Source: a virus (taxonomy: Duplodnaviria > Caudoviricetes). Taken from it: 64,000 bases of DNA. Where the stretch lies: the IMG/VR virus record IMGVR_UViG_3300037454_001182, positions 1-64,000 of that record, one strand, 5' to 3'. The notes beneath the pieces are model-generated. The model had not been told where the DNA came from. It ran no database searches and saw only the letters and a list, made by a program, of their open reading frames with translations. Each line of letters opens with the position of its first letter. The first letter of the stretch is position 1. The position numbers and the translations under genes were made by a program. This document shows, piece after piece, positions 1 through 64,000 of this stretch.

Positions 1-1242
1 ATGGCAACGGTACACATCTATCTTGACAAAAGGAGTTTGCGAGGGTCAGAAGCGCAACTCAAAATCGGAATCAACAAAAAGGGTTCGTCTGCATACATAC
101 CCCTTGGCCAGTGGATTCTACCCAGTCAGTGGGATAAGGTTCGGGAGAAAGTCAAGGAACACCCGAACAAAGTCAAAATCAACTCCTACATCACAAACCG
201 CAAAACCGCAATCTGCAATTTCTTGATGAGGCTAACTGAGGATGGGGAACTTACCAAACTCTCGGCCACCCAAATCAAGAATAAGATTATGGCCATGTTG
301 GAACCAAAGGAGTATGAGGCAAATTCACTCGTTAAGAGGATGGAGCTATACGCCTCAACCAGAGAGGCACAGAGTACCAAAGAGAAATACGAGCAGACAC
401 TAAAGAAGATTCTGGAATATGACAGCCACGCGAGAACGCTCACCTTTGAGGATATTTCAAAGGAGTGGTTGGATGGCTTCGACCGATTCTTGATGAAAGT
501 GTCACCTGCAAAGAATGGCCGGAACATTCACTTTCGGAATATCAGAGCCGTATTCAATGATGCCATCGACAATGACATCACCACTGCCTACCCTTTCAGA
601 AAGTTTAAGATACGGCCAGAGGCAACCCCAAAGAGGTCTCTCACCATCCATCAACTGCGCGAACTCTTCAACTACCCTGTTGAGCCGTACCAACAAAGGT
701 ATCTGGATATGTTCAAGCTGTCTTTCTACCTCATCGGAATCAATGTTACCGACCTGTGCAACCTGTATGAGATTGCCCCAGACGGACATCTGGTGTATAA
801 GAGGGCAAAGACAAAGAAAATGTACTCTATCAAGGTTGAGCCGGAAGCGATGGAGATAATAGAACGCTACCGTGGCAAAGAACACCTCTTGAACCTCATG
901 GATGATATAAAGTCACCTCGGACGTTCACGCTGAAGTTCGACCGCGCCCTCAAAGAGATTGGCCCTGTGACATACGAGCCAAACCCAGAATGGAAGCCCA
1001 GAAGCCACAAGCACAAACTCCACAAGGTGCATCATGCCGCCTTTCCTGGCCTCTCATCCTATTGGGCACGTCATACATGGGCAACGATAGCAAGTGAGTT
1101 GGATATACCCCATGAAACGATTTCTGCGGCTCTGGGTCATTCCATCACGAATAAGACTACTGCCATCTACATCAACTTCAATATGTCAAAGGTGGATGCC
1201 GCCAACCGTAAAGTGATAGACTACGTTCTGGGTAAAGAATGA
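1..1242 (+). CDS. int: Tyrosine integrase (phage integrase family)
   Basis: 413 aa; C-terminal catalytic motifs ARHTWAT, ALGHS and a downstream Tyr; N-terminal arm-binding-like region. Confidence 0.93.
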   Translation: MATVHIYLDKRSLRGSEAQLKIGINKKGSSAYIPLGQWILPSQWDKVREKVKEHPNKVKINSYITNRKTAICNFLMRLTEDGELTKLSATQIKNKIMAMLEPKEYEANSLVKRMELYASTREAQSTKEKYEQTLKKILEYDSHARTLTFEDISKEWLDGFDRFLMKVSPAKNGRNIHFRNIRAVFNDAIDNDITTAYPFRKFKIRPEATPKRSLTIHQLRELFNYPVEPYQQRYLDMFKLSFYLIGINVTDLCNLYEIAPDGHLVYKRAKTKKMYSIKVEPEAMEIIERYRGKEHLLNLMDDIKSPRTFTLKFDRALKEIGPVTYEPNPEWKPRSHKHKLHKVHHAAFPGLSSYWARHTWATIASELDIPHETISAALGHSITNKTTAIYINFNMSKVDAANRKVIDYVLGKE

Positions 1243-1268
1243 GGGGTCAGCATTTCGCCAACCCCTCA
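1240..1268. terminator. Hairpin between the convergent integrase and lysis genes
   Basis: tgaggggt(1240-1247)...acccctca(1261-1268) inverted repeat; no clear U-tract. Confidence 0.55.
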
Positions 1269-1271
1269 ACT

Positions 1272-1883
1272 CTACTTGATAGTGAACTTTCTCACCACCC
1301 CATAGACTGCAAACGCTATCAGCAATAATGTGACGATGATTGCCGCACCGCCATAGTCAATTTTCAGTTGCTCCCACCATGATAGTTTTTTCTCCACTAC
1401 CTTTGTCTGTTTGACAGTCTTGTACTTGTATTTGACTGTCACGCTGTCAGTCTTTTCGATGGGCTTCTGGAACTCGACAGGCTTTTGCTGTGGCTTTGTC
1501 TCTAAAGAGTGGAACAGAGTACCGTCTGGATTGATTCTGGCATCAGACTGTGCATAGTCATTCTCCAGATGTGAGACACTATCTGCCGTGGTACGTTCTG
1601 CGGTCTGCTTGGGTATCTCGACAAACAGGGTGTCAGTCACATAGATGGTCTCAGTCTTTACATGGGTCTCTGTGCTGTCACGCTCCACGGTCTGGGTCTC
1701 ATTAACCAGATTCTTGCATGGGCAGCACGATCCAAATAGACCGCAAATTAGTAGTCCTACAACAAGAGCGACTATATACCCTATTCCAGAGAGACAGCCG
1801 ACTTTCTGCGCCTCTTCTGGGGATAGGTCTTTCATCAACTCTTGATTGAGCCACTGGTCATTAGGATTCTGATAGTTTATCAT
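1272..1883 (-). CDS. Putative spanin (u-spanin-like lipoprotein)
   Basis: Hydrophobic segment ending in lipobox-like FGSC, beta-rich middle, C-terminal TM helix; directly downstream of the endolysin. Confidence 0.6.
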   Translation of the reverse strand: MINYQNPNDQWLNQELMKDLSPEEAQKVGCLSGIGYIVALVVGLLICGLFGSCCPCKNLVNETQTVERDSTETHVKTETIYVTDTLFVEIPKQTAERTTADSVSHLENDYAQSDARINPDGTLFHSLETKPQQKPVEFQKPIEKTDSVTVKYKYKTVKQTKVVEKKLSWWEQLKIDYGGAAIIVTLLLIAFAVYGVVRKFTIK

Positions 1884-2467
1884 ACGCCTTTGATGTAGTT
1901 TACTATTCCGTCAACGTGGAGTTGTACGATTGTCTGTTTGCCCTGTTCCGACATGAGGTAAGCGGCCTCATCCCTGTTGTCTTGGAACAGGTTCTCAGTC
2001 AGAACAGCCGGACAGTTGGTGTCTCGCACGATGGCGAAATTTCCTGTGAAATACTTGCATGGTGGAACGAAACGGTTGCCCTTTAGGTTGTGTTTCTCAG
2101 CCTCCTTATACAAGGTCTGAGCAAGCCTTTTGCTGTTGGCACTTGCATTGGGAGCAATCCAACCAGTCCAACCGCTTGCATCATGCCATTTACCATCACT
2201 CTTTGCCGCATTGAGGTGTATGGAGATAAGGAGGCAGTTCTTAGCCCCCTTATCCTTACACACGGCATTGACCCTACGGCAACGGACAGAGAGAGGAATG
2301 TCTGTCTCTTCTGGAACGATACGCTTCACTTCATAGCCTTTCATCTTCAAAGCTGCTTCAAGCCTCTTTGCGATGTCTCTTGCCCATGCGTATTCGCGCA
2401 ATTTCCCATCGGGACTACACTTGCCTCCAGTGTTCGAGCCGTGGCCGTTGTCGATAAGTATTACCAT
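1880..2467 (-). CDS. Endolysin, N-acetylmuramoyl-L-alanine amidase (Amidase_3)
   Basis: ILIDNGHG, E, SIHLNA and VLTENLF zinc-amidase motifs. Confidence 0.92.
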   Translation of the reverse strand: MVILIDNGHGSNTGGKCSPDGKLREYAWARDIAKRLEAALKMKGYEVKRIVPEETDIPLSVRCRRVNAVCKDKGAKNCLLISIHLNAAKSDGKWHDASGWTGWIAPNASANSKRLAQTLYKEAEKHNLKGNRFVPPCKYFTGNFAIVRDTNCPAVLTENLFQDNRDEAAYLMSEQGKQTIVQLHVDGIVNYIKGV

Positions 2468-2470
2468 AAC

Positions 2471-2827
2471 TTAATATCCGTTTTGAGGTTCACGATTCGG
2501 GCATTTCTTGACCACACACCGATACATCTGCAATTCCAGTTCTAACCTGCTCTTCTCTTTGAGAAGTTCATAGTTATCATCCTGTACCTTACGAAGTCTC
2601 TGTGTCTGTTCTACAAAACGCTTTTCTTTCTCCGCGTCCTGTTGCACCTGTTCATGCAGTTGCTCCTGCAGGAACGATACGGTGTCTTTCAGTACGCCAA
2701 ACTCCAAGGAATCAGCCTCGGCCTCTTCCTTTCGCATATTGGTTTTGATGTTGAGCAGGTACTTGACAAGTTCCCACCCTCCAACGGCACCAACCGCACT
2801 GATGATTCCAACAATTACTTCTGTCAT
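2471..2827 (-). CDS. Holin-like membrane protein (N-terminal TM plus coiled coil)
   Basis: Single N-terminal hydrophobic helix; immediately upstream of the endolysin. Confidence 0.5.
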   Translation of the reverse strand: MTEVIVGIISAVGAVGGWELVKYLLNIKTNMRKEEAEADSLEFGVLKDTVSFLQEQLHEQVQQDAEKEKRFVEQTQRLRKVQDDNYELLKEKSRLELELQMYRCVVKKCPNREPQNGY

Positions 2828-2899
2828 TCTTGATTTGGATTTTGAGGTTCTACATATAACCCTCCACCCTTGCAGCCAGAACCAAGGAATGTAGGATTG

Positions 2900-3349
2900 T
2901 CAGATATTCAATGCGAGAACAAGCAACGTCAATACTGTTACCTCACCCCAGAAACACCATGATTCCCATTTCGTCTCTGCCATTATCAGACCATAGACGA
3001 ACCAACCAAATAGCACCTGTGGGCATACGATAGCAGTAACAGCCGTAGCACAACACGCACACATGATACCACCGATGTAATGCAGTGGGGCGTTCTCAGT
3101 CCGATAGTATGAGGATGCAGCGACACACAACAGCCCTACCACTGACAGGAAGCCGATAAACTGCAAATTGTCTGGCAGGTTATCCATCAAGTCGGGCATC
3201 AGCAAACCACCTATAAGGGCTATCCACGCTGAGAAAGCCCAATGAGGTATGATGTAGGCTATTTCAGACACCGAATCTGGAATACCATCTTTCTTGACGA
3301 TGGCGTAAGGCATCATGCCCCATGCCACCAGTAAGGCTATTATGCTCAT
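2900..3349 (-). CDS. Multi-pass membrane protein
   Basis: 149 aa with about 4-5 hydrophobic segments. Confidence 0.6.
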   Translation of the reverse strand: MSIIALLVAWGMMPYAIVKKDGIPDSVSEIAYIIPHWAFSAWIALIGGLLMPDLMDNLPDNLQFIGFLSVVGLLCVAASSYYRTENAPLHYIGGIMCACCATAVTAIVCPQVLFGWFVYGLIMAETKWESWCFWGEVTVLTLLVLALNI

Positions 3350-3849
3350 TCTTCATCATCGTTTAAGTCCAACGTCTCGACCCACTGCAAGGCAGCATCT
3401 TTCTCAGCCCACCCCTCATTGAGAGCGGTCATGATGAACGTGATGGCCTTGGTGTAGAAGTCCGTAAACTCTTCCATATCCTCAAAGGTATGGTACACTG
3501 GCACACCCATCTCATCCTCTCCGAGTTTGAACTTGACTGGCAGTGAGGCACCCTGTGTCTGCACGGCCACGTCAAAGGCGGCTTTGAAGTTGAACTGGTT
3601 TTCACTTGACAGCCAGACGTTCTTTCCCTCCCACTGGTAGCCAGTGAGAATCGTTCTGTCTGTCTCTGCGTTCACTTGGTCATGTATGACTGCTATCACC
3701 TCTTCTTTCGTGGGGATATGGTCAAACACATGGCGAAAATCATAGCCCTGGCCATTCTCTTCACCGTAACCGTAAATCAGCACGGTTTTCTTTGTACCGT
3801 GGACGATGAGGCTGTCATGCCTCTGGTCTGTTCCAAAAATCTTTTCCAT
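3346..3849 (-). CDS. Phage protein, DUF4376-like
   Basis: WLSSENQFNFKAAFD motif resembles phage tail-associated DUF4376 proteins. Confidence 0.5.
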   Translation of the reverse strand: MEKIFGTDQRHDSLIVHGTKKTVLIYGYGEENGQGYDFRHVFDHIPTKEEVIAVIHDQVNAETDRTILTGYQWEGKNVWLSSENQFNFKAAFDVAVQTQGASLPVKFKLGEDEMGVPVYHTFEDMEEFTDFYTKAITFIMTALNEGWAEKDAALQWVETLDLNDDEE

Positions 3850-3861
3850 AATCTAAACTTT

Positions 3862-5217
3862 TTATGTGAATTGATAACGTACCTTTCCTTGACCAAAGAA
3901 CTGCGGTGTGATGGTGGTGCCGAAAGGCAGCTTACCACTCTTTCGCAACTCATTGAGCCAGAACTTCTGTTCTGAATCATTTGTGAGATACTTGCACATA
4001 GTACCATCGTCTTTCTGGAACTGCACCACATAACGAGGGCCGTTCTGAGTAGGCACGTCTGGCTCAAAGTCAATGATTGTAATGTGAGTGTTTACGAGTG
4101 CGCGAAGATTCTCTGGATTTCCCTGTAAGATACGCTTTCCATCCTTACCTGTGAAGTTCACGCCCTCTGCTTGCTTTTGTTTCTTTAGTTCTGCAAATGA
4201 ATCCATGTTTTTACCAGTTAATTTCTTGTATAAGTGTTTTGCATCGCACCATTTAGCCATGCCTTTAAGACTGCCGATTATCTCCTGTCTGCGCTTGCGG
4301 CTCTTAATCTTAGCCAACTTACGAGCGGCTTTCTGCTTGGTTCTTTTCCTCAACCTCGCTTTCTTGCCATCGTACACATACCCCAGAAAGTCTATACCCT
4401 CCGAGATAGGCTTCACGCTTTCATTGGGTTTTATCTCCAGACCCACCTCGGCCACCTTTTCATGGATGATGTCGCGGATAATCCACAACTTTTCTTTCGT
4501 TGAGGCCAGTATCACCATATCATCGCAATAGCGGTAGTAATACTTTATACCCAACTCATCCTTGATGTAGTGGTCGAGGAAACTAAGGATGATATTGCCG
4601 TAGCACTGTGACGAGCGCAATCCGATAGACAAGCCCTTTGGCATCATGGTCACGAAATCATGGAGCATTGGCAGTAATATGGGGTCTTTGATGTAACTCT
4701 GTACCACACCCCACATCACATTCTGGTCTATGCTCTCAAAGAACTTGCGAATGTCACACTTGTAAAAGTATGCCGTACCCTCGCGGTCATTCTCGATGTC
4801 GTGTCTCATCTTCGCAAACAGCTTGTGCATGCCCCTACCAGGTATGCTTGCAGCCGATGTACGGATAACACTTGGGTAAATCTTATCTTCAACCACTCGC
4901 ATGATGGCATTGCAACCGATTCTGTCAGTCACACATGGGCTTTGAACGGTTCTCACCTTTGGCCCATCCTTGACTTCCATTTCCCGATAGCCTTTCACCC
5001 TAAACGTGCCATCTGCAATCTCCTTAGTCAGTCTGGCGATTACCTCTTCCCTGTGACTGCGATAGGTGGTGCGTCTGCCGGACAACACCGTTTTCTTTCC
5101 CTTGTGGGTAAAGGTACGCGGATTGTCTGGCAGTTGGTCAACCACCTCATCAAACGCCCTATCCATGTTAGCACGTTCAACAATCTTTGGAATCAGATAA
5201 CCGTATCTCTTTGGCAT
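3862..5217 (-). CDS. DGR reverse transcriptase with a fused C-terminal domain of about 114 aa
   Basis: KCDIRKFF, GLSIGLRSSQ (DGR-type IGxxxSQ), YRYCDD and IDFLGY motifs; adjacent TR/VR pair. Confidence 0.95.
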   Translation of the reverse strand: MPKRYGYLIPKIVERANMDRAFDEVVDQLPDNPRTFTHKGKKTVLSGRRTTYRSHREEVIARLTKEIADGTFRVKGYREMEVKDGPKVRTVQSPCVTDRIGCNAIMRVVEDKIYPSVIRTSAASIPGRGMHKLFAKMRHDIENDREGTAYFYKCDIRKFFESIDQNVMWGVVQSYIKDPILLPMLHDFVTMMPKGLSIGLRSSQCYGNIILSFLDHYIKDELGIKYYYRYCDDMVILASTKEKLWIIRDIIHEKVAEVGLEIKPNESVKPISEGIDFLGYVYDGKKARLRKRTKQKAARKLAKIKSRKRRQEIIGSLKGMAKWCDAKHLYKKLTGKNMDSFAELKKQKQAEGVNFTGKDGKRILQGNPENLRALVNTHITIIDFEPDVPTQNGPRYVVQFQKDDGTMCKYLTNDSEQKFWLNELRKSGKLPFGTTITPQFFGQGKVRYQFT

Positions 5218-5440
5218 GATAAAATAAGTTTCTTCTTCGTTCGTGCGGTCATAGCACTTTCGAGCATAATGCCTACTTGCCCATCATCGACCGCACCCTG
5301 TGATGTTCTGGCTTTCCGTGTTTCCACGCTGTTGCCAAGGTTCCAATCCCTCGCTGACTGTCATTGACTATCCCGTAGTCATTCACCGTAGCAACGATTA
5401 AACTTCCAGTGATTTCTCACCGTGAAGCAGAGTTGATTTA
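5218..5440 (-). other. Structured spacer between TR and RT (part of the DGR template RNA)
   Basis: Non-coding; 8-bp stem gtgcggtc(5243-5250)/gaccgcac(5289-5296); hairpin tgacta-tcccg-tagtca (5365-5381). Confidence 0.6.
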
Positions 5441-5554
5441 GCAGAGGCGACCGCCGTTGTTCGTGTTCGAGTTCGATGAAGCGTTATTCGTGTTCGAATA
5501 AGCGACACCTGCATTCGCATTCGCGTTGTTGTTCGAGCGACCGAGAACGCGGCC
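5441..5554 (-). repeat. DGR template repeat (TR), 114 nt
   Basis: Sense strand has 12 AAY codons and 29 adenines; differs from VR1 only at adenines. Confidence 0.95.
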
Positions 5555-5611
5555 CGTGGGATTTTCCACCTTTTGTTTCATATACATTTTTTGTTTCATT
5601 GTTTCAAAGTC

Positions 5612-5647
5612 GAGGGGATGGATGGCCTTTCGACCACCCACACCCTC
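5612..5647 (-). other. GAAA-loop hairpin between the VR1 gene end and TR
   Basis: GAGGGUGUGGGUGGUC-GAAA-GGCCAUCCAUCCCCUC: 16 stem positions, 1 mismatch, 3 G-U pairs. Confidence 0.65.
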
Positions 5648-5655
5648 ATTTCCAG

Positions 5656-8600
5656 TTAGTCGCACAACTCGCTCTCGTTCTCGATTTCTCCGAAGAAGCA
5701 GAGGCGACCGCCGCTGAACGTGTACGAGTACGATGAAGCGTTACCCGTGCTCGAATAAGCGACACCCGCATACGCATTCGCGTAGTTGTGCGAGCGACCG
5801 AGAACGCGGCCTTTACCACTATTGGCAGATTGATAGGCCGCATAGCACATCGCATAGGTAGTTTCGTTGGTATAGGCTGATGCCACAATATCACAATATC
5901 TACCGAAGCGGACACGCGCTGCACAGGTGGCTTGGTTGTCACTTGCAGCCTTAACCCTACGCTCTTGACCGTCCTGTTGCAAGATGTTGTAGTAGTAATC
6001 TACCGCCCATGCGGCTTGCTCTACACGTCTGGCTTTCTTGAACGCATCGAATGAGGGCGCATTCATACAACCCTTATCAGTCCACTCATACATTGTAGCA
6101 GTCCACGCTTCAAGACCCCACATCTTATTCATTTCGTTGGTGGCGTAGTATGATGTATCACCAAAGGCGATGCTGTTTCTCACGCCAGTAGTGTAGTCTG
6201 GCGAACTACCACGGCCTACAAGGGTTTCTATGTCACGAGTACCGAACCATGCCATAAGCAGGTTGGCCATATCCTTTGAGGTCTCATAGGGAACGGTGGA
6301 ATAGCCCTCACCACGAATGGATGCAAGGTTGAAGAAATCCTGTGCGGTGCCGTTGATAGATACCGATGGCAGGGCAGTAGGATTACCGTCACTGTCGTAA
6401 CTCCATTCTTTCTGTGTAGATGTACCGTTACCTCTGGAGGTTCTCTTTCCACTGATAGAACGCAAACCGCTCGTTGGTGTACCACCTGTTACGATACCTG
6501 CGGCAAAACCTTGGTAGATACCGATGAGTTCTGACTTATGCTCTACCCAGTCTGGCTCTATGGCCTCGATTTCGGATGAATCAGTCAGAATGACTTGCGG
6601 CAGTTTGGCGGCAGCAGTCTTTCTACAAGCGAAATACAGGTACTTCGCATTGTCGGGAACAGTGAGGAACACATAATCACCCAAATCATTGTCGAAGTCG
6701 GATGGGTTCACGATGCTACCATTCTTCACTACGTCTGTCATGGTGAATGTGAAGAGTTCCACCAGTTTTCCGTTGGCATCAGCAAATGCCGAACAGAAGT
6801 AACTATGCCTCATGCCAGGGAAGCGCACTTGCTTCATTCCGCTGACATCTACCTTATACAGATTGCACTCGGTAGCGGTAGCGAGGATGGATGAATCGTA
6901 GTTATCACCAACAGAGAAATAGCGGTTGTCTATGACCTTACCATCAACCTCCAGAAGATTTGCCAATACCAGTTTTTGCGTGATAGTGGCTGTGCTTACA
7001 GGTGTGGTTGTCCTACTTGACAGGAAGAGGTGCTTTCTGGCATTCTTGAAGTCATTCACGCCCTTGTAGTAATACTTGGGCAGGTAGAGGAACATATCAT
7101 ACATTTCACCGTTGGGGTCGGTAGGATTGAATGCGTCACCGTCTGCGGTCAGATTCAGACTGCTCTTAGAAATCTTCGTACAGTGCATCTTGTGAGACAC
7201 TGGATTGATGATGCCGGAAACAATCTGGCATCTGTCATGGATGGATTTCACATGACCACTGGCGTTATATCCATTGGGATGCGCTCTCTCGTACTCTTCA
7301 CCCTCTACGCGGTGCTGATAGCCTGTCTGGTTGTCAACATTCGTGACGTTGGCAGGGTCAGTTTCCTCATCTTCAAAGACATACTCTGAATACTGTGCCT
7401 CTGTGAGTTCCAGACCGCAACGCTCAAAGAACGCTTGCATTTCTGCGAAATCATCTACCACGTCAATGAGTTGGACGGAACCAATCAGTGCCGGATACGT
7501 CTGTTCTGCGCCTGTTGCTGTCAAGCCCATATATCCAGACATGAACGGACGGAGTACAGAAGAGCGGACGCGGCCACTCATACCCTCAATACGCACATGG
7601 TCGATATTGCTGCACTGCTGCAACAGGACACGCCAATCAAGGTGAGGACACTCTGCGAAGTTCAATGCCCTTACTGCACCTGCATTCTGCAAGGTCAGTC
7701 CGCTATGCGTCAAGTTAGGCAGATAGCGCAAAGTGAGTGTAGTCAGAGTGGATGGCAGAACCAGTGTAGTAGTGGGTGCGCCCTCTGCCAGTTTGACAGT
7801 CGTGAGGCTCGTACCACCTGCCAGAAGTGTAGTCAGTCGCGTATGCTTCGACACGTCAAAGACACCTGCCGTTCCAGTGTGTACGCCTGTCTGCCCTGTG
7901 ATGTCGATATACTGGAGTTTGGATGAATCACCGAGTGTCAGAGGCGCATTTGCTACGCCATTGGTTGCAGGCATCACCAGTTTAGACAGCATCGAGCAAA
8001 GAGAGAGGTTCACCGTACCGTTCAACTGACTGCCCATGTTGGTAAGGTCAAGTTCCTTGATGCAACTTGCACCACCGAGCATGAGGGGGTCATTGGTTGC
8101 CAACCTCTGCGAGAACTGCAACGTCAACTCTTCGTTGAGGTCTGCACGGCTTGGGCCTTGGAGCCAGATACCATTTAACTTGTAGCCAAAGTAGTAGAGG
8201 TCACCACTCTTCAACTTCATGGAAGAGACTGCATCGTTGGCCTCGCGTACCACCGTGAATGTCACAACGTCACCATTGTAAGCACCTGCACCATATCTGG
8301 CATCCAGAAGTCGGGCGCGGTCGGTGAGGAACGCTGTAATATGGGCTTCACGGTTTCCAGTCAGCGTATAGACGTAGTTCATGGTGTCGATAGTATCAAT
8401 GTACTTCAACTTTCCAGATTTGTTATACTGTCTCTCTGACCAGTTGCCAATCATGTTTCCGACAAACTCATCAAGGGCGGCTTGCGTGGTCAGTTGGTTA
8501 CGGAGGTTGGCGGCACACTGCTTCAGCTCATCCTCGAAGTTGGCGAGTACCAGACACCAGAGCCATGAACTGTGACCCTCAAAGGCATATTTAGCACGTT

Positions 8601-11600
8601 CTGAATCGTAGCTGTCGCGTGTGATATTATAGAGGTACACGATAAAGGCATCATTTCGGATAGCCTCCCATGTATCACCATCATAGAATGTAGAATACCA
8701 TTTCAGACCGTCCCACGTTCTCCAGAGGATATTCTTTGCCAACTGGTCTTTACCTGCGAGATAGTCAATGATGAGGTAGTACGTCAACAGGTGGTTGCGG
8801 TCGAAGTAGTTTGAAATCTCAGTCTTGAACTTATTCGACACCCATTTTGCCTTGCTCTCTGCACTCCAACCTGCGGCGGTGCCGTAGTCTGGATTAGAAC
8901 GCATGGCTGATGGTACGCAATCATAAAGCCAACCCATCCAACGCTTGATAGCGGCTCTGGCTCCTGGCAGTGGCTTCACTGACCATTTGTTTTTACCTGC
9001 ATCCCATTGGCCCTCATCGACATTTGCCCACTTGGCATCCTCTGGATAGTTGAACTCGAAGCCATCATCGAATTTGTCTGCAAGTTGGTTGGCCAATGCG
9101 GTGCTGTTCTCTGAACCTGCAGGCTGGAACAACGTCATTGGTGAGTTGTTATCCAGAGCCTCCAGAGCGATAGGACACGGCCAATGGTTGCCCAAAACAG
9201 GCTGCATTACTCCATGCTCATCTTCCTCTTCCTCACCAGTAGGAACGAGAATACCAGTAGCAGGTTCCATGCCGAAGATGGTAGCGGACTTGGATTTCTC
9301 ATTGTTCAACACAAACTGACCGCAATAGGTTAATGCACCTACCTCACTCTTACCTGCGAAGATGTCACATGGCAAACCGTCCACGGACTGCCTTACTCTT
9401 GCATCATATTCCTGTGGGGGTGTCAGCAGGTTCAACGCTCTCATGGTCGTATCAAAGAGGTGTGCGCCACCTGTGTTACCTGCCAATGAGGAATCCACAA
9501 AGTCAGTCTTACAACAGATAACACCCTGCTCGATGGAGTTTGCAGCACCACGGAGAGGATAACCCTTTGCGGTGTCTGTCACGTCCACACCACCGATAAC
9601 CAGTGAGCGTACACCGTCCTGTTCGGTAGTCAGATAGATGCGGATATTCTTGTATGGGTACTTGACGGATGAAGTACCTTGGATTCTCACGCGGACGTTT
9701 CTTGCCTCGAAGCCTTGACCGATGGAGTTTCCGTTGGAATCCAGAGGCGGCTCCCATTTTACGAGGTCGGCCTTGAAGTTCTGCTTTTTGTCAACACAAG
9801 TAAACAGGTCTGTCAAACCCATACCGCTGTCACCACTGCGAATGATGGTCAGAACGCCACGACCCTTTGAACGGAGTGCATCTTTATTGATGGCGATGTT
9901 ACCGTCTGCATCGGCTGTGTTGTTGCTGTCACCTACCGCATTTTTCTGGTGGGCGGCTTGGATGAGTGCTGCCGTAGGTCTGTCAATAATCCAGTTAGCC
10001 AGAACCTCATCGGCTGTCAGAGGTGTACGATAGTAACGGATGCCGCGTACCTGTACGTCTGCCTTGTCTGAATCGAAAGTGAGCAACTGCGGCACGTTCT
10101 GACGGAGTGCGCCAGAGTAACGGTTTGCACGGCTCAACACACCATTGATGAAGAGCATACCGAGGCCGTAACCATTGCTGACAGGCTGAACCACGAAAGC
10201 AAGGTGCATCCATTTGTCGGGGGCGATGTTCATAGCAACACCCTTTGGACGTGTCACTTTCAGACGGACAGCATGGGCAGAATCCACGATGTTGCCCTCA
10301 TAGTCGATATAGTTGCCGTATTCGTCTTTCAAATCCTCAGCGGTGGTAATCTCTTCCACACCACCAAAGAACAGTCCGGCCTCTTCGGTTGTAACCTTGA
10401 TGCCCATCGGATAACCGCTGTTGTCATTATCCCAGAGGCAGCTTACAACGGTTGCGCCACGCTCCATGACCTGCGACACCTTGATTTCCATTTCAAGAGC
10501 CATACCCCTGTTCTGGATGGAGTAGTCATTATCGGTCTCATCCAACACAAACGGCTTGATGTTGGTTTGCTGTACGGCTCCATTGGTCAACAGCATGGAA
10601 TCCACACCGTCTGCGTCTCTGTGCCATCCGTTGGTGTTGAAGTCAACGCCTTGGAACGTGGTAATGCCACCCCAATCTGAACGAGTGACAGCACTCTCAT
10701 TGTTGGTACGACCGTTGGCAGTCAGTTTCGTTCTGTAACCGATAGCCTCCTGTTCTGTCACACCTGCGGCTGCTGTGACCACAACGGCAAAGGTGCGAGT
10801 GGTTGAGCCGACTGTGACGGTCATTGCATGAGTGCCGCTTGTGTCGAAACGCTGTGATAACGTCTGCATGGTGCGGTCTGCTGCAAGGGTCTGGGTGGTG
10901 ACACCATCAACGGCAACGATAACAGTTGCCTCCAGATTTGCCGACTGCCAGGCTGCAAAATCAATGGTCAGTGAGCCGAATTGCTCTGCGGCCAGAGGTA
11001 GTGCAGTGTCACCATAGGCATAGGGTAACGGCATATCCGAAATCTGTGCAACAGGAACGGAAAGACGCATACCGAGGTAGTCTGAGGAACCACCTGCCTT
11101 TAGCAAGTCCACACTCACTACATTACTCAACAGGCCGCTTGATTCAGCAACCAACTGGATATTGTGCCTACCTGCTGAGAGGTCGGACGCATTGAGGTAC
11201 ACGTTACCTCTGGCAGTACCGCTAACGGTGGCCGTGTCAAACAGGGTGCCATCCTTATACACTCTGATAGTCGTACCTGCCGGAACGGTGTAGGTGTAAG
11301 GAATGGTGATGGTCTGGCCGTTTGTGAAACCGTTGGAAAGTGCCAGTGCTGATGCAGGGTCAAAGGTAGTGGCCAAATCCATCGTAATCACGCTAACAGA
11401 CTTGAAGCCCTGCGCCCTCTGTGATTCCTCGCCATAGACGGTCTGAGCGATGATGTAGATGTTCACCGTACCTGCCTGTGTGATAACATCGGGGCCGAGT
11501 GTCAGAACGTCCGTAGTACCTGCCGGAACATTCGGGCGCGTCTCACTGTAAACCTCAGTAGTACCAATCAAGGCGCGGATGGTAAGGGTCTGCGCTGCCG

Positions 11601-12156
11601 TACCAGATGAATGCTGTGTACCCTCTTCCTGTATGATGTGGTCATACGTCCACCTCAGACTGATGGAATCGCCCAACTTCACACGGTTGGCAGTCAGTAA
11701 CTCAGTGGTGATTTTCGCAAAGGTGACAGTACCAATCTCACTTGCAGCAGGGATTCGCACTGAAGCAAAGTCCGTGCCTTGCTCGTTGGTGAAAACGAGG
11801 TCAAGTTGCGTCGTGTCACCCTCCACAGGGTCAGTACGGATGCTGTCAATGGTCTGCCCCTTGATGCTGTTTATCTCAGTGGCTACTGCCCTGTTCTGAA
11901 CGGCATTAGTGCTTTCCGTTGATAGCGACTGGTCAACGGCAGGAATGTCAATATCGACAATGCCGTTGGCATCTTTCTGGACGGTCTGGTTGTTCACTCG
12001 CACACCACTCACCTTATCTTCCGATTCTTGGAGTTTGCGCTTGATGAACTTCTGGACTGATTCACCGCTATACGGTAAATTGTTCCTTGAATCCTGTTCC
12101 CAATCTTCATTGAGAGTACGGATGTCATTGTAACTTAGATTACTTTTTCTTGCCAT
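5656..12156 (-). CDS. Large tail adhesin / receptor-binding protein, DGR target 1
   Basis: 2166 aa; LamG-like, CotH-kinase-like and LRR-like segments; C-terminal VR (GRVLGRS...GGRLC, CLec-type). Confidence 0.8.
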   Translation of the reverse strand: MARKSNLSYNDIRTLNEDWEQDSRNNLPYSGESVQKFIKRKLQESEDKVSGVRVNNQTVQKDANGIVDIDIPAVDQSLSTESTNAVQNRAVATEINSIKGQTIDSIRTDPVEGDTTQLDLVFTNEQGTDFASVRIPAASEIGTVTFAKITTELLTANRVKLGDSISLRWTYDHIIQEEGTQHSSGTAAQTLTIRALIGTTEVYSETRPNVPAGTTDVLTLGPDVITQAGTVNIYIIAQTVYGEESQRAQGFKSVSVITMDLATTFDPASALALSNGFTNGQTITIPYTYTVPAGTTIRVYKDGTLFDTATVSGTARGNVYLNASDLSAGRHNIQLVAESSGLLSNVVSVDLLKAGGSSDYLGMRLSVPVAQISDMPLPYAYGDTALPLAAEQFGSLTIDFAAWQSANLEATVIVAVDGVTTQTLAADRTMQTLSQRFDTSGTHAMTVTVGSTTRTFAVVVTAAAGVTEQEAIGYRTKLTANGRTNNESAVTRSDWGGITTFQGVDFNTNGWHRDADGVDSMLLTNGAVQQTNIKPFVLDETDNDYSIQNRGMALEMEIKVSQVMERGATVVSCLWDNDNSGYPMGIKVTTEEAGLFFGGVEEITTAEDLKDEYGNYIDYEGNIVDSAHAVRLKVTRPKGVAMNIAPDKWMHLAFVVQPVSNGYGLGMLFINGVLSRANRYSGALRQNVPQLLTFDSDKADVQVRGIRYYRTPLTADEVLANWIIDRPTAALIQAAHQKNAVGDSNNTADADGNIAINKDALRSKGRGVLTIIRSGDSGMGLTDLFTCVDKKQNFKADLVKWEPPLDSNGNSIGQGFEARNVRVRIQGTSSVKYPYKNIRIYLTTEQDGVRSLVIGGVDVTDTAKGYPLRGAANSIEQGVICCKTDFVDSSLAGNTGGAHLFDTTMRALNLLTPPQEYDARVRQSVDGLPCDIFAGKSEVGALTYCGQFVLNNEKSKSATIFGMEPATGILVPTGEEEEDEHGVMQPVLGNHWPCPIALEALDNNSPMTLFQPAGSENSTALANQLADKFDDGFEFNYPEDAKWANVDEGQWDAGKNKWSVKPLPGARAAIKRWMGWLYDCVPSAMRSNPDYGTAAGWSAESKAKWVSNKFKTEISNYFDRNHLLTYYLIIDYLAGKDQLAKNILWRTWDGLKWYSTFYDGDTWEAIRNDAFIVYLYNITRDSYDSERAKYAFEGHSSWLWCLVLANFEDELKQCAANLRNQLTTQAALDEFVGNMIGNWSERQYNKSGKLKYIDTIDTMNYVYTLTGNREAHITAFLTDRARLLDARYGAGAYNGDVVTFTVVREANDAVSSMKLKSGDLYYFGYKLNGIWLQGPSRADLNEELTLQFSQRLATNDPLMLGGASCIKELDLTNMGSQLNGTVNLSLCSMLSKLVMPATNGVANAPLTLGDSSKLQYIDITGQTGVHTGTAGVFDVSKHTRLTTLLAGGTSLTTVKLAEGAPTTTLVLPSTLTTLTLRYLPNLTHSGLTLQNAGAVRALNFAECPHLDWRVLLQQCSNIDHVRIEGMSGRVRSSVLRPFMSGYMGLTATGAEQTYPALIGSVQLIDVVDDFAEMQAFFERCGLELTEAQYSEYVFEDEETDPANVTNVDNQTGYQHRVEGEEYERAHPNGYNASGHVKSIHDRCQIVSGIINPVSHKMHCTKISKSSLNLTADGDAFNPTDPNGEMYDMFLYLPKYYYKGVNDFKNARKHLFLSSRTTTPVSTATITQKLVLANLLEVDGKVIDNRYFSVGDNYDSSILATATECNLYKVDVSGMKQVRFPGMRHSYFCSAFADANGKLVELFTFTMTDVVKNGSIVNPSDFDNDLGDYVFLTVPDNAKYLYFACRKTAAAKLPQVILTDSSEIEAIEPDWVEHKSELIGIYQGFAAGIVTGGTPTSGLRSISGKRTSRGNGTSTQKEWSYDSDGNPTALPSVSINGTAQDFFNLASIRGEGYSTVPYETSKDMANLLMAWFGTRDIETLVGRGSSPDYTTGVRNSIAFGDTSYYATNEMNKMWGLEAWTATMYEWTDKGCMNAPSFDAFKKARRVEQAAWAVDYYYNILQQDGQERRVKAASDNQATCAARVRFGRYCDIVASAYTNETTYAMCYAAYQSANSGKGRVLGRSHNYANAYAGVAYSSTGNASSYSYTFSGGRLCFFGEIENESELCD
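5698..5811 (-). repeat. DGR variable region VR1
   Basis: 12 mismatches to TR over 114 nt, all at TR adenines; lies at the 3' end of the 2166-aa gene. Confidence 0.95.
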
Positions 12157-12173
12157 AACTTAAACAATTTGGG

Positions 12174-13619
12174 TTATTCAATATCTTCTTCGATTACCTT
12201 GTAGTCGCAACCCTCGACCAACTCATCATTCGCAATCAGTTCATTCAACTCACTCATGGTCAAGACACATTCAGTCCTGTTGAACTCATTGATGGCGGCT
12301 TGGGCCTGTGTTCGGATAGATGCCAGTTCCTCATCACACTGTGCCTTGTATTCAGCAGTCTTGGTATTCACTGCATTGGTGATACCTGCAATGGCCTCAT
12401 TCGTGCGTTGTGTGCGTTGTTGTTCTGCTGTTTGTCTATCTGATTCATTGGATTGCCTTGTGCGTTCCTGGAGTGCCCTTGTGGCCTCTGCATCGTCACG
12501 TCTGGTTTCAGCAGCGACCCTCAGACGCTCACTTTCTGCCAGAACCTCATCATTGGAGATACGTTCTTGTTCGGCTCTCTGTCTGATTGCCTCATGTTGA
12601 ACGCGCTCATCCTCATTGGAGATTCGTCTGGTTTCTGCGGCTCTGCGCTGTGTCTCATTCGATGCTCTGTTTATCTCTTCATTTTGACGGTTTGTTTCAT
12701 TGCTCTTTCGTGTGCCTTCTGACTGCGACCTTTCTGTTTCAGCCTCAACACGCAAGGATTCTGCGTCTATGCGGCCTTGTTCTGCTTGCTGAACGCCTTC
12801 AACAAACTGGTTAGTCTGGCTCTCCCTACGGGCTTCTGCCTGTCGGTAGAGCGCGTTTCTCTCATCCTCACCTGATGCGGCTTGGCTGTCACGCTGTTGT
12901 TCATGGAGTTGGAATGCCTCTGCCCTGTTGGTCTCGGCTTGCTCTCTGGCAGTCTCAGCCTCTATGCGCAAGGCTTCCTGTCTCTGTCTCTCTTGCTCTT
13001 GGGCTACGCGGAAATCCTCTGCGTTACGTCTGCTGTTCTCATTCGCAACACGCCCTAACTCTGCCTGTTGGATTTCAGAGAGGTCATTGAACAACTGTTC
13101 CGTTCTCTGGAGGACGCGCTCTGCCGTTGCAACAGATTCCACGATAAGTTCCGTAGAGTGCAACACGGTATCAAAGCCACGCATCCACTGCTCTTCTGAA
13201 CCCTCATAGCCATAGTTTACGGCTATCTCATAGGCAGAAAGACCGTGGATTCCTGCATCTATGTTAGTGGATGCAAGCGGCAACTCTTCAACCTGCATGG
13301 ATGATGGTATCTCGGAACTCCTGGCCACAAGACGGAAAGCCTTAACGTAGTCAGTAGCGGTCTGATGCTCACCACCCAGATTCTCAAACACGGTAAGATG
13401 GTAGATGCCTGTCAACTCCTGCTCATTGGCCGGGAACGTCCAGACAATCACATTTCCCTCTGTACCGAAACGATCAATCTTTCTGACCTTATTCAGTGGG
13501 TCAGTCAGAAACAATGAGATTTTGCGACCGTCCAAGGTCACTGCCTCACCGTTAGTCAGAATAGGCCATCGGATTTGTATCTCATTGGCAATTCTGAAAG
13601 TCTTTAACTCTTCATTCAT
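12174..13619 (-). CDS. Baseplate/tail protein (BppU-like N-terminus plus long coiled coil)
   Basis: N-terminal GLSAYEIAV..GYEGSEEQW motif; E/R/Q/A-rich heptad region. Confidence 0.6.
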   Translation of the reverse strand: MNEELKTFRIANEIQIRWPILTNGEAVTLDGRKISLFLTDPLNKVRKIDRFGTEGNVIVWTFPANEQELTGIYHLTVFENLGGEHQTATDYVKAFRLVARSSEIPSSMQVEELPLASTNIDAGIHGLSAYEIAVNYGYEGSEEQWMRGFDTVLHSTELIVESVATAERVLQRTEQLFNDLSEIQQAELGRVANENSRRNAEDFRVAQEQERQRQEALRIEAETAREQAETNRAEAFQLHEQQRDSQAASGEDERNALYRQAEARRESQTNQFVEGVQQAEQGRIDAESLRVEAETERSQSEGTRKSNETNRQNEEINRASNETQRRAAETRRISNEDERVQHEAIRQRAEQERISNDEVLAESERLRVAAETRRDDAEATRALQERTRQSNESDRQTAEQQRTQRTNEAIAGITNAVNTKTAEYKAQCDEELASIRTQAQAAINEFNRTECVLTMSELNELIANDELVEGCDYKVIEEDIE

Positions 13620-13637
13620 AACAGATACGTTTATTGT

Positions 13638-13862
13638 TTAACCATTATTCCACCCATCGTTGTTATCCCACTGCATATCGTTCTGCCAGTAGCCACTACC
13701 AAAACAGGAGCGTAGGATTCTCCAGATGATTTTCAACACGCCACCGATGCAACGGTATATGACACCGATAGGAACGAGGGTAACACCACCCTCTCCATCC
13801 GACACCGCCTTGAACCGTCTGATAATAGGCTGTGCTATTCTGTCTTTGATGTAGTACTCCAT
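13638..13862 (-). CDS. Small tail-region protein (SCFGSGxW motif)
   Basis: Track ORF 13638..13892; likely start 13862 (MEYYIK); ends RSCFGSGYWQNDMQWDNNDGWNNG. Confidence 0.6.
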   Translation of the reverse strand: MEYYIKDRIAQPIIRRFKAVSDGEGGVTLVPIGVIYRCIGGVLKIIWRILRSCFGSGYWQNDMQWDNNDGWNNG

Positions 13863-13866
13863 AATC

Positions 13867-14040
13867 CTAATCGTTTTTCCAACCCTCATCATTCACCCAA
13901 GGCTTGTCATTCACCCATGCGCCAGAACCGAAACAGGAACGGACAGCCTGCCAGACAAGATGCAAGCCGTGATAGACTGCCGCCAATGTCTGACCACCTA
14001 TCACCTTGGCAATGATACTATGCTGATTGTATGTCTGCAT
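13867..14040 (-). CDS. 57-aa paralog of the preceding gene, absent from the ORF track
   Basis: MQTYNQHSIIAKVIGGQTLAAVYHGLHLVWQAVRSCFGSGAWVNDKPWVNDEGWKND; TAATG overlap with the upstream gene. Confidence 0.75.
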   Translation of the reverse strand: MQTYNQHSIIAKVIGGQTLAAVYHGLHLVWQAVRSCFGSGAWVNDKPWVNDEGWKND

Positions 14041-14345
14041 TATTCGTAGATGTTATATAACACGTCCTCTTGAACCTGTTCGTTGGCAACGAGCGCATCA
14101 TATTGGGCTTGGGTGAGGAACACCTGCGTCACGTTGGATTCAGTAAGAACTCTTAACGCCTCTGTGTTCTGGGCATGTTGCTCCAGAGTAGCATCGAGCG
14201 TGTCACTCATATTGTCGAGTGCTGTCTGCTGCGCTTCGAGAATGTCCGCATTGCCATTGACTACACTCTTTATCTCGTTGACCTCCTGTGAAGTCCACAA
14301 GTCACCATATCGCTTGTTAGCGTAACTGATTTTCTGTACTGGCAT
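14040..14345 (-). CDS. Hypothetical tail-region protein
   Basis: 101 aa, tightly packed in the operon. Confidence 0.6.
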   Translation of the reverse strand: MPVQKISYANKRYGDLWTSQEVNEIKSVVNGNADILEAQQTALDNMSDTLDATLEQHAQNTEALRVLTESNVTQVFLTQAQYDALVANEQVQEDVLYNIYE

Positions 14346-14346
14346 A

Positions 14347-14619
14347 TCAAGTCAAATTTCTTTCTGTTTCACTTTCAAGTGCAAAATCCAACACATAGGG
14401 GAAACCGAAGCCTCTCTCCAATGGGAAATCGAGCGTGTAGTCAAAGCCTACATGGGTCTCTGGCAGAAGTAGCGAGGTGTGCTTGATGGAATTGAGGATG
14501 ATGGGTAACTCGTTTGTCGTAAGCTGCTGCCTCGTACTGTTGAGTAACCCGATGGAAACCTTGACCATTCCATTGGCCAACATTTCTCTACCCTCTACCT
14601 TGAACCCTATCTTATCCAT
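14347..14619 (-). CDS. Hypothetical tail-region protein
   Basis: 90 aa, tightly packed. Confidence 0.55.
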   Translation of the reverse strand: MDKIGFKVEGREMLANGMVKVSIGLLNSTRQQLTTNELPIILNSIKHTSLLLPETHVGFDYTLDFPLERGFGFPYVLDFALESETERNLT

Positions 14620-14908
14620 TGAGAACGGCGTTTAGGTGTCTCTTTACTGCTGCAATATAGTTGCACTCGTTGATAACTCTCAACATGGGCTGCACATACT
14701 GGTCTGGAACCTCGACCGGGCCATCAGAGAAGTAGATGGTTCTGGCCAACTCTTCAAAGCCGATGTCCATGATTACAGAACCGTTATACATCATGTCATT
14801 GCCGAGTATCTTTGCGATATTCAGCACTCTCTTCGTGCCGTCAAAACTGACTTGCACCTCCATTTTTGTAAAGTCGATTTTCTTCATTGCTTTATGTATT
14901 TTAACCAT
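14612..14908 (-). CDS. Hypothetical phage protein
   Basis: Likely start 14887 (MKKIDF); overlaps its neighbours. Confidence 0.6.
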   Translation of the reverse strand: MVKIHKAMKKIDFTKMEVQVSFDGTKRVLNIAKILGNDMMYNGSVIMDIGFEELARTIYFSDGPVEVPDQYVQPMLRVINECNYIAAVKRHLNAVLNG

Positions 14909-15213
14909 GAATAATGTCTGCGCGTAGTGAGGTAGTCAAGATTGCTTTCGTTGGCATACGCCTCACGCTCAAAAGAGATACTGCGGTATGCCTTTTTCCA
15001 GTTCCAACAGAACAGGAAACGGATAAGGAACTCCAGAGCATACCACACGAAGAATAAAAGTATCAGCATTTCCTTTTGCTGCCTTTCGTGGATTTCTTCG
15101 TGATTGAGGAACCGTGGCGTGATAGTGACATTGGGCTTAACTATCAGCCAGAACACAAGCGAAATCGCTGCATACCCTTTTGGTGGGAACCAGGAACATC
15201 TTACTATCTTCAT
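14884..15213 (-). CDS. Small HExxH protein (putative metallopeptidase)
   Basis: NHEEIH followed by SISFEREAY. Confidence 0.55.
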   Translation of the reverse strand: MKIVRCSWFPPKGYAAISLVFWLIVKPNVTITPRFLNHEEIHERQQKEMLILLFFVWYALEFLIRFLFCWNWKKAYRSISFEREAYANESNLDYLTTRRHYSWLKYIKQ

Positions 15214-15219
15214 GTCAAT

Positions 15220-18200
15220 TCAAATTATATATCGTGAATACCATTTGTGGTCAGTTGCGTTATACACCAGAATCACACCATAAGCCTTAGAATAATAGGT
15301 GGTCGTATCACCACTCCAACCGTCAGTCTCACTATGTGCCTCAACATTAGCAGGTAACACGACACTACCTTGTCCGAGGAAATTACTATATGCTATCAGA
15401 TTTGAGTGCCGGATAACATCTGAACCAGAGGCAGCTATTGTTACATTAGCCGTATTGTCACTTATAATCGTGAACTGTTGGCCAGTCACGGCATCAGTCG
15501 GAAGTGTTACCGTGTATGCAGAACTACCCTCGCATAAGATGATGCTGTCAGTCTTTAGGACTGTGTATGCAGAACTTATCTTAGTGAGTTTCTTGATAAG
15601 CCCACCCTGCAAAGATGTTTTGCCCTGTGATTCAATAGCCGTTGGGCCGTAGGCAATAATTGCCGCACGTCCAGATGCCATCGTGGTTGCAAAGATGCAG
15701 TATGAACTATCATTCATCATGTAGAGGTTGGCATTTCTGGCCAACTCTTGCTGACTGGTTGACATGATGGTGTAAGAATCTCCAAGGAGACCAAAACGCA
15801 ACACACCATTATCAGCATAGAAGTAATCTCCACTGATAACCAGATTTCCGAACTTACCACTTGAAGCCGTTACCTTACCTGCTATATCTGCATCGGTAGC
15901 CTTTAGCGTTCCTGTGGTCGGGTCAATGGAAATCTTGTTTGTCACCGTTCCATCGGAACTCTCAAAGGAAACCTTATCTGCACGAAGTTTGATGATTCCA
16001 GTAGTGATGTCAATACCTGTTGTCAACAGGTTATTCTTTGACATGATTTCTGCAACCAGGGGGCAGACACCACCCAGAACGATACCAACGGCATAGATTC
16101 GCCAACTACCCATGACGTGACAGATTCCAACCGTAGAGCCTAAAGCACTGGTCATTCTCTTTGTGGCATAATACTTACGCCAACCATTGCCCAAATCAAC
16201 GAATGGCGAATTGATGGTATCTACGACTATCTGTGTGCCGGAATCATCATAGCCGAAGCACAACCTACTCGGAACCAGAGTACCACCGCTATTCTGGACG
16301 TAAGTCTCATTACTGGTAGCAAGGTTCTTACATATCACATAGAATGTGGCATCGTTTCCAGTCAGCAAAGAAAAGTTGGTTCTGCGAGTAAACAACAACT
16401 GCCAGTGGCCATTGACATTATGGCTCACCTGCAACACCTTTCCGAAAGTTCCATCTGTCACCTCAGACGATGTGAAGTCTGCATTTTCTTCTTTGGTGCC
16501 AGTAACGGCCAGAGGATTCACGATGAAGTTATCCAGACCGTTGCCATCACTTTCCTCTGGAACCCATGAAGTGGCCACACTTCCCTCTTCAACCTTATAC
16601 CAGAGAATTGTCACAGGGTATGTGCGAGTACCAGAGTTGCCAGTGCCGTTTGCTCCACCCTCTTCGTTGGTGTCATATAGATAGGATTCTATTTCATAGG
16701 TCGCTGTCTTATCTGCTGTGAATGATACGGATGCAGTTCTGGCAGCACCGCCATTCTTGGTGATGTTAAACGACCTGCTCCATGCCCAACTATAACCAAT
16801 CTCGCTTGTCGTACTTGCTTCAGTGGAATCCTTTCTACGGTAGATGAACACTTTCAGCACCATGTTTGAGGGCAGCGAGGTTGGAACTATGCCACTTGCT
16901 GACAGCGTGTAACTCTTACCTGCCTCCAGTTTCAGAGTGCGCTTTCCGAAGCCATACGCATTACTGGTTTCATTGATGATGGAGTGAGGCAGCAAGTTCG
17001 GGCCATAACCCTTTACACCTGCTACGGCATTGGATATTGCCAGACTGATTGCGTCACCTGCAGTAATGTTCACTTGGTCACCATCAATCTTCACACCGCT
17101 CTGAATCTTATACCCACCATTGCCATCACTCACCTTGGTTACGAATGTTCCCAAATGAGCCTGTGCAAGAATGTTACCGTCTGCATCGGTAGCCTGTGAG
17201 AAAAGTGTTGCCCAATCGGATGAGGTGATGAACCCACTCGAATTGACCACACCATTAGCGGATGCCATAGCCACGGCACGGATATAGCCAGGGAGATTCT
17301 GGATAACGCTGTGATTCGATTCTTGCAGAACCTCCCAATCAGAACCGTTGTACATTCTGATAAAGATACCACCCTCAACCTCTCTGTTTGCATCACCAAC
17401 AGGGAAATTGGTATCTGTGAAAGTTATCTGGGAACAGAGAATGTCATACAGTTTAGGAGTGACCAACGAGGGCTTCAACCTAAAGATTCGGATGGTATAA
17501 GTTCCAGTCAGTTCATACACGGACTTGAACACGTTCTGGAAGAGGTCGTTTTCGATAGTAACCCAACTACCACTCTCAAAACGCTTCACCACGTTAGTAT
17601 TGGCACCGTAGGCCATATCACCATTGGCATTTGCCGTACTCGGTATGGTTGCACCAAGGTAGATATTGACGTACTGGTTTATGCTCTTGTCACGGATATA
17701 TCCACCATCGTAAGTATAGACCATGTTCGCCATTGATGCAAGCAACAGACGTGGGTCTCTCTTCTCTGTGATGTCCTTTAGGTTGGCCCAATAATTGCTG
17801 ACAGTGTAGCTATTGTTTCCAGAGGCAAGTGCCGTAGTACACACCATCATTTCGTTGGTGTCTGACTGCAACCACAAATCACCCACCTTGAACGGAGGCG
17901 TAGGGGGTGTGTTGGATGAAGACACAAAGTAGGACACATGAGAGACGGATATTGCAGCGACCAAATCAGAACGCTCTTTGTAGTAATTGCTCCAGATAGT
18001 CTTGAAGAGGCTACCACTGATAGCCGTATCACCACTGGCAACGAGAATACTGCCAGCCATTGTGTTGTAAGTGACGTGCCTGTTGGTCGTGCTGTCTGTC
18101 TTGTCATAGAGGTAGTTACCCAGACGATAGAAAGCGTTGGTGTATGCAGAAGAATCTACATGGGTCTTGTTAGCCTGTGCGATAATCTTTTCATATTCAT

Positions 18201-21200
18201 TGTATGCTGCATCCCATTCACGAAGCACGGTCAGTTTCTCAAAGGGTGTCAGAATGTTATCGGCTGCAAGGTTATCCAACTCTCCGAGGGCATCATCACC
18301 AGACTTCTTAGCAACGTCCACAAACAGGTCTTGAAGTGCGGTACGCTTGTTATAGTACCCATCCCAAGCGGCGTTGAAGTCCAACTTTTGCTGTGCTGTC
18401 AACGTCTCTGTTCTGGTGAGGTATGTACCTAACCATGAGGGCGTAGGAAAGTTGGCAGGTGTGTTACCACTCGCAAACGAATACTCATAGGTGGTTCCAC
18501 CATTCAACAGGGTAGCCAGAGTATTGAACGCTGTGATGTACTGCGATGAGGCTGTCTGCAACTCTGTTTTCATCGTACCACTTTCAAGCGCATTGGTGTA
18601 TGTGTTTGACTGCGATATGAGTACAGGGTATTCAGTCACCACCTCGCGCCAGTTCAAAAGGAGCGTGTTCTTTTCAGCAGGTGTTATCTTGCCATCGGAC
18701 ACTATATCATCCAGTCTGTGAAGTGCATCATCGGCCAGAGCCTTTGAATACTCTGCAAAGTCATTCAACAGCTTAACACTCGCATAGTAGTAGGTATTCC
18801 AGAGTTGGCGGTACTTGGTAGCGGTGTATGCAACAGAGGAACTTCCATCGGTGTATGAGTAATTGCCAATCACCGTGTTTGCTTGCAGGTCTCGCAACCA
18901 CAACAACTGCTGACCATTATACAAAAGGACGGTTCTGTTGGTAGCGTCTTTGTTCACCTCTTCTTGACCGCCTCCGTATGTGCCACCATTCAGCATGAGA
19001 ATGAGCGCGTCAAAGGCACTCTCAAAAGCGGCCTCATCTTGATAGTAGCCGTATTCCCTTGATGCGTGGTCTTGATTTCCAAACGTTGTGAATCCGTAGG
19101 CCGTAGCCCTTGCCACATAGTCGAAATACTCTTCTTTGGTACGCATCCACTCCTTATAGAGTTCGCTCTTTTCTGTGCCTCCACTGATGATGCCATCGGA
19201 CACTATATCATCTATGAGGTCTTTTGCCTTTTCTGGGAGTGCATCAACGAAAGTAGCCAGAGCGCTATAATAATTTGCCCACCTCTCCCTGTATGTTACA
19301 GGGCTGTTGATGGTGGTGTCTGCATACAGGTTTGCGAACCATGCAGGGGTGAGATAGATGCCGTTGCTGTCTTTGCCTAAATCGCTCCAGTTATTCAGCA
19401 TATTGGCCAGAGCAAGGAAAGCAGCATGATAGGCGTTCCACTCGGTAGTGATTCCGTAGTCAACGGCTCTCACGGCATACTCTTCATGTTCGCTCAACGC
19501 TTTCTTCCAGTCAACGAACACCCTTATCTTTTCGGCTCCACCTGTCAATACGCCATCACTGGCTACGTCTGCAATCTTTTCCAGAGAGGCCAAAGTGTCT
19601 GCGTCCGTAATCTCATCCCAATAGTAGGTGACAGTGCCGTTACTCTCTACTGCAATCCATCGCCATGCCCGGCCTCCAGTAGATGCAGGGGTGCGTGTGG
19701 TGTCGTAGAAAATATCCTGTGCGTGTAACGCTTTGAGTGAATCAGTAGGCCACTCGCTTGCAGGGTAGTTAGGTGTTGCACTCGGACTGTCCTTTGATGG
19801 AAGAGGTGCGCCAGAGCCAAACCAAATGTCAAACTTCTTATCGGCTTGATTCTTGATGTCATTCAGTTGCTCTATCAATGCCCTCAACTGGTCTTCGATG
19901 GTGTTGCCATCACCTGTATTGCCGTGGGTCTCATCCACGACTGAATGGAACTCGCCATAAATGACGTTCTTTGACGGTGACAACAGCAAGGTAGGGTCTG
20001 GAAGAGTGAAATGCTCCACACCAACACCCGAATACTCCATGATGGCAGGTGAACCCGCGCCCTCGACTTTGAGGTAGATAACACCCTGTCTGGCCGCATT
20101 AGTCCAGTTACCCATCTGTACGATGGCATCCTCTGCCTCTGGATATGCGCTACCTGCTTCATAGTCTGTGGAAACCATGTTGGATAAGTCCACATACTGA
20201 TACTGCTTTGAGGCCAATTCTGGGGCCTGTGGCTGCGTTTCTTGCAGTGATGGTATAATTCCTCTACCCACTGCCAAAACTCGCCTCCAGTAGCGTTTAT
20301 TTGACGTGTTGGAATGTACGCCAGAATCTATGTTGAATGTCTCACACAAGGCTTGGTCATTCGCTGCCCATCTGTTTTCTGTGGCTGTGGTGCCATCATC
20401 AGAGTACAGGTAGCAACGGAACTTCTTAACGAGGGGGATATTTGCGGCTGCTTTTGTCAGAACAACATCGCTTGCTCCCAACCACTCCACATAGTAGATT
20501 CGGCTTCCGGCTGCTGAGAAAGCATAGTTTCCACCGACATAGGAGATTTCTCTGATTTCCAGAGAGGCGAAGAAAGCCTTAACCCTCACCAACAGCTCAT
20601 CGACCTCTAACCGTGTCCTACGATTGCCGCCAATGGTCTTTTCTATCAGTTCAAAGCCTTTGCCGAAAAGGTTATCCTCGTTGGCTGCTCCATACGTCTG
20701 ATAGTCTTTGGTCTGAACGCCTCTTCTCTGGCCATTGCCAGGATTGAACGTCCAAAGGGAACTGATGCTATCATCCCTGTCTTTACGAGCAAACGACCGC
20801 TCTGTTTTCAGTGCGGAATAGACGTTGCCATCACTTGGCTCTGTATCTTCATTCGTGGTGATGATGTAGATGTTTGAACTGCCACCATAGGCGATGTAGT
20901 TACTGCCTTGGTAGTTGATGGCATCCATGGCCTCATTGATTTTGGCCTCGGTGTCTCTCTTACTGGAATAGGTGGCACTCTCACCGACATAGATAACAGC
21001 ACCATCGTAGGGCATATCCATCTTATACTCGAAGCCTATCACCCTCGAATTGCGACTGCCACCCTCAAAGAAGTTGTCATTGACCAGACAGATGCGCTGA
21101 CCCAATGGGAATGAGCCGACCTTGGTATATGTAGAATCTTGATTGCCGGAACGATCAAGACCAAACATATAATCGGCCATCATCTTACATGGATATACGT

Positions 21201-22518
21201 TGGGGTCTGTGTGGAGTTTCTGCGCATACTCCTGTGTTCTGGTCAGCACCTCATTCTCTGCGGCTGTCACCAGTCCTAATCCAGATTGAATCTTCTTTAC
21301 GTTCCAACCCAACAGGACAAATGAGTTAGCCCTTGCAGGTTTCAGTGTCTCGTTTGGAAGATAGAGGCCGTAGGTCTCATTGCGGACAATCTCAAACCAC
21401 TGTGAATCTGGATTGACTGCACCGTTCACTTTATCTGGCTCATCGTCTGGATTGAAAGCAAGGTCGAATATCATGCCATTCAATGCACCACTCTGGAACT
21501 GCACTTGAAGATTCTGGCCGGGCAATATGTAATCCTTTGAGAACTCGAGAGACGAACACTTGAACCGATAGATGGGCACGGTAATGGTGGCGTTCTCATC
21601 GTCTGAGGTCTCATCCTTTACCTCGCGCATATCAGTTTGCAGGTCGGTAATCTCACAGTCCATGTGAGGGTACACATCATCGAATATGACAACTCCCTCG
21701 ACTATCTCATCATCGGAAAGGCCATTGACAATATCCACATACGGAGTGGCCTCTGGCAGCATGACGCGCTTCTGTACCACTCCGTTCATAAGTACCTGCT
21801 CATCATTCTGGCGGTAGTCAGGCGGTATGTTCCTGTCTGAACCAAAGGCGTAGAGACGTGTGATATACTCCTGTTCGCTCTTCTCGCTGCCCATATCCTC
21901 GACATTCACGCCAACCTCGAAGTTGACAGCGGAACCAGTCTCACACTTGCCGAAGTGGATAACGCTATCCTCAATCCACCATTCACATTCAAAGGCTTCA
22001 GCAATCTGGGTCAAAGCATCCAACAGGTACTTGTTATTGTACTGGATGAAGATGTTACGACTGGCTGATTCGATGGTGTACGATGCAGGGTCAACGGTGT
22101 AGTTCCATCCGTAGAACTCCAGATTACGGAGGAACACCGCCATGTGGTTTTGCAGTTTGTCAGTCAGTGACCAGTTAGCCTCATTCCTGTGTGTGGATGG
22201 CTCAAACTTGAACAGCTTGTTATTCCATTTGTAGTGAGGTGCGTCAAACTGAAGGTCATAGTTATAGCCTCCAGTAGAGGCGTTAAACGTGGGCTTCTGG
22301 GGTTTCGTTATCTCAAAGCGGCCTCTCAAAGCAGGGTCAAAGTCCTGCCCTATCTGGATATAGTCACCGAGAGAGACAGCGAACTTATTGGACGTTGTGA
22401 ATACCAGGCGCACATAATCCTCTTTCATCAACTCGAACTTGCGAACTGATGAAGCCTCGAATACGGCTGAATGTTTCACCGTGCCGTTTCTTCCTACTAT
22501 GTCTATTGTTGCTGCCAT
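15220..22518 (-). CDS. Large minor tail / host-specificity protein
   Basis: 2432 aa downstream of the tape measure and Dit-like genes; four internal (S/A)D(G/N)xxxxxxEK repeats. Confidence 0.8.
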   Translation of the reverse strand: MAATIDIVGRNGTVKHSAVFEASSVRKFELMKEDYVRLVFTTSNKFAVSLGDYIQIGQDFDPALRGRFEITKPQKPTFNASTGGYNYDLQFDAPHYKWNNKLFKFEPSTHRNEANWSLTDKLQNHMAVFLRNLEFYGWNYTVDPASYTIESASRNIFIQYNNKYLLDALTQIAEAFECEWWIEDSVIHFGKCETGSAVNFEVGVNVEDMGSEKSEQEYITRLYAFGSDRNIPPDYRQNDEQVLMNGVVQKRVMLPEATPYVDIVNGLSDDEIVEGVVIFDDVYPHMDCEITDLQTDMREVKDETSDDENATITVPIYRFKCSSLEFSKDYILPGQNLQVQFQSGALNGMIFDLAFNPDDEPDKVNGAVNPDSQWFEIVRNETYGLYLPNETLKPARANSFVLLGWNVKKIQSGLGLVTAAENEVLTRTQEYAQKLHTDPNVYPCKMMADYMFGLDRSGNQDSTYTKVGSFPLGQRICLVNDNFFEGGSRNSRVIGFEYKMDMPYDGAVIYVGESATYSSKRDTEAKINEAMDAINYQGSNYIAYGGSSNIYIITTNEDTEPSDGNVYSALKTERSFARKDRDDSISSLWTFNPGNGQRRGVQTKDYQTYGAANEDNLFGKGFELIEKTIGGNRRTRLEVDELLVRVKAFFASLEIREISYVGGNYAFSAAGSRIYYVEWLGASDVVLTKAAANIPLVKKFRCYLYSDDGTTATENRWAANDQALCETFNIDSGVHSNTSNKRYWRRVLAVGRGIIPSLQETQPQAPELASKQYQYVDLSNMVSTDYEAGSAYPEAEDAIVQMGNWTNAARQGVIYLKVEGAGSPAIMEYSGVGVEHFTLPDPTLLLSPSKNVIYGEFHSVVDETHGNTGDGNTIEDQLRALIEQLNDIKNQADKKFDIWFGSGAPLPSKDSPSATPNYPASEWPTDSLKALHAQDIFYDTTRTPASTGGRAWRWIAVESNGTVTYYWDEITDADTLASLEKIADVASDGVLTGGAEKIRVFVDWKKALSEHEEYAVRAVDYGITTEWNAYHAAFLALANMLNNWSDLGKDSNGIYLTPAWFANLYADTTINSPVTYRERWANYYSALATFVDALPEKAKDLIDDIVSDGIISGGTEKSELYKEWMRTKEEYFDYVARATAYGFTTFGNQDHASREYGYYQDEAAFESAFDALILMLNGGTYGGGQEEVNKDATNRTVLLYNGQQLLWLRDLQANTVIGNYSYTDGSSSVAYTATKYRQLWNTYYYASVKLLNDFAEYSKALADDALHRLDDIVSDGKITPAEKNTLLLNWREVVTEYPVLISQSNTYTNALESGTMKTELQTASSQYITAFNTLATLLNGGTTYEYSFASGNTPANFPTPSWLGTYLTRTETLTAQQKLDFNAAWDGYYNKRTALQDLFVDVAKKSGDDALGELDNLAADNILTPFEKLTVLREWDAAYNEYEKIIAQANKTHVDSSAYTNAFYRLGNYLYDKTDSTTNRHVTYNTMAGSILVASGDTAISGSLFKTIWSNYYKERSDLVAAISVSHVSYFVSSSNTPPTPPFKVGDLWLQSDTNEMMVCTTALASGNNSYTVSNYWANLKDITEKRDPRLLLASMANMVYTYDGGYIRDKSINQYVNIYLGATIPSTANANGDMAYGANTNVVKRFESGSWVTIENDLFQNVFKSVYELTGTYTIRIFRLKPSLVTPKLYDILCSQITFTDTNFPVGDANREVEGGIFIRMYNGSDWEVLQESNHSVIQNLPGYIRAVAMASANGVVNSSGFITSSDWATLFSQATDADGNILAQAHLGTFVTKVSDGNGGYKIQSGVKIDGDQVNITAGDAISLAISNAVAGVKGYGPNLLPHSIINETSNAYGFGKRTLKLEAGKSYTLSASGIVPTSLPSNMVLKVFIYRRKDSTEASTTSEIGYSWAWSRSFNITKNGGAARTASVSFTADKTATYEIESYLYDTNEEGGANGTGNSGTRTYPVTILWYKVEEGSVATSWVPEESDGNGLDNFIVNPLAVTGTKEENADFTSSEVTDGTFGKVLQVSHNVNGHWQLLFTRRTNFSLLTGNDATFYVICKNLATSNETYVQNSGGTLVPSRLCFGYDDSGTQIVVDTINSPFVDLGNGWRKYYATKRMTSALGSTVGICHVMGSWRIYAVGIVLGGVCPLVAEIMSKNNLLTTGIDITTGIIKLRADKVSFESSDGTVTNKISIDPTTGTLKATDADIAGKVTASSGKFGNLVISGDYFYADNGVLRFGLLGDSYTIMSTSQQELARNANLYMMNDSSYCIFATTMASGRAAIIAYGPTAIESQGKTSLQGGLIKKLTKISSAYTVLKTDSIILCEGSSAYTVTLPTDAVTGQQFTIISDNTANVTIAASGSDVIRHSNLIAYSNFLGQGSVVLPANVEAHSETDGWSGDTTTYYSKAYGVILVYNATDHKWYSRYII

Positions 22519-22520
22519 TA

Positions 22521-22916
22521 TTAACGGTTGTTAGGGTTATACTCTCTCAGTCTCAGAACGAACTTTCCAACGCCACGCATGAACTGGCTGAACTGCTGAC
22601 AGGAAAGATAGAGGCAATGGTACGTTGAACCAAGCACGCCTATATCGACCTTACCAGTCTTTAACTCCGCACACAAAGCGGCATATCTGGTTAGGAACTC
22701 TGATTCATTCGCGCCATACACTCCGAGATTCAGAGTGAAGTCACGATAATTCACATAGGCGGCATCCTCTGTCACCACTCTTACACCATGCTCCAAACGG
22801 CTTGAACTCTGCACCCTGTCTTTCATCGGTGGTGGTGTCAGAAGTTGACCGACCGAACTCTCATCAAGGTAGATACCTGCCAGAGTTTTGCTGTTTATCG
22901 TTACTGCTACTGCCAT
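22521..22916 (-). CDS. Distal tail (Dit)-like protein
   Basis: 131 aa between tape measure and the large tail protein. Confidence 0.55.
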   Translation of the reverse strand: MAVAVTINSKTLAGIYLDESSVGQLLTPPPMKDRVQSSSRLEHGVRVVTEDAAYVNYRDFTLNLGVYGANESEFLTRYAALCAELKTGKVDIGVLGSTYHCLYLSCQQFSQFMRGVGKFVLRLREYNPNNR

Positions 22917-22917
22917 A

Positions 22918-25900
22918 TTATTTCGTCTGGGTTACTATTTTGTCTAACTGTTGCTCGAACTTCTGATAAGCCTTTTTGTTGGCTTCCAGAATGTCCTCAA
23001 GGAATGCGTTATTTGTTATCATCAAGTTTCGTATTTCTACGAGTGTCAGATTACGACCGTCTGCAAGAGCGGATAAGGCTGCAAGGGTCGTGACCATCGA
23101 AGTGATGCCCTCGCTGATTCTCTCACCTGACATCTGGAGTGCGGTAAAACGTCCATTCAGTTCATCGGCTGTGTCTTGGCCCATGGAACTCCAACCGCCA
23201 GTAGATACGTTCTGCTCGTAGGGGTCTTTGTTGGACTTTATCATTCCAGAGGCTTGCATATTCTCACGCCATGCCAGAGACTTGTCTGAAATGGCTTGGT
23301 TCATCTGCTCTATTCTGGCTTTCTCTGCGGCATCAATCATTCCATCCTCTGAGGCTTTAGCGATATAGTCATACAGTGCCTTAATATCATCTTTCAGTGT
23401 CTCATTCACGAAACTCTCAACAAGGGCGTTTGTGATAAGTTCCTGTATGTGGTCTGCGAAATCCTCTGTTGTGCTATCCAGATTCTTCAACATGGACTTA
23501 TAGGAATCCATGAAGCCATCCCACGAATAGCCAGTCAACTTCTCATTGAGTGCCGATGTCAGTTCATCAATCTTGCCAGAACGAGCGATATACTCATTCA
23601 CCAAATCCTGTGGGTTACGGTGGCCATCGGTAGAGAAAAGTTCTGCCCATCTGGTAGGAGCGAAATCACGGAGCAACTGCATTTCCTCTGGGGTGAGGTT
23701 CCACATACTACCTGCGCTATTGACCGTACTCGAATAGCCATGCTCACGCAAAATCTGGTTGAACTCATTCCAACCTGCCCATCCGCTGCCCTGTGAGTTG
23801 GCATTGAATGAGTGTTTACCACCGAGGCCCAGGAATCCATAACCGCTGTTAGCATACTCTGATGCCCTGTCATTGATAGCCCTGCGTTGGTTGGCCTCCC
23901 AATCCCTTTCAGCATCAAGAGCCTTGCGGTATGCTTCAACGGATTCTTTGTTGGTAGAAGTGGAATCACTAATCTTACTTGCCAACTTCTCAATGGAATC
24001 AGAAAGAATCTCATTCACTCTTGCCAGTTCGGCAATTTCTTTTTCCATTTCATCCTCATTGCCACGACCTGCAAAGATATTGATTCCCATTCGAGCAAAC
24101 CCGGCCACTCCATCCAGAACACCGTTAATGGCACCGAACACATCACCCTTTGCAAGCGCACCGATGGCAGAAGTGAAACCATTCACGCCATCTGCGAACC
24201 CATGCACGGCTTGACCGAAATCGGTATTCTCAACCCCAATCTTATCAATGAAGTCTGCCATGCTCTGGCTGTTCTCGTTGATGAGGTTGATAATGCCCAT
24301 TGCTCCACCTCCTTGACTGCTTACTGCGTTCTTGAAGATGTCACCGATGGAACTGCCGGACAACATCGCATTGGCATTAGACACCTTTTTCTGGGCGTTA
24401 GATGTATCTTCCATCGCTTCGCCCAAATCAGTAGTGGCTATCTGCAACTGGTCGAAAGCCTCTGACAGTCTTTGCCCTGCCTCGCTTGTCTCATCTATGC
24501 CGTACAACTCGAAGATGTCAAGTTTCTGGTCTGGCGTGACTGTGTTCAAATCGAGGTCAACGTGCATGTCTTCACCGACAACCTCATGTATCTGGTCAAT
24601 GATAGCAAGCTGCAACCCTGTGACCACATCCATTGCCTCTTGCTGCTCACGGAGTTTTCTATTATACTCATCCTGTGCCTCTGCTGCGGCTCTGGTCAGT
24701 CTCTCACGCTCTTTCAAAGCAGGTATGAGTGAACTCCAGACGTTGGTACGCTCACTAATCTTATCCTCAATCTCCAGAATCTTCTCAGCCAACAGTTTTG
24801 CGTTCTCTGGTGAAATGTCTTTCATGTCGAGTGCGGCCTTTAACTTGGCTTTCAGTTGACGAAGTGCTTCAGTAGATTGTCTGTCAAGATTATCAAACAG
24901 CGTTTCCCAGTCGATAGAGTTCTGTAACTCTGTCATATCCAGTTCCGCAATGAGACGGTCACGCTCTTTTTCGAGCGCGGCTTTCTGGATGGCATCTTGC
25001 TCCTTGGCTATCTTGTTAGCATACTCGGCTGCAATGGCGGCTTTCTGGTCTTGGATGGAACCATACTCTTTGATGTAGTCATAGAGGTGCTGCAAATCCT
25101 CTTGCCTCAGATTTTCCAGTGCGCGATTGTGTTCAACCTCGGCTGCTCTCAGTCGCTCACGATAGTTTGCGGTCTCAGCATCGGTATAGTCAGTATTGAC
25201 GGTGCTTTCATCGAAAGCCTTGCCCTTGTTATCTGGGTTAGCCTCCCACAACTGGCGAGCCTCATCAATCTTCTTTTGTCTGAGGTCTGCGTATGCACGT
25301 TCTATTTCCTCTTTCTGTCTTTCAAAGTCAAGATTGATTTGGGCTGCTTGTTTACGGCTACCCTCTTCCATCGCGTCAATGGTGGCTTGGGTAGTGGCAA
25401 ACTCCATGTCCTTTGCAGCACGTTCACGGTCGAGCCTCTGTCTGCGCAACAGGTCTTGGTATTTCTGTTCCTGTTTGATGCGCTGCGCCCTCTCATTTGC
25501 GGCTTGCCTGTCACTATTCTTAGATTTGGTAGAGACATCACCACCTACTGCGGCAAAGGCATCCTTGGCGGTGGATAACTCCGACTGTGCGGCAATTCTT
25601 TCCTCTTTGGTGTACTTGCTACGATTGGCATCTATCTCTGCAAGTTTCTTTATGGCTGCATCATAGCGAGATTTGGCTGCATCGTATTCCTGTTGAAGTG
25701 AGGTTGCACCACCCTCTACGGTCTGCGCTGTCAGTCCATTCAGTTTAGCCAGGGCGGCGTTTAACTGCATCTGGAGAGTAGTCCAGTTGAACTTGAACTG
25801 TGCATTAAGAAAGAAGTCCACTTGATTACTACCGTCACTCTCGGCTTTCTCCTTGATGCCTTTGAGTGCGTCCAGAATCTTTTGCTTCTCAGTCAACTCC

Positions 25901-28518
25901 AGATTCAACTTTTCATCAATGGGGTTTTCGGCTTGCCTCTGGCGTAATTCATCCAGTTCTGCCTCTGCCTCTTCGATGAAAGCCTCTAACCGGGTCTGGC
26001 CTGTCTCAAAATCTATCTGCTCATTAGCCTCTTGCCAATGCTCAGTCATATCTTTTGCCCGAGAATAGAAGTCAACGATGGACTGTCTGACTTCTGCGTT
26101 ATCTCTGGCCTCTTGGATTCGGATTTCAATAGGGGTATTTTCCTCACGGATTCTGGCCTGTAATTCCTCATACTTTTGCACCTGCTCTTCCCATATTTTC
26201 AGTTGAGCCTCTGCACCAGGCAAACGCCTCTTTGCGGTGACTTGACTGTTGGAACCAGTATATTGTGACTGATACATCGCTGTCAAAGATGGTGTACCAT
26301 CACCAATCTCTGCCTTTAAGTCAGCAACTACTTTACGGTACTCTTCGACCTTTTTCTTGGCCTCTTCATACTCTTGCTCTTCCAGTTCTTTGTTGAGTTC
26401 TCTCTGGCCATCGGCTGCACCCAGAGCGGCTAACTGCTGTTGGGTGTACTTGTCTGTGATGTCTGGAACGAGAGTTTTCAACTCATTGTAGGCGGCTAAC
26501 TGTGCAAGTTCTGTCTGGTTCTTATCCTGTATGGTACGGAGTAACCCCTGCACCTTATCCCTGCGCTCTTCATTGAGTTTGTTCTGCTCTTCCATCGCCT
26601 CATTAGCCTTGCGAGTGGCTTTCTCTGTCTCTGATTCAGCGGTACAGAGTTTATACACTAAATAGGTCACACCTACAATGGCCGCACCCATCCAGAATAT
26701 AGGGGATGCGAGGAACGAGGCATTAACGGCATCAATGGCTTTCTTCAATGTGAGTTTAACCCCTGCGAGTATTCCAGTGGCCGTTGCATCGGCTCCCTGT
26801 GCTGCGGTATCTACTACGGTTGCGGCACTATTGGCCATCTTTGAAGTGGTCTCTGCCTTTGCTGCGGCTGCGGCTGCAACCTCTCTTGCTGCCATCAATT
26901 CCTTGGCTACACTGTTCCTGTTGGATGCTGCGGTATTCAGTTCCAACTCTGCGGATTCAATGGCTGTCTGGTTCCCAGATTGAACGGCTGCGGCATATTT
27001 GGCTTCTGCGGCTGCTACGGCTGTTTCTGCCTCTTCCAGTCTCAACGCTATCTGCGCTGAAATGGTAGTGGATTCATTGAAAGCGGCCTGTGCCTCTGCG
27101 GCCTGTGCCTGTAAGTTCGCAAGGTGGGCTGCTGCCTCTTCACGCAATGAGGTGATGAGGGCTGCTTTCTCTGGTGTCAGTCTGCCCTCTGCCACGGCAA
27201 TCTCGATGTCACTTTGGGCTTCGGCTTGCTTCAACGGTAGGATGGTTTGCAGTTGCGCAATCTCGGCCTCATACGCGGCATTGGTGGCCGCAACCTCACT
27301 ACTGGCAACGAGGGAGTTTTTCAGTCCATTTGCTGCCAACATTCCGCGATAGGTGGCGTAGGCTGCAATGAACAATTCCAGAGTAGTCAAGGCCGACTGC
27401 ATACTGCCATTGTCGAAAGCCTCATTCATGCTCTCTGCGATACTCTTACTCATTGAACGAATCTCATCACCAATAGGCATGAAGTACGCAAAGATGTTAT
27501 TGCGTAGTCTGGTAGTGGCGTTCCCTGCGGAGTCAGCCATCTTCTCATAAGCGGCTGTGGCTGCACCTGTGGAGTTTTTCATATCCTCGAAGTCCTGACG
27601 TGCTGATGCGGCATTCTCACCAGTGAGTGCCAGAACAGCATTCATGGCTTGTAGTTTTGACAGGTCACTCTTCAAAGCGGATTCAGAACCCTTGGATTTC
27701 TCAGCCACCTCATCCATCGCTTCAAGGAAAGTTCTACTCTTGAAAGCACCATCACCCAGAGAGTTTGTAGTGGCCGTGATAGCATCGCGTACTTGACGGA
27801 TGGCAATACCTGTCTTTGTTCCAGATTTGGTGAGTGATGCGACTGCGGCCAGAACATCTTCAATGGCAACTCCATACGCTGCGGCTATTGGTGTCACCTG
27901 CGCAATGTACGATCCTAATTCTCCGTAGGTAGTCTTACCGAGTTTGACAGTGGTAAACAGCAGGTCATTGACGTGCGCGGCTTCCTCTGCACTCATCTTG
28001 TATGAGTTCAAGATGGTAGTGATGGCATCTGCGGCTATGGCCGTTTCAGTAACGCCACCAATGGCACCCTTGGCAGATTCTTCAAGAACCCTCAAACCAT
28101 CGGCTCCATGATGTCCGGCAGATTCAATCTGATAGAGTGCCTTTGCTGCCTCTTCTGGGGCAATGGCTATCTCGGTACAGAGTTCTACGACCCTCTGTTT
28201 GTATGATTCAAGATTATTGGTGACATCTTCAGACAGGGTGCTAACTTCTTTCATGGCGGCTGAGAACTTGCCCATGTCGCTATACAGGGTCTTGATGAAG
28301 TTCCCAGATTCCATTAACGCGGTCAGTCCGGCCACACCTGCAGCCAGTTGTTTCACTCCACCCAAAGCGGATGAGGTGACACGTTGGAACATGGATTCAA
28401 TACTGTTGCCGCTTTTCTCAACAGCATTCTCCATACGCTTCACTCCCTGCTGCACTCCATTGAAAGAATCCAGTACGTTTCTGTTGTCACCTGTTATGTC
28501 GAATTTTATACCTGCCAT
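22918..28518 (-). CDS. Tail tape measure protein (TP901-like)
   Basis: 1866 aa, Ala-rich helical; AAKALYQIESAG, TVKLGKTTYGEL and ELNGRFTALQ segments. Confidence 0.92.
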   Translation of the reverse strand: MAGIKFDITGDNRNVLDSFNGVQQGVKRMENAVEKSGNSIESMFQRVTSSALGGVKQLAAGVAGLTALMESGNFIKTLYSDMGKFSAAMKEVSTLSEDVTNNLESYKQRVVELCTEIAIAPEEAAKALYQIESAGHHGADGLRVLEESAKGAIGGVTETAIAADAITTILNSYKMSAEEAAHVNDLLFTTVKLGKTTYGELGSYIAQVTPIAAAYGVAIEDVLAAVASLTKSGTKTGIAIRQVRDAITATTNSLGDGAFKSRTFLEAMDEVAEKSKGSESALKSDLSKLQAMNAVLALTGENAASARQDFEDMKNSTGAATAAYEKMADSAGNATTRLRNNIFAYFMPIGDEIRSMSKSIAESMNEAFDNGSMQSALTTLELFIAAYATYRGMLAANGLKNSLVASSEVAATNAAYEAEIAQLQTILPLKQAEAQSDIEIAVAEGRLTPEKAALITSLREEAAAHLANLQAQAAEAQAAFNESTTISAQIALRLEEAETAVAAAEAKYAAAVQSGNQTAIESAELELNTAASNRNSVAKELMAAREVAAAAAAKAETTSKMANSAATVVDTAAQGADATATGILAGVKLTLKKAIDAVNASFLASPIFWMGAAIVGVTYLVYKLCTAESETEKATRKANEAMEEQNKLNEERRDKVQGLLRTIQDKNQTELAQLAAYNELKTLVPDITDKYTQQQLAALGAADGQRELNKELEEQEYEEAKKKVEEYRKVVADLKAEIGDGTPSLTAMYQSQYTGSNSQVTAKRRLPGAEAQLKIWEEQVQKYEELQARIREENTPIEIRIQEARDNAEVRQSIVDFYSRAKDMTEHWQEANEQIDFETGQTRLEAFIEEAEAELDELRQRQAENPIDEKLNLELTEKQKILDALKGIKEKAESDGSNQVDFFLNAQFKFNWTTLQMQLNAALAKLNGLTAQTVEGGATSLQQEYDAAKSRYDAAIKKLAEIDANRSKYTKEERIAAQSELSTAKDAFAAVGGDVSTKSKNSDRQAANERAQRIKQEQKYQDLLRRQRLDRERAAKDMEFATTQATIDAMEEGSRKQAAQINLDFERQKEEIERAYADLRQKKIDEARQLWEANPDNKGKAFDESTVNTDYTDAETANYRERLRAAEVEHNRALENLRQEDLQHLYDYIKEYGSIQDQKAAIAAEYANKIAKEQDAIQKAALEKERDRLIAELDMTELQNSIDWETLFDNLDRQSTEALRQLKAKLKAALDMKDISPENAKLLAEKILEIEDKISERTNVWSSLIPALKERERLTRAAAEAQDEYNRKLREQQEAMDVVTGLQLAIIDQIHEVVGEDMHVDLDLNTVTPDQKLDIFELYGIDETSEAGQRLSEAFDQLQIATTDLGEAMEDTSNAQKKVSNANAMLSGSSIGDIFKNAVSSQGGGAMGIINLINENSQSMADFIDKIGVENTDFGQAVHGFADGVNGFTSAIGALAKGDVFGAINGVLDGVAGFARMGINIFAGRGNEDEMEKEIAELARVNEILSDSIEKLASKISDSTSTNKESVEAYRKALDAERDWEANQRRAINDRASEYANSGYGFLGLGGKHSFNANSQGSGWAGWNEFNQILREHGYSSTVNSAGSMWNLTPEEMQLLRDFAPTRWAELFSTDGHRNPQDLVNEYIARSGKIDELTSALNEKLTGYSWDGFMDSYKSMLKNLDSTTEDFADHIQELITNALVESFVNETLKDDIKALYDYIAKASEDGMIDAAEKARIEQMNQAISDKSLAWRENMQASGMIKSNKDPYEQNVSTGGWSSMGQDTADELNGRFTALQMSGERISEGITSMVTTLAALSALADGRNLTLVEIRNLMITNNAFLEDILEANKKAYQKFEQQLDKIVTQTK

Positions 28519-28579
28519 ATCTCGATGTCCTATTTGTACGATTTTACGTTTGCACCTTTTTTATAGTGCGTCAAGTTCG

Positions 28580-29308
28580 TCAAGCCCCCACCTCAACCCC
28601 TCTATTCTTCATTGCTGCGAGAATCTTCTGTGCGTTGTTGGGGTCAGAGGCATCTACGGATGTTCCTCCTACCTCTTCTGGCAGTTCCTTACGCTCTTCA
28701 TCTGTAAGGTGTAGTGTTGTCACCTTATCTGCGAGCATGAGGCGTAGGAACGAGTAGCCACGCTGATAGAGTATTTCGTCAGTAGTGAATCCCATTTCCA
28801 GTAGCGGTGCTATGAACGTGCCGAACATTCCCTTACCATTGAATGATACGGAATTTTTGTCGTGCTTGTTCTTTACCTCCATCACGGTATGCAGTCTATC
28901 ATGCTCTTTGTCGAGGCCCATGTGTTTGATAAGCTGCTCTGTCTTATCGGTAGTGAGTACCATGATGAGTAGGGACGCAAGGTCACTGGGTTCAATCTCA
29001 TTCACGAAGTAATTCTTTCGGATGGTGATTGAACGATGGTCGAATAAGTCTTTGTATGTATTGGGGGCTGTATGATACGCTAATATCTGGCAGCACTTTT
29101 CCTTATCTTTGTTGACAAGGCGCATGGCTTCCAGAAATGGATTGACGTGTAAGATGGACTGGTCTATTTCCAGACTGTCTATCTGACGCTTCAACAAGAA
29201 CATTTTGGCAAGGGTGATGGGGTAGAGATAAAAATGCTTGCGACCAACCGTGAATCCGTATGGTCTGCCAATTATAACGTCTGCGAGGTCATATTCTATC
29301 TCTTTCAT
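28580..29308 (-). CDS. Tail assembly chaperone (putative)
   Basis: Lies between the major tail and tape measure genes. Confidence 0.6.
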   Translation of the reverse strand: MKEIEYDLADVIIGRPYGFTVGRKHFYLYPITLAKMFLLKRQIDSLEIDQSILHVNPFLEAMRLVNKDKEKCCQILAYHTAPNTYKDLFDHRSITIRKNYFVNEIEPSDLASLLIMVLTTDKTEQLIKHMGLDKEHDRLHTVMEVKNKHDKNSVSFNGKGMFGTFIAPLLEMGFTTDEILYQRGYSFLRLMLADKVTTLHLTDEERKELPEEVGGTSVDASDPNNAQKILAAMKNRGVEVGA

Positions 29309-29327
29309 CGGTTGTTCTTTTTAGTTG

Positions 29328-29399
29328 CTCTGGGTGCGAGGCTCGAACTCGCGACTTCCACTCTTTCAAGTGACGTTCTACCAACTGAACTAACCCAGA
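29328..29399 (-). tRNA. tRNA-like gene (Phe/GAA-like) with a non-canonical 6-nt anticodon loop and no encoded CCA
   Basis: Acceptor TCTGGGT/ACCCAGA; D arm GTTC-AGTTGGTA-GAAC; anticodon arm TCACT-TGAAAG-AGTGG; T arm GCGAG-TTCGAGC-CTCGC. Confidence 0.75.
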
Positions 29400-29442
29400 T
29401 GTGGGGCCTTACTGCTATCACCCCCACATGGTATGAGGCTCC

Positions 29443-29880
29443 TTAACCGCCAGCTTGTGCAGCTTTGGCGGCAAAGGTGATGTCGGTCAAGTGACCATTT
29501 GCGTCTGTCTTTCCCTTGGTCTTATAGGTGTAAACAGCCACAAGACCATCGGTAGTGTCAAACTTGACAGCAACATGCTTGGAGCAGTCGGTGAGGGTGC
29601 AACCAATGGCACCTACCAGTTCTGGAGTAACGGTAACGTTGTTTCCGCTTCCAGAAAATCCAAGTTGGCCGTTTACCTCCGACACATCACCGATACGACG
29701 ATTGAAAGTAAGGATGTACTTATCTGGGGCTTTCTTCGTACCCTCGGATTCTCCACCCTCAATGTTGGCGTTCTGCTCTTGACCCTCTTCAACAGAAAGC
29801 GATGTGCTGTTTTCCACGATGTCAGAGAAACCTCCGGCCTCGCACTTACCCCAACCTAAAACTTTTGTTACGTTTGGCAT
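29443..29880 (-). CDS. Major tail (tube) protein
   Basis: 145 aa after the head-tail genes and before the chaperone/TMP. Confidence 0.65.
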   Translation of the reverse strand: MPNVTKVLGWGKCEAGGFSDIVENSTSLSVEEGQEQNANIEGGESEGTKKAPDKYILTFNRRIGDVSEVNGQLGFSGSGNNVTVTPELVGAIGCTLTDCSKHVAVKFDTTDGLVAVYTYKTKGKTDANGHLTDITFAAKAAQAGG

Positions 29881-29884
29881 AGTT

Positions 29885-30286
29885 CTATTCGTTTAATGAT
29901 TTATACTCGATTTGATTATTGATGATGTGTTCACTGGTTGCCTCCACCTCATACACCCTCTGCCGGAGCAGTGAGGCGCGATAGGAGTTGTCTGCACCCC
30001 AGAACACATTAAACAGTGATACGGCCTTTTTGCAAAGTTCCTCGATGCGCACTGTGTCCTCTTCTGGCTGATTGTCAACGGTGATGTCAGCGACATAGAT
30101 ATTCACATTCACGGTGGCTACCTGGACTTGACGGTTCTCATTGGCGAGGACAGAGATAATTATATCCTCTTTCTTTGAGTTGTGCGGTCTTTTCCTCTTG
30201 CTCACCTTTCCTGTGATGGTACTTGCCAACTCCGAGCCTTTGATGTGCTTGAAGATGTCAGTCTTTATCTCTTCGTCCGTTTTCAT
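29885..30286 (-). CDS. Tail terminator / completion protein (putative)
   Basis: Synteny and size. Confidence 0.55.
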   Translation of the reverse strand: MKTDEEIKTDIFKHIKGSELASTITGKVSKRKRPHNSKKEDIIISVLANENRQVQVATVNVNIYVADITVDNQPEEDTVRIEELCKKAVSLFNVFWGADNSYRASLLRQRVYEVEATSEHIINNQIEYKSLNE

Positions 30287-30765
30287 AGAGTGAGTGCGTT
30301 TATTTTCTTTAATGCGACTTCCTTTGCTCTTTCGAGCCGTGCGTTTACCTCATTTTGCGCCCATATCCGTGTGGATTCCAGAACGTCTTTACTCTCGATA
30401 GCCTCTACCTTGTCTGCATAGTTCATGGCTGCTACAACCACAAGTGCAAAGACATTGGCATATTCCCTTGCCAGTTCTGCAACCATCTTCTTTCCCTCAT
30501 CGGAACCGAGTTTCCCAGACTTGACCACATCGAATGCGGATTCAATCTGTTTCACTCCGTAGTCATAGATGGAGTAGCCGATGGATGAACGCAGGTTGGC
30601 GGTATGGTCTATCCAACTCTCATCTGCTGTGCGGTCTCTGACCTTGCGAACACTTTCCTCTCCGAGTTTGGCAAAGGCCATGAAGATTTCGTTTTTGATG
30701 ATGTCAAAACTTTTCTTCAAGAAAGCCTCAACTGCACTTGCAGGGGTTGTCATTCTTATTGCCAT
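30283..30765 (-). CDS. Neck / tail completion protein (HK97 gp10-like)
   Basis: WIDHTANLRSSIGY and VAAMNYA..VE motifs. Confidence 0.65.
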   Translation of the reverse strand: MAIRMTTPASAVEAFLKKSFDIIKNEIFMAFAKLGEESVRKVRDRTADESWIDHTANLRSSIGYSIYDYGVKQIESAFDVVKSGKLGSDEGKKMVAELAREYANVFALVVVAAMNYADKVEAIESKDVLESTRIWAQNEVNARLERAKEVALKKINALTL

Positions 30766-30768
30766 AGG

Positions 30769-31140
30769 TCACACCCAGATTTTACACTGCATTTGGTATC
30801 TGTGAAAGCCCTTTACCTTAAACTCCCTTACCTCTTCACTGTCATAGAATCGGATGCGGATTGTTTCACCGTACTTGAACTCTCGGCAGGTTCTCGGTAG
30901 GTTGTATATGGTGTACTCGTATGGCTCTACCTTTCCGTCTGGAATGGTGATGGTGTTGGCCTTACCTGCTGGCACGATGTCGCACTTGCAGTAGCCATTG
31001 ACCCAGACTGATGAGCCTTTGATGTAATCGCCAGTCTCTTCATCATCGTGGCCGGGAACCACCTCCAGATAATCCAGAGTATGAGCGGCAAAGTCGAGTA
31101 CAGCCATATTACTAACCTCCGATATATACCATCGGCTCAC
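30769..31140 (-). CDS. Head closure protein (putative)
   Basis: Synteny. Confidence 0.5.
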   Translation of the reverse strand: MSRWYISEVSNMAVLDFAAHTLDYLEVVPGHDDEETGDYIKGSSVWVNGYCKCDIVPAGKANTITIPDGKVEPYEYTIYNLPRTCREFKYGETIRIRFYDSEEVREFKVKGFHRYQMQCKIWV

Positions 31141-31435
31141 CGCCTACTGGAGGTTCACCGATGGCTTGGTAAAGTGAATTGATGCGGACTAACAGCCTTT
31201 CCTTATCCTTGTCAGTCAAAGCACTAATGCTCTTGTCTGATTCATGGACGGATGGGGCTTGCAGAAGAGAGTAGAGACAATCAGCCAGAGCACCTTTCCA
31301 CTCGTTGGTTTGGGAAATCTCATAGGTGTATTCACCCTCACCGTCAAGTCTGCGCTCAATGAGTTTATTATCCACAAATCCCACTCCTACGGGATAGTGA
31401 ACCTCATCAATTAGGGCCTGTCTGATTGTTTTCAT
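31112..31435 (-). CDS. Head-tail adaptor (putative)
   Basis: Directly downstream of the capsid gene. Confidence 0.55.
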   Translation of the reverse strand: MKTIRQALIDEVHYPVGVGFVDNKLIERRLDGEGEYTYEISQTNEWKGALADCLYSLLQAPSVHESDKSISALTDKDKERLLVRINSLYQAIGEPPVGGEPMVYIGG

Positions 31436-31449
31436 GCGCTATCCAGAGT

Positions 31450-33033
31450 TTAGGCGTTTGCGGCCTGGTTCACGGTAATGGTAGCGGTCTTAGTGCCGAC
31501 AGTCACGGTAACTGTACCAGTACGAGCAGGTGCGCTTGTCTCGCTGTTGGCAGCAACCTTAACAGTCACGGTGTCACCGTCAATGGTAGGCGTAATCCAT
31601 GCCTGTTCGGTAGTTGCGGTAGCGGTAGCAAGGTTCTCTGTGTCATTGGTGCCGACCTTTACGGTCTTACCTGTGTTGTCAGCGGTCTTGGCGAACTCCA
31701 GAGTGGCAGGTGTCAGAATGGGGAAGTAAACACAGCCTTTCAGCAGTTTCTTCTCATCCTTATCACTCAGACCGTTCACTGCGGTAATCACAGCGGAATC
31801 GGTTGCTGAAGATGCGATGTCAACACCCATAGACTTCAAGCCGCTAATAACGTCAGCCTTGACGTACTTCTTACCATTGATGGTGACGTAGGTATCTTCA
31901 CTGTCTGCGGTCTCAGCCGTAGTGTCAACGGCAGCGGATTTCTCCTCGTTGCAGTCAATGACATAAATCTGGTCAACATCCTCAATGACAGGAAGAACGA
32001 GTGCTTGGCCGGAAGTGAACTCCTGCAAGGGGTCATTCTTCGAGTACTTGGAGATAAGTTTGTACTTGTCAACGGTAGCATACTTGACACCCTCAACAGG
32101 ATTGGTAGCCTCAGCGAGAGTACCCCAGACGAGAGAGCCAACGATGGTGTTGCAGATGAACACGATGCGCTCGTCATTCCAAGGCTTCTCGGAGTGCTGC
32201 TTGCCGTTCTTTTCAAAGACAACGCTACGGTTGATGATTTCGATTTCATAGCCGAACTCATCCTCAAAGGCTTCCATCATGGCTTTCTTTGACGGAGTTT
32301 TCAGCTTATCATCATCATCGTAAATCTTGCCCTCATAGTCGGCAACCATTTCCTGTGCCCAACGGAGGCGACGGATAGCATCGAACCGCTTCTTAGACAT
32401 CAGACACTTAACGATGGTGTTACCATCCTCATTTGCCTTATCGTTGACGTTCTCGAAGTCCTCCTTAGACAACTCACCTTTCTTGATAGTGCCAAAGGTG
32501 TTCTCTTCCAGATAGCCATAGTTGACGCGGAGGCCAGTACCAGTGTTATCTTCGTCCTCAACAAGCACGACACCCTCACAAAGTCCAGTGAGGAAGTTTG
32601 CTTCGTTCTTTTCGTCAATACCAACCGAACAAGCCACACCGTCATTGGTGAGGTTCTGGATGATGCGGAACTTCTCGGCTTTCTTTGCCTCATCCGTGGT
32701 GGCTGTGGCATAGTGAGCCTTCATAATGTTGATGGTGTTGATTTCCGTTTCACGGAGAATCTTTTTCATACCCACCTTGGGCAGCTTACCATTCGAGGTG
32801 GCGAGGCTACCACGTTTCTTGATGGGCAGAGGGGAATCCATTGCCACCATGTCAGCAGCAACGTAAGTGGTCTTGGCACTTGTGCCCTCCCACTTCTGGT
32901 CAGCGGAATACACCTCGCGGAGCATGGTCTTATGCAGGTAGGTACGCTCTTTCGGGTCAACCTTTTCCTTGACATAGAGAGCCAACTTCGGCCAGATGCC
33001 ACTGATGAACTCAATAAAAAGTGATTTCTTCAT
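31450..33033 (-). CDS. Major capsid protein with a C-terminal BACON/Ig-like domain
   Basis: 527 aa; capsid position; C-terminus AWITPTIDGDTVTVKVAANSETSAPARTGTVTVTVGTKTATITVNQA. Confidence 0.8.
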   Translation of the reverse strand: MKKSLFIEFISGIWPKLALYVKEKVDPKERTYLHKTMLREVYSADQKWEGTSAKTTYVAADMVAMDSPLPIKKRGSLATSNGKLPKVGMKKILRETEINTINIMKAHYATATTDEAKKAEKFRIIQNLTNDGVACSVGIDEKNEANFLTGLCEGVVLVEDEDNTGTGLRVNYGYLEENTFGTIKKGELSKEDFENVNDKANEDGNTIVKCLMSKKRFDAIRRLRWAQEMVADYEGKIYDDDDKLKTPSKKAMMEAFEDEFGYEIEIINRSVVFEKNGKQHSEKPWNDERIVFICNTIVGSLVWGTLAEATNPVEGVKYATVDKYKLISKYSKNDPLQEFTSGQALVLPVIEDVDQIYVIDCNEEKSAAVDTTAETADSEDTYVTINGKKYVKADVISGLKSMGVDIASSATDSAVITAVNGLSDKDEKKLLKGCVYFPILTPATLEFAKTADNTGKTVKVGTNDTENLATATATTEQAWITPTIDGDTVTVKVAANSETSAPARTGTVTVTVGTKTATITVNQAANA

Positions 33034-33046
33034 TGTTCTCTACGGT

Positions 33047-33454
33047 TTAATCGTGTTCAAAAATGAGGTTCGGAAGAGCGGCCTTGACTGCTGCACGCTG
33101 TGTAGAATCTGCGAAGTCGTAAGGCATTGCCTTGTCATTCACGCGGCCATCATCCATAATACCGACCATAGGATAGTCGGCAGGCTTAGAGGCTACCACC
33201 ACACCTGCGTACTCATGGTCAGCAGGGAGTGAGGCATACTTTTCACCCGACACAGGCATGGGTTTGTAGGTATAGCTACCGTCCTCATCCAGAGTGCGGA
33301 TAGCAAGGTGTCCGGCCTTAATCGGACCCTCAAACCCTGTCATATCGAGTGTGCAACCACCAGTGATACCACCGTTGTACTGGCGAATGACTACGGAGTC
33401 AATACCTGCAACGACAGCCTGGGGCTCGTTTACGAGATTTGCTTTTGCACCCAT
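33047..33454 (-). CDS. Head decoration protein (putative)
   Basis: 135 aa between scaffold and capsid genes. Confidence 0.55.
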   Translation of the reverse strand: MGAKANLVNEPQAVVAGIDSVVIRQYNGGITGGCTLDMTGFEGPIKAGHLAIRTLDEDGSYTYKPMPVSGEKYASLPADHEYAGVVVASKPADYPMVGIMDDGRVNDKAMPYDFADSTQRAAVKAALPNLIFEHD

Positions 33455-33489
33455 TGTTGTTAGGATTTAATTGTTAGACTTTGGACGAA

Positions 33490-34239
33490 TTAGCCTTTGG
33501 CCAGTTCCTTGACCTCATCATCCGACATTACTTCTTCATCGTCCTTTTTGACCGTGCTGCCGGGCATCGCACCTGCTGGCTTACTGAGGGTTTCCAAACC
33601 CTTATCCAGACGGTCTTGATTCTCGGCTTCCAAATCGGCCTCAACCTCATCGAGGAAATCTTCAAAATCCTCTTCGGTCTTGAACGACATACGAGCGAAA
33701 GACTTCATCACGCGCTCACCGTACTTGCCAGTGTCTTTGACAATAGCCTCCAGACGTGCTTTGCGGCTATCGGCAGTCTTACCACTCTTCAATTCCTCAA
33801 CCTGCCCTTTGAGGCTGTTGATGGTCTCAGTCAGTGGAGAGAGAGCCTTGGCGAGTTGTGCAGCGAGGGAATCATCCTCACCCTTTCCACTCTTGCCTTT
33901 CTTTGAAGATGGACTCTTACGACCCTTTGGAGTGACTGGCTCATCGTCTTGGTCGTCATCATCGTCATCATCATCATCATCGTCAGCATCGAGCGAATCT
34001 TTGTACTGTTGGAAACGGCGGTCTGCGGCAGATTGAGCGAACTGTAACACGTCAATGGCGGCATTAACCTCTTCGTCAATGGCTTTTGTTACATCTTCGT
34101 CACTGGCATCATCTTCGAGGTCAAGTTTATCGGCAACTTTGGCGGCGATACCCTTAATCTCCTTACGGCTGAACCCGAGCGCCTTAATTTCCTTTCTCGT
34201 TTTCAGCACTTCCAGAACTTTTCTAAAATGTCTGTTCAT
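33490..34239 (-). CDS. Capsid scaffolding protein (putative)
   Basis: Acidic helical protein with a poly-Asp tract, upstream of the capsid genes. Confidence 0.65.
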   Translation of the reverse strand: MNRHFRKVLEVLKTRKEIKALGFSRKEIKGIAAKVADKLDLEDDASDEDVTKAIDEEVNAAIDVLQFAQSAADRRFQQYKDSLDADDDDDDDDDDDQDDEPVTPKGRKSPSSKKGKSGKGEDDSLAAQLAKALSPLTETINSLKGQVEELKSGKTADSRKARLEAIVKDTGKYGERVMKSFARMSFKTEEDFEDFLDEVEADLEAENQDRLDKGLETLSKPAGAMPGSTVKKDDEEVMSDDEVKELAKG

Positions 34240-34262
34240 TGTTTTACGGATTTTGGTTTGTT

Positions 34263-34369
34263 AAAAATGGTCTGCGAGTGTGATACAGGCAGACCATCAT
34301 CAGAACCACATCGTAAGAGCAATGTTTTAATCCGAACAGTTCTGTCACGTGCATCTTCACACGCTTTCG
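34263..34369 (-). ncRNA. Candidate sRNA / attenuator leader (sRNA-2) carrying CAUUGCUCUUA
   Basis: Promoter at 34374-34404; terminator-like stem atggtctgc(34267-34275)/gcagaccat(34289-34297) plus U5; seed at 34314-34324. Confidence 0.55.
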
Positions 34370-34373
34370 GTCG

Positions 34374-34406
34374 CAAAGGTACTCAAATTTATTTGAATAA
34401 CAAATA
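34374..34406 (-). promoter_or_regulatory. Late-type promoter (TTTG-N19-TACCTTTG) overlapping a 17-bp operator
   Basis: Bacteroidetes -33/-7 consensus; TATTTGAATAACAAATA at 34390-34406. Confidence 0.75.
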
Positions 34407-34490
34407 ATTTTGTGATTTTTTTGCTAAAAAGTGAGGGTATTCGACAACTTTTGCTGCCAAACACCCTCTGGATGCAATGAAAACAGATAT

Positions 34491-34507
34491 TATTTGTTAT
34501 TCAAATA
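34491..34507. promoter_or_regulatory. Inverted copy of the 17-bp operator
   Basis: TATTTGTTATTCAAATA is the exact reverse complement of 34390-34406. Confidence 0.65.
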
Positions 34508-34686
34508 TCTTCATCCTCATCTTCTGGCTCATCCAAATCTTCGATGTAGCCATCATCGACCAGGACGGAATATAAATCCTGTTTTGCGTTCACGGAAATT
34601 GCATTGAAAACAACGTCCGCAACCTCTTCACTGGCATTCTCATAGAGCCAGTTATATACTGCTTGCTCCTTGGCTTTCGTGAACAT
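34501..34686 (-). CDS. Small acidic hypothetical protein
   Basis: 61-aa ORF at the end of an early-type cassette. Confidence 0.55.
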   Translation of the reverse strand: MFTKAKEQAVYNWLYENASEEVADVVFNAISVNAKQDLYSVLVDDGYIEDLDEPEDEDEDI

Positions 34687-34689
34687 ATA

Positions 34690-35175
34690 TTATAATTTAT
34701 AGAAGTCAATACCCTTTGCCAACAGTTGGCTCTTCAATTCGTCAAACTGGTGCTTATCTATACTGGTGAACAACAGACCCTCTTTTGTCTGGCCGTGAAA
34801 CTTCACATAGGATGGGAAATTCAACTGATTCACGGTCACTGCGTCCTGTTGGTAGAATACGAAATCATGGTCACGCTCAAACATCACCAAAGCCTCTGGA
34901 TGGGCTTGCTTGCTCTTGCAATACTCCCTCAGAATCCTCTCACGTTCTGCAACTCCGGCCATCGTACTGAAGAAAGCACTGACGAACATTCTCTTTACTT
35001 CTGCCTCATTTGCTTCTGGGTAGTCAGTCTTGACAATCAACTGACAATTACCTGCATAGTTTGACCAACTTATTTCAAAGTTATAGTAGGTGGCACCCTC
35101 CATAACTCGTTTGATGCTCTTGCAATCTTGCTCACAGAGATTGCCTAACTCGTTTCCCAAATAGACTTCAATCAT
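34690..35175 (-). CDS. Hypothetical protein with a degenerate MutS domain I-like C-terminus
   Basis: KQAHPEALVMFERDHDFVFYQQDA resembles MutS_I; AAGAGCA-ATG start. Confidence 0.5.
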   Translation of the reverse strand: MIEVYLGNELGNLCEQDCKSIKRVMEGATYYNFEISWSNYAGNCQLIVKTDYPEANEAEVKRMFVSAFFSTMAGVAERERILREYCKSKQAHPEALVMFERDHDFVFYQQDAVTVNQLNFPSYVKFHGQTKEGLLFTSIDKHQFDELKSQLLAKGIDFYKL

Positions 35176-35226
35176 TGCTCTTGATATTAGCGGAGGTGAG
35201 CGGTGAGGCCCACCTCCAGATGAATA

Positions 35227-35949
35227 CTATGCCATAATCTCGATGTCGATACTCTCAACCCTTGCAATCTGGGTGGCTCCCTCGCGGTCAAAGAGATACT
35301 TCTGGAATGCGTCTTTGATTCTCATCACGCTCACACAGCAATACTCTTCACCAACAGGGAAACCATCATGTGAGAGGTCGAAGTTACCAGGCTTCCTGTA
35401 CGACTTGATGCCGTTGGCGTTTGCGGTGGCTCTGGCATCGTTCCAACGCTCATAACCATCACCGTCATTCTTGACGAACATTCTGGTGTTGCGGATGGTA
35501 TGGAAATCACTCTCTTGCTTGAAGTACTCCCGAATCACACAGAACTTGTTGATGATGGAGTGTTCGCTGTCAATGAGCGACTGGATGTGTTCGCGGCTGA
35601 TGTGTCCAGTCTCAGCGGTCACATCAAAAGTGTACGGCTCTTCGGTGGCAGGTTCAGTCTCAGCCTCATCATTGGTAGGCTCTGGCTCATCAACAGGCTC
35701 ATTCTCTGGTTCTGGCTCGATGGCCTCTGGCTCGTTCACTGGTTCCAGATTCTCTTCCGGCTCGATGGCTACCGTGGCATTGGCCTTGGTGCGGTAGTAT
35801 GAGATAAGGGCGGTGAGGCTTCTCTTGCCCTTAACCTCTTCGTACTCCTTGAAGAGTTCAGCGTTAGCACTCAGAGCGGCCTCAAAGGTCATGCTCTCAA
35901 AGTTCACCTTAATCTGGTTCTTAATCTCGTTTACATCTAACTGTTTCAT
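35227..35949 (-). CDS. Hypothetical protein with an acidic EP-rich linker
   Basis: 240 aa; AAGAGCA-ATG start; own promoter. Confidence 0.65.
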   Translation of the reverse strand: MKQLDVNEIKNQIKVNFESMTFEAALSANAELFKEYEEVKGKRSLTALISYYRTKANATVAIEPEENLEPVNEPEAIEPEPENEPVDEPEPTNDEAETEPATEEPYTFDVTAETGHISREHIQSLIDSEHSIINKFCVIREYFKQESDFHTIRNTRMFVKNDGDGYERWNDARATANANGIKSYRKPGNFDLSHDGFPVGEEYCCVSVMRIKDAFQKYLFDREGATQIARVESIDIEIMA

Positions 35950-35990
35950 TGCTCTTAAATTTTAATTGTGAATAATGTTTTTTGTTTAAT

Positions 35991-36072
35991 TTCTATACTG
36001 CAAAGATAGCGTATTTTTCTGAATTATCAAAACGGAAACTCGTTTATTTTCAGCGACTTAACTCTGTTTAAC
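35991..36072 (-). promoter_or_regulatory. Early-type repeated promoter P1
   Basis: -7 TATCTTTG at 36001-36008, -33 TTTG, variant upstream box at 36058-36072. Confidence 0.75.
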
Positions 36073-36309
36073 GTCTTGGCGTTCTCTATATGAGCCTTTC
36101 TTTGTCTCGGCCTTGATTTCGCCATAACTCGCATTACTCTCCCAGACTTTCTCACCATCGTTTATCTCGGTGACGAAATATCCAGTATCACCCAGGAACC
36201 CGACTATTTTCAAAGTCCAGTAGTAGTGACCATGGGAATAAACATCGTAACTCTTGCCGATATAGGACTGCATGATGTTTCTCATTCTTGTGCTGATACC
36301 CTTTTTCAT
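36058..36309 (-). CDS. Hypothetical protein
   Basis: 83 aa; AAGAGCA-ATG start. Confidence 0.6.
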   Translation of the reverse strand: MKKGISTRMRNIMQSYIGKSYDVYSHGHYYWTLKIVGFLGDTGYFVTEINDGEKVWESNASYGEIKAETKKGSYRERQDVKQS

Positions 36310-36329
36310 TGCTCTTACTTGTTTGATGG

Positions 36330-36638
36330 TTACAACTCGATTTCCTCAAATCCGAAACTGTCACAGTAGTAGAACTTATCTTCCAGTTTGATGATGTCAG
36401 AGACGGAAAGGCTGTGACCCTTGAATCCCTCTGGCTTTCTACCGATATTGAACTGATGGAAGATTTGCTCCAGTGTAACATACACATCGTTGGCCTCTTC
36501 AATCTCACCCTCCCATACCTTTTCGTACAGGTCTTTGGTAATCTTCAATCCCAGATGCTCGACCATTTCAAGACTGGAAAACATGATGTAGCGAGAATTT
36601 TCTGCATCGTCTCTTACTTGTAAAATCTGATATTTCAT
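36330..36638 (-). CDS. YodL-like domain protein
   Basis: LEQIFHQFN...GFKGHSLSVSDII...YYCDSFGF. Confidence 0.75.
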   Translation of the reverse strand: MKYQILQVRDDAENSRYIMFSSLEMVEHLGLKITKDLYEKVWEGEIEEANDVYVTLEQIFHQFNIGRKPEGFKGHSLSVSDIIKLEDKFYYCDSFGFEEIEL

Positions 36639-36673
36639 TGCTCTTTTTATTTAATTGGTTATCTTTTATTATT

Positions 36674-36730
36674 GTACTACAAAGATAGCGTTTTTTTCTG
36701 AAAGTACAAAACGAAAAACCAATTATTTTC
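36674..36730 (-). promoter_or_regulatory. Early-type repeated promoter P2
   Basis: -7 TATCTTTG at 36680-36687 and -33 TTTG. Confidence 0.7.
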
Positions 36731-36771
36731 AGCCAGTTATGCCTCAACCAACCATTTTTAACGTATCAAGA

Positions 36772-36798
36772 AAAAAGACAGCCTCAACGCTGCCTTTT
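36772..36798 (-). terminator. Intrinsic terminator of the portal-MuF block
   Basis: AAAAGGCAGC-GTTGAG-GCTGTCTTTTTT on the - strand. Confidence 0.7.
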
Positions 36799-37011
36799 GC
36801 TGTTCTGGTGAAGATTGTGCCAGAAACTTTTGTACTCCATACATTTGTCGTAGGTGACACCGTACCGACTGGCCCAATGCTCTATATCTTCTCTGGAGGC
36901 ATCGAAGCCTACGACCTCCCAAACACACCCTGCGCGGTGTTTTCTGTCAGTCTCAGCATCTACCGTAAACTCGGAGTGCATTTTTGCAGTCAACTCTTCT
37001 TGTAGTTCCAT
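36784..37011 (-). CDS. Small protein downstream of MuF (candidate immunity protein)
   Basis: 75 aa, 17 nt after the MuF stop. Confidence 0.45.
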   Translation of the reverse strand: MELQEELTAKMHSEFTVDAETDRKHRAGCVWEVVGFDASREDIEHWASRYGVTYDKCMEYKSFWHNLHQNSKRQR

Positions 37012-37028
37012 GATGCAAAGGTACGGAT

Positions 37029-38750
37029 TTATTTTGGATAACCAATATATTCTTTCATGTATTTTACTTGTTTCCTGTTCTCGAAGTCTAAAAAGCCCTG
37101 CCAGTGTTCACCTTTCAGCAACTTTTCACCATACGGCATATTAGCCAACAGGTTCATCGGGAACGATTCAGAACCTCTGCCATTGACAAGCGACATGGCT
37201 TCCTCGTATTCCTCTCTGGTGATTCTTGCAGAACTGACAGCCCTTTGGAGTAGATTCTTCACCTCGGATTGAGTGGCACAGAATCCATACTTTGCCCACG
37301 CATAGCCACCGACATCAGCATTAGCCTTTACGTTCACTCTGGCAACCCTCATATCGCCATACTCTGCGAACAGATTGCGGAATATCTCTTTTGAGATACC
37401 TTTGCCCTGCAACTCTTTAGGCAGAAAGAATCTGGAGTGATTCACCTCAACGCCTCTGTCTGTATGTCTGAAATCACGCACCACCTCAACACGACCGCCA
37501 CCCTCAACAACACCGTTATAGGTCATGGCAGCATTGCCATTCTTGAATATGGTAACAGACTTGTCTTTCCAGTAGATGTCTGCGCTATCACCTATCACGG
37601 TCATAGCCTCATCGAATCTGGGTAGGTTGTACCCTCTCAGTGCGGAACCATTGTAGGCTTTAGCGGTGAACCTGCCAAAGTTTGGCAACTGGCCAATATC
37701 ATCTTCTGTAATCTGCCAGTCGGACGGTTTGAGCGCACGATCAATCTGTCTGATATTATCTCGTACCCAATATGGGGACGTACCACGGCTTTGTGCTGTT
37801 TCAATCTTGGTCTGGTTGTCTCGCACATAGTCTTTGAATGATTCTGGCAGTTCCGTTACCTGTTGCTCTTCTGCGGTGGTCTCACCCTCGCGCATCTTCC
37901 AGTAATCATCCTCACTCATTATGATGGGAACAACATAACACAAATCATTGGGGTGCCATCCAGTCCAGACAAAATCTTTCGGGTACTTACCTGCAAGCAT
38001 ATCACATATATCTGGCTTCGGATGGGAGCCGGACAACTTGACCTCATATCCAGTGATGAAGTCAAACTGCTGCCACCTCGTTTGCTCGGCACTACGATAG
38101 GCCATATTGATTTCAGAACGAGCCAGACGGAGTGACCTATACTCACAGTCGGCACAATCGACAGCATGGCCGTACTTCTCTTCATAGTCAGCCTTTAGGG
38201 TGTCAAAGTCATTCAGATACTTACTCAAACGCTTGCTCAGAGTGACAGCACTCATACCCTTTTCAATGGCTGACGATATGGCATACTCCATTTCTTGGAC
38301 GTAGTTCTCTGACTGGTTCCAGATTTTGGCCGACAGGTTCATACCATGCTCAGTGCGGTTCTGGAATGCTCGGAGCGCATCACTATTCGATTGGAAGTAC
38401 ACCCTTTGCTGCTGACCGTCTATCTGTGCATCGTAATACTTCAAGACTTTCTTTGCCAACAAATCTTGCATTATATTACTCTGCTTCCACTCTGCCGATG
38501 TGCCGGAATAGATGAGGCCGCGCATCTGGCCGAAAAACTCAGACTTCAAATCCTCGACCATCTGAGCCACGTCTGGATAGTCAGCAAAGAGGAACGCTGC
38601 CGAACCATCATAGGCCGTAGCCTCAACGATTCTGGCAGTCTGGAGGCACAACTCATCATAAATGCTTTGAACCCTCGCCATGTATTGAGATAAACGAGAG
38701 TTCAAAGCATTGTACGCTTTCTTCTGGTTGGGTGTCTTTGGCTTTCCCAT
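37029..38750 (-). CDS. Head morphogenesis protein (SPP1 gp7/MuF-like) with a C-terminal GNAT-like extension
   Basis: LRLARSEINMAY and WTGWHPNDLC MuF motifs; C-terminal LQGKGIS...VGGYAWAKYGF. Confidence 0.75.
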   Translation of the reverse strand: MGKPKTPNQKKAYNALNSRLSQYMARVQSIYDELCLQTARIVEATAYDGSAAFLFADYPDVAQMVEDLKSEFFGQMRGLIYSGTSAEWKQSNIMQDLLAKKVLKYYDAQIDGQQQRVYFQSNSDALRAFQNRTEHGMNLSAKIWNQSENYVQEMEYAISSAIEKGMSAVTLSKRLSKYLNDFDTLKADYEEKYGHAVDCADCEYRSLRLARSEINMAYRSAEQTRWQQFDFITGYEVKLSGSHPKPDICDMLAGKYPKDFVWTGWHPNDLCYVVPIIMSEDDYWKMREGETTAEEQQVTELPESFKDYVRDNQTKIETAQSRGTSPYWVRDNIRQIDRALKPSDWQITEDDIGQLPNFGRFTAKAYNGSALRGYNLPRFDEAMTVIGDSADIYWKDKSVTIFKNGNAAMTYNGVVEGGGRVEVVRDFRHTDRGVEVNHSRFFLPKELQGKGISKEIFRNLFAEYGDMRVARVNVKANADVGGYAWAKYGFCATQSEVKNLLQRAVSSARITREEYEEAMSLVNGRGSESFPMNLLANMPYGEKLLKGEHWQGFLDFENRKQVKYMKEYIGYPK

Positions 38751-38753
38751 GAG

Positions 38754-39047
38754 TTACCTGCGCTTACGGCTCCCTCTGGCTCTGCGGTCACCTGCAGTAT
38801 CACTCTTGCTGCCTCTGTTGGCAGAAGCGGACTTATATACAAGTCCATGTGAAGTGTGGCTCAAATCCTTACCACTGCGAGAGGATTTGCCATACTTCTT
38901 ATCATGCTCACGGTTAGCCTTGGCCAGTTCGGCACGTTTCTTCTGCTGTGACGGTTTCTTATTAAACTCCGTATCATAGGCAGCTTTTTTCTCACGCGCC
39001 TTGGGATGGGTTCTGTAATACTCTGTGGAACGGCTTGCCATAGTCAC
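38754..39047 (-). CDS. Small basic protein
   Basis: 97 aa, K/R-rich. Confidence 0.6.
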   Translation of the reverse strand: MTMASRSTEYYRTHPKAREKKAAYDTEFNKKPSQQKKRAELAKANREHDKKYGKSSRSGKDLSHTSHGLVYKSASANRGSKSDTAGDRRARGSRKRR

Positions 39048-39057
39048 CTCCTTTCAG

Positions 39058-39717
39058 TTAGGGCCACTCTCCCAGAGGGCAACTAAAGCCAGAACCGTCA
39101 AACACAGGATTCTTGTCTGAGACATCGCCTGTCACCGCATCCACATACAACTGCGCTCGATTATTGCCGAAGATGTATTGAGGATTGGCGTTCTTTGGCC
39201 CTACCTGTTTTCGTAGTACACAATGGCGCGAATGAGGCTTGGGATAGTTGGCAGACATGACCTTTTCGTAGGCTTGTGCGAATGTAATTTTGATGCCTTG
39301 GTCATTCAATGGGAAATCCTCAATCCAGAAGCCGTGATGCTGCTCCATCTGCACGTCTTTCTTAGTGTGCGTAAAGATGATTACCTCAGTATCAGCCCCA
39401 CCAGAATCAAGGTCGGTCACTACCTGGAACACATTAGTCACGGTTTCAACGGCTCCTGTCTGGTTCTCGCCATCAAGGTAATCAGCCAGAACGATGTCTG
39501 TCTCATAGTACCGATAGTCGGAACCGTAGTTGACGAACATGTATTCAAGGTCGGAACTGATAGCGGTAGCCACGTTCAGCACGACATTTCCACTTGCAAC
39601 AGTCTCGGTTGTGGGAACTGATGCCTCCTGCGTTTTCTTTTTGGGGTCGCAAGAGAACAACCCCATGAGCATGACTGCACATAGTGCAAACAGGCTCAGA
39701 CGAAGTAGTTTCTTCAT
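39058..39717 (-). CDS. Lipoprotein of unknown function
   Basis: Signal peptide II MKKLLRLSLFALCAVMLMGLFSC. Confidence 0.7.
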   Translation of the reverse strand: MKKLLRLSLFALCAVMLMGLFSCDPKKKTQEASVPTTETVASGNVVLNVATAISSDLEYMFVNYGSDYRYYETDIVLADYLDGENQTGAVETVTNVFQVVTDLDSGGADTEVIIFTHTKKDVQMEQHHGFWIEDFPLNDQGIKITFAQAYEKVMSANYPKPHSRHCVLRKQVGPKNANPQYIFGNNRAQLYVDAVTGDVSDKNPVFDGSGFSCPLGEWP

Positions 39718-39722
39718 GTTGT

Positions 39723-39971
39723 TTAATTGATTTGGTTTGGAAATATATCACTTTTTGGTTGGAAGTGAATACAACTCTTTTGACTTAGTAGGACACAGAA
39801 TTTCTTGTTAGTGTAGTGAGGGCAACGGCCTAAAGTCGGCTTTCCTTCCAGACTGATTGTGTGGTGCGCTGTCTCATACTCACACAAGGCACAATCACGG
39901 CATTGGTGATTCCCCACCTCCTGTCTCTGCCTCTGGTTCTGGCTCGGTGTCTTGGTCGGCTTTCTTGACAT
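39723..39971 (-). CDS. Small Cys-rich protein
   Basis: CRDCALC...C...C pattern. Confidence 0.5.
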   Translation of the reverse strand: MSRKPTKTPSQNQRQRQEVGNHQCRDCALCEYETAHHTISLEGKPTLGRCPHYTNKKFCVLLSQKSCIHFQPKSDIFPNQIN

Positions 39972-40290
39972 ACACGTTCAATCTGGATTCAACGATGGTG
40001 GATTCACCCTGTCTATACACACTAACCTCAACAATATCTTTGGCAGTATTGAAGATGCCAGAAAGATTATGCTTGATGGTCTCATCAATCAGCATACGCA
40101 AGGCTTTACGGCTTGACTTTTCATTATTCTCACGCTTGAACTTACGGAGTTCATTTTTCGTGATTTCATGACCTATGCCGATGGCTTTGGCCTCATAGTG
40201 TTCATAGATGGGAACTACGGCCGATATAGCGGCCTCTGGATTCAGTTTCATTGCCCACTTGGTGAGTAGGGCGGCTAACTTTTTCTTCAT
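39895..40290 (-). CDS. Hypothetical protein
   Basis: 131 aa directly after the portal gene. Confidence 0.55.
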   Translation of the reverse strand: MKKKLAALLTKWAMKLNPEAAISAVVPIYEHYEAKAIGIGHEITKNELRKFKRENNEKSSRKALRMLIDETIKHNLSGIFNTAKDIVEVSVYRQGESTIVESRLNVYVKKADQDTEPEPEAETGGGESPMP

Positions 40291-40301
40291 ACTATTTCGG
40301 A

Positions 40302-41765
40302 TTACATTACTACTTGATTGCTCATTGCAAAGGCATCGGCCTTGGTCTGTGCCGTGGCCTTTTCCTCTTTCTGAATCTGCTCTAACGTCTGCTGTGCGTT
40401 GTCGCTCATGCCGTAACGCTCGATGGATTCCAGTTGGCTTTCGATGGGCTTGCCACCGTTGGCCACCTTACGCTTGTTAATCTCTGCCAGTTCGTCATTC
40501 TGGATGAAAGGCGATATGATATGCTCACAGGTGATTGCGTCAATGTCTGCGGCCCACTTGTTATTCATGCACTTCAAGAATGCCTTGATAACATTGAACT
40601 CACGCTCCAGAAACTCTATCCAGATTCCAGACATTTCACCAATCTTCAAGTGCGCATCTGTGAGCATCGTCTGACGGGCATCAAAGCCGATGTTGCCCAG
40701 ACCTTTCATGTTCTCGAAAGATATGTCTGGTATCTGCGCTTGCATCCAGTAGAGTTTGAGCATGGTGTCAACATGGTACTTCAAAGCCTCGATAGCCTGC
40801 TGCCATGCGACATATCCCACATCACCGCCATTCTCGACGCGGAAGATTCTACGGCTTTCGCCCTTATCCTCTTTGCCTTTCATGCCGCCAATGATTTTGA
40901 GGATGGGGGCAGAGTTGTAGGCTATGACGTTGGAGTTTCTGGAAAGTGTGTACTCTATCTCTTTGCGTAGTCCAGTCAGTCCATGATAGACAGGCTTCGG
41001 CAACCATGCGTAAGCACCGGGAATCTTCACAATCTGGATTTCATCACCGTGGACTTCCTCACCCTCATCTGAGGTTCTGGCCGTAACCTCTTCCCAGTCA
41101 CCACCTGTCAACTCTTGCCTCCAGATATAGTGACGGTCGGCTGTGTACGTCTCAAAGTAGGTGATACTCTTATCCTTGATTTTCTTGGTGTACTCAAATG
41201 ACATCGACAACATATCATCCATTTCGTCAATGATGGGGTACAACTTTGTGCCGTTCATTGGCGAGTACGTCTTACATTTGAGTTTCCATTTGGAATCAAA
41301 GCCATACAGGGTGTTAGGCTTCTTTACCGCATACCAGATAGTGAACACTTCACAGGCTGCATACAAATCAAGTCCACGCTTCAAGTTCTCAGAATCAATG
41401 CGGACGTTTTTGTAGATAGCCTCTAAAGCCTTAACGATGGCCTGTCTGGTCTCATTGGGCGAACCATCATCATTCGTGGTGTTGGAATAAACACGCTTGA
41501 CAGGCAGGGCAAAAGTGAACTCTGCCATACGCTTTGCCAACAGTTTTTCCAGTCCGATGCTGATACGTGCTGAAGGTTCTGTTGTACCGTCCGACCGCGT
41601 TTTGTCTTTGAGCGTAGTTGTGTCAGTACAAATCTCATGCTTGGTCGGCTCATAATCTTCAACCAGTTTTTCCCAATCGGGAACTGGAACGGATTTCTCT
41701 TTGAGGTCAGCGATAATTTCACTGGCCTTTCGAGTAAAGTCAATGATGGATGATATATCGGCCAT
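40302..41765 (-). CDS. Portal protein (SPP1 gp6-like)
   Basis: 487 aa; IYKNVRIDSEN, GNIGFDARQTMLTDAHLK; position between terminase and MuF. Confidence 0.85.
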   Translation of the reverse strand: MADISSIIDFTRKASEIIADLKEKSVPVPDWEKLVEDYEPTKHEICTDTTTLKDKTRSDGTTEPSARISIGLEKLLAKRMAEFTFALPVKRVYSNTTNDDGSPNETRQAIVKALEAIYKNVRIDSENLKRGLDLYAACEVFTIWYAVKKPNTLYGFDSKWKLKCKTYSPMNGTKLYPIIDEMDDMLSMSFEYTKKIKDKSITYFETYTADRHYIWRQELTGGDWEEVTARTSDEGEEVHGDEIQIVKIPGAYAWLPKPVYHGLTGLRKEIEYTLSRNSNVIAYNSAPILKIIGGMKGKEDKGESRRIFRVENGGDVGYVAWQQAIEALKYHVDTMLKLYWMQAQIPDISFENMKGLGNIGFDARQTMLTDAHLKIGEMSGIWIEFLEREFNVIKAFLKCMNNKWAADIDAITCEHIISPFIQNDELAEINKRKVANGGKPIESQLESIERYGMSDNAQQTLEQIQKEEKATAQTKADAFAMSNQVVM

Positions 41766-41792
41766 TTTTCAAAAAAGTTGTAATTACGACCG

Positions 41793-41824
41793 CAAAGGTA
41801 CACAATTTATTTGAATAACAAATA
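41793..41824 (-). promoter_or_regulatory. Late-type promoter of the portal block with 17-bp operator
   Basis: TACCTTTG at 41793-41800; TATTTGAATAACAAATA at 41808-41824. Confidence 0.75.
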
Positions 41825-41845
41825 AAATTAACTATAAAAATCAAT

Positions 41846-41871
41846 AAAAGGCGCACTTTCGCACACCTTTT
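41846..41871 (-). terminator. Intrinsic terminator ending the early-type cassette
   Basis: AAAAGGTGTGC-GAAA-GTGCGCCTTTT. Confidence 0.75.
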
Positions 41872-41900
41872 ACTGTAAACACCCCGATTTTTGCAGGTTC

Positions 41901-42095
41901 TTATGCCCTCTGGAACTCTCTATGTCGCGCTAATTGGCTACGATAGCCCTCCATGCAACGCTTCATGTAACTTGTGGCTGCATACCTCGTTGGATTGGTC
42001 ATGTACGGCTCTGTCTTATACAGGTTGATTTCCCTGCGACACGTCCACATCTGCTGAATGAGCCATACTTCTGTTTGCGTCTTTTGTCGTTTCAT
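41901..42095 (-). CDS. Hypothetical protein (start revised to 42095)
   Basis: AAGAGCA-ATG lies at an in-frame internal Met of track ORF 41901..42143. Confidence 0.55.
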   Translation of the reverse strand: MKRQKTQTEVWLIQQMWTCRREINLYKTEPYMTNPTRYAATSYMKRCMEGYRSQLARHREFQRA

Positions 42096-42161
42096 TGCTC
42101 TTCGATTTAGATGTATCAAGATAGCCGATAATACGACCATCATAGAAAGAACGAATAGGTC

Positions 42162-42803
42162 TCATGCCCATAACTTCACGGCTGTATCGTAATTCTTCTG
42201 GGCTTCATTAACGGCTTTCTTGGCATAGGTCAGAGAGTAGGCATGTTCGCGCTCAATCTTACCCTCTTTCATGGCTTGATGGTATGCCTTGGCCTTTTCC
42301 AGAATCTCAGCGTAATACTGTATGCTCTCTGGCATTGACAGGTTGATGTCCTCAGTGTGACGTTCCCAACCCTCGGCCTTGTCACGGTAGGCTTCTGCCT
42401 TATCCATTTCAGCGGCCATCTTTCCAGTGTTGCGCCATGCGTCCTCAATGGCTTTGCGGTGTCTGCGCTCAGAATGATGTCCGACTTTGATAGGCTCTCC
42501 CAGAGAGAGGAAAGCTGCATCTTTGTTGGACTTGTCGAAATACTCACCTGCGCGTCTGTCTGCATTGGCGGCTGCTTGCTCGTACTTCTCGACTTTCCGT
42601 TTGGCTCTCTCCTGGCAGTTGTAGCCATCAGCCCGAACGATGGAGTAGTAGAAAAATCCACCACGTTCTGCCACGAGGTTGTAAACGATGTGTTCATTCT
42701 CTTTGCCGTACTTTGTAGTTACGGTGATGATTTCGCCTCTTTCGTGCCTCTCTTCGCATTTTGCTACAAATACGTTGGGGCAATACTTTTGATACGTGTT
42801 CAT
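42162..42803 (-). CDS. DUF3560 domain protein
   Basis: GEPIKVGHHSERRHRKAIE. Confidence 0.75.
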   Translation of the reverse strand: MNTYQKYCPNVFVAKCEERHERGEIITVTTKYGKENEHIVYNLVAERGGFFYYSIVRADGYNCQERAKRKVEKYEQAAANADRRAGEYFDKSNKDAAFLSLGEPIKVGHHSERRHRKAIEDAWRNTGKMAAEMDKAEAYRDKAEGWERHTEDINLSMPESIQYYAEILEKAKAYHQAMKEGKIEREHAYSLTYAKKAVNEAQKNYDTAVKLWA

Positions 42804-42826
42804 TGCTCTTACTTTTTATAGGGTTA

Positions 42827-43129
42827 CTACTTAATTGTCACTTTCACTGGTTGAACGTCCTCGATGATGTCATTTACCCATGTGATAGCCTTGATAGGCT
42901 CCAATGTCTCGCGGTAGTTCTCAGTATCATACTTGAACTCGATTTCATACAGGGTGCCCGGCTCTCCCTCAAAGAGTATCGACCAGTAGCCATCACTCCA
43001 ACACTCATTGCTGATTTCGTAGGCTTGATTCTTCTGGCTGTTGCTCAACTCGTTCAGACAGTCATTGATAATCGCTGTTCTCTTAACGGTCTCACCGTTA
43101 CTCTGGAACTGAATCTTAATCGTTTTCAT
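42827..43129 (-). CDS. Hypothetical acidic protein (start revised to 43129)
   Basis: AAGAGCA-ATG at an in-frame Met; promoter P3 lies inside the longer track ORF. Confidence 0.6.
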   Translation of the reverse strand: MKTIKIQFQSNGETVKRTAIINDCLNELSNSQKNQAYEISNECWSDGYWSILFEGEPGTLYEIEFKYDTENYRETLEPIKAITWVNDIIEDVQPVKVTIK

Positions 43130-43149
43130 TGCTCTTATTCTTAATTGAT

Positions 43150-43231
43150 TTCTATACTGCAAAGATAACCATTTTTTCTGAATTATCAAAACCGATTGAA
43201 CTCTATTTTTAACCGACCAACTCTTTTTAAC
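43150..43231 (-). promoter_or_regulatory. Early-type repeated promoter P3
   Basis: -7 box at 43160-43167; upstream box CCAACTCTTTTTAAC at 43217-43231. Confidence 0.75.
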
Positions 43232-43578
43232 AATATGGGAAACAGCGACTTTAATCGCTGCTCCATGCGCCTTTGATTACTGGTACGCTTCCAGAGGATG
43301 ATTAAGCGTTCACTCTGCTGTCTGGGTGATACGTGCGACCACGGTTTCTACGGTTTTCTCCTTTGCCCCATCGGTATAAGTTCGGAGGCGTTGACTGGTT
43401 ACGAGCTTTTCCTTGCCCCGACTGTCGGCCTGTCTGGTCGCCGCATCGCTTTCAAGTTCCTGTTTTTGTTTCAGAGGATGAGTGCAACTTCAAAGGTGCT
43501 AACGAAAATGCGGATAACTCACCCTAACCCTAATGAGAGGTTTGTTGGTGCCCGAGGCTCGAACTCAGGCGCACAGCC

Positions 43579-44034
43579 TTACTGATTCACCATCGGAGTG
43601 ACTAACTCCGTAATACCACGCTTGACCGTTTTCTTTGGGGCTTCCAGTTGGTCACAGATGGCGATTCTTTTTCCAGCCCTTACCAGTTTGGGCAGGTAGG
43701 TATCAAGGGCATGGTGAGGGAACCCGGCCATTGCACCGCGATATGTCTTGTAGTCTGGTCTGACATTTCTACGCCATGTCAGAGTGATACCCAGAATGTC
43801 TGCACATGTCTTGGCATCCTCATTGTAGGATTCATAGAAATCACTGACACGGAATAAAAGCACTGCGTCTGGATGCTTACTCTTGATGTCGTAATACTGC
43901 TTCATCATTGGCGAAAGCGTTGTCATATCAACAACCTTTGCACTGGTCTCTGTCTGCTCCATACTAATCTTCAGTAAATTGGTTACAACTGTCGCCCCTC
44001 GATGTGGAACGCTCATACTTATCTGAACTCTCAT
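43579..44034 (-). CDS. Stand-alone MutS domain I protein (likely start 43962)
   Basis: [28 protein letters not shown]...[27 protein letters not shown]. Confidence 0.85.
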
Positions 44035-44103
44035 TCGTGCATTCGTAGTAGTGATAACCCATGCACTTCCAGAACTTGCAATTTTCGCAACAGTCTTTCA
44101 TAA

Positions 44104-44457
44104 TCATGCCTCCCCATATAAGCGGTTAATGAACTTTTCCAGATAGCACTCATCTTTCATTTCAGACAATGGCTTCGGATTGTGGCAGATGTCTCTCTCA
44201 ACACCGCAACCCCAACTATTCTTCAAGTTCTGGAGTTCGGTAAGGCTGAAATACCCATACTCACATTCTCCATACCCATTGACTACGATTCCAAAAGCCA
44301 GATTCTCTTTTAGGTCGGCTTCCAACACATACCAGGTATGCGCCCCACCAGTGAGGAAATACTTAACTACGCAAATGGCATTTTGCTTTTTGTCGCTCTG
44401 GGAGTACAGCGGAAATTTCGCTAACTCCTTTTCTACTTGTTTCGTGACTAATTTCAT
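44104..44457 (-). CDS. DUF2958-like protein
   Basis: KYFLTGGAHTWYVLE...EYGYFSLTEL...VERD. Confidence 0.7.
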   Translation of the reverse strand: MKLVTKQVEKELAKFPLYSQSDKKQNAICVVKYFLTGGAHTWYVLEADLKENLAFGIVVNGYGECEYGYFSLTELQNLKNSWGCGVERDICHNPKPLSEMKDECYLEKFINRLYGEA

Positions 44458-44479
44458 TGCTCTTACTGCTATGTGGTTA

Positions 44480-44764
44480 TTACTTTACTTCCAACTCATC
44501 CAGAGAGATTTCTTCAAAACTTCCTGGCCAGTTGTAGATGGGCGTTGTGTCAAATGCTCCATACTCTACTATCTCTAACTCATCGCCCTGTATCTCCCAG
44601 ATGTCACCATTCTCATTACCATCACTATCCTCATACATGATGGCAATGTTAGTGAAATTGGCAGTCTCTTCAACATAGAGACCTGTGAACTCTAAACCAT
44701 TTTCTTTGAGGTTGGCAATCAGTTCCTCGACCTTTGCTTTCAGTTGTGCTGTAATTGATTTCAT
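44480..44764 (-). CDS. Acidic hypothetical protein
   Basis: 94 aa; AAGAGCA-ATG start. Confidence 0.6.
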   Translation of the reverse strand: MKSITAQLKAKVEELIANLKENGLEFTGLYVEETANFTNIAIMYEDSDGNENGDIWEIQGDELEIVEYGAFDTTPIYNWPGSFEEISLDELEVK

Positions 44765-44800
44765 TGCTCTTGAATTTTGAAAGTTATTATCTTTATTATT

Positions 44801-44878
44801 GTACTACAAAGATAGCGTTTTTTTCTGAATTATCAAAACGAATGAACCTTTATTTTCAACTGACCAACTCTTTTTAAC
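44801..44878 (-). promoter_or_regulatory. Early-type repeated promoter P4
   Basis: -7 box at 44807-44814; upstream box at 44864-44878. Confidence 0.75.
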
Positions 44879-44886
44879 TCTTGAAA

Positions 44887-45117
44887 TTAGAGATACTTTT
44901 GAGCGAGTATCACCTTTGCCTCTTCCAGTATGGAATCAGTATTGATGCCCAAACTCTGGTAGAACTGACCGCCACCGTTCAACGTCTCACTGGCTATCTG
45001 GATGGTTCTGCGCTCATCACGGCTAAACCCCATTCGGAATGTCCGAAAGACAGCCAGAGCCTCGCGCATCCGGCCATCTTTCAGTAGGGCAACAGCTTTA
45101 CTGGTTTTCGTTTCCAT
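44887..45117 (-). CDS. Hypothetical protein (likely start 45117, METKTS)
   Basis: In frame within track ORF 44887..45153. Confidence 0.55.
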   Translation of the reverse strand: METKTSKAVALLKDGRMREALAVFRTFRMGFSRDERRTIQIASETLNGGGQFYQSLGINTDSILEEAKVILAQKYL

Positions 45118-45277
45118 GAACAACGTAGATTTCGTGACCCTCAAAGTCACCACTGTCTAACACTATCTCTGAGGCTTTCCACTGTGCTTCGACCTTATCC
45201 CAAGCCTCATCGGAACTATTGGCCTCGACCTCTACCGTTCTGGATAGGGTCTCAATGATTTTCACTTTGTACGTCAT
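45098..45277 (-). CDS. DpnD/PcfM-like 59-aa protein, absent from the ORF track
   Basis: MTYKVKIIETLSRTVEVEANSSDEAWDKVEAQWKASEIVLDSGDF...; ATGA overlap with the upstream gene. Confidence 0.7.
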   Translation of the reverse strand: MTYKVKIIETLSRTVEVEANSSDEAWDKVEAQWKASEIVLDSGDFEGHEIYVVHGNENQ

Positions 45278-45555
45278 AACTGCTTTTTATATGGGTCATA
45301 AACTTCTTCAGTATGGGTAAACTCATACGGCTCACCGTCAATTCTCAACACTATTGCGCCATGTTCCAGAGCGGCCTCAACCGTATCAAATGGATAATCA
45401 CAACCATCAACATGACAATTATACTTATCCTCATACCATCTACCGGGACAATCAATCTGGAATGCTATGCGTTCCACTATCTTTCTGCCAGACTTGTACT
45501 GCGTTGTAATCCAGATGTGGTTATCTACAACTGGATGAACAATATATGTCTTCAT
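45274..45555 (-). CDS. Hypothetical protein
   Basis: 93 aa, tightly packed. Confidence 0.55.
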   Translation of the reverse strand: MKTYIVHPVVDNHIWITTQYKSGRKIVERIAFQIDCPGRWYEDKYNCHVDGCDYPFDTVEAALEHGAIVLRIDGEPYEFTHTEEVYDPYKKQL

Positions 45556-45557
45556 AT

Positions 45558-46076
45558 CTAAAACGATGGGTCAATGTAATGTCTGCGGAAACCGACTGTC
45601 AGTGTCACACTACCGAACTTCTTAGGTTGGCCCTCTTCAACCCATTTGCCATTCTTGCGCAAGGTGAACGTGTGCTTTCCCATATACTCGGCAATGGAAT
45701 CCAGAACCTTGTAACGGCCACCGTAGTAGTCTAAACATTCAGTCTCATTTTCCTGTACTATGATTTTCTTTGGACTTACAACCTCTACGATGGTCATAGC
45801 CCTGTGGTCACTCCAGAGGTTCATTGTGGCACCGAGGCCGACTTTCAATTCTGGATTGGATTCAGCAAACACCTCGGCTGCAACCTCCGGCCAATCTTCA
45901 CGCTTCCATCTGGTCAGAAACTCATTCATAAAGTAGTCGAAGTCATAGCCATTCAACTTGCACACATCGGCATCATGGCGCATTTCTTCCAACTGGCTTT
46001 CTGTCAGTTCAATGGTGTAGGCTTTGCCATCCCACATCTTTGTTTTGGTCTTTACAACCGTTTCTTTTGTTTCCAT
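45558..46076 (-). CDS. Hypothetical protein
   Basis: 172 aa; AAGAGCA-ATG start. Confidence 0.6.
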   Translation of the reverse strand: METKETVVKTKTKMWDGKAYTIELTESQLEEMRHDADVCKLNGYDFDYFMNEFLTRWKREDWPEVAAEVFAESNPELKVGLGATMNLWSDHRAMTIVEVVSPKKIIVQENETECLDYYGGRYKVLDSIAEYMGKHTFTLRKNGKWVEEGQPKKFGSVTLTVGFRRHYIDPSF

Positions 46077-46087
46077 TGCTCTTTGAT

Positions 46088-46411
46088 TTAGAATATTAAC
46101 TTTCGTGCGATTGGGCAGTTGGCATACGCCTTGACCAATCTTTGCTCTTCTTTCTTGAATGCCCTGTTGTGGGTGGCGTTACCATCATTCTCAATGAGTA
46201 TCTGGTGGGCTACCTCATGACAGAGTGCGTAGGCAGCACCGATACAGATTCTTGCGAGGTCTATGCTGATGGAATAAACACGCTTTCCAGAATAGGTGCA
46301 ACAGGCACCGCCCTTTCCAACTCGCTTGAACCGCAAAGGCTTCTGGGTGATTTTCTCTGTCTGGCAGATGAACTTGTAAAGTTCTTGCAGGGTAAGCATA
46401 TCTTTCTCCAT
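46088..46411 (-). CDS. Small SprT-like zinc metallopeptidase
   Basis: LCHEVAH...THNRAFKK. Confidence 0.65.
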   Translation of the reverse strand: MEKDMLTLQELYKFICQTEKITQKPLRFKRVGKGGACCTYSGKRVYSISIDLARICIGAAYALCHEVAHQILIENDGNATHNRAFKKEEQRLVKAYANCPIARKLIF

Positions 46412-46423
46412 GACTTCGGGCGT

Positions 46424-46690
46424 TTAGAGTGAATCAATATATAAGTTCTTAACCTCTCCACTGGCAATCATTGAGGCAACTTTCTCATTGATTGCGTCCA
46501 GTCCGATGATGTCCTGGCTGTCATGCTGCTCAACCTTGATAAGATGAAACTGCCTGTCTGATTTCAGCAACTCAATCACGCATTCACCGTTGACGGTCTC
46601 AATGACTATCTGCTGCTTCCAAGGGTCATACTGGTAAGCCATCTTATCGTACTTCTTTTGAAGTGACTTTGTTTCTTTTGTCTGTCTCAT
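46424..46690 (-). CDS. Hypothetical protein
   Basis: 88 aa; AAGAGCA-ATG start; first gene after P5. Confidence 0.6.
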   Translation of the reverse strand: MRQTKETKSLQKKYDKMAYQYDPWKQQIVIETVNGECVIELLKSDRQFHLIKVEQHDSQDIIGLDAINEKVASMIASGEVKNLYIDSL

Positions 46691-46707
46691 TGCTCTTATA
46701 GTTTGAA

Positions 46708-46790
46708 TTTCTATACTGCAAAGATAGCGATTTTTTCTGAATTATCAAAACGGAAAACTCTTTATTTTCGCCTTGCCAACTCTTTTTAAC
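46708..46790 (-). promoter_or_regulatory. Early-type repeated promoter P5
   Basis: -7 box at 46719-46726; upstream box at 46776-46790. Confidence 0.75.
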
Positions 46791-46794
46791 CAAT

Positions 46795-46866
46795 AAAAAA
46801 GGTGTGTCCTAACTTCACAGTCGAGACACACTAAGAGCAATGAAATCGTCAAAAGAAACGATTTCG
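46795..46866 (-). ncRNA. Candidate antisense sRNA (sRNA-1), about 70 nt
   Basis: -7 TAATTTTG at 46871-46878; 8-bp hairpin 46842-46865; single-stranded AUUGCUCUUA; terminator hairpin 46802-46831 with a GUGA loop and U6. Confidence 0.65.
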
Positions 46867-46908
46867 GCTGCAAAATTACAAAATAATATTCAAACCATCT
46901 AATTTTTG

Positions 46909-48420
46909 CTACAAAATATCTTTCTCAATATCTTCATCGTCTGAAAAATCGTAGTCACGCGGATAGAACGTGTTGGCCAACGCATCGAATTTGTCTGGTG
47001 AACGCTTCAACCGCTTCTTTATATCATCCTTGCTCTCCATGATGATACTACCGTTACTCTGGAACTTCCAGTGTATTTCTGTGGCTTCCTCAATCAAGCC
47101 ATCGTCTGGAGGCAGTGCCGGATTAAAGCCGTTCTTTGGATTTAGCCAGTCACGGACTGCCCAGAACAGGTAAGCCCTCATGTTGGCAAAGGTGTACTGC
47201 TCTGTGATGTCGGACAGCCCTTTCGTACCCTCAGAGAACTTGCACGAATAGGCATTGGAATACTCCAACTCTTCCAGTCTGGAATAGACACCTGCACCCT
47301 CTCCGATGGTGTCAATGAAAGCCTTTGCGTCTGGGTCTGCAAGATAGGGCGTAGTCATTCCGACAACGTGCATGTGGTCGGCCTTTCCACCAGACTGATG
47401 CACCTTGATTTCTGGAACCCATGAGCCATAGCGAGGCAGCAGAATACTATTGTCACGACCCATACCTGCGACATCGACACCGAGACGGACGGACTTCTTT
47501 GTAGTGAATCCAGATTCTTTCAACTCGTACCACCGTCTGTTTGCCAGTTCCACCCACTCGTAAGGTATGAGTATATCTTCTGCGGCTTTCGGGAACATGC
47601 CCAACACCTTGACCCTAAACAGGTCATTCGGACGGTACATCTTGCCCTCCCAGAAGAAATCACCCTGCCCCTCATCAAACTCTTCCGGCCTAATCGGTGT
47701 GGCCCAATTCTCCACCTTATCCTTGACCCACTCATAATCGACCTGCCCAGGAATGACATTACGCTTCTTTACCACATTCTCAGCATTGAGCGAGTTTAGT
47801 CTGAACTTGTTGAATCGGCCAGACTTCATAGCCTTGGCCGCATATCCAGTTGTGATGTTCGGGTTAAAGACGATCAACAACCGCGAATTACCCTGCAAGT
47901 TACCCTCAATGGCATTGAACGTGTTTTCAGAGATACCCGATGCCTCGGTGACAATAAACATGGTATTGACTGCATGGAATCCAGACCACGCCTCGGTGTT
48001 ATCCTCGGAACTCTTGAATCCTGTCAAGTACCACTCATCATAATTGGTACGGATGCCGTTAGAAAGCAAACGACCGGGCAGGAACTTTGCAGTACGGAAC
48101 AGACGCGCCACCTCTGGAATCATAATGTCCTTTACCTGTCTGCCAGTGGGTGCGGTCATTGCTATCTTGGTATTGCCTACGAGGTTGCCATCCTTGAATC
48201 TGGGTGTGAGATACATAAAACACATCGCAGCGCAAGCGGCCACATAGTCCTTTCCTCTGGCAGTACCAGAGGCTACGGCTGTCATGGGATTGTGCTGCAC
48301 CGAAGAAAGTATTGCCTGTTGCTCTTTGTCGAGATTGGCACGCAATACGTCTCTGGCAAACAGATTCCAGTCGGCTTGCCATTTCTTCAGTTGGTGCTGT
48401 GCTTTTCTGTTGTCTATCAT
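46909..48420 (-). CDS. terL: Terminase large subunit
   Basis: VASGTARGKD Walker A, VTEASG Walker B, LGVDVAGMGRD and RSPDKFDALA nuclease motifs. Confidence 0.92.
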   Translation of the reverse strand: MIDNRKAQHQLKKWQADWNLFARDVLRANLDKEQQAILSSVQHNPMTAVASGTARGKDYVAACAAMCFMYLTPRFKDGNLVGNTKIAMTAPTGRQVKDIMIPEVARLFRTAKFLPGRLLSNGIRTNYDEWYLTGFKSSEDNTEAWSGFHAVNTMFIVTEASGISENTFNAIEGNLQGNSRLLIVFNPNITTGYAAKAMKSGRFNKFRLNSLNAENVVKKRNVIPGQVDYEWVKDKVENWATPIRPEEFDEGQGDFFWEGKMYRPNDLFRVKVLGMFPKAAEDILIPYEWVELANRRWYELKESGFTTKKSVRLGVDVAGMGRDNSILLPRYGSWVPEIKVHQSGGKADHMHVVGMTTPYLADPDAKAFIDTIGEGAGVYSRLEELEYSNAYSCKFSEGTKGLSDITEQYTFANMRAYLFWAVRDWLNPKNGFNPALPPDDGLIEEATEIHWKFQSNGSIIMESKDDIKKRLKRSPDKFDALANTFYPRDYDFSDDEDIEKDIL

Positions 48421-48797
48421 TCTTCTGAATCTTCATCGTCTGGCATTTCTCGCAACAGTTTCTCAAAGGCATTCACATCTACCTCATTCTCCATACGCTC
48501 AATGTAACCACGTTTCTTGCCCTTGGTCTTTAGGTAGAATATGATGGCCGTAGGATTCTCATTGCGAATTAGGGACAGCAACTTACTCTCTGCATAGTCC
48601 AGATTGGATTCGTTCACCTCTTCCACGGCATCGGCAAACTCTGGATTCTTCATCCAGTTATAGTACGTCTGACGCGACACCTTGACTTTGGCACACGCTC
48701 CAGTCACGTTTCCGAGTGACAGCTTCAACGCTTCAAGGAAACGGTTCTGCTCCTTAGAGAGATTTTCATACTTCAACTTCTTAACCGCCATGCTCAA
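48417..48797 (-). CDS. terS: Terminase small subunit (HTH)
   Basis: GNVTGACAKVKVSRQTYYNW; AIIFYLKTKGKKRGY; overlaps the terL start. Confidence 0.8.
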   Translation of the reverse strand: MSMAVKKLKYENLSKEQNRFLEALKLSLGNVTGACAKVKVSRQTYYNWMKNPEFADAVEEVNESNLDYAESKLLSLIRNENPTAIIFYLKTKGKKRGYIERMENEVDVNAFEKLLREMPDDEDSEE

Positions 48798-49551
48798 AAA
48801 TTGATTTCAGTCCTACTCGATAATTACGGTACGTTAGCGGAACTGTGAACATCTGACGGTCAACGTCCTGTGTCACGTTGTCGCGCTCTCTGGGATGAGG
48901 GTCATAGAGGATGCGCACACCATTGTACTTCGCCACCTCTTCGGCAAAATCGGCTATTCTGGTAGGCTCATAGTTCACCACGTTTACTACTTGATGATGG
49001 TAGCCCAACGCGGCAATAAGCCCATCCGTGGCATCGTCTATGTGTGTAAAACAGCGGATATTCTCACCGTTGTTATACAGGGTCACTTCTGGGTTATTCA
49101 TCAAGACGTGTAACAGGGTGCCAGAACGCGGTTCTGAGCCATAGACGTTATGCAGTCTTACCCCTGTCGCGTTCTTGGCGTAGAGTGCTGCAAACTGCTC
49201 ATCGAAACGCTTACTCAACCCATAGAGTGAGGTAGTGTTGCCATCGTTGGCGGTTGAGGATGAGGCATACACCAACGGCACATTATGCCTGTTACACTGC
49301 TCCACCACCTCGATAAATGTCACGATGTTATCATCTGCAATCTGGCGCAGGTCATTGTTAAACACGCTTGTCTGTGCTGCAAGGTGGAACACCCCTACAA
49401 CATCACCATCCAGATAGTCACCAATACCTTTTGCCTCAATGCCGAGGTGACGGTCTATCCGTATCACCTCGACATTCTTTCTGGATTCCAGTTTCTTGCA
49501 AAGGGCTTTGCCAATGAAGCCCTCACTTCCTGTCACTACGACTTTATCCAT
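48781..49551 (-). CDS. NAD-dependent epimerase/dehydratase (extended SDR)
   Basis: VVVTGSEGFIG, YASSS, YGLSK and RLHNVYG. Confidence 0.88.
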   Translation of the reverse strand: MDKVVVTGSEGFIGKALCKKLESRKNVEVIRIDRHLGIEAKGIGDYLDGDVVGVFHLAAQTSVFNNDLRQIADDNIVTFIEVVEQCNRHNVPLVYASSSTANDGNTTSLYGLSKRFDEQFAALYAKNATGVRLHNVYGSEPRSGTLLHVLMNNPEVTLYNNGENIRCFTHIDDATDGLIAALGYHHQVVNVVNYEPTRIADFAEEVAKYNGVRILYDPHPRERDNVTQDVDRQMFTVPLTYRNYRVGLKSIFEHGG

Positions 49552-49558
49552 ATACTAA

Positions 49559-50095
49559 CTATTGAAAGAAATCATCAAAGAGGCCCAACTGTCGCGGCTT
49601 CAACGCCTCGAACTCTTCTCTGAAGAACTGGTCTTTGGTGCGCCCCATCATCTTACCCTTGCGAGTGTGAACATCGTAGGTGTATTCTGGAATGGGAATC
49701 GGGTACCGTCTGGCATCTTCGAGCCATGCGTCCACATTCTCCAGTCGGTTCTGGTCATAGACAAGATTCTGCAAGTGGTCTGCATCACGGCTTTTGCGAC
49801 ACTCACACAGGAGCAGAACGGCCTTACTGACGAACACCCTGCCTTTCGGCACAGGTTGTTTCTTGTTTACTAACTCATGGCCCTGCCATAACGCCTCAAT
49901 CTCTTGGGTGATGAGGCCGTAGCAGTCTTCCGCGCTTATCGTGTATAGTCTCTTCCAGACATAATCACGGTAGCCTGAATGCCATAATTCCAGGGCGAAA
50001 TACCCTGCTGTTCGTGCGTCTGCTCTACGAATGGCCTTTTGCATGGCTGATGATACTTCGTAGAAATCGTAACCTTTAACTGTTCTTAATTCCAT
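49559..50095 (-). CDS. MgsA/RarA C-terminal-like protein without the AAA domain
   Basis: SAMQKAIRRAD...WKRLYTISAEDC; AAGAGCA-ATG start. Confidence 0.7.
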   Translation of the reverse strand: MELRTVKGYDFYEVSSAMQKAIRRADARTAGYFALELWHSGYRDYVWKRLYTISAEDCYGLITQEIEALWQGHELVNKKQPVPKGRVFVSKAVLLLCECRKSRDADHLQNLVYDQNRLENVDAWLEDARRYPIPIPEYTYDVHTRKGKMMGRTKDQFFREEFEALKPRQLGLFDDFFQ

Positions 50096-50190
50096 TGCTC
50101 TTACTTTTGGTTTTGTTATTCTTGTTTTCTAACAGTAAAGTTAGTCATTTTTAGCGAGATATGCAAATTTTCAAACTTCTTTTTCATCGT

Positions 50191-50952
50191 TCAAAACCTA
50201 AAATTTGTTATGATGTTGTATTGTACTTTGTTGATGGTCTTTTCAGAACCATTCGACCCTTGCCCTTTCAGTTGGATGGCTTCACCGAACATCTTACGCA
50301 TGAAGAGGATGCTACGCCTTTCCTCATCATGGTTACGAATCTCGGACAAACCACCTGCATTGACAAAGGTGTCTTTCTGGACGAACGTATAACGCTCATC
50401 TGTCAGTATGCGCCTTTCCTTGAACTTCATATAACAGGAAATCCAGAAATCTTCTTTCAACTTCAACTCTTCATTCCACCAGACGTTTTCATTGAAGCGG
50501 ACACCATACGAGCAACCTGTAATCTGTCTGGTGAATGAGAGGTAACACTGCTCATCATACTGTACTGGTGTCTTTCGGTTGGTGTAACCCCAACAGTGAA
50601 CATCAAGCATTTCTGCCAGTTCGTGCAACTCTTCGACTATGCGCTGCACCTCATTGGGGTCTTTGATATTGCACTTCTCGCCTTTCTCATTGTAGAGTTT
50701 CTTGAACTGAAAGACATCATCATCGACCATGAACAAATCTCCGAAATGCCGTGCCATCCAGTTACGCTTCGGGATAAGCCCTACTACATCGTCTGGATGG
50801 GTCACAATCTCACACTCTGGATTGAAACGCCTATACTGTTCCGCTTGGCTTTCGGCCACGCAGATAATGGGCGAGGGGAACAGCTTCTTTGCTACCACTC
50901 TATCCCACCGCTTATGACTGGGTATGACTATCTTCAAGGGCATGGCGCACAT
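50191..50952 (-). CDS. GT-A fold glycosyltransferase (TAGT/GREB1-like)
   Basis: IVIPSHKR, FMVDDD and KEDFWIS motifs; ParB neighbour. Confidence 0.65.
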   Translation of the reverse strand: MCAMPLKIVIPSHKRWDRVVAKKLFPSPIICVAESQAEQYRRFNPECEIVTHPDDVVGLIPKRNWMARHFGDLFMVDDDVFQFKKLYNEKGEKCNIKDPNEVQRIVEELHELAEMLDVHCWGYTNRKTPVQYDEQCYLSFTRQITGCSYGVRFNENVWWNEELKLKEDFWISCYMKFKERRILTDERYTFVQKDTFVNAGGLSEIRNHDEERRSILFMRKMFGEAIQLKGQGSNGSEKTINKVQYNIITNFRF

Positions 50953-51589
50953 CTTCTATACTGATAACATTTGACTTGCACAAACGACCGCTCTTATATG
51001 ATTTCATCCTCTGCATACCCAACTTCTCACGGAGCCAGTTAGAATCGACCTCATTTGAACTATGTATGATGAACAACTCGTGTTTCTCATCATACTTGGG
51101 AATCATCGGGTAAACGGCATCTTCATCCTTGATGTTGTTGAACCTCTTTTCAAAGGCATCTTTCTTCTTTTCCTCTGGCAGTTCAACACCCCAACCCATC
51201 AACTCATCTGGGTTCCAGTCATTCATCATGGCTTCGATGTCATTCTCACCAAAGGAAACATTGTCTTTGGATGCGTACTCACGCAACTTTGCAGCAGTAG
51301 TCTCTTTAGGCAGTATCTTGACTGGAACCTCCTTAAATCCCAACTCCCTGCATGCGCGAAGTCTGAGGTTTCCGCAAACGGCTACCAGGACATCATCAAC
51401 AGGGTACGCGATAATCTCACGAAGAGACAGCATTTCGGGTGATTCCTCGATGCTTTTCTTCATCAACTTGTAACGCAAATCTCGGACAAAACGAGGGTTC
51501 TTTGGTACTCCCTCTATCTGTCCTGTATTGTACTGCAACCGAGACACTTCAACGATTGACAGTGGTATTGCCTTAAATTCTCTCTGCAT
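50912..51589 (-). CDS. ParB/Srx-like domain protein (likely start 51589)
   Basis: KNPRF...KKSIEESPEML...VCGNLRLRACRELG; a promoter lies within the longer track ORF. Confidence 0.75.
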   Translation of the reverse strand: MQREFKAIPLSIVEVSRLQYNTGQIEGVPKNPRFVRDLRYKLMKKSIEESPEMLSLREIIAYPVDDVLVAVCGNLRLRACRELGFKEVPVKILPKETTAAKLREYASKDNVSFGENDIEAMMNDWNPDELMGWGVELPEEKKKDAFEKRFNNIKDEDAVYPMIPKYDEKHELFIIHSSNEVDSNWLREKLGMQRMKSYKSGRLCKSNVISIEDVRHALEDSHTQS

Positions 51590-51616
51590 ATTTGAACTTA
51601 TTTTGTAATTTGGGGG

Positions 51617-51660
51617 CAAAGGTACAAAAATTTCTCTTAATTCTATTTGAATAACAAATA
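51617..51660 (-). promoter_or_regulatory. Late-type promoter of the ParB-terminase operon with 17-bp operator
   Basis: TACCTTTG at 51617-51624; TATTTGAATAACAAATA at 51644-51660. Confidence 0.65.
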
Positions 51661-51694
51661 AATTTGCCAATTTTAGCGTGATAGTGTACTCTTT

Positions 51695-51913
51695 TCACAT
51701 GTCAAAGAGGTCTAATTGCACCGCCTTTGGCTTCGGTGGGTGGTTACAGGCGATGCAACCGTTATGCTCATTGCACCACTCATAGCGGATGAAGTAGGGG
51801 CATCGGTTGTGACCGCCACCAGAGTAACAGACATCATTCTGGAGGTCTCTCTCACCAAAAGGACACTTAACCTGTTCCTTTGGGATGAATGCGTTTGGTA
51901 CATAGGTAATCAT
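51695..51913 (-). CDS. Small Cys-rich protein
   Basis: 72 aa, several Cys. Confidence 0.5.
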   Translation of the reverse strand: MITYVPNAFIPKEQVKCPFGERDLQNDVCYSGGGHNRCPYFIRYEWCNEHNGCIACNHPPKPKAVQLDLFDM

Positions 51914-51916
51914 AAC

Positions 51917-52174
51917 TCAAAAACTAAATGACAGTTGTATTGGTTGTGAATGATGGGTGGCTTTCGTTCTCGCATAGATGGAACACTCATTCCTGTATGC
52001 ACATCTTCCGGCCTTGGCCTCAGAGAAACGCAACGCCCACAAATCTTGTCTGTCAAGCGTTAGTTGCTCCTTGCTCTCATTCATAATGAAGCCTACAAGT
52101 TTCATGCAGAAAAACCCTTTGTCGGTTGACTTTTCATCTACCAGTTCTATAAGTCCGTTCCCTACTGGTCTCAT
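51917..52174 (-). CDS. Hypothetical protein
   Basis: 85 aa, overlaps the methylase stop. Confidence 0.5.
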   Translation of the reverse strand: MRPVGNGLIELVDEKSTDKGFFCMKLVGFIMNESKEQLTLDRQDLWALRFSEAKAGRCAYRNECSIYARTKATHHSQPIQLSFSF

Positions 52175-53826
52175 ACGGCTACCCTCCTTTCTATCTCATC
52201 CAGACGGTCACAGAGGGCTTCGCACAACACCCTCGCCATGCCGACCTCTACCGCATTGCCAATGAACTTCTTTTGCTCTGATTGACTGCCTACCAGGACG
52301 TAATCAGTAGGGAACCCCATAATGCGTTTCAACTCGGACACCTTCAGCATCCTCATCTTAATGTCGATAATACTATACATCGCCATGAACTCCTTAATCT
52401 TCTGGGTCATTGGGCTGTCAGTCTCATACACCTCTATGCCTACTCCCTCTTTGGTGCTGATAAGGTACGGCGGCATCTTATCCATACGAGCAATCAGAGT
52501 GAAGCAAGGGTCATTGACCGAGCCACCTTTGCTTGCAAACTGCGGATTCATCAAGTAGTGCCATTTGGCCGTAGTCTGTTCTGCGGTCACTAACTGGTAC
52601 TTCGGATTCGTGGTCGCTGTTGGTGCCGGACTTTCAATAGATGAGGGTGTGCCATTGCCGTACTGCATATCCAGAAAGCAAGCCTTGACTTTCTCGAAGC
52701 GGTCTTTGGTGGTGACGGTTGGCGATGGTTTTTCCAGAGAGGAATTGAAGCCATTACCATAGTGAGCCGTTAGGAACTCCGCTTCAACGAGTGCGTGATG
52801 GTCAATACAGGTCAATGTTCCTGCAGGCCCATCCACGCTGATATTCTTGTCTGACGGATTGCCAGAGAATTGCTTTGACAGGAAGTGTACCTGTGCAACA
52901 CCGAGGCGGTTCTGACAGGCAACAGTCGGACACGGCTCATCAATGGATGGTGCAGAATAGCCACCACTTCGATTCATGGAGTTGTATTTCACGATGAAAG
53001 CCGCAAAGTCTCTCTGGCTCATTCCGGCCACAAACTTAATCAAACCTGCATAGATTCTTTCGAGGGTCTTTTCAACCAGTGGCTTCTTTCTGTCAAAGAT
53101 GGATTCGCCCTCATCTGAGAAATCCAGAACGTCACGAACAGGCTTCCATTTCTTCATTTCTCCAAACATTCCACCTGTATCACCATCCTTGGAATGGGTG
53201 GCTACCGGGAATGTGATGGGGAGGCCAGTCTTGGCGAATTGACCAAAGAACCGCTTTCTGGAAGTATAGGCTCCGTAGTCGGCAGCGTTCAGAATACGCC
53301 AGTAGTAATCATAGCCATAACTCTTCACGTTCTGAATCCATTTGAGATAACAGCGGCCTTTATCCTTGCTGATGGGGTGGCCGTGTTCGTCCATATCGCC
53401 CCAACTCATGAACTCTTCCACATTCTCAATCTGGATATAGTCTGGATTCAGAGCCTCAATATAACGGAACAGGTGTTCAGCCAACGTGCGGCTGTCTGCG
53501 TCTCTGGGCATACCACCTTTGGCCTTACTGAAGTTCGTACATTCCAGTGAAGCCCACAATACAACGTAGGCATCTGGGTACTTCGCTTTCATCTTCTTTA
53601 GATGGGCAACCATTGGCGTTAGTTCCAACGTCCTAATATCCTCAGTGTAATGTACTGCCTCTGGATGGTTGGCAGCATGAGAGGCAATAGCGTTTGCATC
53701 GTGATTGACACAGGCTATTACCTTGGCACATTTCTTGCCGTTGTGGGTCGCTTTCTCCACGCCAGTAGATGTGCCACCTGCACCACAAAACAGGTCAATG
53801 TATAACAATCTAATATCTTCCATCAT
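52171..53826 (-). CDS. dcm: DNA (cytosine-5)-methyltransferase
   Basis: IDLFCGAGG (motif I), SLECTNFS (IV), IENVEEF (VI), SRKRFF (VIII), KFIGNAV (X). Confidence 0.9.
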   Translation of the reverse strand: MMEDIRLLYIDLFCGAGGTSTGVEKATHNGKKCAKVIACVNHDANAIASHAANHPEAVHYTEDIRTLELTPMVAHLKKMKAKYPDAYVVLWASLECTNFSKAKGGMPRDADSRTLAEHLFRYIEALNPDYIQIENVEEFMSWGDMDEHGHPISKDKGRCYLKWIQNVKSYGYDYYWRILNAADYGAYTSRKRFFGQFAKTGLPITFPVATHSKDGDTGGMFGEMKKWKPVRDVLDFSDEGESIFDRKKPLVEKTLERIYAGLIKFVAGMSQRDFAAFIVKYNSMNRSGGYSAPSIDEPCPTVACQNRLGVAQVHFLSKQFSGNPSDKNISVDGPAGTLTCIDHHALVEAEFLTAHYGNGFNSSLEKPSPTVTTKDRFEKVKACFLDMQYGNGTPSSIESPAPTATTNPKYQLVTAEQTTAKWHYLMNPQFASKGGSVNDPCFTLIARMDKMPPYLISTKEGVGIEVYETDSPMTQKIKEFMAMYSIIDIKMRMLKVSELKRIMGFPTDYVLVGSQSEQKKFIGNAVEVGMARVLCEALCDRLDEIERRVAV

Positions 53827-54065
53827 GTTTCTCTTACAAATCGTTTACTACTTATGCGCTTATACTTCACTTTGGGGTCATAGTTCTTAATCAGCATACG
53901 AATCTGGGCATCTGTCAAGTTCGGACAATCTGCCTCTTTGAAGATTCTGGCATCGCCTTGGTGTTCACCGAAGTTCCGCAAGGGAAAATGCCTCAGATAC
54001 CCATGCTCTCCAACCATTAACACGGTCACTTCGTAACCATCATTCCAGTTAATACCGAACTGCAT
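53823..54065 (-). CDS. Hypothetical protein (likely start 54065)
   Basis: In-frame Met of track ORF 53823..54203. Confidence 0.5.
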   Translation of the reverse strand: MQFGINWNDGYEVTVLMVGEHGYLRHFPLRNFGEHQGDARIFKEADCPNLTDAQIRMLIKNYDPKVKYKRISSKRFVRET

Positions 54066-54498
54066 ACTGCTTGATTTTATTGATGTAATCTGGGAACTCT
54101 TCAAAGGGGAACTCATCACGGTTGAGGGCATCAATCTGTGCGAGAACCTGTTGCTTCTTAGCCTCATTGTCTTGGCTCTTGAAGTGAAACAAATCATCAT
54201 CAACCACGCCCTTTTCCAGTTGCTTCAACTTGGTTGCTCTGGACTTCAACAATGTGGCTCTCCTATGTTCGTGCCACTCCTTGCCAACTAATATATCCTG
54301 TGGGCCTTTGTAGAACTCAACCTTTCTATGAGGATTGTTCACCTTGACCAGTGCGGCCAGATATTCAAAGTACCACAGCCACCTTGTAACAAAGTCTGGT
54401 GTCATGCCAGAGCGGTAATAGACTACATCATCCATGTGGAAATAGTTAGTCTCACCGCTCACGGCAATCTTCACCACGCATTTATTCAAGTCTGCCAT
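54049..54498 (-). CDS. Hypothetical protein
   Basis: 149 aa. Confidence 0.6.
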   Translation of the reverse strand: MADLNKCVVKIAVSGETNYFHMDDVVYYRSGMTPDFVTRWLWYFEYLAALVKVNNPHRKVEFYKGPQDILVGKEWHEHRRATLLKSRATKLKQLEKGVVDDDLFHFKSQDNEAKKQQVLAQIDALNRDEFPFEEFPDYINKIKQYAVRY

Positions 54499-54659
54499 AT
54501 TACTTACGCATCATTGCGTTGCTTTGTGTACTACTGTCTGGTGAGGTCAGAATGGTAAATGCCCATAGTGGGGACAATACAATCACAACCACGATAAGGA
54601 TAATATAGCAGATTGCCATCAAAGCGTACAAACCTGCTGACTTCAAGAACTTTCTCATA

Positions 54660-55079
54660 TCACAAACTATTTATCAGTTGGTCGATTCTCTCTTTAACAT
54701 AAGGCAGCTTCCAGTACCCATCTTCACCGAATATCTGAGCCTCGGAAAACTCATGGGTGTCTGGTTTGTATTCCAGACCGATGAAGCCACCATCTGGGAA
54801 ACGAATATCAATGCGAGGATTCTCAAAGCGCACTCGCAACTCTATCTTTGGCCGCGGCTTGCTTTCATCCACATCATCCTCAAAGATAGGGTATGAGTAG
54901 CGGACACTCTCAAAGGTTGGTACTTCGTTGGTTCTGAGGTATCTCTTGGCTGCACAGAACGATGTACCCCAAAACTTGTCTTTGGTCAAATCCTCTGTGC
55001 GATGGTCTGTCTCGATATAGCCGAACTTCTGGGCTATCTCTTCTGCGACCTTTAATAATGCTTGATTGACGATTTTCAT
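54660..55079 (-). CDS. Hypothetical protein
   Basis: 139 aa; AAGAGCA-ATG start. Confidence 0.6.
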   Translation of the reverse strand: MKIVNQALLKVAEEIAQKFGYIETDHRTEDLTKDKFWGTSFCAAKRYLRTNEVPTFESVRYSYPIFEDDVDESKPRPKIELRVRFENPRIDIRFPDGGFIGLEYKPDTHEFSEAQIFGEDGYWKLPYVKERIDQLINSL

Positions 55080-55092
55080 TGCTCTTTTGTAT

Positions 55093-55329
55093 TTAGTCGA
55101 AATGCTTGTTTATATACTCGTTAAACTCGGAATCAGTCAGCGACCTTAACACCCTGTCTGGCACAAAGCCGTATAACTGTTCGTCTATGATTCTGGCTCT
55201 TTCGTCTGTGTATTCAACGTGCCTATTCAGTAACGCTGCTTCCAGAGACATACCGCCAAACTCAACTGCACCTGCAACATTGTGAATGCCTGTGCGCGTC
55301 TGGAACTCTTGGCCTCGGTACTGTATCAT
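55093..55329 (-). CDS. Hypothetical protein
   Basis: 78 aa; ATGA-coupled to the upstream gene. Confidence 0.55.
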   Translation of the reverse strand: MIQYRGQEFQTRTGIHNVAGAVEFGGMSLEAALLNRHVEYTDERARIIDEQLYGFVPDRVLRSLTDSEFNEYINKHFD

Positions 55330-55661
55330 ATCTCACGCTCTTCTATCATTTCCAACAACTCATTGATTCCAGCCTCATCAAACTCATCTAACAGATGCTC
55401 TTCGGATGGGTCATTGGGATTCCAACGGTTGGACGTGATGTTTACTTTGCTCTTTTCTGGCTCCAACAAATCAAAGGTGATGGATTCCACAAAAGGCTGA
55501 TACTCTTCGGCCTCATCAACCAGTTCTGGATGAACAAAGGCGATGCCGTGGGTGTTCTCTGGATAGAACCACATACTGATGGAGCGAGAGAACCACACTC
55601 CAGTAGAACTACCGTATCTCTGTACGGCTTTCTTGAATCGTTCTTTTTGCTCTTGTTTCAT
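55326..55661 (-). CDS. Hypothetical protein (start revised to 55661)
   Basis: AAGAGCA-ATG at an in-frame Met. Confidence 0.6.
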   Translation of the reverse strand: MKQEQKERFKKAVQRYGSSTGVWFSRSISMWFYPENTHGIAFVHPELVDEAEEYQPFVESITFDLLEPEKSKVNITSNRWNPNDPSEEHLLDEFDEAGINELLEMIEEREI

Positions 55662-55709
55662 TGCTCTTTGGTATTTGGTGGGGTGGTGGTTAGCCACCCC
55701 GTGACCTTG

Positions 55710-56120
55710 TTATGCTGCTTTCAGATACTTGCGGATTTCCCAGAGCATCGTACTCATGCGCTTGTAGAGGTAGTAGTTAGCACGGCTATTGTACTCTTTC
55801 AGTTTCAGCCCGGCTTCCTCAATGGTCTGTTCCTCTCTCTGGGTGAGTGCGGTGTGAACCAGTGTACGCTCTTTCCAGTCGAAGTCTTTCCAACCGTACT
55901 TCTCGATGATGTGCCAAAGTTTCTCGCGCATCTTCTCTTGCTTCTCTCTGGCCTTGGCTTGTTCTTTGGCTTCCTTTACCCTGGAATGATTCATCTTGAC
56001 CCAGAGAGCGCAAAACTCATCTTTGCAAAGGTCGCTGTTCATGTAAACAACTTCGATGTGAGAATACTCTTCTGGGGTAACTCTCATTCCTACTCTCGTT
56101 TCAAATTCTGACTGTATCAT
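55710..56120 (-). CDS. Hypothetical protein
   Basis: 136 aa; AAGAGCA-ATG start; first gene after P6. Confidence 0.65.
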   Translation of the reverse strand: MIQSEFETRVGMRVTPEEYSHIEVVYMNSDLCKDEFCALWVKMNHSRVKEAKEQAKAREKQEKMREKLWHIIEKYGWKDFDWKERTLVHTALTQREEQTIEEAGLKLKEYNSRANYYLYKRMSTMLWEIRKYLKAA

Positions 56121-56155
56121 TGCTCTTTGATTTTAATTGTTATTATTTCATCTTT

Positions 56156-56234
56156 TGTACTACAAAGATAGCGTTTTTTTCTGAAATATCAAAACCGAAT
56201 AGCAATTATTTTCAGCCGACCAACTCTTTTTAAC
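56156..56234 (-). promoter_or_regulatory. Early-type repeated promoter P6
   Basis: -7 box at 56163-56170; upstream box at 56220-56234. Confidence 0.75.
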
Positions 56235-56478
56235 TCTTTGATTCAGAGGGTACTTTCTTGGCTCTGTACTGTTCCCTACGTTTGGCGTTTCTGGCCTCAC
56301 GTTCCTCTGGTGTCTCAGTGGCTTTCTTACGATGGTAATACTCACGCGAGGCTTTGCGATGGGAAACAGGATCTGCGGCCACCTGCTTTCTTCCAGATTG
56401 CTTACGAGCGGATAAAATGCCCTCTTTGTGGGATTCATAGTACCGCCTGTTATACTCACTCTTCTTTTCCTTATCCAT
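56230..56478 (-). CDS. Small basic protein
   Basis: 82 aa with repeated R/EYY motifs. Confidence 0.55.
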   Translation of the reverse strand: MDKEKKSEYNRRYYESHKEGILSARKQSGRKQVAADPVSHRKASREYYHRKKATETPEEREARNAKRREQYRAKKVPSESKS

Positions 56479-56493
56479 AGTTGTACGTTTTAG

Positions 56494-56883
56494 TCATACC
56501 TTACCTTTCTTTACTTTCTCGATGCAGTCTGTGATGAACCCTACCAGGTAGGAATGAGGCTCATCATTGGCAACATCAACCTTGGCACCAATGGCCTTGA
56601 AGATTTGGTTGGCCGCATGGTCGGCCTCATGTGCCATGATTCCAGTTGTGATGTCCGGCAGCTTGTGTAACCAGACTATCACACCGTAATCTCCAGAACT
56701 TCTTTCTACCACATCATCAGTCAGAGCATAGGAATTTTCTACGACCTCATCACTTACCATGTATGGGTCTCGCTCCATATCATCGAAAAGGTCTGCGAGG
56801 TCTTTCTTCTCGCCACCTTTGGCCACCCATACCTTACGAGGGTAGATTACAGGGTCAAACTTGTGGATTTCAAACTTCGCCAT
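56494..56883 (-). CDS. Hypothetical protein (AHEADH, HExxH)
   Basis: 129 aa; MAHEADHAA...DEPHSYL. Confidence 0.55.
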   Translation of the reverse strand: MAKFEIHKFDPVIYPRKVWVAKGGEKKDLADLFDDMERDPYMVSDEVVENSYALTDDVVERSSGDYGVIVWLHKLPDITTGIMAHEADHAANQIFKAIGAKVDVANDEPHSYLVGFITDCIEKVKKGKV

Positions 56884-56885
56884 AT

Positions 56886-57053
56886 TTATAGATGGTCATA
56901 TTCAACTTCCTGCCAGTCTTTACCATTGAATGTAACTTTGTCGGCAGCGACATCAACAACACAGTGAATCGTTTCACCATTCCACATGTTTTCGTATGTG
57001 TACCAGTCAGTCCAAAACGCTGTCTGGTCTTTGCAGATAACAAGGTATTTCAT
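56886..57053 (-). CDS. Small hypothetical protein (likely start 57053)
   Basis: In-frame MKYLV within the track ORF. Confidence 0.45.
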   Translation of the reverse strand: MKYLVICKDQTAFWTDWYTYENMWNGETIHCVVDVAADKVTFNGKDWQEVEYDHL

Positions 57054-57216
57054 CTTCTTTTTCTCTTTGATTTTGGGCATTCGATTATGGCATCTATTGG
57101 AGCAGCACCATCGTAACGAGGGTGGCAACATAGCAAATCATCAGTCTCACATTCTGACATGGATATATGGGATGGCCTACAAACGTAGTCGCATTGATAG
57201 CAGTTTACTTTCTTCA

Positions 57217-57666
57217 TTACTCAAACCTCCTTTCCAGTTTCTCTTTGATTTGTCGGCATACCTCACCATTATGGCACTTCTTACCGTCAATACGAGGTTG
57301 TAGCATCTGCAACAGTATTCCTACTTCCTCATTGGTAAACCTGACTTCCGGCCTACGTCTGTCTATCTGGCGTTCCAGAGTATCAACGGCAAACCGCAAC
57401 CCTTTTAGGAATGTCTCTAACTCGCTGTCACCTCCTAACGTGATAGTGACTTCCCCAACTTTATTGCCATTATCCAACGGCTCGAAGTCTAACCGCATTT
57501 CTGTTTGTGACAGGTCTTTGATACGGAAGTACGTTCTGGAACCCTTAGTGAAATCACCGCCTTGGTAGCCATTGGTGCCTACTTCCACCTCAATGAGGTT
57601 GGCACTCTCAAACTCTTCTACCAGTGTGGGGATGGTATGACCATCTACAACAGCATTACTCTTCAT
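57217..57666 (-). CDS. Hypothetical protein, paralog of 63107..63739
   Basis: Shared IEVEVGTxGYxGGD..G.RTYF.I and GGD.E.ETF motifs. Confidence 0.65.
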   Translation of the reverse strand: MKSNAVVDGHTIPTLVEEFESANLIEVEVGTNGYQGGDFTKGSRTYFRIKDLSQTEMRLDFEPLDNGNKVGEVTITLGGDSELETFLKGLRFAVDTLERQIDRRRPEVRFTNEEVGILLQMLQPRIDGKKCHNGEVCRQIKEKLERRFE

Positions 57667-58036
57667 TGTTCTCTACTATTTGATAATTTACGTTCTTTGG
57701 TCTGGAATCAATCTTGGCCATTCTCTCTACGAAGATTCTATGGAAAGCCATAGAGCGAGTTTCTGCCCTGTGCTTGGCATCGTATCTGTTGTGACACGCC
57801 TGGCACAATGCGCGTAGATTCTCTGGGTCGCAATTCTCTGGCGTATGGTCGAGGTGGGCAATAGTCAGCACCACCTTAACCATCTTACCTGTTTTCTCAT
57901 TCCAAAAGTAGGTGTGATTCTGCTTGCCGCAAAACTCACAGCGATTGTGCGCCCTCTCCAATATGGATTCGCGTATCTGCTTCCAGTTGGCAGGGTAACG
58001 CTTCTTATTCTCTGGTTTGATAGGCATATCACTCAA
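57656..58036 (-). CDS. HNH endonuclease-like protein
   Basis: CEFC...TIAHLDH...NLRALCQACHN. Confidence 0.8.
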   Translation of the reverse strand: MSDMPIKPENKKRYPANWKQIRESILERAHNRCEFCGKQNHTYFWNEKTGKMVKVVLTIAHLDHTPENCDPENLRALCQACHNRYDAKHRAETRSMAFHRIFVERMAKIDSRPKNVNYQIVENNEE

Positions 58037-58185
58037 CTTTTACGAAATGTCTGTTGTAATCACCGTTTACTGTCATACACGCTTGTGGATGGCAAACGTC
58101 CAGAGATTGCAGTGCGCAACCATCACACTTTGAACCATCATCTTCGACAATCTTCAACTTCATGCCATAGATTTCATATACCTGC

Positions 58186-58404
58186 TCATTCATGGCCCAC
58201 CTCCTTTTCTGTGTCTGAATGGTTACACTTCACCTGTTTTGGATAATCTATGAGGTCACCGAAATGCGGACAGATACGACAGCCTCCAGAACCTACCTTG
58301 ATAGGATTTCCGCTTGGATGCTTCTGGCCGTAAGGGCATGGGGTGATACACTTATCGGGTCTGTTTGCTGACAGGCTGATAGTCTCGTATAATAGAATCT
58401 TCAT
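58186..58404 (-). CDS. Small Cys-rich protein
   Basis: 72 aa; CITPCPY...CRICPHF. Confidence 0.5.
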   Translation of the reverse strand: MKILLYETISLSANRPDKCITPCPYGQKHPSGNPIKVGSGGCRICPHFGDLIDYPKQVKCNHSDTEKEVGHE

Positions 58405-59060
58405 TTATCACCTCCTTTCAGAAAGATAACATTCTTACCGTCCTTTCGATTCTCCTTATAGCAGAAACCACTAAACTTGCAATCATCATCCTCTGCAAGA
58501 AAGGCGCAACCGCTACAATCTTCACCGTCTGTCTTTTCCACGCAAAGAAGATGCTCACCTTTGAACTCCACAACATCGCCAATAGCGACATCGCGCTTTT
58601 GCTCTGGTTCTGGTTCTGGCTTCGGATTCATCAACTCTCTCAAATCTATCTTATCCAGTTTGGCGCATAGTTCCTTGGCATATTCGATAGACAGGTTGGT
58701 AATGAAATCGACACAACCATCTTCATTCAAATCTTTGATGTTCTTTGTACGCATGAGTGACTGCATCGCCATTCCAGAGAATACGCAAAGGTGGCTTTCG
58801 TATGCCCTTACCTTTTCCCTTTCCTCAAAATCTGAGACTTCCTCAAAATCCCATGCGAGATTAAGCCCCTTGACCATTTCATGCTCATCCAGATTAGCGT
58901 CAATGTAACTGACCCAATCCGTCTTTCTTCTTTTATCACTTTCTCCGTTGTGACTTACGACATAGACAATTTCACCAGTCTTTCGATTCTTGGCCTTGCC
59001 TCTTCCTAATATAAACATAATTGATTCGATTAAAATAAACGTGAACGAATACGATTCCAA
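58401..59060 (-). CDS. Hypothetical protein with a C-terminal Cys cluster (likely start 59018)
   Basis: CSGCAF...C...C. Confidence 0.55.
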   Translation of the reverse strand: MESYSFTFILIESIMFILGRGKAKNRKTGEIVYVVSHNGESDKRRKTDWVSYIDANLDEHEMVKGLNLAWDFEEVSDFEEREKVRAYESHLCVFSGMAMQSLMRTKNIKDLNEDGCVDFITNLSIEYAKELCAKLDKIDLRELMNPKPEPEPEQKRDVAIGDVVEFKGEHLLCVEKTDGEDCSGCAFLAEDDDCKFSGFCYKENRKDGKNVIFLKGGDK

Positions 59061-59479
59061 TAACTTTTCTTTGAGTAGTTCCTACGCTTATTGTAGGCAT
59101 GGAGTTTTGAACGGTATGGTGGCACTGGTGGCTCTGGAGCCTCAACCAGAGGAATGAAATCAATCAATGGCGGTTCTGGCAGCTTAGTCAAAACATACAC
59201 TTGGTTTTCCATTTCTGCCACCTCGATAGCATCGTATGTCTCAGTATCAATCTGAACACAGACATCAACAGTCTGCAATTCGGTGTCTGGGGCTATCCTC
59301 TGGGCGTGTGCCTCTAATTTGGTCTCAATCTCAGAGGGTGACAGCTTGCCATCGTTCACGTCATAGATGAACTTGCACAGGCTCTTATAGCCCTCACCGA
59401 CACACTTACGGCCTCTCAGTGGATTGTAGGCATATACCTTACCAATCTGGAGTTTGATATTGAAAGTCAACTCTGCCAT
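59030..59479 (-). CDS. Hypothetical protein
   Basis: 149 aa, tightly packed. Confidence 0.55.
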   Translation of the reverse strand: MAELTFNIKLQIGKVYAYNPLRGRKCVGEGYKSLCKFIYDVNDGKLSPSEIETKLEAHAQRIAPDTELQTVDVCVQIDTETYDAIEVAEMENQVYVLTKLPEPPLIDFIPLVEAPEPPVPPYRSKLHAYNKRRNYSKKSYWNRIRSRLF

Positions 59480-60051
59480 TATACCAGTTCAAATGAATAG
59501 GCGTACACTAACGGATTATCAATCCAAGTATTGCGACCACACACCTTATTGATGAGGTGATGGAACGCCTCTCTGGGAGTACCCCAACACTCTTCACAGT
59601 TCGGATAGGTGTAGTAGTCACCATCTTCAACATCGTAGCCCTTGATGATACCCTCGGCCAGACAATCCTCATCCGAAATATCCTGCAGACATTCCACCTT
59701 GATTCCAGTAATGCGGATTGAGTGAGGCATCAACTCGGCTTTGACATACATCTTATTTGTCACTCCGATGTGATTCTCTTCGACCAGACGAATGACCTCA
59801 TTTTCCAATCTGGGTGGCAGGTACTCCGCTTCCAGAATGTCCTTATACCTCTGACCGATGGCCACGACCTCACCGACCTTGAAAGGCGAATGTGCAAGCA
59901 TGTACTCATCACGCTTGGCGATGTCACCACCTGCATAGGTCATGGCATCAACAACAAGCCTGTTTGGAATTGACCTGCGCGTATTCCATTTGTCTTTCTT
60001 CAGCACGGCTTGATGAAGTCCCTGCTCTTCGGAAAACATTATCTTTCTCAT
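59479..60051 (-). CDS. ASCH/PUA-like phage protein
   Basis: KWNTRR, PFKVGEVV, IRITGIKVECLQDISDEDCLAEG and WIDNPLVYAYSF. Confidence 0.65.
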   Translation of the reverse strand: MRKIMFSEEQGLHQAVLKKDKWNTRRSIPNRLVVDAMTYAGGDIAKRDEYMLAHSPFKVGEVVAIGQRYKDILEAEYLPPRLENEVIRLVEENHIGVTNKMYVKAELMPHSIRITGIKVECLQDISDEDCLAEGIIKGYDVEDGDYYTYPNCEECWGTPREAFHHLINKVCGRNTWIDNPLVYAYSFELV

Positions 60052-60326
60052 ACCTCCTTGATTTCAAACAGGTGGAACACCAACATTCCGTTACGCATCT
60101 GGATAGTTCCGATGTAGTTCAACTTTCTGGCTTCATCAGTAGAAATGTCATGGCCAGTTCCGGCCAATCTGAACTTTCTCACCTCTGCCTTGTTATCTGG
60201 ATTCACCAAAGCCCAGATACACGGCATACCATTCTGAACCTGCACCGTCAGAATCTCAGCATTTTGCGGTAAGGTGACAGACTGGTAATCTGTCACCTCG
60301 ATAGGATATTTGAACACTTTCATCAT
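60048..60326 (-). CDS. Hypothetical phage protein
   Basis: 92 aa; YIGTIQM...VFHLFE. Confidence 0.6.
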   Translation of the reverse strand: MMKVFKYPIEVTDYQSVTLPQNAEILTVQVQNGMPCIWALVNPDNKAEVRKFRLAGTGHDISTDEARKLNYIGTIQMRNGMLVFHLFEIKEV

Positions 60327-60337
60327 TGCCTTGCCTC

Positions 60338-60922
60338 CTACTCGCAGAAAATGAAGTCCATATATTCAGCAAGGAACTGTTGGCCCGCGTACTCCGCTAA
60401 CGCTCTATTTTTGAAGCAGAGGCGACCGCCGCCGTACGTGCTCGAGAACGACGAAGCGTTACTCGTGAGCGACAAAGCGACACCCGCATTCGCACTCGCG
60501 CTGTTGTACGAGCGACCGAGAACGCGGATTCCCTTTTTGTCCTCTTCATCCATACCGTCCAGTTCCTCCTGTGTGTAGAACACGAACCAAGGGAAATAGC
60601 GGTATTCATCCTCAGTAAAATTCGGCTTCCATCCCTCATTGAGAGCTTCAACAATAGTCTTTAGTTTGATGTAGGCCACCTCATCCTTTTCGAGAAAACA
60701 ACGGCTGTTGTCAATCGGTGAAGAATAGCGCAGGTCGTGGAAGTTTACAGGCTGAATACCGAGGACTTTGCAAGCATCCTCATACGTCTTTACCCTCTCT
60801 GTGATAGGCAGCAGGGAATCCAGACCATCAACCTGTACGTCATGCTTACGCATGAGTTCCATCATTTCTTTTGCAAACACTTGTGCCTTATCATCTGGCA
60901 CGATCAGTTTTAACTCTTTCAT
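60338..60922 (-). CDS. Small early-region protein, DGR target 2
   Basis: 194 aa; contains VR2 (RVLGRSYNSASANAGVALSLTSNASSFSSTYGGGRLC) near the C-terminus. Confidence 0.85.
   Translation of the reverse strand: MKELKLIVPDDKAQVFAKEMMELMRKHDVQVDGLDSLLPITERVKTYEDACKVLGIQPVNFHDLRYSSPIDNSRCFLEKDEVAYIKLKTIVEALNEGWKPNFTEDEYRYFPWFVFYTQEELDGMDEEDKKGIRVLGRSYNSASANAGVALSLTSNASSFSSTYGGGRLCFKNRALAEYAGQQFLAEYMDFIFCE
60416..60527 (-). repeat. DGR variable region VR2
   Basis: 16 mismatches to TR over 112 nt, 15 of them at TR adenines. Confidence 0.92.
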
Positions 60923-60969
60923 TGCTCTATGAGTATTTAATATACGCAGGGCGGTTACTCCTGCAAATC

Positions 60970-61221
60970 CTATAAATCAATATCAAAGCCCATATCAGAC
61001 AGGGCAAGGATAACGGCTACTGGCAATTCATAGATACCATCGTAATCTATCACAGTGTTGCCATCAGTGACATAGTTTCCACAAACGTAGGTATCATCGT
61101 CATTGTCTTTCTCCCATTCCCAACTGTGGGAACTCGGAGTGATTGCTACCCACACATCATCATCATCAAAATAGAAGTGATGGATGCCGTCATTATCAAC
61201 GTTTCTTCTGGTGATATTCAT
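60970..61221 (-). CDS. Acidic hypothetical protein
   Basis: 83 aa; AAGAGCA-ATG start. Confidence 0.6.
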   Translation of the reverse strand: MNITRRNVDNDGIHHFYFDDDDVWVAITPSSHSWEWEKDNDDDTYVCGNYVTDGNTVIDYDGIYELPVAVILALSDMGFDIDL

Positions 61222-61233
61222 TGCTCTTATATT

Positions 61234-61467
61234 TTATAGTTCTACTGGTATGGATTTGCCTGTTAACCTTTCAAGTGCGACTAAGACATTCCATCCCAAA
61301 TTTGTCTGTATTTGCTGCATCTTTTCGTGATGCTCCATTGCCTTATTACGGTAGGTTTCACTCTCTTGCCTTTTGGCAAAGTAGTAGTTGAAACTCTTAA
61401 CGTGGTCGATGTATTCATCAAGAACTTCTTGATTTACATTTACTGTCACAATTACTGGAAAACTCAT
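61234..61467 (-). CDS. Hypothetical protein
   Basis: 77 aa; AAGAGCA-ATG start. Confidence 0.6.
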   Translation of the reverse strand: MSFPVIVTVNVNQEVLDEYIDHVKSFNYYFAKRQESETYRNKAMEHHEKMQQIQTNLGWNVLVALERLTGKSIPVEL

Positions 61468-61479
61468 TGCTCTTTGGTT

Positions 61480-61863
61480 TTATTGGTTTACTTTCTCGAA
61501 TGATATTTGGCCATCCTCTTGCGCTCGATTCAAGATACCCAGTACGTAGTTGTTCACGTTCTCTTCATCACCGACCTCTCTTGCAGTTCTGAGGAACAGC
61601 GTTTCGTTCATGTAACGCTCTCTCATCTTACCCTGCCAGTCTGTGAAGATTCCAGTGATACGGATTCTGGTAACTTTCTTCTGCATAAGGCTCTTGGCTC
61701 TTGTCTTTACCCATGCAAGGCTGTAAGACGTATAGACATTGGTAGGGGATTTCATGGAACCGCTACCGTGCATCTTTGAATAATCCCACAGGTTGTAGAA
61801 CTGTCTGCCTGTGCTGTCTTTTTCCTCAGTATAGGAAAAGCGGTCATTGATTTTGTGCTCCAT
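61480..61863 (-). CDS. Hypothetical protein
   Basis: 127 aa. Confidence 0.55.
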   Translation of the reverse strand: MEHKINDRFSYTEEKDSTGRQFYNLWDYSKMHGSGSMKSPTNVYTSYSLAWVKTRAKSLMQKKVTRIRITGIFTDWQGKMRERYMNETLFLRTAREVGDEENVNNYVLGILNRAQEDGQISFEKVNQ

Positions 61864-61875
61864 AACTCAAACCGT

Positions 61876-62268
61876 TTATTGTTCATTCATTCTTGCTTGC
61901 CCATACTCTCTACTCCATTGCTTTGTGACTTTCTCGCGGTCAATTCCAGTGAGTGCCTGGCTGAAACGCTCAGTGATGAAAGCACCGTAAAGAATGGTAT
62001 TCTTATTCAACTTCATGCCGTTAGGGCAAAGACCGTTGGCATATCTACCATATTGCATATAGATGTTACGGTCAGCAGATGGAATGTAGTTTACTCTCTG
62101 ACCATCCTTTTTCATTGCCACTTCCCAATGGGAGCCGGTATAGGTCTTACTGCTCATCCAGTTATCTTGCGTATAACTGTCAGATTCAGATACGAGCCTT
62201 GCGACAATCTCATAATGTCCGCAATCGCTCTGCAAGTAGATGTACCTTGTTTTGATATTCGATTTCAT
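61876..62268 (-). CDS. Hypothetical protein
   Basis: 130 aa; AAGAGCA-ATG start; first gene after P7. Confidence 0.6.
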   Translation of the reverse strand: MKSNIKTRYIYLQSDCGHYEIVARLVSESDSYTQDNWMSSKTYTGSHWEVAMKKDGQRVNYIPSADRNIYMQYGRYANGLCPNGMKLNKNTILYGAFITERFSQALTGIDREKVTKQWSREYGQARMNEQ

Positions 62269-62285
62269 TGCTCTTATAGTTTGAA

Positions 62286-62368
62286 TTTCTATACTGCAAA
62301 GATAGCGATTTTTTCTGAATTATCAAAACGGAATGACTATTATTTTTGCCTTGCCAACTCTTTTTAAC
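62286..62368 (-). promoter_or_regulatory. Early-type repeated promoter P7
   Basis: -7 box at 62297-62304; upstream box at 62354-62368. Confidence 0.75.
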
Positions 62369-62956
62369 TCAATACTTTTTGCCGTGCCTCAAAGGTCTGG
62401 TTTCATTGTACTTCATCTTGGCCTCGATGTGAAAATCAAGGTCAATGCCTAACTGCTTTGCCCACTCATAGACGAACTCAATGGATTCAGACAGGTTGGC
62501 CATTCCAGAGTTGAGGACACCACGAACAAGGTAGTCGGCTGCTTCAGTGAATGACCATCTTTCAAACACTCGCACCCTGTATGTTTCCCAGTGCATTTCC
62601 TCACCGAACTTCTCATAGGCGAAATCCAGAATACGGATGAAGATGTCGGCAAACTCTTCATCCACGCTACCCTTGATGTACTCATTGAAATAGACCGAGT
62701 ACCAATTTTGATACCACTGTTCCGTTAGCCCTATCTCACCCTCTTTCTGTATTCTCAACGTCTCTTTCATTGCTTGGGTGTTGGCACGTTGGTTTTTCCT
62801 GTCAGCCTCAACAGCTTCAGCGACCTCGGTCATTATCATGCACAGCCAATGGCTATCAGATTTCTTTTCGTCATGCCATCCGTGGGCACAGGCATTCTTG
62901 TGTATCTGTCTGGCCCACGTCTGTAACTTTTCTTGATTCAGTCTCATATCAATCAC
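62369..62956 (-). CDS. MazG-like nucleotide pyrophosphohydrolase
   Basis: TEVAEAVEADR...EEFADIFIRILD...KMKYNETRPLRHGKKY. Confidence 0.75.
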   Translation of the reverse strand: MIDMRLNQEKLQTWARQIHKNACAHGWHDEKKSDSHWLCMIMTEVAEAVEADRKNQRANTQAMKETLRIQKEGEIGLTEQWYQNWYSVYFNEYIKGSVDEEFADIFIRILDFAYEKFGEEMHWETYRVRVFERWSFTEAADYLVRGVLNSGMANLSESIEFVYEWAKQLGIDLDFHIEAKMKYNETRPLRHGKKY

Positions 62957-63106
62957 GATTTATGTAACCGTCTCTGGTAATATCATTGCACGATTCCATC
63001 CACCACCAGTTACCATCTGGCAGTTTCAGTCCATCCAGATAGCGGACGCAATGCTCTCTCAAAGCACACTGCTTACCTTTGCAGTAGGCGAAGTCGTTAC
63101 TCATGG

Positions 63107-63739
63107 CTATTCGCTTTTACGTTGGTACTTGGGCATAGGTATGTCTTTCTTGGACGAATTGACATACTGGTAAATCTGGTTGGATAGTTCGGAATCCAAC
63201 AGCGACACATTATCCTTGACTGCATCATTCAGCCCGAACTCAAAGAAGTTGGTCTTGGTGATTCCACTTGTGCCGTACTTCTTTCGCACCTCACTCATTC
63301 CAGAGAGTTTGCCAGTCTTGGCGTACAACAGAATCAACTCGCTCAGATAGCATCTGAACTTGTCTTGCTTCAACTCCTTGGTGGTCATAATGTGTCTGCC
63401 TCCGGCCTGTGATTTCAGCACGTCCAGAGCAAACTCCAATGCCTCGATGAAAGTCTCCATTTCAGCATCACCACCGAACATTAGTTCAATCTGTTGCAGA
63501 TAATCCTCGCTGACTTTGTTACGGCCTTGGATGCGGCACGACATATCAGTACTGGAAACATTGGCTATCTTGAAGTAGGTACGGCCACCGTGACCTGTAT
63601 CACCTCCGCAATATCCAGTTGTTCCTACCTCGACTTCAATAACATTGCAGTCGATAATCTCTTTTTTGAAGGTCTCGACCTGTGAGCCGTTGACCATCAC
63701 TTGACCTCTTACGGCCTCTTCGTTTGGGTTGTCAATCAT
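63107..63739 (-). CDS. Hypothetical protein, paralog of 57217..57666
   Basis: Shared N-terminal domain. Confidence 0.65.
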   Translation of the reverse strand: MIDNPNEEAVRGQVMVNGSQVETFKKEIIDCNVIEVEVGTTGYCGGDTGHGGRTYFKIANVSSTDMSCRIQGRNKVSEDYLQQIELMFGGDAEMETFIEALEFALDVLKSQAGGRHIMTTKELKQDKFRCYLSELILLYAKTGKLSGMSEVRKKYGTSGITKTNFFEFGLNDAVKDNVSLLDSELSNQIYQYVNSSKKDIPMPKYQRKSE

Positions 63740-63907
63740 AACGGTAATTTTTAGGGGTTTATATCTATTGTTAGTTCCGTACTGAGTGCTGCGGCAATCT
63801 CATCATGAGCGGTGCCGACATTCATTCTCTCCAGTTCGTCTTTTGCCCTTTGCAGGTGGGCGAACATCTGAACGATTTTATCTCTTTCCTGTATGGTTGC
63901 TTTCATA

Positions 63908-64000
63908 CTACACGAACAAATTAGGTTGTGACAGTTTGATGAAATCTTTTGCGGCCTTATAGAAGTCCTTTTTTATCTCGAATCCGTATGCCCTGCGATT
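63908..64000 (-). CDS. C-terminal fragment of a probable amino (N6A/N4C) DNA methyltransferase, truncated by the window edge
   Basis: NRRAYGFEIKKDFYKAAKDFIKLSQPNLFV*. Confidence 0.55.
   Translation of the reverse strand, partial: NRRAYGFEIKKDFYKAAKDFIKLSQPNLFV

Follow-up and report, generated by a model that had tools for sequence, protein, structure and literature searches.

The stretch of DNA analysed here (the window) comprises 64,000 nucleotides and corresponds to the first 64 kb of a 79,203-bp provirus record of IMG/VR. The host order of the prophage is Bacteroidales, all its genes are located on the - strand, and its promoters are of the Bacteroidetes type (TTTG ... TAnnTTTG). Following the - strand from 79 kb to 34.5 kb, the prophage contains an early/accessory/replication region that encodes a LuxR-type HTH protein, an AAA_24 protein, a helicase, NinG, and several DNA methylases, and within which the portal gene and a head-morphogenesis gene are also located. 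The scaffold-like gene opens the next operon and is followed downstream by a 135-aa gene, the gene for the major head protein (33033-31450), and tail genes. A strong intrinsic terminator ends the upstream unit and insulates the scaffold/capsid transcription unit. These elements are located as follows:

41765-40302, - strand: portal gene, within the early/accessory/replication span
38750-37029, - strand: head-morphogenesis gene (SPP1 gp7-like), within the same span
34433-34468, - strand: strong intrinsic terminator, with a 16-bp stem and a U-run
33490-34239, - strand: scaffold-like gene, gene 1 of the operon (249 aa, acidic, phrog_5824; ATG at 34239)

The head-morphogenesis protein (37029-38750, - strand) has a further PHROG match, to an entry annotated Bxa ADP-ribosyltransferase (E 1.7e-64). 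No match to GenBank phages was obtained by megablast with the 31-38 kb region. In the window, nothing reached the Rfam gathering score except a tRNA gene at 29328-29399 (- strand, 51.3 bits), which lies between the head and tail gene blocks, and an RT-3 RNA at 5245-5399 (- strand, 77.4 bits, E 2e-16), which adjoins a 451-aa ORF (3862-5217). When positions 34150-34550 were searched against Rfam at E-values up to 10, only noise was returned, with no match to the C4 antisense RNA, to FopS/GibS, or to any other family.

The first-pass annotation of this DNA had described a promoter (TTTG-N19-TACCTTTG) overlapped by a 17-bp operator upstream of the scaffold gene, and both were found where it had placed them:

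34404-34401, - strand: -33 element TTTG, inside the 17-bp near-palindromic operator
34391-34407, - strand: operator, the 17-mer TTATTTGTTATTCAAAT, a near-palindrome covering the -33 TTTG
34374-34381, - strand: -7 box TACCTTTG, of the Bacteroidetes TAnnTTTG type, 19 nt 3' of the TTTG
34490-34506, + strand: inverted operator copy, 99 bp upstream of the promoter-proximal copy
41809-41825, 51645-51661, and genome 67068-67084, - strand: further exact operator copies, 5' of three other promoters

A -7 box is kept at the same position in relatives, and the leader has, as predicted from these elements, its own promoter and a defined 5' end. The operator has ATTTG/CAAAT half-sites, the 17-mer is located at or just 5' of the -33 element in four TAnnTTTG promoters, and variant palindromes occupy the matching place in relatives. 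The late-promoter label given earlier cannot be taken as established, as operators of this class are also found at the portal promoter and at two promoters of the early/replication region. Genome positions 75405-74857 encode a LuxR/GerE-type HTH protein.

From this promoter, a leader containing three predicted hairpins would be transcribed:

34263-34371, - strand: leader RNA of approximately 105 to 110 nt, with its inferred start just past the -7 box and its last residues in the U-run (model R1)
34347-34364, - strand: P1, the 5'-proximal hairpin (GCGUGUG-AAGA-UGCACGU), the most conserved element, present even in clades with a seed-less leader
34301-34344, - strand: P2 domain, with arms CAGAAC (34344-34339) and GUUCUG (34306-34301) enclosing an apical region of approximately 32 nt
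34314-34324, - strand: seed CAUUGCUCUUA, inside P2, the exact complement of the start-site tag UAAGAGCAAUG
34263-34297, - strand: P3, a terminator-like hairpin with an outer stem of 9 to 10 bp and a short inner helix, followed by U5 ending at 34263

The first-pass annotation gave the right positions for all three hairpins, for the U5, and for the exact antisense 11-mer, and its description of a non-coding, promoter-headed, structured leader ending in a terminator-like hairpin is supported. The apical region of P2 is variable in length and sequence, and in the predicted minimum free energy fold ACAUUG pairs locally with CGAUGU around a loop that contains CUCUUA. The outer arms of P3, AUGGUCUGC (34297-34289) and GCAGACCAU (34275-34267), pair with each other; a simple terminator scan did not list this hairpin because its loop is 13 nt long and contains an inner helix of 2 to 4 bp. 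The U-run ends 24 nt upstream of the scaffold ATG, which places a terminator-like element between the promoter and the structural genes, and we infer that some transcripts would end there and accumulate as a short RNA. No promoter was found between P3 and the scaffold ATG, and read-through is therefore obligatory for scaffold expression. No other copies of P1 or P3 were found in the genome, and a reading of the two hairpins as nut-like sites was rejected on this ground. By eye, a possible anti-terminator pairing was noted between the 5' arm of P2 (CAGAAC) and GGUCUG of P3, with 5 of 6 positions matched. The suggestion that the leader is an attenuator sensing early-mRNA levels has so far gained no support, as no conserved alternative pairing was found when looked for by eye. 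A long-range pairing is predicted between UUCGGAUU of the leader (34330-34338) and the AAUCCG region (34244-34252) on the - strand, which might mask the scaffold start.

To place the leader among relatives, we used the capsid as query and obtained 80 viral loci and 16 loci from bacterial genomes (labelled L0xx or L1xx below; WIN is the window's own leader), the latter from Prevotella, Bacteroidaceae, Bacteroides, Parabacteroides, Alistipes, and others. At least 28 distinct relatives (prophages of Prevotella, Bacteroidaceae, Parabacteroides, and Alistipes) have the leader 5' of their scaffold gene, and the covariance model R1 gave exactly one strong match per related locus, always directly 5' of the scaffold gene. 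In the 28 distinct leaders, standard pairs occupy 97.6% of the pair cells of P1, P2, and P3, and compensatory changes occur in 7 of the 20 pairs, counts taken from an alignment fitted to R1, which favours the structure, and from related lineages, which are not independent events. Examples are changes from G-C to A-U in P1 (6 of the 28 leaders) and P3, and from U-A to C-G in P2 and P3. The pairing and covariation values were reached by none of 500 shuffles, slid-register controls were 20% to 52% paired, and MAFFT/RNAalifold applied to 19 leaders returned the same three helices. P3 covaries and its loop is long and interrupted; the U-run has 4 to 8 residues in most relatives and is absent or weak in L032/L097, L014, and L029. 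The alignment of capsid-operon leaders from related phages, a check proposed in the first-pass annotation, thus showed P1, P2, and P3 to be conserved and covarying and the seed to be retained as an island in many lineages. Literature searches for a Bacteroides or Prevotella phage sRNA of this kind, or for the leader element, found no description. We have very little doubt that the leader is a real, new, and conserved structured RNA. Two candidate reading frames were discarded: a leader peptide starting at the ATG of the P1 loop (this ATG is missing in 6 of the 28 leaders, and stops and frame vary by lineage) and a mini-ORF on the + strand at the seed (ATG TTT TAA), which is not conserved.

The sequence to which the seed is complementary is a tag, (T/A/C/G)AAGAGCA, that directly precedes the ATG of 20 genes in the window:

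35173-62276, - strand: span of the 20 tagged genes of the window

Four more exact copies are present beyond the window (genome 65491-74824). Among the tagged genes are those for a helicase and a Dam methylase, and the others mostly encode small proteins (MutS_I-like, YodL-like, DUF3560, DUF2958, and many without known family); tagged starts are found, e.g., at 44457, 50095, and 69924, and no structural gene from 34 kb down to 1 kb carries the tag. Some tagged genes come directly after an early promoter and others after a stop codon, which ties the tag to the start site rather than to the promoter. The complementarity of the seed grows to 12 nt against the four genes with a G before the tag. 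Exact copies of TAAGAGCAATG number 13 on the gene strand of the complete 79,203-bp record and 2 on the opposite strand (at 34314 and 46832), a reversed-pattern control gave no match, and with at most 1 mismatch there are 21 matches against 1.64 expected, a number reached by none of 100 shuffles. The earlier statement that only two antisense copies exist (34314-34324 and 46832-46842) is true for the whole 79-kb record; approximately 0.015 exact complements of the 11-mer are expected per strand of the window. The tag is nearly invariant across Prevotella, Bacteroidaceae, and Parabacteroides prophages that share only approximately 55% capsid identity (G001-G014), and near-complete genomes carry 10 to 17 tags on the gene strand versus 0 to 2 antisense copies, with a reversed control of 0 and once of 1.

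A second class of promoter, with the conserved upstream sequence ...AAAAAATCGCTATCTTTG(C/T)AGTA..., is found approximately 25 to 30 nt before several tagged genes:

36003-36030, 43162-43189, 44809-44836, 46721-46748, 56140-56170, and 62290-62320, - strand: sites of the second promoter class

Other genes of the same phage have GGAGG-like sites (e.g., at 58404, 58193, and 39041). The tag was also considered as an enhancer pairing with 16S rRNA, and this candidate was rejected as no exact complement of 6 nt or more is present in the 16S rRNA of a Prevotella or a Parabacteroides host; with G-U pairs allowed, the best matches are 9 nt for one of these hosts and 7 nt for the other.

The second antisense copy belongs to a separate unit that bears the same seed and that we call sRNA-1:

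46790-46878, - strand: sRNA-1, with a -7 box, a 5' hairpin, CAUUGCUCUUA in single-stranded form, and a terminator with a GUGA cap, followed by U6

Homologues of sRNA-1 were found at L032:1411-1496, L043:2048-2133, and L070:2621-2706 and in L111-L114. Their seed CAUUGCUCUU is invariant while both stems covary, and a tagged gene usually follows 130 to 390 nt downstream of the unit. All clades examined have the unit, including clades with a seed-less leader. With its order of promoter, hairpin, seed, and terminator, sRNA-1 is a stronger sRNA candidate than the leader. Its presence in every clade makes anti-tag pairing a trait of the family, and this in turn raises the prior that the seed of the leader is used in the same way. 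A 20-codon frame on the + strand at 46840 was rejected because it is not conserved, the sRNA-1 homologue of the L043 clade giving only 2 codons.

Within leaders whose P2 has the AGAAC/GUUCU form, the apical loop contains a conserved island, CAUUGCUC, amid variable flanks. The CATTGCTC columns hold more information than the loop columns on either side, and the spacer between the island and a conserved TCGGAA ranges from 0 to 8 nt. An exact copy of the island is present in WIN, L012, L016, L019-L024, L023, L029, L039-L041, L043-L063, L092, L100, and L106; the island has one mismatch in L013, L014, L026/27, L034, and L048 and is more degraded in L030 and in L032/L097 (the latter truncated). Its complementarity to the family-wide tag, (T/A)AAGAGCA-AUG, is 9 to 15 nt long and shifts in register by lineage, always covering the AUG:

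WIN: 12 nt, -9 to +3
L100 (Prevotella): 15 nt, -8 to +7
L021 and L024: 11 nt each
L043: 11 nt
L039: 9 nt
L106 (Parabacteroides): 10 nt, in the loop of a 6-bp hairpin

Of 200 shuffles, no more than 5 reach the observed length in each of 11 out of 17 testable lineages, and in these the island is the longest complementarity of the leader to any tagged start. The antisense match to the shared start tag noted in the first-pass annotation is thus not a chance occurrence, being a conserved island in a variable loop, distant relatives included. A complementarity that shifts in register is what pairing between an RNA and its targets is expected to produce, and we think it probable, short of being confident, that the island is maintained for pairing with the start-site tag.

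The seed is not a constant part of the leader and is less conserved than P1 and P3. It is degraded in L014, L026/27, L030, and L034 and truncated in L032/L097. Overall, it is degraded or absent in 6 of the 17 testable lineages, all of which keep P1 and P3, and the core function of the leader is therefore independent of the seed, which is an optional addition. The seed is absent from P2 in L065-L091, L031/35/42/64, and L102 (an Alistipes prophage), where P1 and a P3-type hairpin are kept. L102 has no tagged genes in the 6 kb upstream of the capsid gene, and L031/L033 have almost no tags in the whole record. Several phages in which the leader seed is degraded or absent keep many tagged genes; L035, L042, and L064, by contrast, have 11 to 13 tags. 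In the leaders of L065 (1725-1877) and L066-L091, in which the seed is gone from P2, the loop of P3 (CUACAUUGCUAC) holds CAUUGCU, the complement of AGCAAUG; the match of this 7-mer is not better than that of shuffles.

In the predicted ensembles of most lineages, the seed is largely unpaired; its unpaired probability is 0.76 to 0.96 in L013, L019, L039, L040, L043, L092, and L106 (0.96 in L106). The seed of WIN is predicted to be half paired in the local hairpin, with an unpaired probability of 0.53, and the probability is lower still in L100, L020, and L024. The leader thus carries a conserved seed that is complementary to several mRNAs and predicted to be accessible, though in WIN only to the extent of 0.53, and that is lost in some clades. 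RNAduplex on full-length RNAs gave loopy duplexes that did not separate tagged from untagged genes and was replaced by the net cofold energy, that is, the energy of the complex minus those of the two separate folds, calculated for the leader in its terminated form with start windows of 50 nt. Its median was -10.1 kcal/mol for tagged genes versus -3.2 kcal/mol for 92 other genes, of which 1 reached the tagged median. For sRNA-1, the medians were -14.8 kcal/mol (tagged) and -4.8 kcal/mol (others).

These observations are consistent with a leader of dual function, part attenuator or stabiliser in cis and part anti-start-site RNA in trans, a reading that we judge about equally likely to be right or wrong. 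Transcription would start a few bases past the host-type promoter that carries the 17-bp operator, and the apical loop of P2 would display CAUUGCUC(UUA). Some polymerases would stop at P3, giving a small RNA capped by the 5' hairpin, and the remaining ones would read through into scaffold and capsid, leaving the same element at the 5' end of the mRNA. In either form, the loop would pair across the AUG of the 20 to 30 phage genes tagged with (T/A)AAGAGCA-AUG and block the entry of ribosomes. Firing of the capsid promoter would in this way turn the tagged genes down, with the leader reinforcing the dedicated sRNA of the same seed at 46.8 kb. Because the read-through mRNA also carries the seed, full read-through would be compatible with pairing in trans. 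To the trans part, repression by the leader as a terminated RNA of approximately 105 nt or on the mRNA, we assign an even chance. Capsid transcription may also switch off 20 to 30 of the phage's own accessory and replication genes. A broader scheme, which we put forward tentatively and hold to be rather doubtful, is an RNA tag/anti-tag circuit: a near-invariant 10- to 11-nt tag on 20 to 30 genes would be read by a dedicated sRNA and by the capsid leader, so that switching on the capsid silences the tagged genes stoichiometrically, and tagged mRNAs could in turn, by opening P2, adjust the termination at P3.

The main rival is a purely cis role for the leader, which we consider possible but not probable. 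P1 would stabilise or mark the 5' end or bind a phage or host factor, P3 would be an attenuator or stabiliser gating the capsid genes, as in the lambda PR'-6S-tR' arrangement, and the island would be a site for a protein or a tertiary contact whose likeness to an anti-tag is historical. P1 and P3 are indeed the best conserved elements and persist in seed-less clades (L065-91, L102, and L032), read-through is obligatory for want of a promoter from P3 to the scaffold ATG, and every clade already has the dedicated sRNA for anti-tag function. However, a fixed protein site would not shift along the tag by lineage as the window of complementarity does, and the island fits the tag better than does any other part of the leader. 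Moreover, no Q-like, NusG-like, or RNA-chaperone gene was found among approximately 48 proteins scanned with Pfam or PHROGs, an incomplete scan outside which approximately 60 small ORFs lie.

A second form of cis action, in which the loop pairs with the start of the scaffold gene itself (AGCAAUG in most relatives) and thereby masks scaffold translation or sets its timing, appears unlikely. Many relatives have (A)AGCAATG at the scaffold start, which would allow 7 to 9 nt of cis pairing, and in the WIN clade CGGAUU, located 5' of the seed, is predicted to pair with AAUCCG just before the AUG, a pairing kept in L012 and L092. This pairing is absent outside the WIN clade, however, and in every lineage compared by eye the trans match is at least as long as the cis match; in WIN, L012, L013, and L016, no more than 4 to 5 nt match in cis versus 8 to 12 nt in trans. 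That the seed has no function, being a chance match or what is left of an inverted gene start or a + strand mini-gene, is very improbable: the 11-mer on the + strand does end in ATG, followed by TTT TAA, and reverse-strand genes starting with the tag exist in some relatives, but the + strand frame has only 2 codons and no promoter, the - strand frame from the P1-loop ATG is not conserved either, and the island is kept in lineages of approximately 55% capsid identity whose flanks have diverged.

The leader has no sequence kinship with any of the systems to which we compared the dual-function reading, and its sequence does not support membership of a known RNA family. IsrK of the Salmonella Gifsy-1 prophage is expressed from one promoter as a short RNA ending at an internal terminator and as a read-through mRNA; the short form pairs in trans and activates translation of its own read-through isoform (PMC4825925). 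The proposed leader resembles IsrK in having short terminated and read-through isoforms from one prophage promoter and in pairing in trans. It differs in that its proposed targets are 20 to 30 other, tagged genes and its effect is repression, and no sequence or Rfam relation links the two. In Bacteroides thetaiotaomicron, the sRNAs GibS and FopS repress by pairing with the translation initiation regions of many mRNAs; they are chromosomal, have a sigma-ABfr type promoter, a Rho-independent terminator, and a 5' single-stranded seed, and associate with RbpB (PMC11697453). Host order, promoter type, and, as proposed for the leader, pairing with start regions are common to both, whereas the leader is phage-encoded, unrelated in sequence, and has its seed in an apical loop. 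In Bacteroidales, translation initiation is atypical, with little use of Shine-Dalgarno sequences, and sRNA biology is young; the prophage family described here is often found in Prevotella, Bacteroides, and Parabacteroides of the gut and rumen. Relatives are carried by three cultured isolates, Prevotella sp. KH2C16 (L093), Prevotella vespertina A2879 (L094), and Parabacteroides faecalis AGMB00274 (L106); the leader seed is intact in L093 and L106 and degraded in L094.

Among the systems of other phages, the leader from the PR' promoter of lambda (6S RNA) ends at the terminator tR' right before the late structural genes, and read-through, which requires the Q protein and a qut site, is needed for capsid production. 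We know of no seed or targets of lambda 6S RNA. The order of promoter, short leader with a terminator (in the prophage, a terminator-like hairpin), and structural genes directly after is the same in both phages, whereas no Q-like gene was found among the approximately 48 prophage proteins scanned. The c4 RNA of P1/P7 and the CI RNA of P4 are phage antisense RNAs that are cut or terminated from an operon leader and whose loops pair with repeated complementary sites on the mRNA; c4, for which a family (C4) exists in Rfam, covers the ribosome-binding site. Each acts on one operon with two sites, and both are immunity factors. The leader shares with them its derivation from the 5' end of a phage operon and a loop complementary to repeated sites, and differs in that its target would be a start-site tag across the early/accessory region and in having no Rfam match at E-values up to 10. 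Finally, RegA of T4 is a single phage protein whose targets are the start regions of many early mRNAs, the translation of which it shuts off later in infection. In the circuit proposed here, the recogniser would instead be an RNA and the targets would carry a near-identical tag of 10 to 11 nt, and, if this is true, RNA pairing alone lets the phage couple late-gene transcription to shutting off the tagged set of genes. Read conservatively, the leader is still a new and widespread structured RNA motif, absent from Rfam, that heads the capsid operon.

Follow-up and report, generated by a model that had tools for sequence, protein, structure and literature searches.

Promoters, repressors and antiterminators are the usual explanation for the timing of phage gene expression. 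In phage T4, RegA acts as a translational repressor of early mRNAs and RegB as an endoribonuclease that cuts GGAG in early Shine-Dalgarno (SD) sites, and T4-type phages also have mobile regulatory cassettes. Bacteroides thetaiotaomicron has trans-acting small RNAs (sRNAs) of the GibS type, which pair, without Hfq, with translation initiation regions; each combines a Bacteroidetes promoter with a 5' hairpin, a seed left single-stranded and an intrinsic terminator. A small trans-acting RNA is encoded by a phage in the case of c4, whose exposed segments pair at ribosome-binding regions and block translation, with small sequence differences between related phages setting its specificity. This c4 antisense RNA belongs to the immunity region of phages P1 and P7 (review PMC12197685). 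Cluster K mycobacteriophages carry the Start-Associated Sequence (SAS), a fixed short sequence found just before many gene starts, all of them non-structural; it is a 13-mer with an AGGAG core that can pair with 16S rRNA, located 3-7 bp before the start (PMC3203893). SAS lies in a single direction and has no copy in the host genome; subclusters share it on unrelated gene families, and other repeats often accompany it on the upstream side. In several of these phages, one lone copy points the other way (PMC3203893).

We analysed a window of 64,000 nucleotides from a temperate phage of the Prevotella/Bacteroides type, whose whole provirus is 79,203 bp long. On the gene strand, no 10-mer is commoner than AAGAGCA-ATG, hereafter the tag (23 copies, the next unrelated word having 7), and exact matches to CATTGCTCTT in the window number 21, compared with 0.27 expected and at most 2 in shuffled sequences. 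The tag shows the same distribution pattern as SAS, of which it is an analogue and not a member: unlike SAS, it abuts and includes the ATG and cannot pair with 16S rRNA. An earlier note on this DNA had listed 18 exact copies; all of them are present, and all lie on minus-strand ORF starts. Three window copies stand outside that list, at 12698, 34315 and 46833. The first is out of frame within a structural gene and looks like chance, while the other two are in the opposite orientation and correspond to the seeds of two predicted RNAs, sRNA-1 and sRNA-2. Beyond the window, the provirus has four further tagged starts (65491, 66306, 69922 and 74814), giving a total of 22 tagged ORFs that encode 64-392 aa, with the tag at the first ATG of the ORF in 19 of the 22.

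Several tagged genes are led by a promoter cassette some 110 nt long, in which a conserved upstream box is followed by TTTG, TAnnTTTG, a UTR that varies in length and the tag; its seven or eight copies each end at a tag. The copies located below, like all tags listed with them, are on the minus strand. The tag at 35173..35182 starts a 161-aa gene (34690-35175, with a weak MutS_I-like match), and those at 35947..35956 (240 aa) and 36636..36645 (102 aa) start the first genes behind the cassettes at 35948..36072 and 36627..36751, with an 83-aa gene tagged at 36307..36316 between them. The copy at 42093..42102 is an internal ATG of its ORF that would give a 64-aa product, and that at 42801..42810 starts the DUF3560 gene (42162-42803). 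A 100-aa gene (tag 43127..43136) comes first behind the cassette at 43107..43231, as does a 94-aa gene (44762..44771) behind that at 44754..44878; the DUF2958 gene (44104-44457) is tagged at 44455..44464 and a 172-aa gene at 46074..46083. The reference copy of the cassette (46666..46790) leads an 88-aa gene (tag 46688..46697), and a 178-aa gene (phrog_16866; tag 50093..50102) heads the gene run that ends in terL. Further on, tags start a 139-aa gene (55077..55086), a 111-aa gene (55659..55668, at its first ATG, with a GTG earlier), a 136-aa gene that is first behind the cassette at 56110..56234 (tag 56118..56127), an 83-aa gene (61219..61228), a 77-aa gene (61465..61474) and a 130-aa gene (62266..62275) that is first behind the cassette at 62244..62368, which is 87% identical to the 46.7-kb copy until similarity stops at the ATG. 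A one-mismatch version, TAGAGCA-ATG, lies at 60920..60929 and starts a 194-aa gene (60338-60922, phrog_11581), and this 9-of-10 copy agrees with the 9-mer that had been noted there as the start of "DGR target 2". The claim that the tag corrects three start calls also fits, since at 42093, 43127 and 55659 the first possible start precedes the tagged ATG by 16, 20 and 12 codons, respectively.

Tagged genes were not spread evenly: none of the 27 genes of the head/tail block (1.2-34.4 kb) has the tag, compared with 22 of the 76 genes in 34.4-75.7 kb (Fisher p = 0.0007), as the earlier note had said of head and tail genes. It had also described a variant at the capsid (33031) and 57664 genes, and the major head gene (31450-33033, phrog_29) and the gene at 57217-57666 do share the start context AGAGAACA-ATG. 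Its description of the tagged set as "early-type genes only" holds in part. Tag carriers include the AAA_24 ATPase and the helicase, in an operon adjoining the putative immunity region, and a Dam-type methylase, but about half of the independently initiated non-structural genes have no tag. The other carriers are mostly small genes without assigned function, found in promoter-led mini-operons between the head, portal/MuF and terminase modules. We infer the label "early" for the tagged genes from their content and position.

Counts in the whole genomes of four hosts, in which reversed-word controls gave 4-7 copies, showed that the tag is specific to these phages. In the three hosts with related prophages, 11-20 copies fell inside the prophage compared with 5-15 in the other 2-3 Mb: 20 of 25 genomic copies lay within a 42-kb prophage in G004, 14 of 26 within the related prophage in G002 and 11 of 26 in G001. 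One of six inspected host copies was on a gene start. These counts and the inspected copies led us to reject a generic host start context. An SD site was also rejected, in agreement with the earlier note: host 16S rRNA contains no complement of the tag of at least 6 nt anywhere, the duplex of the tag with the 3' tail of Prevotella vespertina 16S rRNA has an energy of -3.5 kcal/mol compared with -15.0 for a canonical SD, and the tag abuts the ATG. The view of the earlier note that this is a regulon-defining RNA tag had been set against the prospect of an equally frequent tag at host starts; the tag being rare outside related prophages, that view stands.

Both antisense copies of the tag are intergenic, in units that comprise a TAnnTTTG box (the Bacteroidetes -7 box), a hairpin, a seed and a terminator, the promoters, ends and abundance of the RNAs being predicted from sequence. 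The predicted sRNA-2 (about 72 nt; 46797..46870, minus strand) lies directly after terL. Its -7 box TAATTTTG is followed by a 5' hairpin of 9 bp and then by the seed CAUUGCUCUU at 46833-46842, which the predicted fold leaves mostly unpaired; a terminator hairpin, with GUGA as its loop, and a run of U come last. The predicted fold of this RNA is far more stable than that of shuffled sequence (z = -5.5). In front of the head genes, the predicted sRNA-1 is a leader RNA of about 105 nt (34262..34372, minus strand) with the anti-tag at 34315-34324 and then a terminator hairpin. In its predicted fold, half of the anti-tag is in a hairpin loop and half within a stem, an observation that speaks against an sRNA reading. 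A simple terminator scan listed neither terminator because their stems have internal loops. Searching Rfam with 46700-46920 gave no family at E up to 1, C4 included, and the whole window at gathering score matched only RT-3 and a tRNA, with no match in either sRNA region and no homology of these regions to GibS-type RNAs. The build of the predicted phage RNAs is nevertheless that of the GibS-type sRNAs, which differ in being chromosomal and in having few metabolic targets with imperfect matches, whereas here the RNA is phage-borne and the tag identical.

The arrangement around sRNA-2 is conserved. It follows terL in 77 of 80 viral relatives, and 18 distant TerL relatives in which our screen found no such seed have no tags either. 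Attempts to align full-length sRNA-2 with MAFFT and RNAalifold failed on 5' hairpins of unequal length, so that relatives were compared by single-sequence folds and a seed-plus-terminator alignment. The 21 distinct versions share one common fold with a mean unpaired probability of the seed of 0.44-0.99, and UCAUUGCUC is invariant in 24 aligned versions in which both hairpins differ, the terminator showing double-sided compensatory changes in 6 of 8 pairs. All extracted versions have a TAnnTTTG box 5-12 nt ahead of the 5' hairpin and a strong hairpin with a U run behind. These features point to sRNA-2 as an independent RNA gene with its own predicted promoter and intrinsic terminator.

All 22 tagged start regions are exactly complementary to a seed-bearing RNA, over 10-21 nt. 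The tag itself and the seed give a duplex energy of -12.5 kcal/mol (-18.4 with flanks), and the 22 start regions range from -16.6 to -27.1 kcal/mol, compared with -18.0 for the one-mismatch gene and -14.5 for the best other untagged start. Two tiers of targets appear, the AAA_24 ATPase and helicase genes with 16-21 nt and the other tagged genes with 10-14 nt; ten base pairs is a short target, which counts against an sRNA reading. Beyond the tag, the bases just 3' of the sRNA-2 seed are AGUGUGU, AGUGCUU and GGUGCUU in three lineages, and the start regions of both the helicase and AAA_24 genes carry before the tag, lineage by lineage, the matching complements ACACACU, AAGCACU and AAGCACC. Contiguous complementarity of these two genes is 16-21 nt with their own RNA compared with 10-18 nt across classes. 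Among 104 unique tag contexts, an extension by at least 4 pairs was seen in 14.4% with the own sRNA compared with 0.1% with the sRNAs of other lineages, figures that come from few lineages and are uncorrected for phylogeny. At position -12, G-C, G-U and A-U pairs outnumber the A-C mismatch 45 to 4 (p = 0.003, likewise uncorrected). Together with the flanks matched in the two unlinked genes, these figures point to covariation of RNA and targets. In the L098/L124 lineage, the seed is CAUUGCUUUU and all 7 gene-strand tags have A at -5, with no canonical tag. In L097, L084, L086 and L091, the last (outer) seed bases mismatch the commonest tags, so that only a core of 8-9 nt is universal. Of the readers that the earlier note had suggested, it is the two sRNAs that the invariant seed core and the covariation favour, and we found no support for a RegA-like or RegB-like protein. 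This candidate reader, backed by covariation, distinguishes the tag from SAS, which has no known reader.

We consider it likely that the tag is the mark of a phage sRNA regulon that acts by translational repression, with one or two phage RNAs probably switching the whole tagged gene set off together, as the complementarity suggests. Since sRNA-2 and sRNA-1, the latter as leader of the head operon, both carry the tag complement CAUUGCUCUU, they would pair across the start codon of each of 22 non-structural mRNAs, the one-mismatch gene being a probable 23rd target, in a duplex that would span -7 to +3 and often reach -14 and +7. Because such a duplex would cover the start codon, the 30S subunit would be kept off and the whole set translationally repressed, possibly with added mRNA decay; we infer repression rather than activation from this geometry alone. 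If these RNAs are transcribed as predicted, they could shut early and accessory genes down at a late stage, keep them silent in the lysogen, or do both. A further point against this reading is that Bacteroidales, to our knowledge, have no Hfq, and family searches for RNA chaperones found no RRM or ProQ protein encoded by the phage. As with c4, a phage-encoded small trans RNA has complementary sites on the mRNA starts of the phage itself; the differences are that c4 acts at two sites of a single operon (icd/ant) while a single seed here has matches in 22 scattered genes, that c4 has no sequence or structure relationship to sRNA-2, and that host phylum and promoter type are other ones. The proposed outcome would also resemble that of RegA and RegB, which shut off many early genes together post-transcriptionally through a short start-region signal, but those readers are proteins and their signals degenerate or SD-based, whereas the evidence here points to an RNA.

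It could be argued instead that the tag is a self-sufficient start module, a standard leader, free of structure, which host ribosomes would read efficiently with no need of SD pairing and which spread by selection or copying among independently initiated genes, the antisense RNAs being secondary or incidental. In Bacteroidetes, a Kozak-like rule favours A at -3, -6, -12 and -13 as positive determinants (PMC6847099). The tag may satisfy it partly, with A at -6 and A-rich flanks from -11 to -14, and tagged starts are slightly more open by prediction (0.56 compared with 0.51 for untagged ones); moreover, every carrier has a gap of at least 5 nt after the upstream stop, and none of 30 closely coupled non-structural genes is tagged. 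However, a generic preference would be degenerate, while the tag is an exact 10-mer with a disfavoured G at -3, so that the rule does not explain it, and host gene starts are essentially without it. It is also missing from all 13 independently initiated head/tail genes, the presumably highly expressed major head gene included, and a start module leaves the conserved antisense seeds and the lineage-tracking target flanks unexplained. We therefore regard this alternative as improbable.

Still less probable, in our view, is that the tag is chiefly a DNA-level junction, a microhomology for shuffling promoter and gene cassettes that persists as a scar. A signal anchored to the promoter or transcription start was rejected, since the spacing of -7 box and tag ranges over more than 20 nt, whereas the tag adjoins the ATG in every case. 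Module borders do fall at the tag, as the microhomology idea of the earlier note has it: the cassettes end there, two of their copies share an identical 50-nt upstream context down to the ATG and lead different genes, and the nucleotide similarity of the DUF3560 gene to 83 segments of relatives begins 8 nt before the ATG. However, such borders are expected anyway at any conserved functional site. A scar need not remain exact, yet 62 of 66 orthologous DUF3560 loci have the tag unaltered under 28 different upstream contexts while protein identity drops to 62%. Nor would a junction be expected to keep to ATGs in the sense of transcription, as the tag does with 22 copies on gene starts compared with 2 in antisense. 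The antisense copies, sRNA architecture and covariation are left unexplained, and the data do not need the idea.

A phage or host protein that binds or cuts the tag, such as a repressor like T4 RegA or an endoribonuclease like RegB, with the sRNAs as decoys or unrelated, seems to us very improbable: a strictly kept short asymmetric sequence at the start codon would suit a protein site, and its reader could hide among the small phage genes, most without assigned function, but searches of the phage for S21, RRM and ProQ found no RNA-binding family, which rejects phage-encoded proteins of these three kinds as readers or ribosome modifiers, and a protein site predicts neither that bases beyond the 10-mer in two distant genes track the RNA stem sequence nor a G-U-tolerant covariation.

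Going beyond the sRNA regulon, we think it possible, though rather doubtful, that a whole family of temperate Bacteroidales phages owes a layer of RNA-based immunity to the tag and its sRNAs. The prophage would then make the anti-tag RNAs constitutively. These would silence the replication genes (helicase and AAA_24) along with some 20 accessory genes, in the resident phage and, since the family has the 10-nt core in common, in incoming relatives too. Heteroimmunity groups would be set by the 6-11 additional pairs that each lineage has on its replication genes, in the manner of the c4 differences between P1 and P7. By analogy, the same logic might account for the mycobacteriophage SAS, also with its lone opposite-orientation copy.

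Searching the literature for the motif words gave primer sequences of no relevance and no published description, the Quimbyviridae paper is silent on any motif, promoter or small RNA, and a megablast with 24 kb revealed no annotated close relative in the phage record collection. Common gut and rumen Bacteroidales prophages seem to barcode the start codons of a whole gene class, and one or two prophage RNAs could address all barcoded genes at once. If true, a phylum that has neither SD-based initiation nor Hfq would here have a compact switch acting after transcription, and the start-associated repeats of other phages, known since 2011 without a reader, would gain a concrete model. With no more than the sequence, the tag indicates which start codons are true and which genes belong to the regulon, and the pair of seed and tag could become a portable translational control part for Bacteroides engineering. 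Since isolates with related prophages exist (Prevotella vespertina A2879 and Prevotella sp. KH2C16), the model is directly testable.

The provirus record is 79,203 bp long and 100% complete according to CheckV, and the window corresponds to its first 64 kb, where the minus strand carries nearly all genes. Its layout comprises an integrase (1-1242), a DGR reverse transcriptase and RT-3 RNA region at 3.9-5.4 kb (RT gene at 3862-5217, adjoined by the RNA at 5245-5399; Rfam RF03068, 77 bits), a tape measure (22918-28518), a tRNA gene within the tail/head block (29328-29399), the major head protein (31450-33033), a portal (40302-41765) and terL (46909-48420). TerL relatives, which served as anchors, were found as prophages of Prevotella, Bacteroides, Parabacteroides and other Bacteroidales genomes; the isolates Prevotella vespertina A2879 and Prevotella sp. 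KH2C16 are among the hosts of related prophages. A 573-aa protein encoded downstream of the portal gene (37029-38750) has a sub-threshold GNAT match only, over residues 439-498. A C5 cytosine methylase (52171-53826), a TET-associated glycosyltransferase (50191-50952) and an NAD-dependent epimerase/dehydratase (48781-49551, immediately upstream of terL) form one cluster at 48781-53826 that likely represents DNA-hypermodification genes, and two more methylases (N4/N6 and Dam-class) are found at 63.9-65.5 kb of the genome.

The tag, a 10-mer ending in the start codon, is strongly over-represented: the window contains 21 copies of CATTGCTCTT versus 0.27 expected, and the tag is the top 10-mer on the gene strand, with 23 copies against 7 for the next one. 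All 18 copies placed at gene starts by the earlier note were recovered; on the gene strand each reads AAGAGCA-ATG and heads an ORF of 64-392 aa. Four further tagged starts lie past the window (65491, 66306, 69922 and 74814), bringing the provirus to 22 tagged genes, in 19 of which the tag contains the first ATG of the ORF. The copy at 12698, which falls within a structural gene but not in its frame, appears to be due to chance. Tagged starts share no further conservation upstream of the tag, and the codon following their ATG is often AAA.

None of the 27 genes of the head/tail block is tagged, compared to 22 of the 76 genes located between 34.4 and 75.7 kb (p = 0.0007). Within this second region, it is found on 22 of the 46 genes separated by at least 5 nt from the upstream stop codon versus 0 of the 30 closely coupled genes. 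Recognizable tagged families are the AAA_24 ATPase, a DEAD/SNF2-type helicase, a Dam-class methylase, DUF6633, DUF3560 and DUF2958, the remaining tagged genes being small and without a recognizable family; genes left untagged there include those for the portal, the MuF-like protein, TerL, the C5 methylase, the TET-associated glycosyltransferase and the epimerase. The proposal that only early-type genes are tagged therefore holds as far as a non-structural and accessory placement is concerned, while "early" would be a label suited to the AAA_24 and helicase genes, located after the divergent regulatory region at 75.7 kb. The variant start described for the capsid gene and the gene at 57664 turned out to be a 17-nt context, GTAGAGAACA-ATG-AAGA, common to the major head gene (33024-33043) and to a 149-aa gene at 57217-57666 (57657-57676).

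A promoter cassette of ~110 nt, made of a conserved upstream box, TTTG and TAnnTTTG, is present in seven copies plus a weaker one, each leading to a tagged first gene. Between -7 box and tag, the spacer length differs by more than 20 nt among cassettes, so the position of the tag is set by the ATG rather than by the transcript start. The other tagged genes are intra-operon, with the tag from a few to ~100 nt past the upstream stop. G+C-rich hairpins sit ~10 nt upstream of several of these tags (for example at 35183-35215 and 55669-55700), in relatives the DUF3560 tag comes after a hairpin with a GAAA loop, and such hairpins may be processing barriers or attenuators. A second promoter class, with the -7 box GTACCTTTGC preceded by the near-palindrome TTATTTGTTATTCAAATAA, is found at the head-operon leader (34365-34420), the portal/MuF module (41784-41838) and the glycosyltransferase module (51608-51674); it probably serves late or middle transcription and includes an operator or activator site.

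Ribosomes of the host phylum are reported to ignore Shine-Dalgarno (SD) sites. The preference described at Bacteroidetes starts is a degenerate enrichment in A at -3, -6, -12 and -13 (PMC6847099), and the tag base at -3 is a G. Host 16S rRNA contains no complement to the tag of at least 6 nt and the tag duplex with the 16S 3' tail reaches -3.5 kcal/mol, in agreement with the earlier view that the tag is not an SD site. SD-like pentamers are near background overall (6 of 105 starts); an extended canonical SD-like AAAGGAGG is found at normal spacing on four minus-strand gene starts (58404, 58193, 52174 and 39041; T comes next in three of them) and weaker ones at 60326 and 31107. Tag copies were also counted in four bacterial genomes with related prophages, against reversed-word controls. 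In G004, 20 of 25 copies are in the prophage (within 42 kb) and 5 elsewhere in 1.86 Mb; G002 has 14 in the prophage and 12 elsewhere, and G001 11 and 15, with reversed-word controls at 4-7 copies in these three genomes. The fourth, G003, has 24 scattered copies, below its control (32). Copies thus concentrate in the prophage in three of the four genomes, which speaks against a generic host initiation preference, and a real gene start lies under one of six inspected host copies. At L198:7861-8851 in Prevotella vespertina, outside the prophage, a GFO/IDH/MocA-family oxidoreductase gene has an exact tag at its start, with a Bacteroidetes -7 box directly ahead of it; the prophage sRNAs might target this host gene, or the match may be coincidental.

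Two copies of the tag, at 34315 and 46833, are in reverse orientation and both intergenic on the gene strand, and they belong to two candidate small RNAs. The predicted sRNA-2 (46797-46870, directly after terL) comprises a -7 box, a 9-bp hairpin, CAUUGCUCUU, a strong GUGA-loop hairpin and a U run; its predicted fold (-27.3 kcal/mol, z = -5.5) leaves CAUUGCUCUU, which holds the anti-tag seed, mostly unpaired. In the predicted sRNA-1 (34262-34372, in the head-operon leader), the anti-tag ten bases are split evenly between a loop and a stem, and a terminator hairpin follows. No Rfam family matches either region. The post-terL unit is kept in 77 of 80 IMG/VR relatives (TerL 73-89% identical) and also in nearer prophages. 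All 21 distinct versions of sRNA-2 are predicted to fold alike into a 5' hairpin, a mostly unpaired seed and a terminator, with UCAUUGCUC invariant, quite different sequences in both hairpins and double-sided compensatory changes at 6 of 8 terminator pairs. Eighteen TerL relatives that are further removed, and for which the screening detected no such seed, have no tagged starts either. In the relatives' loci L075 and L077, the slot after terL (~11515-11600) is occupied by a different short hairpin element with AUUGCUUGG replacing the seed, and one canonical tag only is found within 21 kb; in these relatives the system may have begun to degenerate or may have been re-specified. That the tag is a pure translation enhancer is unlikely, as such a role would account for the tagging of uncoupled genes only and not for the exactness of the tag, its absence from head/tail and host genes or the antisense RNAs.

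Selection maintains the tag, as judged from comparisons of relatives: among 66 loci with DUF3560 orthologues of 62-85% protein identity, the exact ten bases are kept in 62, next to 28 distinct versions of the upstream context, and nucleotide similarity to 83 relatives' segments starts 8 nt before the ATG. A tag acting as a recombination junction would agree with the cassette borders; we consider this role improbable, and the junction pattern may simply follow from having a conserved word at the edges of modules.

The strongest evidence for an sRNA reader comes from sequence covariation between RNA and targets. In genome G000, the match of sRNA-2 extends to 21 contiguous nt at the helicase start region and 16 at AAA_24, both reaching into the 5' arm of the sRNA-2 terminator stem. 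The bases 3' of the sRNA-2 seed are AGUGUGU in the lineage of G000, L088 and L089, AGUGCUU in L034 and GGUGCUU in L081, and the helicase and AAA_24 genes carry ACACACU, AAGCACU and AAGCACC, respectively, before the tag, so that in all three lineages both targets bear the exact complement. These two genes are ~5 kb from each other and, in G000, are separated from the sRNA-2 gene by more than 20 kb. Their complementarity spans 16-21 nt with their own RNA versus 10-18 nt across classes. At least four extra pairs were found for 14.4% of 104 unique tag contexts with their own sRNA versus 0.1% with the sRNAs of other lineages, and position -12 shows 45 G-C, G-U or A-U pairs versus 4 A-C mismatches (p = 0.003). 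In the L098/L124 lineage, the seed has a U replacing C, all seven gene-strand tags have an A at -5 and the canonical tag is absent. All of these comparisons draw on a handful of lineages with statistics that ignore phylogeny, and in several lineages the tag-seed match is limited to an 8-9-nt core. The GTAGAGAACA start contexts pair poorly with the seeds (-11.5 and -12.8 kcal/mol). This covariation, together with the invariant seed, backs the earlier suggestion that the two sRNAs read the tag; a protein reader, which predicts none of it, is very improbable.

The tag is real and specific to this phage family, it is very probably functional, and it is best explained as the label that marks the members of a phage sRNA regulon. 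The sRNA-tag duplex, which would cover positions -7 to +3 and in many cases reach -14 and +7, would occupy the landing site of the ribosome, and for this reason pairing is expected to repress translation. One anti-tag RNA is the head-operon leader and the other, with its own predicted promoter, ends the gene run finishing with terL; these positions point to feedback on the tagged set, either by late transcription or, in the lysogen, by constitutive transcription of the leader, which would act as a late shut-off or as lysogenic/superinfection silencing, two readings that we do not rank.

The c4 antisense RNA of P1/P7 controls one operon. It is the nearest working analogue of this system (review PMC12197685), although its sequence is unrelated to the sRNAs described here, whose predicted build resembles that of Bacteroides sRNAs such as GibS. 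Our literature search found no paper on the tag motif or on sRNA-1 and sRNA-2. The closest parallel in pattern comes from Cluster K mycobacteriophages, whose Start-Associated Sequence is a fixed 13-mer that precedes only the starts of non-structural genes, does not occur in the host and has a lone copy in the opposite orientation (PMC3203893). By analogy, the tag and its sRNAs may offer a candidate answer to what reads the Start-Associated Sequence.

Follow-up and report, generated by a model that had tools for sequence, protein, structure and literature searches.

A conserved element downstream of terL in a temperate gut phage: a probable small RNA with a seed complementary to a shared start-codon tag

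Directly after the stop codon of the large terminase gene (terL) of a phage known from metagenomic data lies a short non-coding stretch whose minus strand reads like a compact small-RNA gene, and whose unpaired part is complementary to the start region of many other genes of the same phage. An earlier note on this DNA proposed that the stretch encodes a small RNA that silences a set of early genes by pairing across their start codons. This raises the questions of whether the element is a genuine gene, whether its RNA pairs with the start sites, and what such pairing would do.

The DNA analysed here (the window, 64,000 nucleotides) covers the initial 64 kb of an IMG/VR provirus record of 79,203 bp that is rated complete. 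An integrase gene at positions 1-1242 is the only gene that is not on the minus strand. The phage is temperate, as follows from this integrase and from the provirus class assigned in IMG/VR. The TerL gene (46909-48420, minus strand) comes after the genes for the small terminase subunit and a nucleotide-sugar epimerase, and its product is similar to annotated large terminases. Among isolated phages, the terL region gave no match with blastn and only terminases of less than 32% identity with tblastn, and the exact TerL sequence had matches in metagenome runs only. Judged by well over 100 gut-metagenome phage contigs, the family is widespread in the gut. The host phylum is probably Bacteroidota, an assignment made by the promoter type alone.

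The element downstream of terL

The element, which we call sRNA-2, has the following parts, each of which is found on the minus strand where the earlier note had placed it:

46871-46878, minus strand: -7 promoter box TAATTTTG of sRNA-2, a TAnnTTTG box at the same position in all of the at least 23 variants
46842-46865, minus strand: hairpin 1, a stem of 8-9 bp whose GAAA/UUUC base is conserved and whose upper part covaries
46829-46845, minus strand: seed region complementary to the start tag, with 12 invariant nucleotides at 46844-46833
46845-46832, minus strand: conserved 14 nt UUUCAUUGCUCUUA, the exact complement of the target logo
46842-46832, minus strand: linker CATTGCTCTTA, single-stranded in the fold
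46802-46831, minus strand: hairpin 2, the covarying terminator stem, with an invariant GUGA loop
46795-46800, minus strand: U6 tail of the intrinsic terminator, a T-run in all variants

The predicted fold of the 74-nt RNA has an energy of -27.3 kcal/mol (z = -5.8 against shuffled sequences); in this fold the linker is single-stranded. The 5' arm of hairpin 2 (46831-46825) prolongs the pairing with the best targets. For the promoter, the published Bacteroidota consensus with its -7 and -33 elements was used for comparison (PMC7366714). In most relatives a TTTG lies 18-20 nt upstream of the -7 box of sRNA-2, and many of them carry the same TACCTTTG box as the second RNA described below. The copy in the window has a good -7 box, but its TTTG is just 12 nt upstream and a -33 TTTG at the proper spacing is missing. 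The sRNA-2 promoter also has no copy of the palindrome by which the late promoters of this phage are marked.

The distribution of the element was established from TerL homologs in IMG/VR. A search with the TerL of the window gave 80 loci of 73-89% identity, and a second TerL query gave a further clade of about 55 loci, the clade of the window being 71-74% identical to this second query. In total, about 131 related phage contigs (TerL identity 71-89%) carry the element after terL. The complement of the start tag (the anti-tag) is positioned about 55 nt past the terL stop in 77 of the 80 loci of the first set and in almost all of the second. The layout of TAnnTTTG box, hairpin 1, seed, GUGA-capped hairpin 2 and T-run is common to 23 distinct variants of the first set and to additional ones from a pattern scan. 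In an alignment of 29 sequences with a mean column identity of 69%, 12 consecutive columns (TTCATTGCTCTT) form the only long invariant block, and the GTGA loop is invariant as well. Independent drift of the linker in related phages, which the earlier note had named as evidence against its reading, is thus absent, since the linker is the only invariant block among at least 23 distinct variants. The seed is unpaired in nearly all minimum-energy folds of the variants.

The hairpins were examined with a covariance model built from the sRNA-2 variants, to which the 23 distinct sequences were realigned. Standard base pairs occupy 92.4% of the cells, against 43-49% when the partners are slid, and 11 of the 18 pairs show compensatory changes. 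The covariation score is 0.39 as compared to 0.04-0.10 with slid partners, and none of 500 shuffles reached 0.39; the alignment was fitted to the model and therefore favours pairing, and the raw sequences directly display the same compensations. In the upper stem of hairpin 1, pairs alternate between AU, GC and UA and between CG, UA and GC, with a G-U pair in one group of relatives (L039). In hairpin 2, 7 of the 10 pairs are compensatory, 95.6% of the cells are paired, and a UG and a GU pair are conserved. Two positions are G-U in most sequences and would be A-C mismatches on the opposite strand, which shows that the structure belongs to the RNA in the sense of terL. The hairpin-seed-terminator layout that the earlier note had recognised is therefore borne out by the relatives: both hairpins covary and, at the level of sequence, the promoter (TAnnTTTG), hairpin and U-run are conserved in all variants.

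Rfam searches at the two loci that contain an anti-tag (46700-46950 and 34200-34450) gave no family even at E up to 10; the models for C4 (RF01695) and IsrB (RF01386) matched neither the window at the gathering score nor the two loci at E up to 10. The covariance-model search of 151 sampled Bacteroidales genomes found nothing, a result that carries no information at a depth of only 32 scored candidates per genome. For a genome collection of 596 Gb the seed plus GUGA pattern is too unspecific: the matches listed are chance hits in unrelated phyla and say nothing about the host. The literature search found no published description of sRNA-2 or of the start tag. With its conserved promoter, covarying hairpins and terminator, sRNA-2 is very probably a real, conserved sRNA gene.

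The start tag and its complementarity to sRNA-2

The complement of the linker, AAGAGCAATG, occurs 21 times in the window where 0.25 copies are expected, and none of 100 shuffled sequences reached 21. Of these copies 19 are on the gene (minus) strand, and 18 of the 19 coincide with the ATG of open reading frames of 64-240 amino acids. The earlier note had counted 19 tagged gene starts; the remaining copy, at 12695-12707, is out of frame in a gene of the tail region. The two reverse copies are both non-coding, one after terL and the other in the leader of the head operon. Over the whole contig the 9-mer has 24 copies on the gene strand and 2 on the opposite strand. All 20 AGAGCAATG sites in the window pair with sRNA-2 over at least 10 nt, and 19 of the 20 over at least 11 nt. 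The longest complementarities in the window, 14-15 nt at six sites and 17 nt at 62260-62276, were reproduced as previously noted and are marked in the list:

62260-62276, minus strand: tagged start, 17 nt complementary, gene 61876-62268
61464-61474, minus strand: tagged start, gene 61234-61467
61217-61229, minus strand: tagged start, gene 60970-61221
60917-60928, minus strand: tagged start (9-mer variant), gene 60338-60922
56117-56127, minus strand: tagged start, gene 55710-56120
55656-55668, minus strand: tagged start, gene 55326-55661
55074-55086, minus strand: tagged start, gene 54660-55079
50093-50103, minus strand: tagged start, gene 49559-50095, the nearest one upstream of the epimerase-terS-terL block
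46687-46698, minus strand: tagged start, gene 46424-46690, just downstream of sRNA-2, with its own copy of the repeated promoter cassette at 46749-46719
46074-46083, minus strand: tagged start, gene 45558-46076
44757-44771, minus strand: tagged start, 15 nt, gene 44480-44764
44451-44465, minus strand: tagged start, 15 nt, gene 44104-44457
43124-43137, minus strand: tagged start, 14 nt, gene 42827-43129
42799-42811, minus strand: tagged start, gene 42162-42803 (DUF3560)
42090-42102, minus strand: tagged start, gene 41901-42095
36632-36645, minus strand: tagged start, 14 nt, gene 36330-36638
36304-36317, minus strand: tagged start, 14 nt, gene 36058-36309
35944-35957, minus strand: tagged start, 14 nt, gene 35227-35949
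35172-35182, minus strand: tagged start, gene 34690-35175
12695-12707, minus strand: tag copy within a gene of the tail region, in another frame and away from any gene start, status uncertain

Four further tagged starts are found beyond the window on the same contig. Contiguous pairing reaches 16 nt at one of them and 21 nt at another, because the leaders of these two continue the complementarity into the 5' arm of hairpin 2, an arm that is variable among relatives. The tag UAAGAGCAAUGAAA is carried by about 24 mRNAs, about a fifth of the genes of the phage. The tagged genes encode small ORFans as well as an AAA_24 ATPase, a helicase, a Dam-type methyltransferase and DUF6633 and DUF3560 proteins. 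The genes for the portal, MuF, scaffold and major head proteins, the terminase subunits and all tail proteins are untagged. The tagged genes are non-structural; the word 'early', by which the earlier note had described them, adds a presumption about their timing. A repeated promoter cassette of about 60 nt precedes seven tagged genes. The other tagged genes are internal to operons, which ties the tag to the start site rather than to the promoter. The 12-mer form of the tag has 14 copies in the 79 kb of the phage, as compared to 223 copies in 201 Bacteroidales genomes (about 1.1 per genome), and by these counts it is private to the phage.

Several observations bear on whether sRNA-2 pairs with these sites. 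When 244 distinct tagged starts, taken from all loci, are combined in a logo, conservation spans T(-8) A A G A G C A A U G A A A(+6). This footprint is exactly complementary to the 14 nucleotides that are conserved in the RNA, and both partners lose conservation at the same borders. The A residues at +4 and +5 have a frequency of 0.89 at tagged starts, against 0.39 and 0.33 in untagged open reading frames. Tag and RNA also occur together: tagged starts are present in all 136 RNA-bearing loci (about 131 contigs), with a median of 2.3 per 10 kb, and the four TerL loci that have no RNA possess 0 or 1 tagged start. Two of these four (L075 and L077) have lost the promoter and hairpin 1, and their seed has diverged; in the other two (L079 and L366) the position of sRNA-2 holds a plain terminator or nothing. 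Calculated duplex energies are bimodal, with tagged starts at -16 to -22.7 kcal/mol and about 90 other starts at -14.5 kcal/mol or weaker. The sole seed variant found (L337) is a C to U change that keeps the pair as G-U.

The earlier note had looked to covariation between seed and start motif in related phages. Seed and tag are both invariant, which makes classical covariation between them impossible; the bases adjacent to the seed do covary with the flanks of the targets. This was followed in the phage described here (G000) and ten complete relatives, and two of these eleven genomes illustrate the pattern:

G000: RNA after the seed AGUGUGU; leaders of the AAA_24 ATPase and DEAD/ResIII helicase genes before the tag (A)CACACU
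G155: RNA after the seed AGUGCUU; leaders of the orthologous ATPase and helicase genes AAGCACU, which is also found at a third target

Between these two genomes, two positions have changed on both partners, in two orthologous genes that are 22-27 kb away from the RNA. In genomes with UAUGU(G/A)C after the seed the target leaders are of the ACAUA type, and further single compensations occur between G152, G153 and G161. When the pairing beyond the common footprint was summed for the tags of each genome against each RNA type, the own RNA was best or second best in 7 of the 11 genomes, without correction for relatedness and with G154, G156, G158 and G160 as the exceptions. The covariation of the flanks is structured by clade and could in part reflect modules that were inherited together. 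As evidence that the two pair in vivo we regard it as good, though short of conclusive. Taken with the matching footprints, it is likely that sRNA-2 pairs with the start tag.

A second anti-tag RNA, the proposed role and its alternatives

The reverse copy of the tag in the head-operon leader is part of a second element, sRNA-1, which precedes the ATG of the scaffold gene at 34239:

34263-34404, minus strand: sRNA-1, with promoter, 5' hairpin, middle hairpin and terminator
34404-34374, minus strand: sRNA-1 promoter TTTG-N19-TACCTTTG, of consensus Bacteroidota type
34324-34314, minus strand: sRNA-1 anti-tag, displayed by the middle hairpin, with 9 invariant nucleotides

The anti-tag is in the apical region of the middle hairpin, within a non-coding leader of about 115 nt between the promoter and the scaffold-gene ATG, and is followed by a terminator consisting of a GC-rich hairpin and T5. 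The element is conserved in relatives, with three hairpins, 4 compensatory pairs and G-U pairs. The covariance model of sRNA-2 misses it, so sRNA-1 represents a second class of RNA with the same seed. Its promoter is that of the head operon, and the palindrome of this promoter recurs at the portal promoter. The first gene of the head operon, which comes after sRNA-1, is untagged. Both anti-tags are thus inside units that run from promoter to terminator on the gene strand.

The following mechanism is proposed. The stretch 46870-46795 (minus strand) would encode a small RNA, expressed from a Bacteroidota-type promoter of its own and ended by an intrinsic terminator. Since there is no terminator between the terL stop and the element, the terminase transcript should end in this sequence as well. 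The exposed UUUCAUUGCUCUUA would pair in trans across the start codons of about 24 mRNAs that carry UAAGAGCAAUGAAA. The duplex, from -8 to +6, would cover the start codon, occlude the initiation region and lower translation, and pairing may also trigger decay of the mRNA. The longest duplexes, of 16-21 bp, are predicted for the genes of the AAA_24 ATPase and the helicase of the replication module, where pairing extends into the 5' arm of the terminator hairpin. sRNA-1 would be a terminated leader of the head operon that displays the same anti-tag in a hairpin loop. Since both anti-tags are on or next to late units for packaging and head formation, the likeliest role is a coordinated shut-down: the tagged non-structural genes would be turned off together once late transcription rises. 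Repression of translation is favoured because pairing over the start codon has a precedent in the GibS RNA (see below). A discrete transcript, repression and its timing are what we infer from this arrangement. One RNA directed against about 24 mRNAs needs to be abundant, and before it could pair through UUUC and the AGUGUGU extension, the stems that contain these bases would need to unfold. Overall, a trans-acting repressor of tagged starts that is tied to late transcription appears the moderately probable role.

Other roles were weighed against the same observations. In the main alternative, the anti-tag RNAs would be made in the lysogen, and the same pairing would provide RNA-based immunity or superinfection exclusion by keeping tagged genes for early functions and replication silent in both the resident prophage and incoming relatives, in the manner of P1 c4 or P4 CI RNA. 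The phage is indeed temperate, all its genes other than the integrase are on one strand with no divergent repressor module seen, and the sRNA-2 promoter, having no late-promoter palindrome, could be constitutive. Immunity determinants such as the c4 RNAs of P1 and P7 usually diversify, whereas more than 130 divergent phages share one and the same seed and tag, which leaves no room for heteroimmunity, and sRNA-1 shares the promoter of the head operon; an immunity function is therefore rather unlikely. A function mainly in cis, in which the element serves as terminator and 3' UTR of terL and a read-through anti-tag folds onto the next tagged start and blocks its translation, would make the distant complementarity a by-product. 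It would fit with the finding that in 10 of 11 complete genomes the seed is followed, at a distance of 145-400 nt, by a tagged start, with the promoter cassette of the next tagged gene in this phage and with the uninterrupted path from terL into the element. The conserved promoter of the element itself, the existence of sRNA-1 ahead of an untagged gene and the covariation of seed flanks with leaders 22-27 kb away are all left unexplained by such a role, which we regard as quite improbable.

It is likewise quite improbable that the tag is a site for a protein, either a RegA-like translational regulator or a DNA-binding protein, with the reverse copies unrelated or serving another purpose and the RNA not pairing at all. 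The RegA protein of T4 demonstrates that a protein can recognise shared initiation regions, and the invariant GUGA loop together with the similar UGAAG loop in sRNA-1 suggests a protein contact. However, binding of a protein to the tag would not extend to the complementary sequence, a DNA site needs neither a fixed register with the ATG nor a strand bias of 24:2, and the matching footprints, the joint loss and the covariation of the flanks all favour pairing between RNAs. The direction of regulation cannot be given by comparative data, and activating sRNAs exist (PMC7366714), so pairing might instead activate or stabilise the tagged mRNAs, or these, as abundant transcripts, might act as sponges that titrate an RNA whose actual targets are in the host. 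We give little credence to this, as the duplex spans the start codon (-8 to +6), where ribosome binding is blocked in every known case, and the tag is rare in Bacteroidales genomes. Finally, the plus-strand tag copy at 46832-46842 provides an ATG with a perfect tag and an open reading frame of 20 codons, and could be read as the start of a small plus-strand gene for 20 amino acids. This has next to no probability and was rejected: the frame varies from 1 to 101 codons in relatives and is conserved only in the residues that are set by the stem base, and the substitutions are compensatory for RNA pairing and not synonymous, with G-U pairs that fit the minus strand only.

Relation to known systems

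Among known systems, the mechanism of the proposed trans-acting repressor is closest to that of the c4 RNA of P1/P7 and the CI RNA of P4, and the genomic pattern of the tag is closest to that of the start-associated sequences (SAS) of Cluster K mycobacteriophages. The CI RNA of P4 is a structured small RNA of a phage that acts by pairing in trans. Similarly, c4 RNA pairs in trans at repeated sites in the ribosome-binding regions of the phage's own mRNA, whose expression is thereby blocked (PMC12197685). The likeness consists in a phage-encoded structured RNA with exposed stretches complementary to the initiation regions of own mRNAs. The differences are that c4 and CI have two target sites in one operon, compared with about 24 dispersed starts here, and that they are processed from the target transcript, whereas sRNA-2 follows terL and sRNA-1 leads a head operon of which the first gene is untagged. 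They act in immunity with diverging specificity, unlike the tag described here, which is invariant across more than 130 phages. They also belong to phages of another host phylum and have no similarity in sequence or structure to the RNAs described here (no Rfam match at E up to 10).

The SAS of Cluster K phages is an asymmetric motif at the starts of 10-19 non-structural genes of many unrelated families; it is essentially private to the phages and keeps to one orientation except for one reverse copy, which is not located at a gene start (PMC3203893). Pope et al. (2011, PMC3203893) did not decide between RNA and protein as its partner, and its function was still called unknown in 2024 and 2025. 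The tag has the same properties, being an asymmetric start motif on many unrelated non-structural genes, in one orientation and with rare reverse copies. The SAS differs in its 13-nt consensus with a Shine-Dalgarno core, located 3-9 nt upstream of the start, whereas the tag overlaps the ATG, and in its actinobacterial hosts, as compared with Bacteroidota-type promoters here; no RNA partner has been described for it. The tag is an analogue of the SAS and not a member of that group. In phage Anaya the reverse copy of the SAS is located in a non-coding gap of 385 nt, in the apical loop of a hairpin. This hairpin is kept by 133 phages, among which six of its pairs show compensatory changes and G-U pairs of the sense strand occur. 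Phage Amohnition keeps the canonical motif and has a 1-nt deletion in the hairpin loop, and the Cluster K loop is also a mimic of the anti-Shine-Dalgarno sequence. The analogy of the Cluster K hairpin to the anti-tag RNAs is only suggestive.

The IsrB-like sRNAs of prophages belong to enterobacterial hosts. No Rfam match to their family (RF01386) is present in the window. In Bacteroides, the GibS RNA uses a conserved single-stranded seed that pairs across the start codons of mRNAs without a Shine-Dalgarno sequence, which leads to repression (PMC7366714, Ryan et al. 2020). It resembles sRNA-2 in the inferred host phylum, the promoter type and a seed complementary across start codons. GibS is encoded in the chromosome, acts on two metabolic targets through an extended seed at its 5' terminus, and shows no homology to sRNA-2.

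In phage T4 a single protein, RegA, acts on many early mRNAs by recognising their initiation regions, and turns them off later in infection. There the agent is a protein with a loose target consensus, whereas here it would be an RNA with an exact tag. The phage antisense RNAs described so far act, to our knowledge, on one or two sites, and the present system would operate in a host phylum that, as far as we know, does without initiation led by Shine-Dalgarno sequences and without Hfq. It is a tentative thought that private tags with anti-tag RNAs form a general translation switch to which phages have converged, with the SAS of Cluster K working likewise, and that in the present phages the seed flanks rank the targets with the replication genes first. 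The tag/anti-tag pair is short, exact and portable, and could therefore serve as a simple orthogonal translational switch in Bacteroides. It also offers a testable type of partner for start-associated motifs, whose function has been open in mycobacteriophages since 2011. If the proposed role is correct, one conserved RNA, together with a second RNA of the same seed, would correspond to a tag that about a fifth of the genes of these phages carry, and would form the RNA counterpart of protein translational repressors such as RegA of T4.

Promoters and start-site classes

The genes that carry the tag, the motif at the start codon of about 24 phage genes, are preceded in part by a repeated promoter cassette of ca. 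60 nt, of which the window holds at least seven copies on the - strand, each followed by a short leader and then a tagged start.

Repeated promoter cassette in the window
62327-62297, 56193-56163, 46749-46719 and 44837-44807, -, copies of the cassette
43190-43160, 36710-36680 and 36031-36001, -, further copies of the cassette

A separate promoter class is marked by a palindrome spanning the -33 region (34404-34374 and 41822-41793 in the window, 67081-67051 on the contig beyond it). These promoters serve sRNA-1, the putative anti-tag RNA in the leader of the head operon, together with that operon, the portal gene and one unit outside the window.

Several genes on the - strand that lack the tag are instead provided with strong GGAGG-type Shine-Dalgarno sequences.

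Untagged gene starts with a Shine-Dalgarno sequence
58404, 58193, 52174, 60326, 60051 and 39047, -

These sequences are present even though the phage promoters are of the type used in Bacteroidota, a phylum thought not to depend on Shine-Dalgarno pairing. The phage may thus possess three classes of start site, namely tagged, Shine-Dalgarno-like and plain A-rich.

Conservation and variation of the putative anti-tag RNAs

Both sRNA-1 and sRNA-2, the putative anti-tag RNA located after terL, have a hairpin loop containing UGA, and each loop is invariant among relatives.

UGA-containing loops
46815-46821, -, GUGA loop in the terminator stem (hairpin 2) of sRNA-2
34350-34356, -, UGAAG loop in hairpin 1 of sRNA-1

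These loops could provide a shared protein or tertiary contact. The seed, complementary to the tag and otherwise invariant, carries a C-to-U change in one contig (L337:11560-11600), where the seed would keep its pairing to the tag through G-U. In two relatives the tag has a third reverse copy that is conserved, at position 50123 of G153 and 45475 of G159 (both records numbered in gene-sense orientation); it looks like the tagged start of an opposite-strand gene, not an RNA seed. Throughout locus L079, which encodes a TerL 74% identical to that of the window, both RNA and tag are absent and starts are Shine-Dalgarno-like. The terminase module is apparently common to very different phage backgrounds.

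Other RNA features of the window

5245-5399, -, Rfam RT-3 RNA (77 bits against a gathering score of 40.5), lying immediately 5' to a 451-aa ORF (3862-5217, -)
29327-29399, -, tRNA-like gene (Rfam tRNA, 51 bits)

ARAGORN gives a four-base anticodon (gaaa) for the tRNA-like gene, to which it assigns no amino acid. The gene may encode a tRNA of the frameshift-suppressor type or a degenerate one.

A reverse motif in Cluster K mycobacteriophages

In Mycobacterium phage Anaya, the sole reverse-oriented copy of the start-associated sequence, the Cluster K analogue of the tag, lies in the non-coding gp96-gp97 gap.

L373:39795-39910 (record 59794-59909), Anaya reverse-motif locus

The motif occupies the 10-nt apical loop of a hairpin that is kept in 133 phages with six compensatory pairs, and some records annotate this stretch as a hypothetical protein. 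Phage Amohnition has a 1-nt deletion in the loop, yet its start motif is unchanged. The Cluster K hairpin may represent an unannotated anti-motif RNA.

What the first reader, a model, noticed from the sequence alone, without database searches (positions are those of the whole stretch)
60338..60922. Second DGR target about 55 kb from the RT/TR, in a small non-structural gene
Seen: 60416-60527 aligns without gaps to TR 5441-5552 with 16 mismatches, 15 at TR adenines. The exception is codon TAT to TTG. Its substitution pattern mostly differs from VR1, which points to independent mutagenesis. The 194-aa host gene has no signal peptide or tail features, lies among early genes, starts with the AGAGCA-ATG tag, and continues about 25 codons past the VR. 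I found no hairpin after VR2 like the one after VR1. Established: DGRs can have several or remote targets, but characterised phage targets are mostly receptor-binding proteins. Inference: one template diversifies both a virion adhesin and an intracellular ligand-binding protein, for example an anti-defence or host-takeover factor.
Basis: partly seen in the sequence, partly recalled or inferred. Interest (0 to 1): 0.8.

Follow-up and report, generated by a model that had tools for sequence, protein, structure and literature searches.

The report
Remote second DGR target, small protein

Summary
VR2 (60416-60527, minus strand) aligns without gaps to TR (5441-5552) with 16 mismatches. Fifteen are at TR adenines (P about 2e-8), and VR2 is in the same frame as VR1.

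The 194-aa host gene (60338-60922) belongs to a large family of about 190-aa phage proteins (phrog_11581; 2,964 clusters at 50% identity). Across the family, variation sits at the codons that carry adenines in the TR: 2.72 bits there, against 0.46 bits at other VR codons. The closest relative (93% identical) differs at 14 residues, 11 of them in those codons. VR2 is therefore an active target.

The idea is not new. Benler et al. 2021 described a dual-target DGR in Quimbyvirus whose second target lies among non-structural genes. I show that gp58 of the Quimby-like phage PV4-TP1 is a homolog of this protein and carries a VR with 15 of 15 mismatches at adenines.

New here:
- This phage has an unrelated backbone and a Hankyphage-like RT.
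- A sister provirus has a different DGR, yet its VR2 matches its own TR.
- Environmental Bacteroidota phages carry compact cassettes with 2-3 tandem copies of this gene, then a TR and an RT.

The function is unknown and no known fold was found. The scan had also noted this stretch in another window (e1-5871044).

The parts
3862..5217 (-). DGR reverse transcriptase, 451 aa, a single ORF
   Evidence: Pfam RVT_1, E=1.6e-13. 44% identical over its full length to the Hankyphage (Bacteroides phage p00) DGR RT.
5218..5440 (-). Non-coding spacer between TR and RT, presumably the 3' part of the TR RNA
   Evidence: No ORF other than a spurious 75-aa frame over the TR. The role is inferred from the BPP-1 model and was not tested.
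5441..5552 (-). Template repeat (TR), 112 nt with 29 adenines and 12 AAC/AAT codons
   Evidence: It is the copy that carries A at every mismatch with VR1 and at 15 of 16 mismatches with VR2.
5698..5809 (-). VR1, near the C-terminus of the 2166-aa tail-module protein
   Evidence: 12 mismatches to the TR, all at TR adenines.
5656..12156 (-). Target gene 1, 2166 aa, at the end of the tail module
   Evidence: phrog_14959, E=0. It lies downstream of the 1866-aa and 2432-aa ORFs and of the MCP and portal genes.
5612..5647 (-). Imperfect GC-rich hairpin with a GAAA loop, about 65 nt after VR1, at the stop codon of target 1
   Evidence: The DNA fold of 5612-5712 has z=-2.03.
60416..60527 (-). VR2, codons 133-169 of the 194-aa gene
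   Evidence: 16 mismatches to the TR, 15 at adenines, in the same frame as VR1. Both VRs continue with TTC where the TR has TAA, so they share the same 3' boundary.
60338..60922 (-). Target gene 2: 194 aa, acidic (pI 4.9), soluble; member of phrog_11581
   Evidence: phrog_11581, E=1e-45. 1,563 homologs and 2,964 clusters at 50% identity. No Pfam, NCBIfam or PADLOC hit. Maximum Kyte-Doolittle hydropathy is 0.56.
60920..60928 (+). Shared start-codon tag (AGAGCAATG on the minus strand) over the ATG of target gene 2
   Evidence: CATTGCTCT occurs 22 times in the window against about 1 expected, and one copy lies here.
60272..60298 (.). Perfect 10-bp inverted repeat with a 7-nt loop, 117 nt downstream of VR2, inside the DUF7352 gene
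   Evidence: No equivalent was found after VR2 of G001; downstream of the VR in L055 I read by eye an imperfect GC-rich inverted repeat just after the stop codon (sequence printed). Its role is unknown.
60048..60326 (-). Downstream neighbour gene, DUF7352, 92 aa
   Evidence: Pfam PF24043, E=1.5e-27.

Best explanation
VR2 is an active, remote (trans) target of the phage's single DGR.

Mechanism. The RT (3862-5217) copies the TR RNA (5441-5552) into cDNA that is randomised at adenines. This cDNA replaces VR1 in the 2166-aa tail protein. It also independently replaces VR2 in the 194-aa gene, because both VRs share the TR's 5' homology and the GC-rich 3' boundary (GGCGGTCGCCTCTGC).

Product. The protein is a 22-kDa acidic soluble protein. 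It has a conserved, mostly helical framework (residues about 36-132 and 165-194) that presents a 15-position hypervariable segment. About 8e15 variants are possible.

Family. It belongs to a large family of Bacteroidota phage proteins that serve as DGR variable proteins. In environmental phages they are the adjacent, tandem targets of compact cassettes. In gut phages such as Quimby-like phages and this one, they are remote second targets of tail-associated DGRs.

Inferred, not shown. The protein is not a virion part and acts inside the infected or lysogenic cell as a diversified binder in phage-host or phage-phage conflict.
For: Shown:
- A-specific mismatches, P=1.9e-8.
- Same frame as VR1 and AAY codons in the TR.
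- VR1 and VR2 mutated independently.
- A DGR-type RT is present.
- Family entropy is 2.72 bits at the 15 A-codons, 0.46 bits at the 22 other VR codons and 1.0 bits outside the VR.
- Sets of 31 and 21 proteins with near-identical frameworks (about 2 differences) differ at about 11.5 of the 15 A-codons.
- P0002, 93% identical, differs at 14 residues, 11 of them in A-codons and none in other VR codons.
- The sister provirus G001 (MCP 69%, integrase 77% identical) has a different RT (26% identical) and a different TR, yet its VR2 matches its own TR: 13 mismatches, 11 at A.
- PV4-TP1 gp58 has a VR2 with 15 of 15 mismatches at A.
- In G002 and G004, VR2 matches the 3' 67 nt of the TR.
- Compact cassettes with 2-3 tandem targets, then TR and RT, occur in L046 and L049-L054.

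For a non-structural role:
- The neighbours are methyltransferases, a ParB-like nuclease and a pyrophosphatase here.
- In relatives the neighbours are NinB, a replisome organiser, HU, an SbcC-like protein, an MBL hydrolase, RtcB and methyltransferases.
- No signal peptide or transmembrane segment.
- The gene carries the start tag shared by accessory genes.
Against: - One non-adenine change (T>G) in VR2, and two in G001's VR2, against none in either VR1. This suggests VR2 is rewritten less often, or that point mutations follow homing.
- No hairpin lies close behind VR2.
- No Avd accessory gene was recognised by Pfam near the RT.
- There is no expression, localisation or binding data. The non-virion, conflict-related role rests only on gene position and the absence of export signals.
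- Some genes with the shared start tag lie inside the head module, so the tag does not prove early expression.
- The VR segment is unmodelled (pLDDT below 50), so the architecture of the binding surface is unknown.
Confidence: 0.7

Rival explanations
1. The small protein is a virion-associated accessory adhesin. It would be a second receptor-binding module that docks onto the tail or capsid although it is encoded outside the structural module, so both DGR targets would serve host recognition.
For: It shares its whole variable segment with the tail protein (71% identity over 38 aa). Weak PHROG hits to tail families cover the VR (phrog_5302, E=0.009; phrog_14959, E=0.0075). The Versailles homolog is annotated 'tail protein'. 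Phage DGRs with two structural targets are known (PMC10743442).
Against: The tail-family hits cover only the VR segment, and the Versailles label is an HHpred-to-PHROG transfer. In four unrelated backbones the gene lies among replication, recombination and DNA-modification genes. In Quimby-like phages it is on the opposite strand from the structural genes. No recognisable tail-attachment domain was found.
Confidence: 0.15
2. VR2 is a relic: a former target, or a copy made by recombination with VR1, that the DGR no longer rewrites.
For: There is one non-adenine substitution, no nearby hairpin, and a 55-kb distance.
Against: VR1 and VR2 differ only at TR-adenine positions plus that one T>G. The nearest relative P0002 has 11 of 15 A-codons changed with only 3 framework changes. 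VR2 follows the resident TR even after the DGR was exchanged in G001. The reading frame is intact, and non-A VR codons are more conserved than the rest of the protein.
Confidence: 0.05
3. The protein works for the lysogen, not for the lytic phage. It would be a prophage-expressed hypervariable sensor or exclusion factor that recognises proteins of superinfecting phages, like the DGR-diversified putative antigen sensors of multicellular bacteria.
For: The phage is temperate: it has an integrase at 1-1242 and the protein occurs on a 288-kb contig. DGR-diversified conflict sensors are a published concept (PMC10907252, listed). The protein is small and soluble, with a single variable surface.
Against: There is no effector or NTPase domain, and the longer family members carry no recognisable fusion domain. 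PADLOC finds nothing in the protein or its neighbours. The gene lies in the same orientation as the lytic genes and shares their start tag. Family members also occur in crAss-like phages, which as far as I know are not typical temperate phages.
Confidence: 0.2

Closest known systems
Second DGR target of Quimbyvirus ('Quimbyviridae'; Benler et al. 2021, Microbiome 9:78, PMC8008677)
   Same: One TR serves a tail-module target and a second, distant target among methyltransferase, nuclease and other non-structural genes of a temperate Bacteroides-group phage. The second target is a homologous protein of about 194 aa: PV4-TP1 gp58 and LoVEphage QVQ57199 are 38-40% identical to it.
   Different: The phage backbone is unrelated: the TerL-like protein, portal and MCP find no match in PV4-TP1 or LoVEphage. 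The RT is a single ORF of the Hankyphage type, not split over three frames. Target 2 is on the same strand as the structural genes. The VR sequence type is different. That PV4-TP1 and LoVEphage are Quimbyvirus-like is inferred from the published description, because the Quimbyvirus sequence itself was not available here.
Hankyphage (Bacteroides phage p00, BK010646) DGR
   Same: It has the closest annotated RT (44% identity, full length) and the same local layout, with a DUF4376 gene after the RT and a large tail-module target. About 2000-aa targets are described for such phages in PMC12694917.
   Different: No p00 record was among the 13 phage records that matched the 194-aa protein, and only a single target is reported for it. 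The present phage adds a remote second target.
BPP-1 Mtd DGR (the mechanistic paradigm)
   Same: Adenine-specific TR-to-VR transfer, AAY codons, VR at the C-terminal end of the target, and a GC-rich 3' boundary where VR and TR diverge.
   Different: BPP-1 has one adjacent target with a hairpin directly behind the VR. Here the second target is 55 kb away, has no close hairpin, and is not a tail fibre. A C-type lectin fold could not be confirmed.
Two-target phage DGRs with tentaclins (PMC10743442)
   Same: One TR serves two different proteins. VR2 can be shorter than VR1, as in G002 and G004.
   Different: In those phages both targets are adjacent structural or receptor-binding proteins inside the cassette.

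Membership tests
DGR target (variable repeat) | The VR is near-identical to a TR, with mismatches essentially only at TR adenines | tested here: met
   15 of 16 mismatches at A, P=1.9e-8.
DGR target (variable repeat) | A DGR-type reverse transcriptase is encoded in the same genome next to the TR | tested here: met
   RVT_1, E=1.6e-13. 44% identical to the Hankyphage DGR RT. The TR lies 223 nt upstream of it.
DGR target (variable repeat) | The VR is in frame near the 3' end of an ORF, and the TR adenines fall in codon positions 1 and 2 (AAY) | tested here: met
   Codons 133-169 of 194. There are 12 AAC/AAT codons plus TAT and two ACG codons.
DGR target (variable repeat) | A 3' boundary element (IMH-like) is shared by the VRs and differs from the TR just beyond it | tested here: met
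   Both VRs read GGCGGTCGCCTCTGCTTC where the TR reads ...CTGCTAA. The same pattern is seen in G001. Function was not tested.
DGR target (variable repeat) | A hairpin or cruciform closely downstream of the VR (BPP-1 type) | tested here: not met
   No significant fold within 100 nt (z=+0.78). There is only a 10-bp inverted repeat 117 nt downstream, with no equivalent after VR2 of G001. As far as I know this feature is not universal among DGRs.
DGR target (variable repeat) | Ongoing adenine-site diversification in populations | tested here: met
   Shown at the protein level across metagenomes. Read-level variation within one population cannot be tested with these tools.
DGR target (variable repeat) | Accessory protein (Avd or equivalent) | tested here: inconclusive
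   No Pfam match in the small ORFs around the RT. A DUF4376 protein follows the RT, as in Hankyphage-type cassettes.
phrog_11581 / small second DGR target of Quimby-like phages | Full-length sequence homology to the family | tested here: met
   phrog_11581, E=1e-45, covering residues 18-192. tblastn to LoVEphage, BI-TP1 and PV4-TP1 gives 38-40% identity over 78% of the query.
phrog_11581 / small second DGR target of Quimby-like phages | Family members carry a VR that matches a TR in their own genome | tested here: met
   Seen in PV4-TP1 gp58, G001, G002 and G004, and L046 and L049-L054.
C-type lectin fold DGR variable protein (Mtd / TvpA type) | A CLec fold that presents the VR | tested here: inconclusive
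   The model has pLDDT 81, but VR residues 134-160 are below 50. There was no PDB match (Foldseek E above 2; VIA-align best Z 3.7). No Pfam CLec family matched any of 143 members. Benler et al. report CLec domains for the Quimbyvirus targets.
Phage tail / virion protein | Homology to a structural family beyond the VR, or location in the structural module | tested here: not met
   Only weak PHROG hits, confined to the VR. The gene lies about 19 kb beyond the portal gene, among DNA-metabolism genes.

The most novel reading that the evidence does not exclude
The roughly 190-aa family (phrog_11581) is a dedicated, non-virion 'phage antibody' scaffold, possibly with a fold other than the C-type lectin. 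Unrelated DGR lineages repeatedly recruit it: compact cassettes with tandem targets, Quimby-type RTs and Hankyphage-type RTs. Its variable segment is re-matched to whichever TR is resident after a DGR is exchanged. This implies strong selection for an intracellular, hypervariable binder used against variable host defence proteins or competing phages.
Probability: 0.3. Interest if true: 0.75.

Novelty: new member of a known kind. Interest (0 to 1): 0.45.

Why it matters
Nearly all characterised phage DGR targets are receptor-binding tail proteins. A hypervariable soluble protein encoded among replication and DNA-modification genes would mean that phages also use targeted hypermutation for something other than adsorption.

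The largest metagenomic DGR survey states that its approach could not detect remote targets (PMC8144416), so this class is probably under-counted.

This case, together with the comparisons made here, turns a single published example (Quimbyvirus) into a family-level pattern:
- the same small protein is targeted in several unrelated phage backbones;
- a related phage with a different DGR still has a VR2 that matches its own TR;
- some phages carry compact cassettes in which the targets next to the RT are 2-3 tandem copies of this gene.

Cultured relatives exist (PV4-TP1, BI-TP1), so the function can be tested.

Tried and rejected
- DNA search of 59000-62500 against the phage collection found no match.
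- Pfam, NCBIfam and PADLOC gave nothing for the 194-aa protein or most of its neighbours.
- A Pfam scan of all 143 members of A3, and of ten longer members with N-terminal extensions, found no shared family, no CLec family and no informative fusion. One member hit Tad2-like at E=0.0011, which I treat as noise.
- A profile search against PDB sequences gave only a spurious FabG hit, E=0.019.
- The first AlphaFold model, from 118 close homologs, was poor (pLDDT 66.6). The second, from 143 diverse homologs, reached pLDDT 81.4 but left the VR unmodelled.
- Foldseek against the PDB (both models) and VIA-align wide gave no credible match. BFVD returned only uncharacterised phage proteins, seemingly family members. 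The ESM Atlas returned only hypothetical viral clusters.
I therefore could not fetch the DNA of the closest relatives (P0002, P0003) for a nucleotide-level count of adenine sites. The metagenome and genome scans returned only one fairly close DNA relative, L055 at 80% identity, whose TR has diverged.
- VR2 as a recombination copy of VR1 was rejected: the two differ only at TR-adenine positions plus one T>G, and their mutated positions overlap at chance level.
- Membership of this phage in the Quimby/LoVEphage lineage was rejected: there is no TerL-like, portal or MCP similarity.

Full report
**Observation**

On the minus strand, the 112-nt segment 60527-60416 aligns without gaps to the template repeat 5552-5441 with 16 mismatches. 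Fifteen fall on TR adenines. The exception is a T>G next to an A>T, which turns TAT into TTG. The TR has 29 adenines in 112 bases, so the probability of at least 15 of 16 at A is 1.9e-8.

A scan of the whole window finds only three copies at 65% identity or more: TR, VR1 (5698-5809; 12 mismatches, all at A) and VR2. Both VRs are in the same codon phase. The TR encodes 12 AAC/AAT codons plus TAT and two ACG codons. The sets of mutated adenines in VR1 and VR2 overlap as chance predicts (7 shared, 6.2 expected, P=0.41). VR2 is therefore not a copy of VR1.

Both VRs continue with TTC after the shared GGCGGTCGCCTCTGC, where the TR has TAA. This is the kind of 3' boundary expected at a homing site. 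The RT is the 451-aa ORF 3862-5217 (Pfam RVT_1). It is 44% identical along its whole length to the Hankyphage DGR RT.

- The gene is 194 aa and has 25 codons after the VR.
- Its ATG sits in the CATTGCTCT tag, which occurs 22 times in the window against about 1 expected.
- There is no significant hairpin within 100 nt of VR2, whereas VR1 has one about 65 nt downstream.
- One thing was missed: a perfect 10-bp inverted repeat 117 nt downstream of VR2, inside the next gene.

**Genome context**

The window is the first 64 kb of a 79,203-bp virus record. An integrase lies at 1-1242 on the plus strand. Most other genes (90 of 110 greedy ORF calls, including all those named here) are on the minus strand.
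- The structural genes are the portal (40302-41765), head morphogenesis gene (37029-38750), MCP (31450-33033) and three giant tail-module ORFs. The last of these carries VR1.
- An amidase lies at 1880-2467.
- Upstream of the portal come DNA methyltransferase, ParB-like nuclease, glycosyltransferase-like and pyrophosphatase genes, plus many small ORFs.

The VR2 gene sits in this second block, between an unassigned 83-aa ORF and a DUF7352 gene. The protein is acidic (pI 4.9) and has no hydrophobic stretch or signal peptide.

**Is VR2 active?**

The protein matches phrog_11581 (unknown function) over its full length at E=1e-45. It has 1,563 homologs of about 195 aa in the 90%-identity clustered database, and 2,964 clusters at 50% identity at E up to 1e-3.

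In an alignment of 118 homologs, variation concentrates on the codons that carry adenine at position 1 or 2 in the TR:

| Columns | Number | Mean entropy (bits) |
|---|---|---|
| VR codons with A at position 1 or 2 | 15 | 2.72 |
| Other VR codons | 22 | 0.46 |
| Outside the VR | 156 | 1.0 |

Two sets of 31 and 21 proteins have almost identical frameworks (about 2 differences) but differ at about 11.5 of the 15 A-codons. The closest relative of the window's protein, P0002 (93% identical), differs at 14 residues. Eleven are in A-codons, none are in other VR codons, and 3 are outside the VR. This is population-level evidence of recent diversification in this lineage. Read-level data could not be obtained.

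**Comparative evidence**

- **G001.** This 72-kb provirus belongs to the same phage lineage (integrase 77%, TerL-like 77%, MCP 69%, portal 69% identical). It carries a different DGR: the RT is only 26% identical, it has no homolog of the 2166-aa target, and its TR is of another sequence type. Its homolog of the small protein (59% identical) nevertheless has a VR that matches G001's own TR 44 kb away, with 13 mismatches, 11 at A. The second target therefore follows whichever DGR is resident.
- **G002 and G004.** In this third lineage, the homolog's VR matches only the 3' 67 nt of the TR, with 11-13 mismatches at A.
- **Environmental Bacteroidota MAG contigs.** These include Pedobacter, Ferruginibacter, Chitinophagaceae and Sphingobacteriaceae. 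The family gene occurs there as two or three tandem copies, each with its own VR. In most of these loci an RT follows directly after the TR. In L051, for example, the VRs are at 2837-2912, 3213-3288 and 3600-3676, the TR is at 3786-3861 and the RT at 3965-4924. In these elements the targets next to the RT are copies of the small protein; the 3-kb flanks fetched do not exclude further targets.
- **Neighbours in relatives.** They are replication, recombination and DNA-modification genes: NinB and a replisome organiser in phage Versailles; methyltransferases, PAPS reductase, radical SAM and RtcB in LoVEphage and PV4-TP1; MBL hydrolase, HU, an SbcC-like protein and a primosomal-like protein elsewhere.

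**What is already known**

Benler et al. 2021 (PMC8008677) described "Quimbyviridae", temperate Bacteroides-group phages of about 75 kb. The Quimbyvirus DGR has an RT in three overlapping frames. [quoted passage not shown] The authors suggested a role in phage-host conflict.

The isolated phage PV4-TP1 (72 kb) fits that description: its RT is split into three ORFs, and its small target lies on the opposite strand near methyltransferases and RtcB. I found its TR at 22771-22878 and an inverted VR2 at 38544-38650, inside the 194-aa gp58, with 15 mismatches, all at TR adenines. gp58 and its LoVEphage counterpart are 38-40% identical to the window's protein. The window's second target is therefore a homolog of the second target seen in a Quimby-like phage. 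That PV4-TP1 is Quimbyvirus-like is my inference from the paper's description.

The present phage is not a Quimby-like phage. Its TerL-like protein, portal and MCP find nothing in PV4-TP1 or LoVEphage. Roux et al. 2021 state that their survey could not detect remote targets. A 2025 study of cultured Bacteroidaceae phages reports only the roughly 2000-aa targets.

**Fold and function**

- With 143 diverse homologs, AlphaFold gives pLDDT 81.4 and pTM 0.75. The framework is mostly helical and confidently modelled, including the 25-residue C-terminal helix after the VR. VR residues 134-160 are below pLDDT 50.
- Neither Foldseek nor VIA-align finds a solved structure (best Z 3.7). BFVD returns only uncharacterised phage proteins. 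No Pfam family, including the CLec-type families, matches any member.
- The C-type lectin assignment that Benler et al. report for the Quimbyvirus targets could therefore be neither confirmed nor excluded here.
- In the VR, variable positions alternate with small residues (x-A-x-A-x-A-G-V-A-x-S-x-T). I read this as strands that present one variable face. That is an inference.
- The TR allows about 8e15 protein variants.
- PADLOC finds no defence-system match in the protein or its neighbours.

**Verdict**

VR2 is a genuine remote DGR target, and population-level evidence indicates it is active. It lies in a small soluble protein encoded among non-structural genes. The mechanism is trans-acting mutagenic retrohoming from the single TR. 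This is well supported by sequence and by population comparison, but it was not observed directly.

The non-virion location and a role in conflict are inferences from gene position in four lineages. The specific anti-defence or host-takeover idea is untested.

The phenomenon has a published precedent in a homologous protein, so I rate it a new member of a known kind. Three points appear to be new:
- recruitment by a Hankyphage-type DGR in an unrelated backbone;
- a VR2 that follows the resident DGR in a sister phage;
- compact cassettes with tandem copies of this gene as the adjacent targets.

Noticed in passing
window 60272-60298: A perfect 10-bp inverted repeat (AGGTGACAGA / TCTGTCACCT on the minus strand, 7-nt loop) lies inside the 5' part of the DUF7352 gene, 117 nt downstream of VR2. 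About 1e-3 such repeats are expected by chance in 250 nt. No equivalent was found after VR2 of G001.
   Followed up: partly
window 35988-36054, 36672-36734, 43148-43231, 44807-44880, 46689-46790, 56155-56234, 62267-62370: A family of 50-100-bp intergenic direct repeats, 80-95% identical, lies upstream of small accessory genes. They probably hold shared promoter or leader elements linked to the AAGAGCAATG start tag.
   Followed up: no
window, 22 sites from 12698 to 62274: CATTGCTCT (AGAGCAATG on the minus strand) occurs 22 times against about 1 expected. By my comparison with the ORF ends, many copies sit on start codons of small non-tail genes. Two copies are on the opposite strand (34316, 46834), where earlier notes place candidate antisense RNAs.
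   Followed up: partly
G001 (IMG/VR UViG 2623620512_000004; loci L026-L029): This is a sister provirus with syntenic head, terminase and integrase genes but an exchanged DGR module. The RT is 26% identical, the TR (11246-11354) is of a different type, and the tail target is different. Both of its VRs (11533-11641 and 55735-55842) match the new TR.
   Followed up: yes
L046, L049, L050, L051, L052, L054 (Bacteroidota MAG contigs): Compact DGR cassettes hold 2-3 tandem paralogs of the small target gene, each with its own VR, followed by a TR; an RVT_1 reverse transcriptase of about 340 aa lies directly downstream in a homology group found at 7 loci (Pfam-checked on L054). Example in L051: VRs at 2837-2912, 3213-3288 and 3600-3676, TR at 3786-3861, RT at 3965-4924.
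   Followed up: partly
G003 (loci L030-L033): 2281-3303 and 48990-50285: One 65-kb viral contig carries two DGR reverse transcriptases with separate TR/VR pairs (3457-3509/4002-4054 and 50492-50562/51095-51165), plus a homolog of the small target at 42013-42384. I did not show that this homolog matches either TR.
   Followed up: partly
window 37029-38750: The head-morphogenesis (MuF-like) protein also matches the PHROG of the Bxa ADP-ribosyltransferase (phrog_16625, E=1.7e-64). This suggests a MuF protein fused to an effector domain.
   Followed up: no
G002 19478-19576 / 35557-35655; G003 21372-21470 / 37451-37549; G004 12111-12223 / 28192-28304: Exact or near-exact direct repeats of 99-113 bp lie about 16.08 kb apart in three related viral contigs. 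They may mark the borders of a mobile or invertible segment.
   Followed up: no
NC_055892.1 (crAss-like cr109_1) 1871-2278 and four other Crassvirales records: Crassvirales phages encode shorter hypothetical proteins (135 aa in cr109_1) homologous to residues 45-148 of the family framework, so at most the first part of the VR is covered. Non-diversified relatives of the scaffold may exist.
   Followed up: partly
window 2471-3849: No Avd-like accessory gene was recognised near the RT. The ORF directly after the RT (3346-3849) has a weak DUF4376 match, as in Hankyphage-type cassettes.
   Followed up: partly
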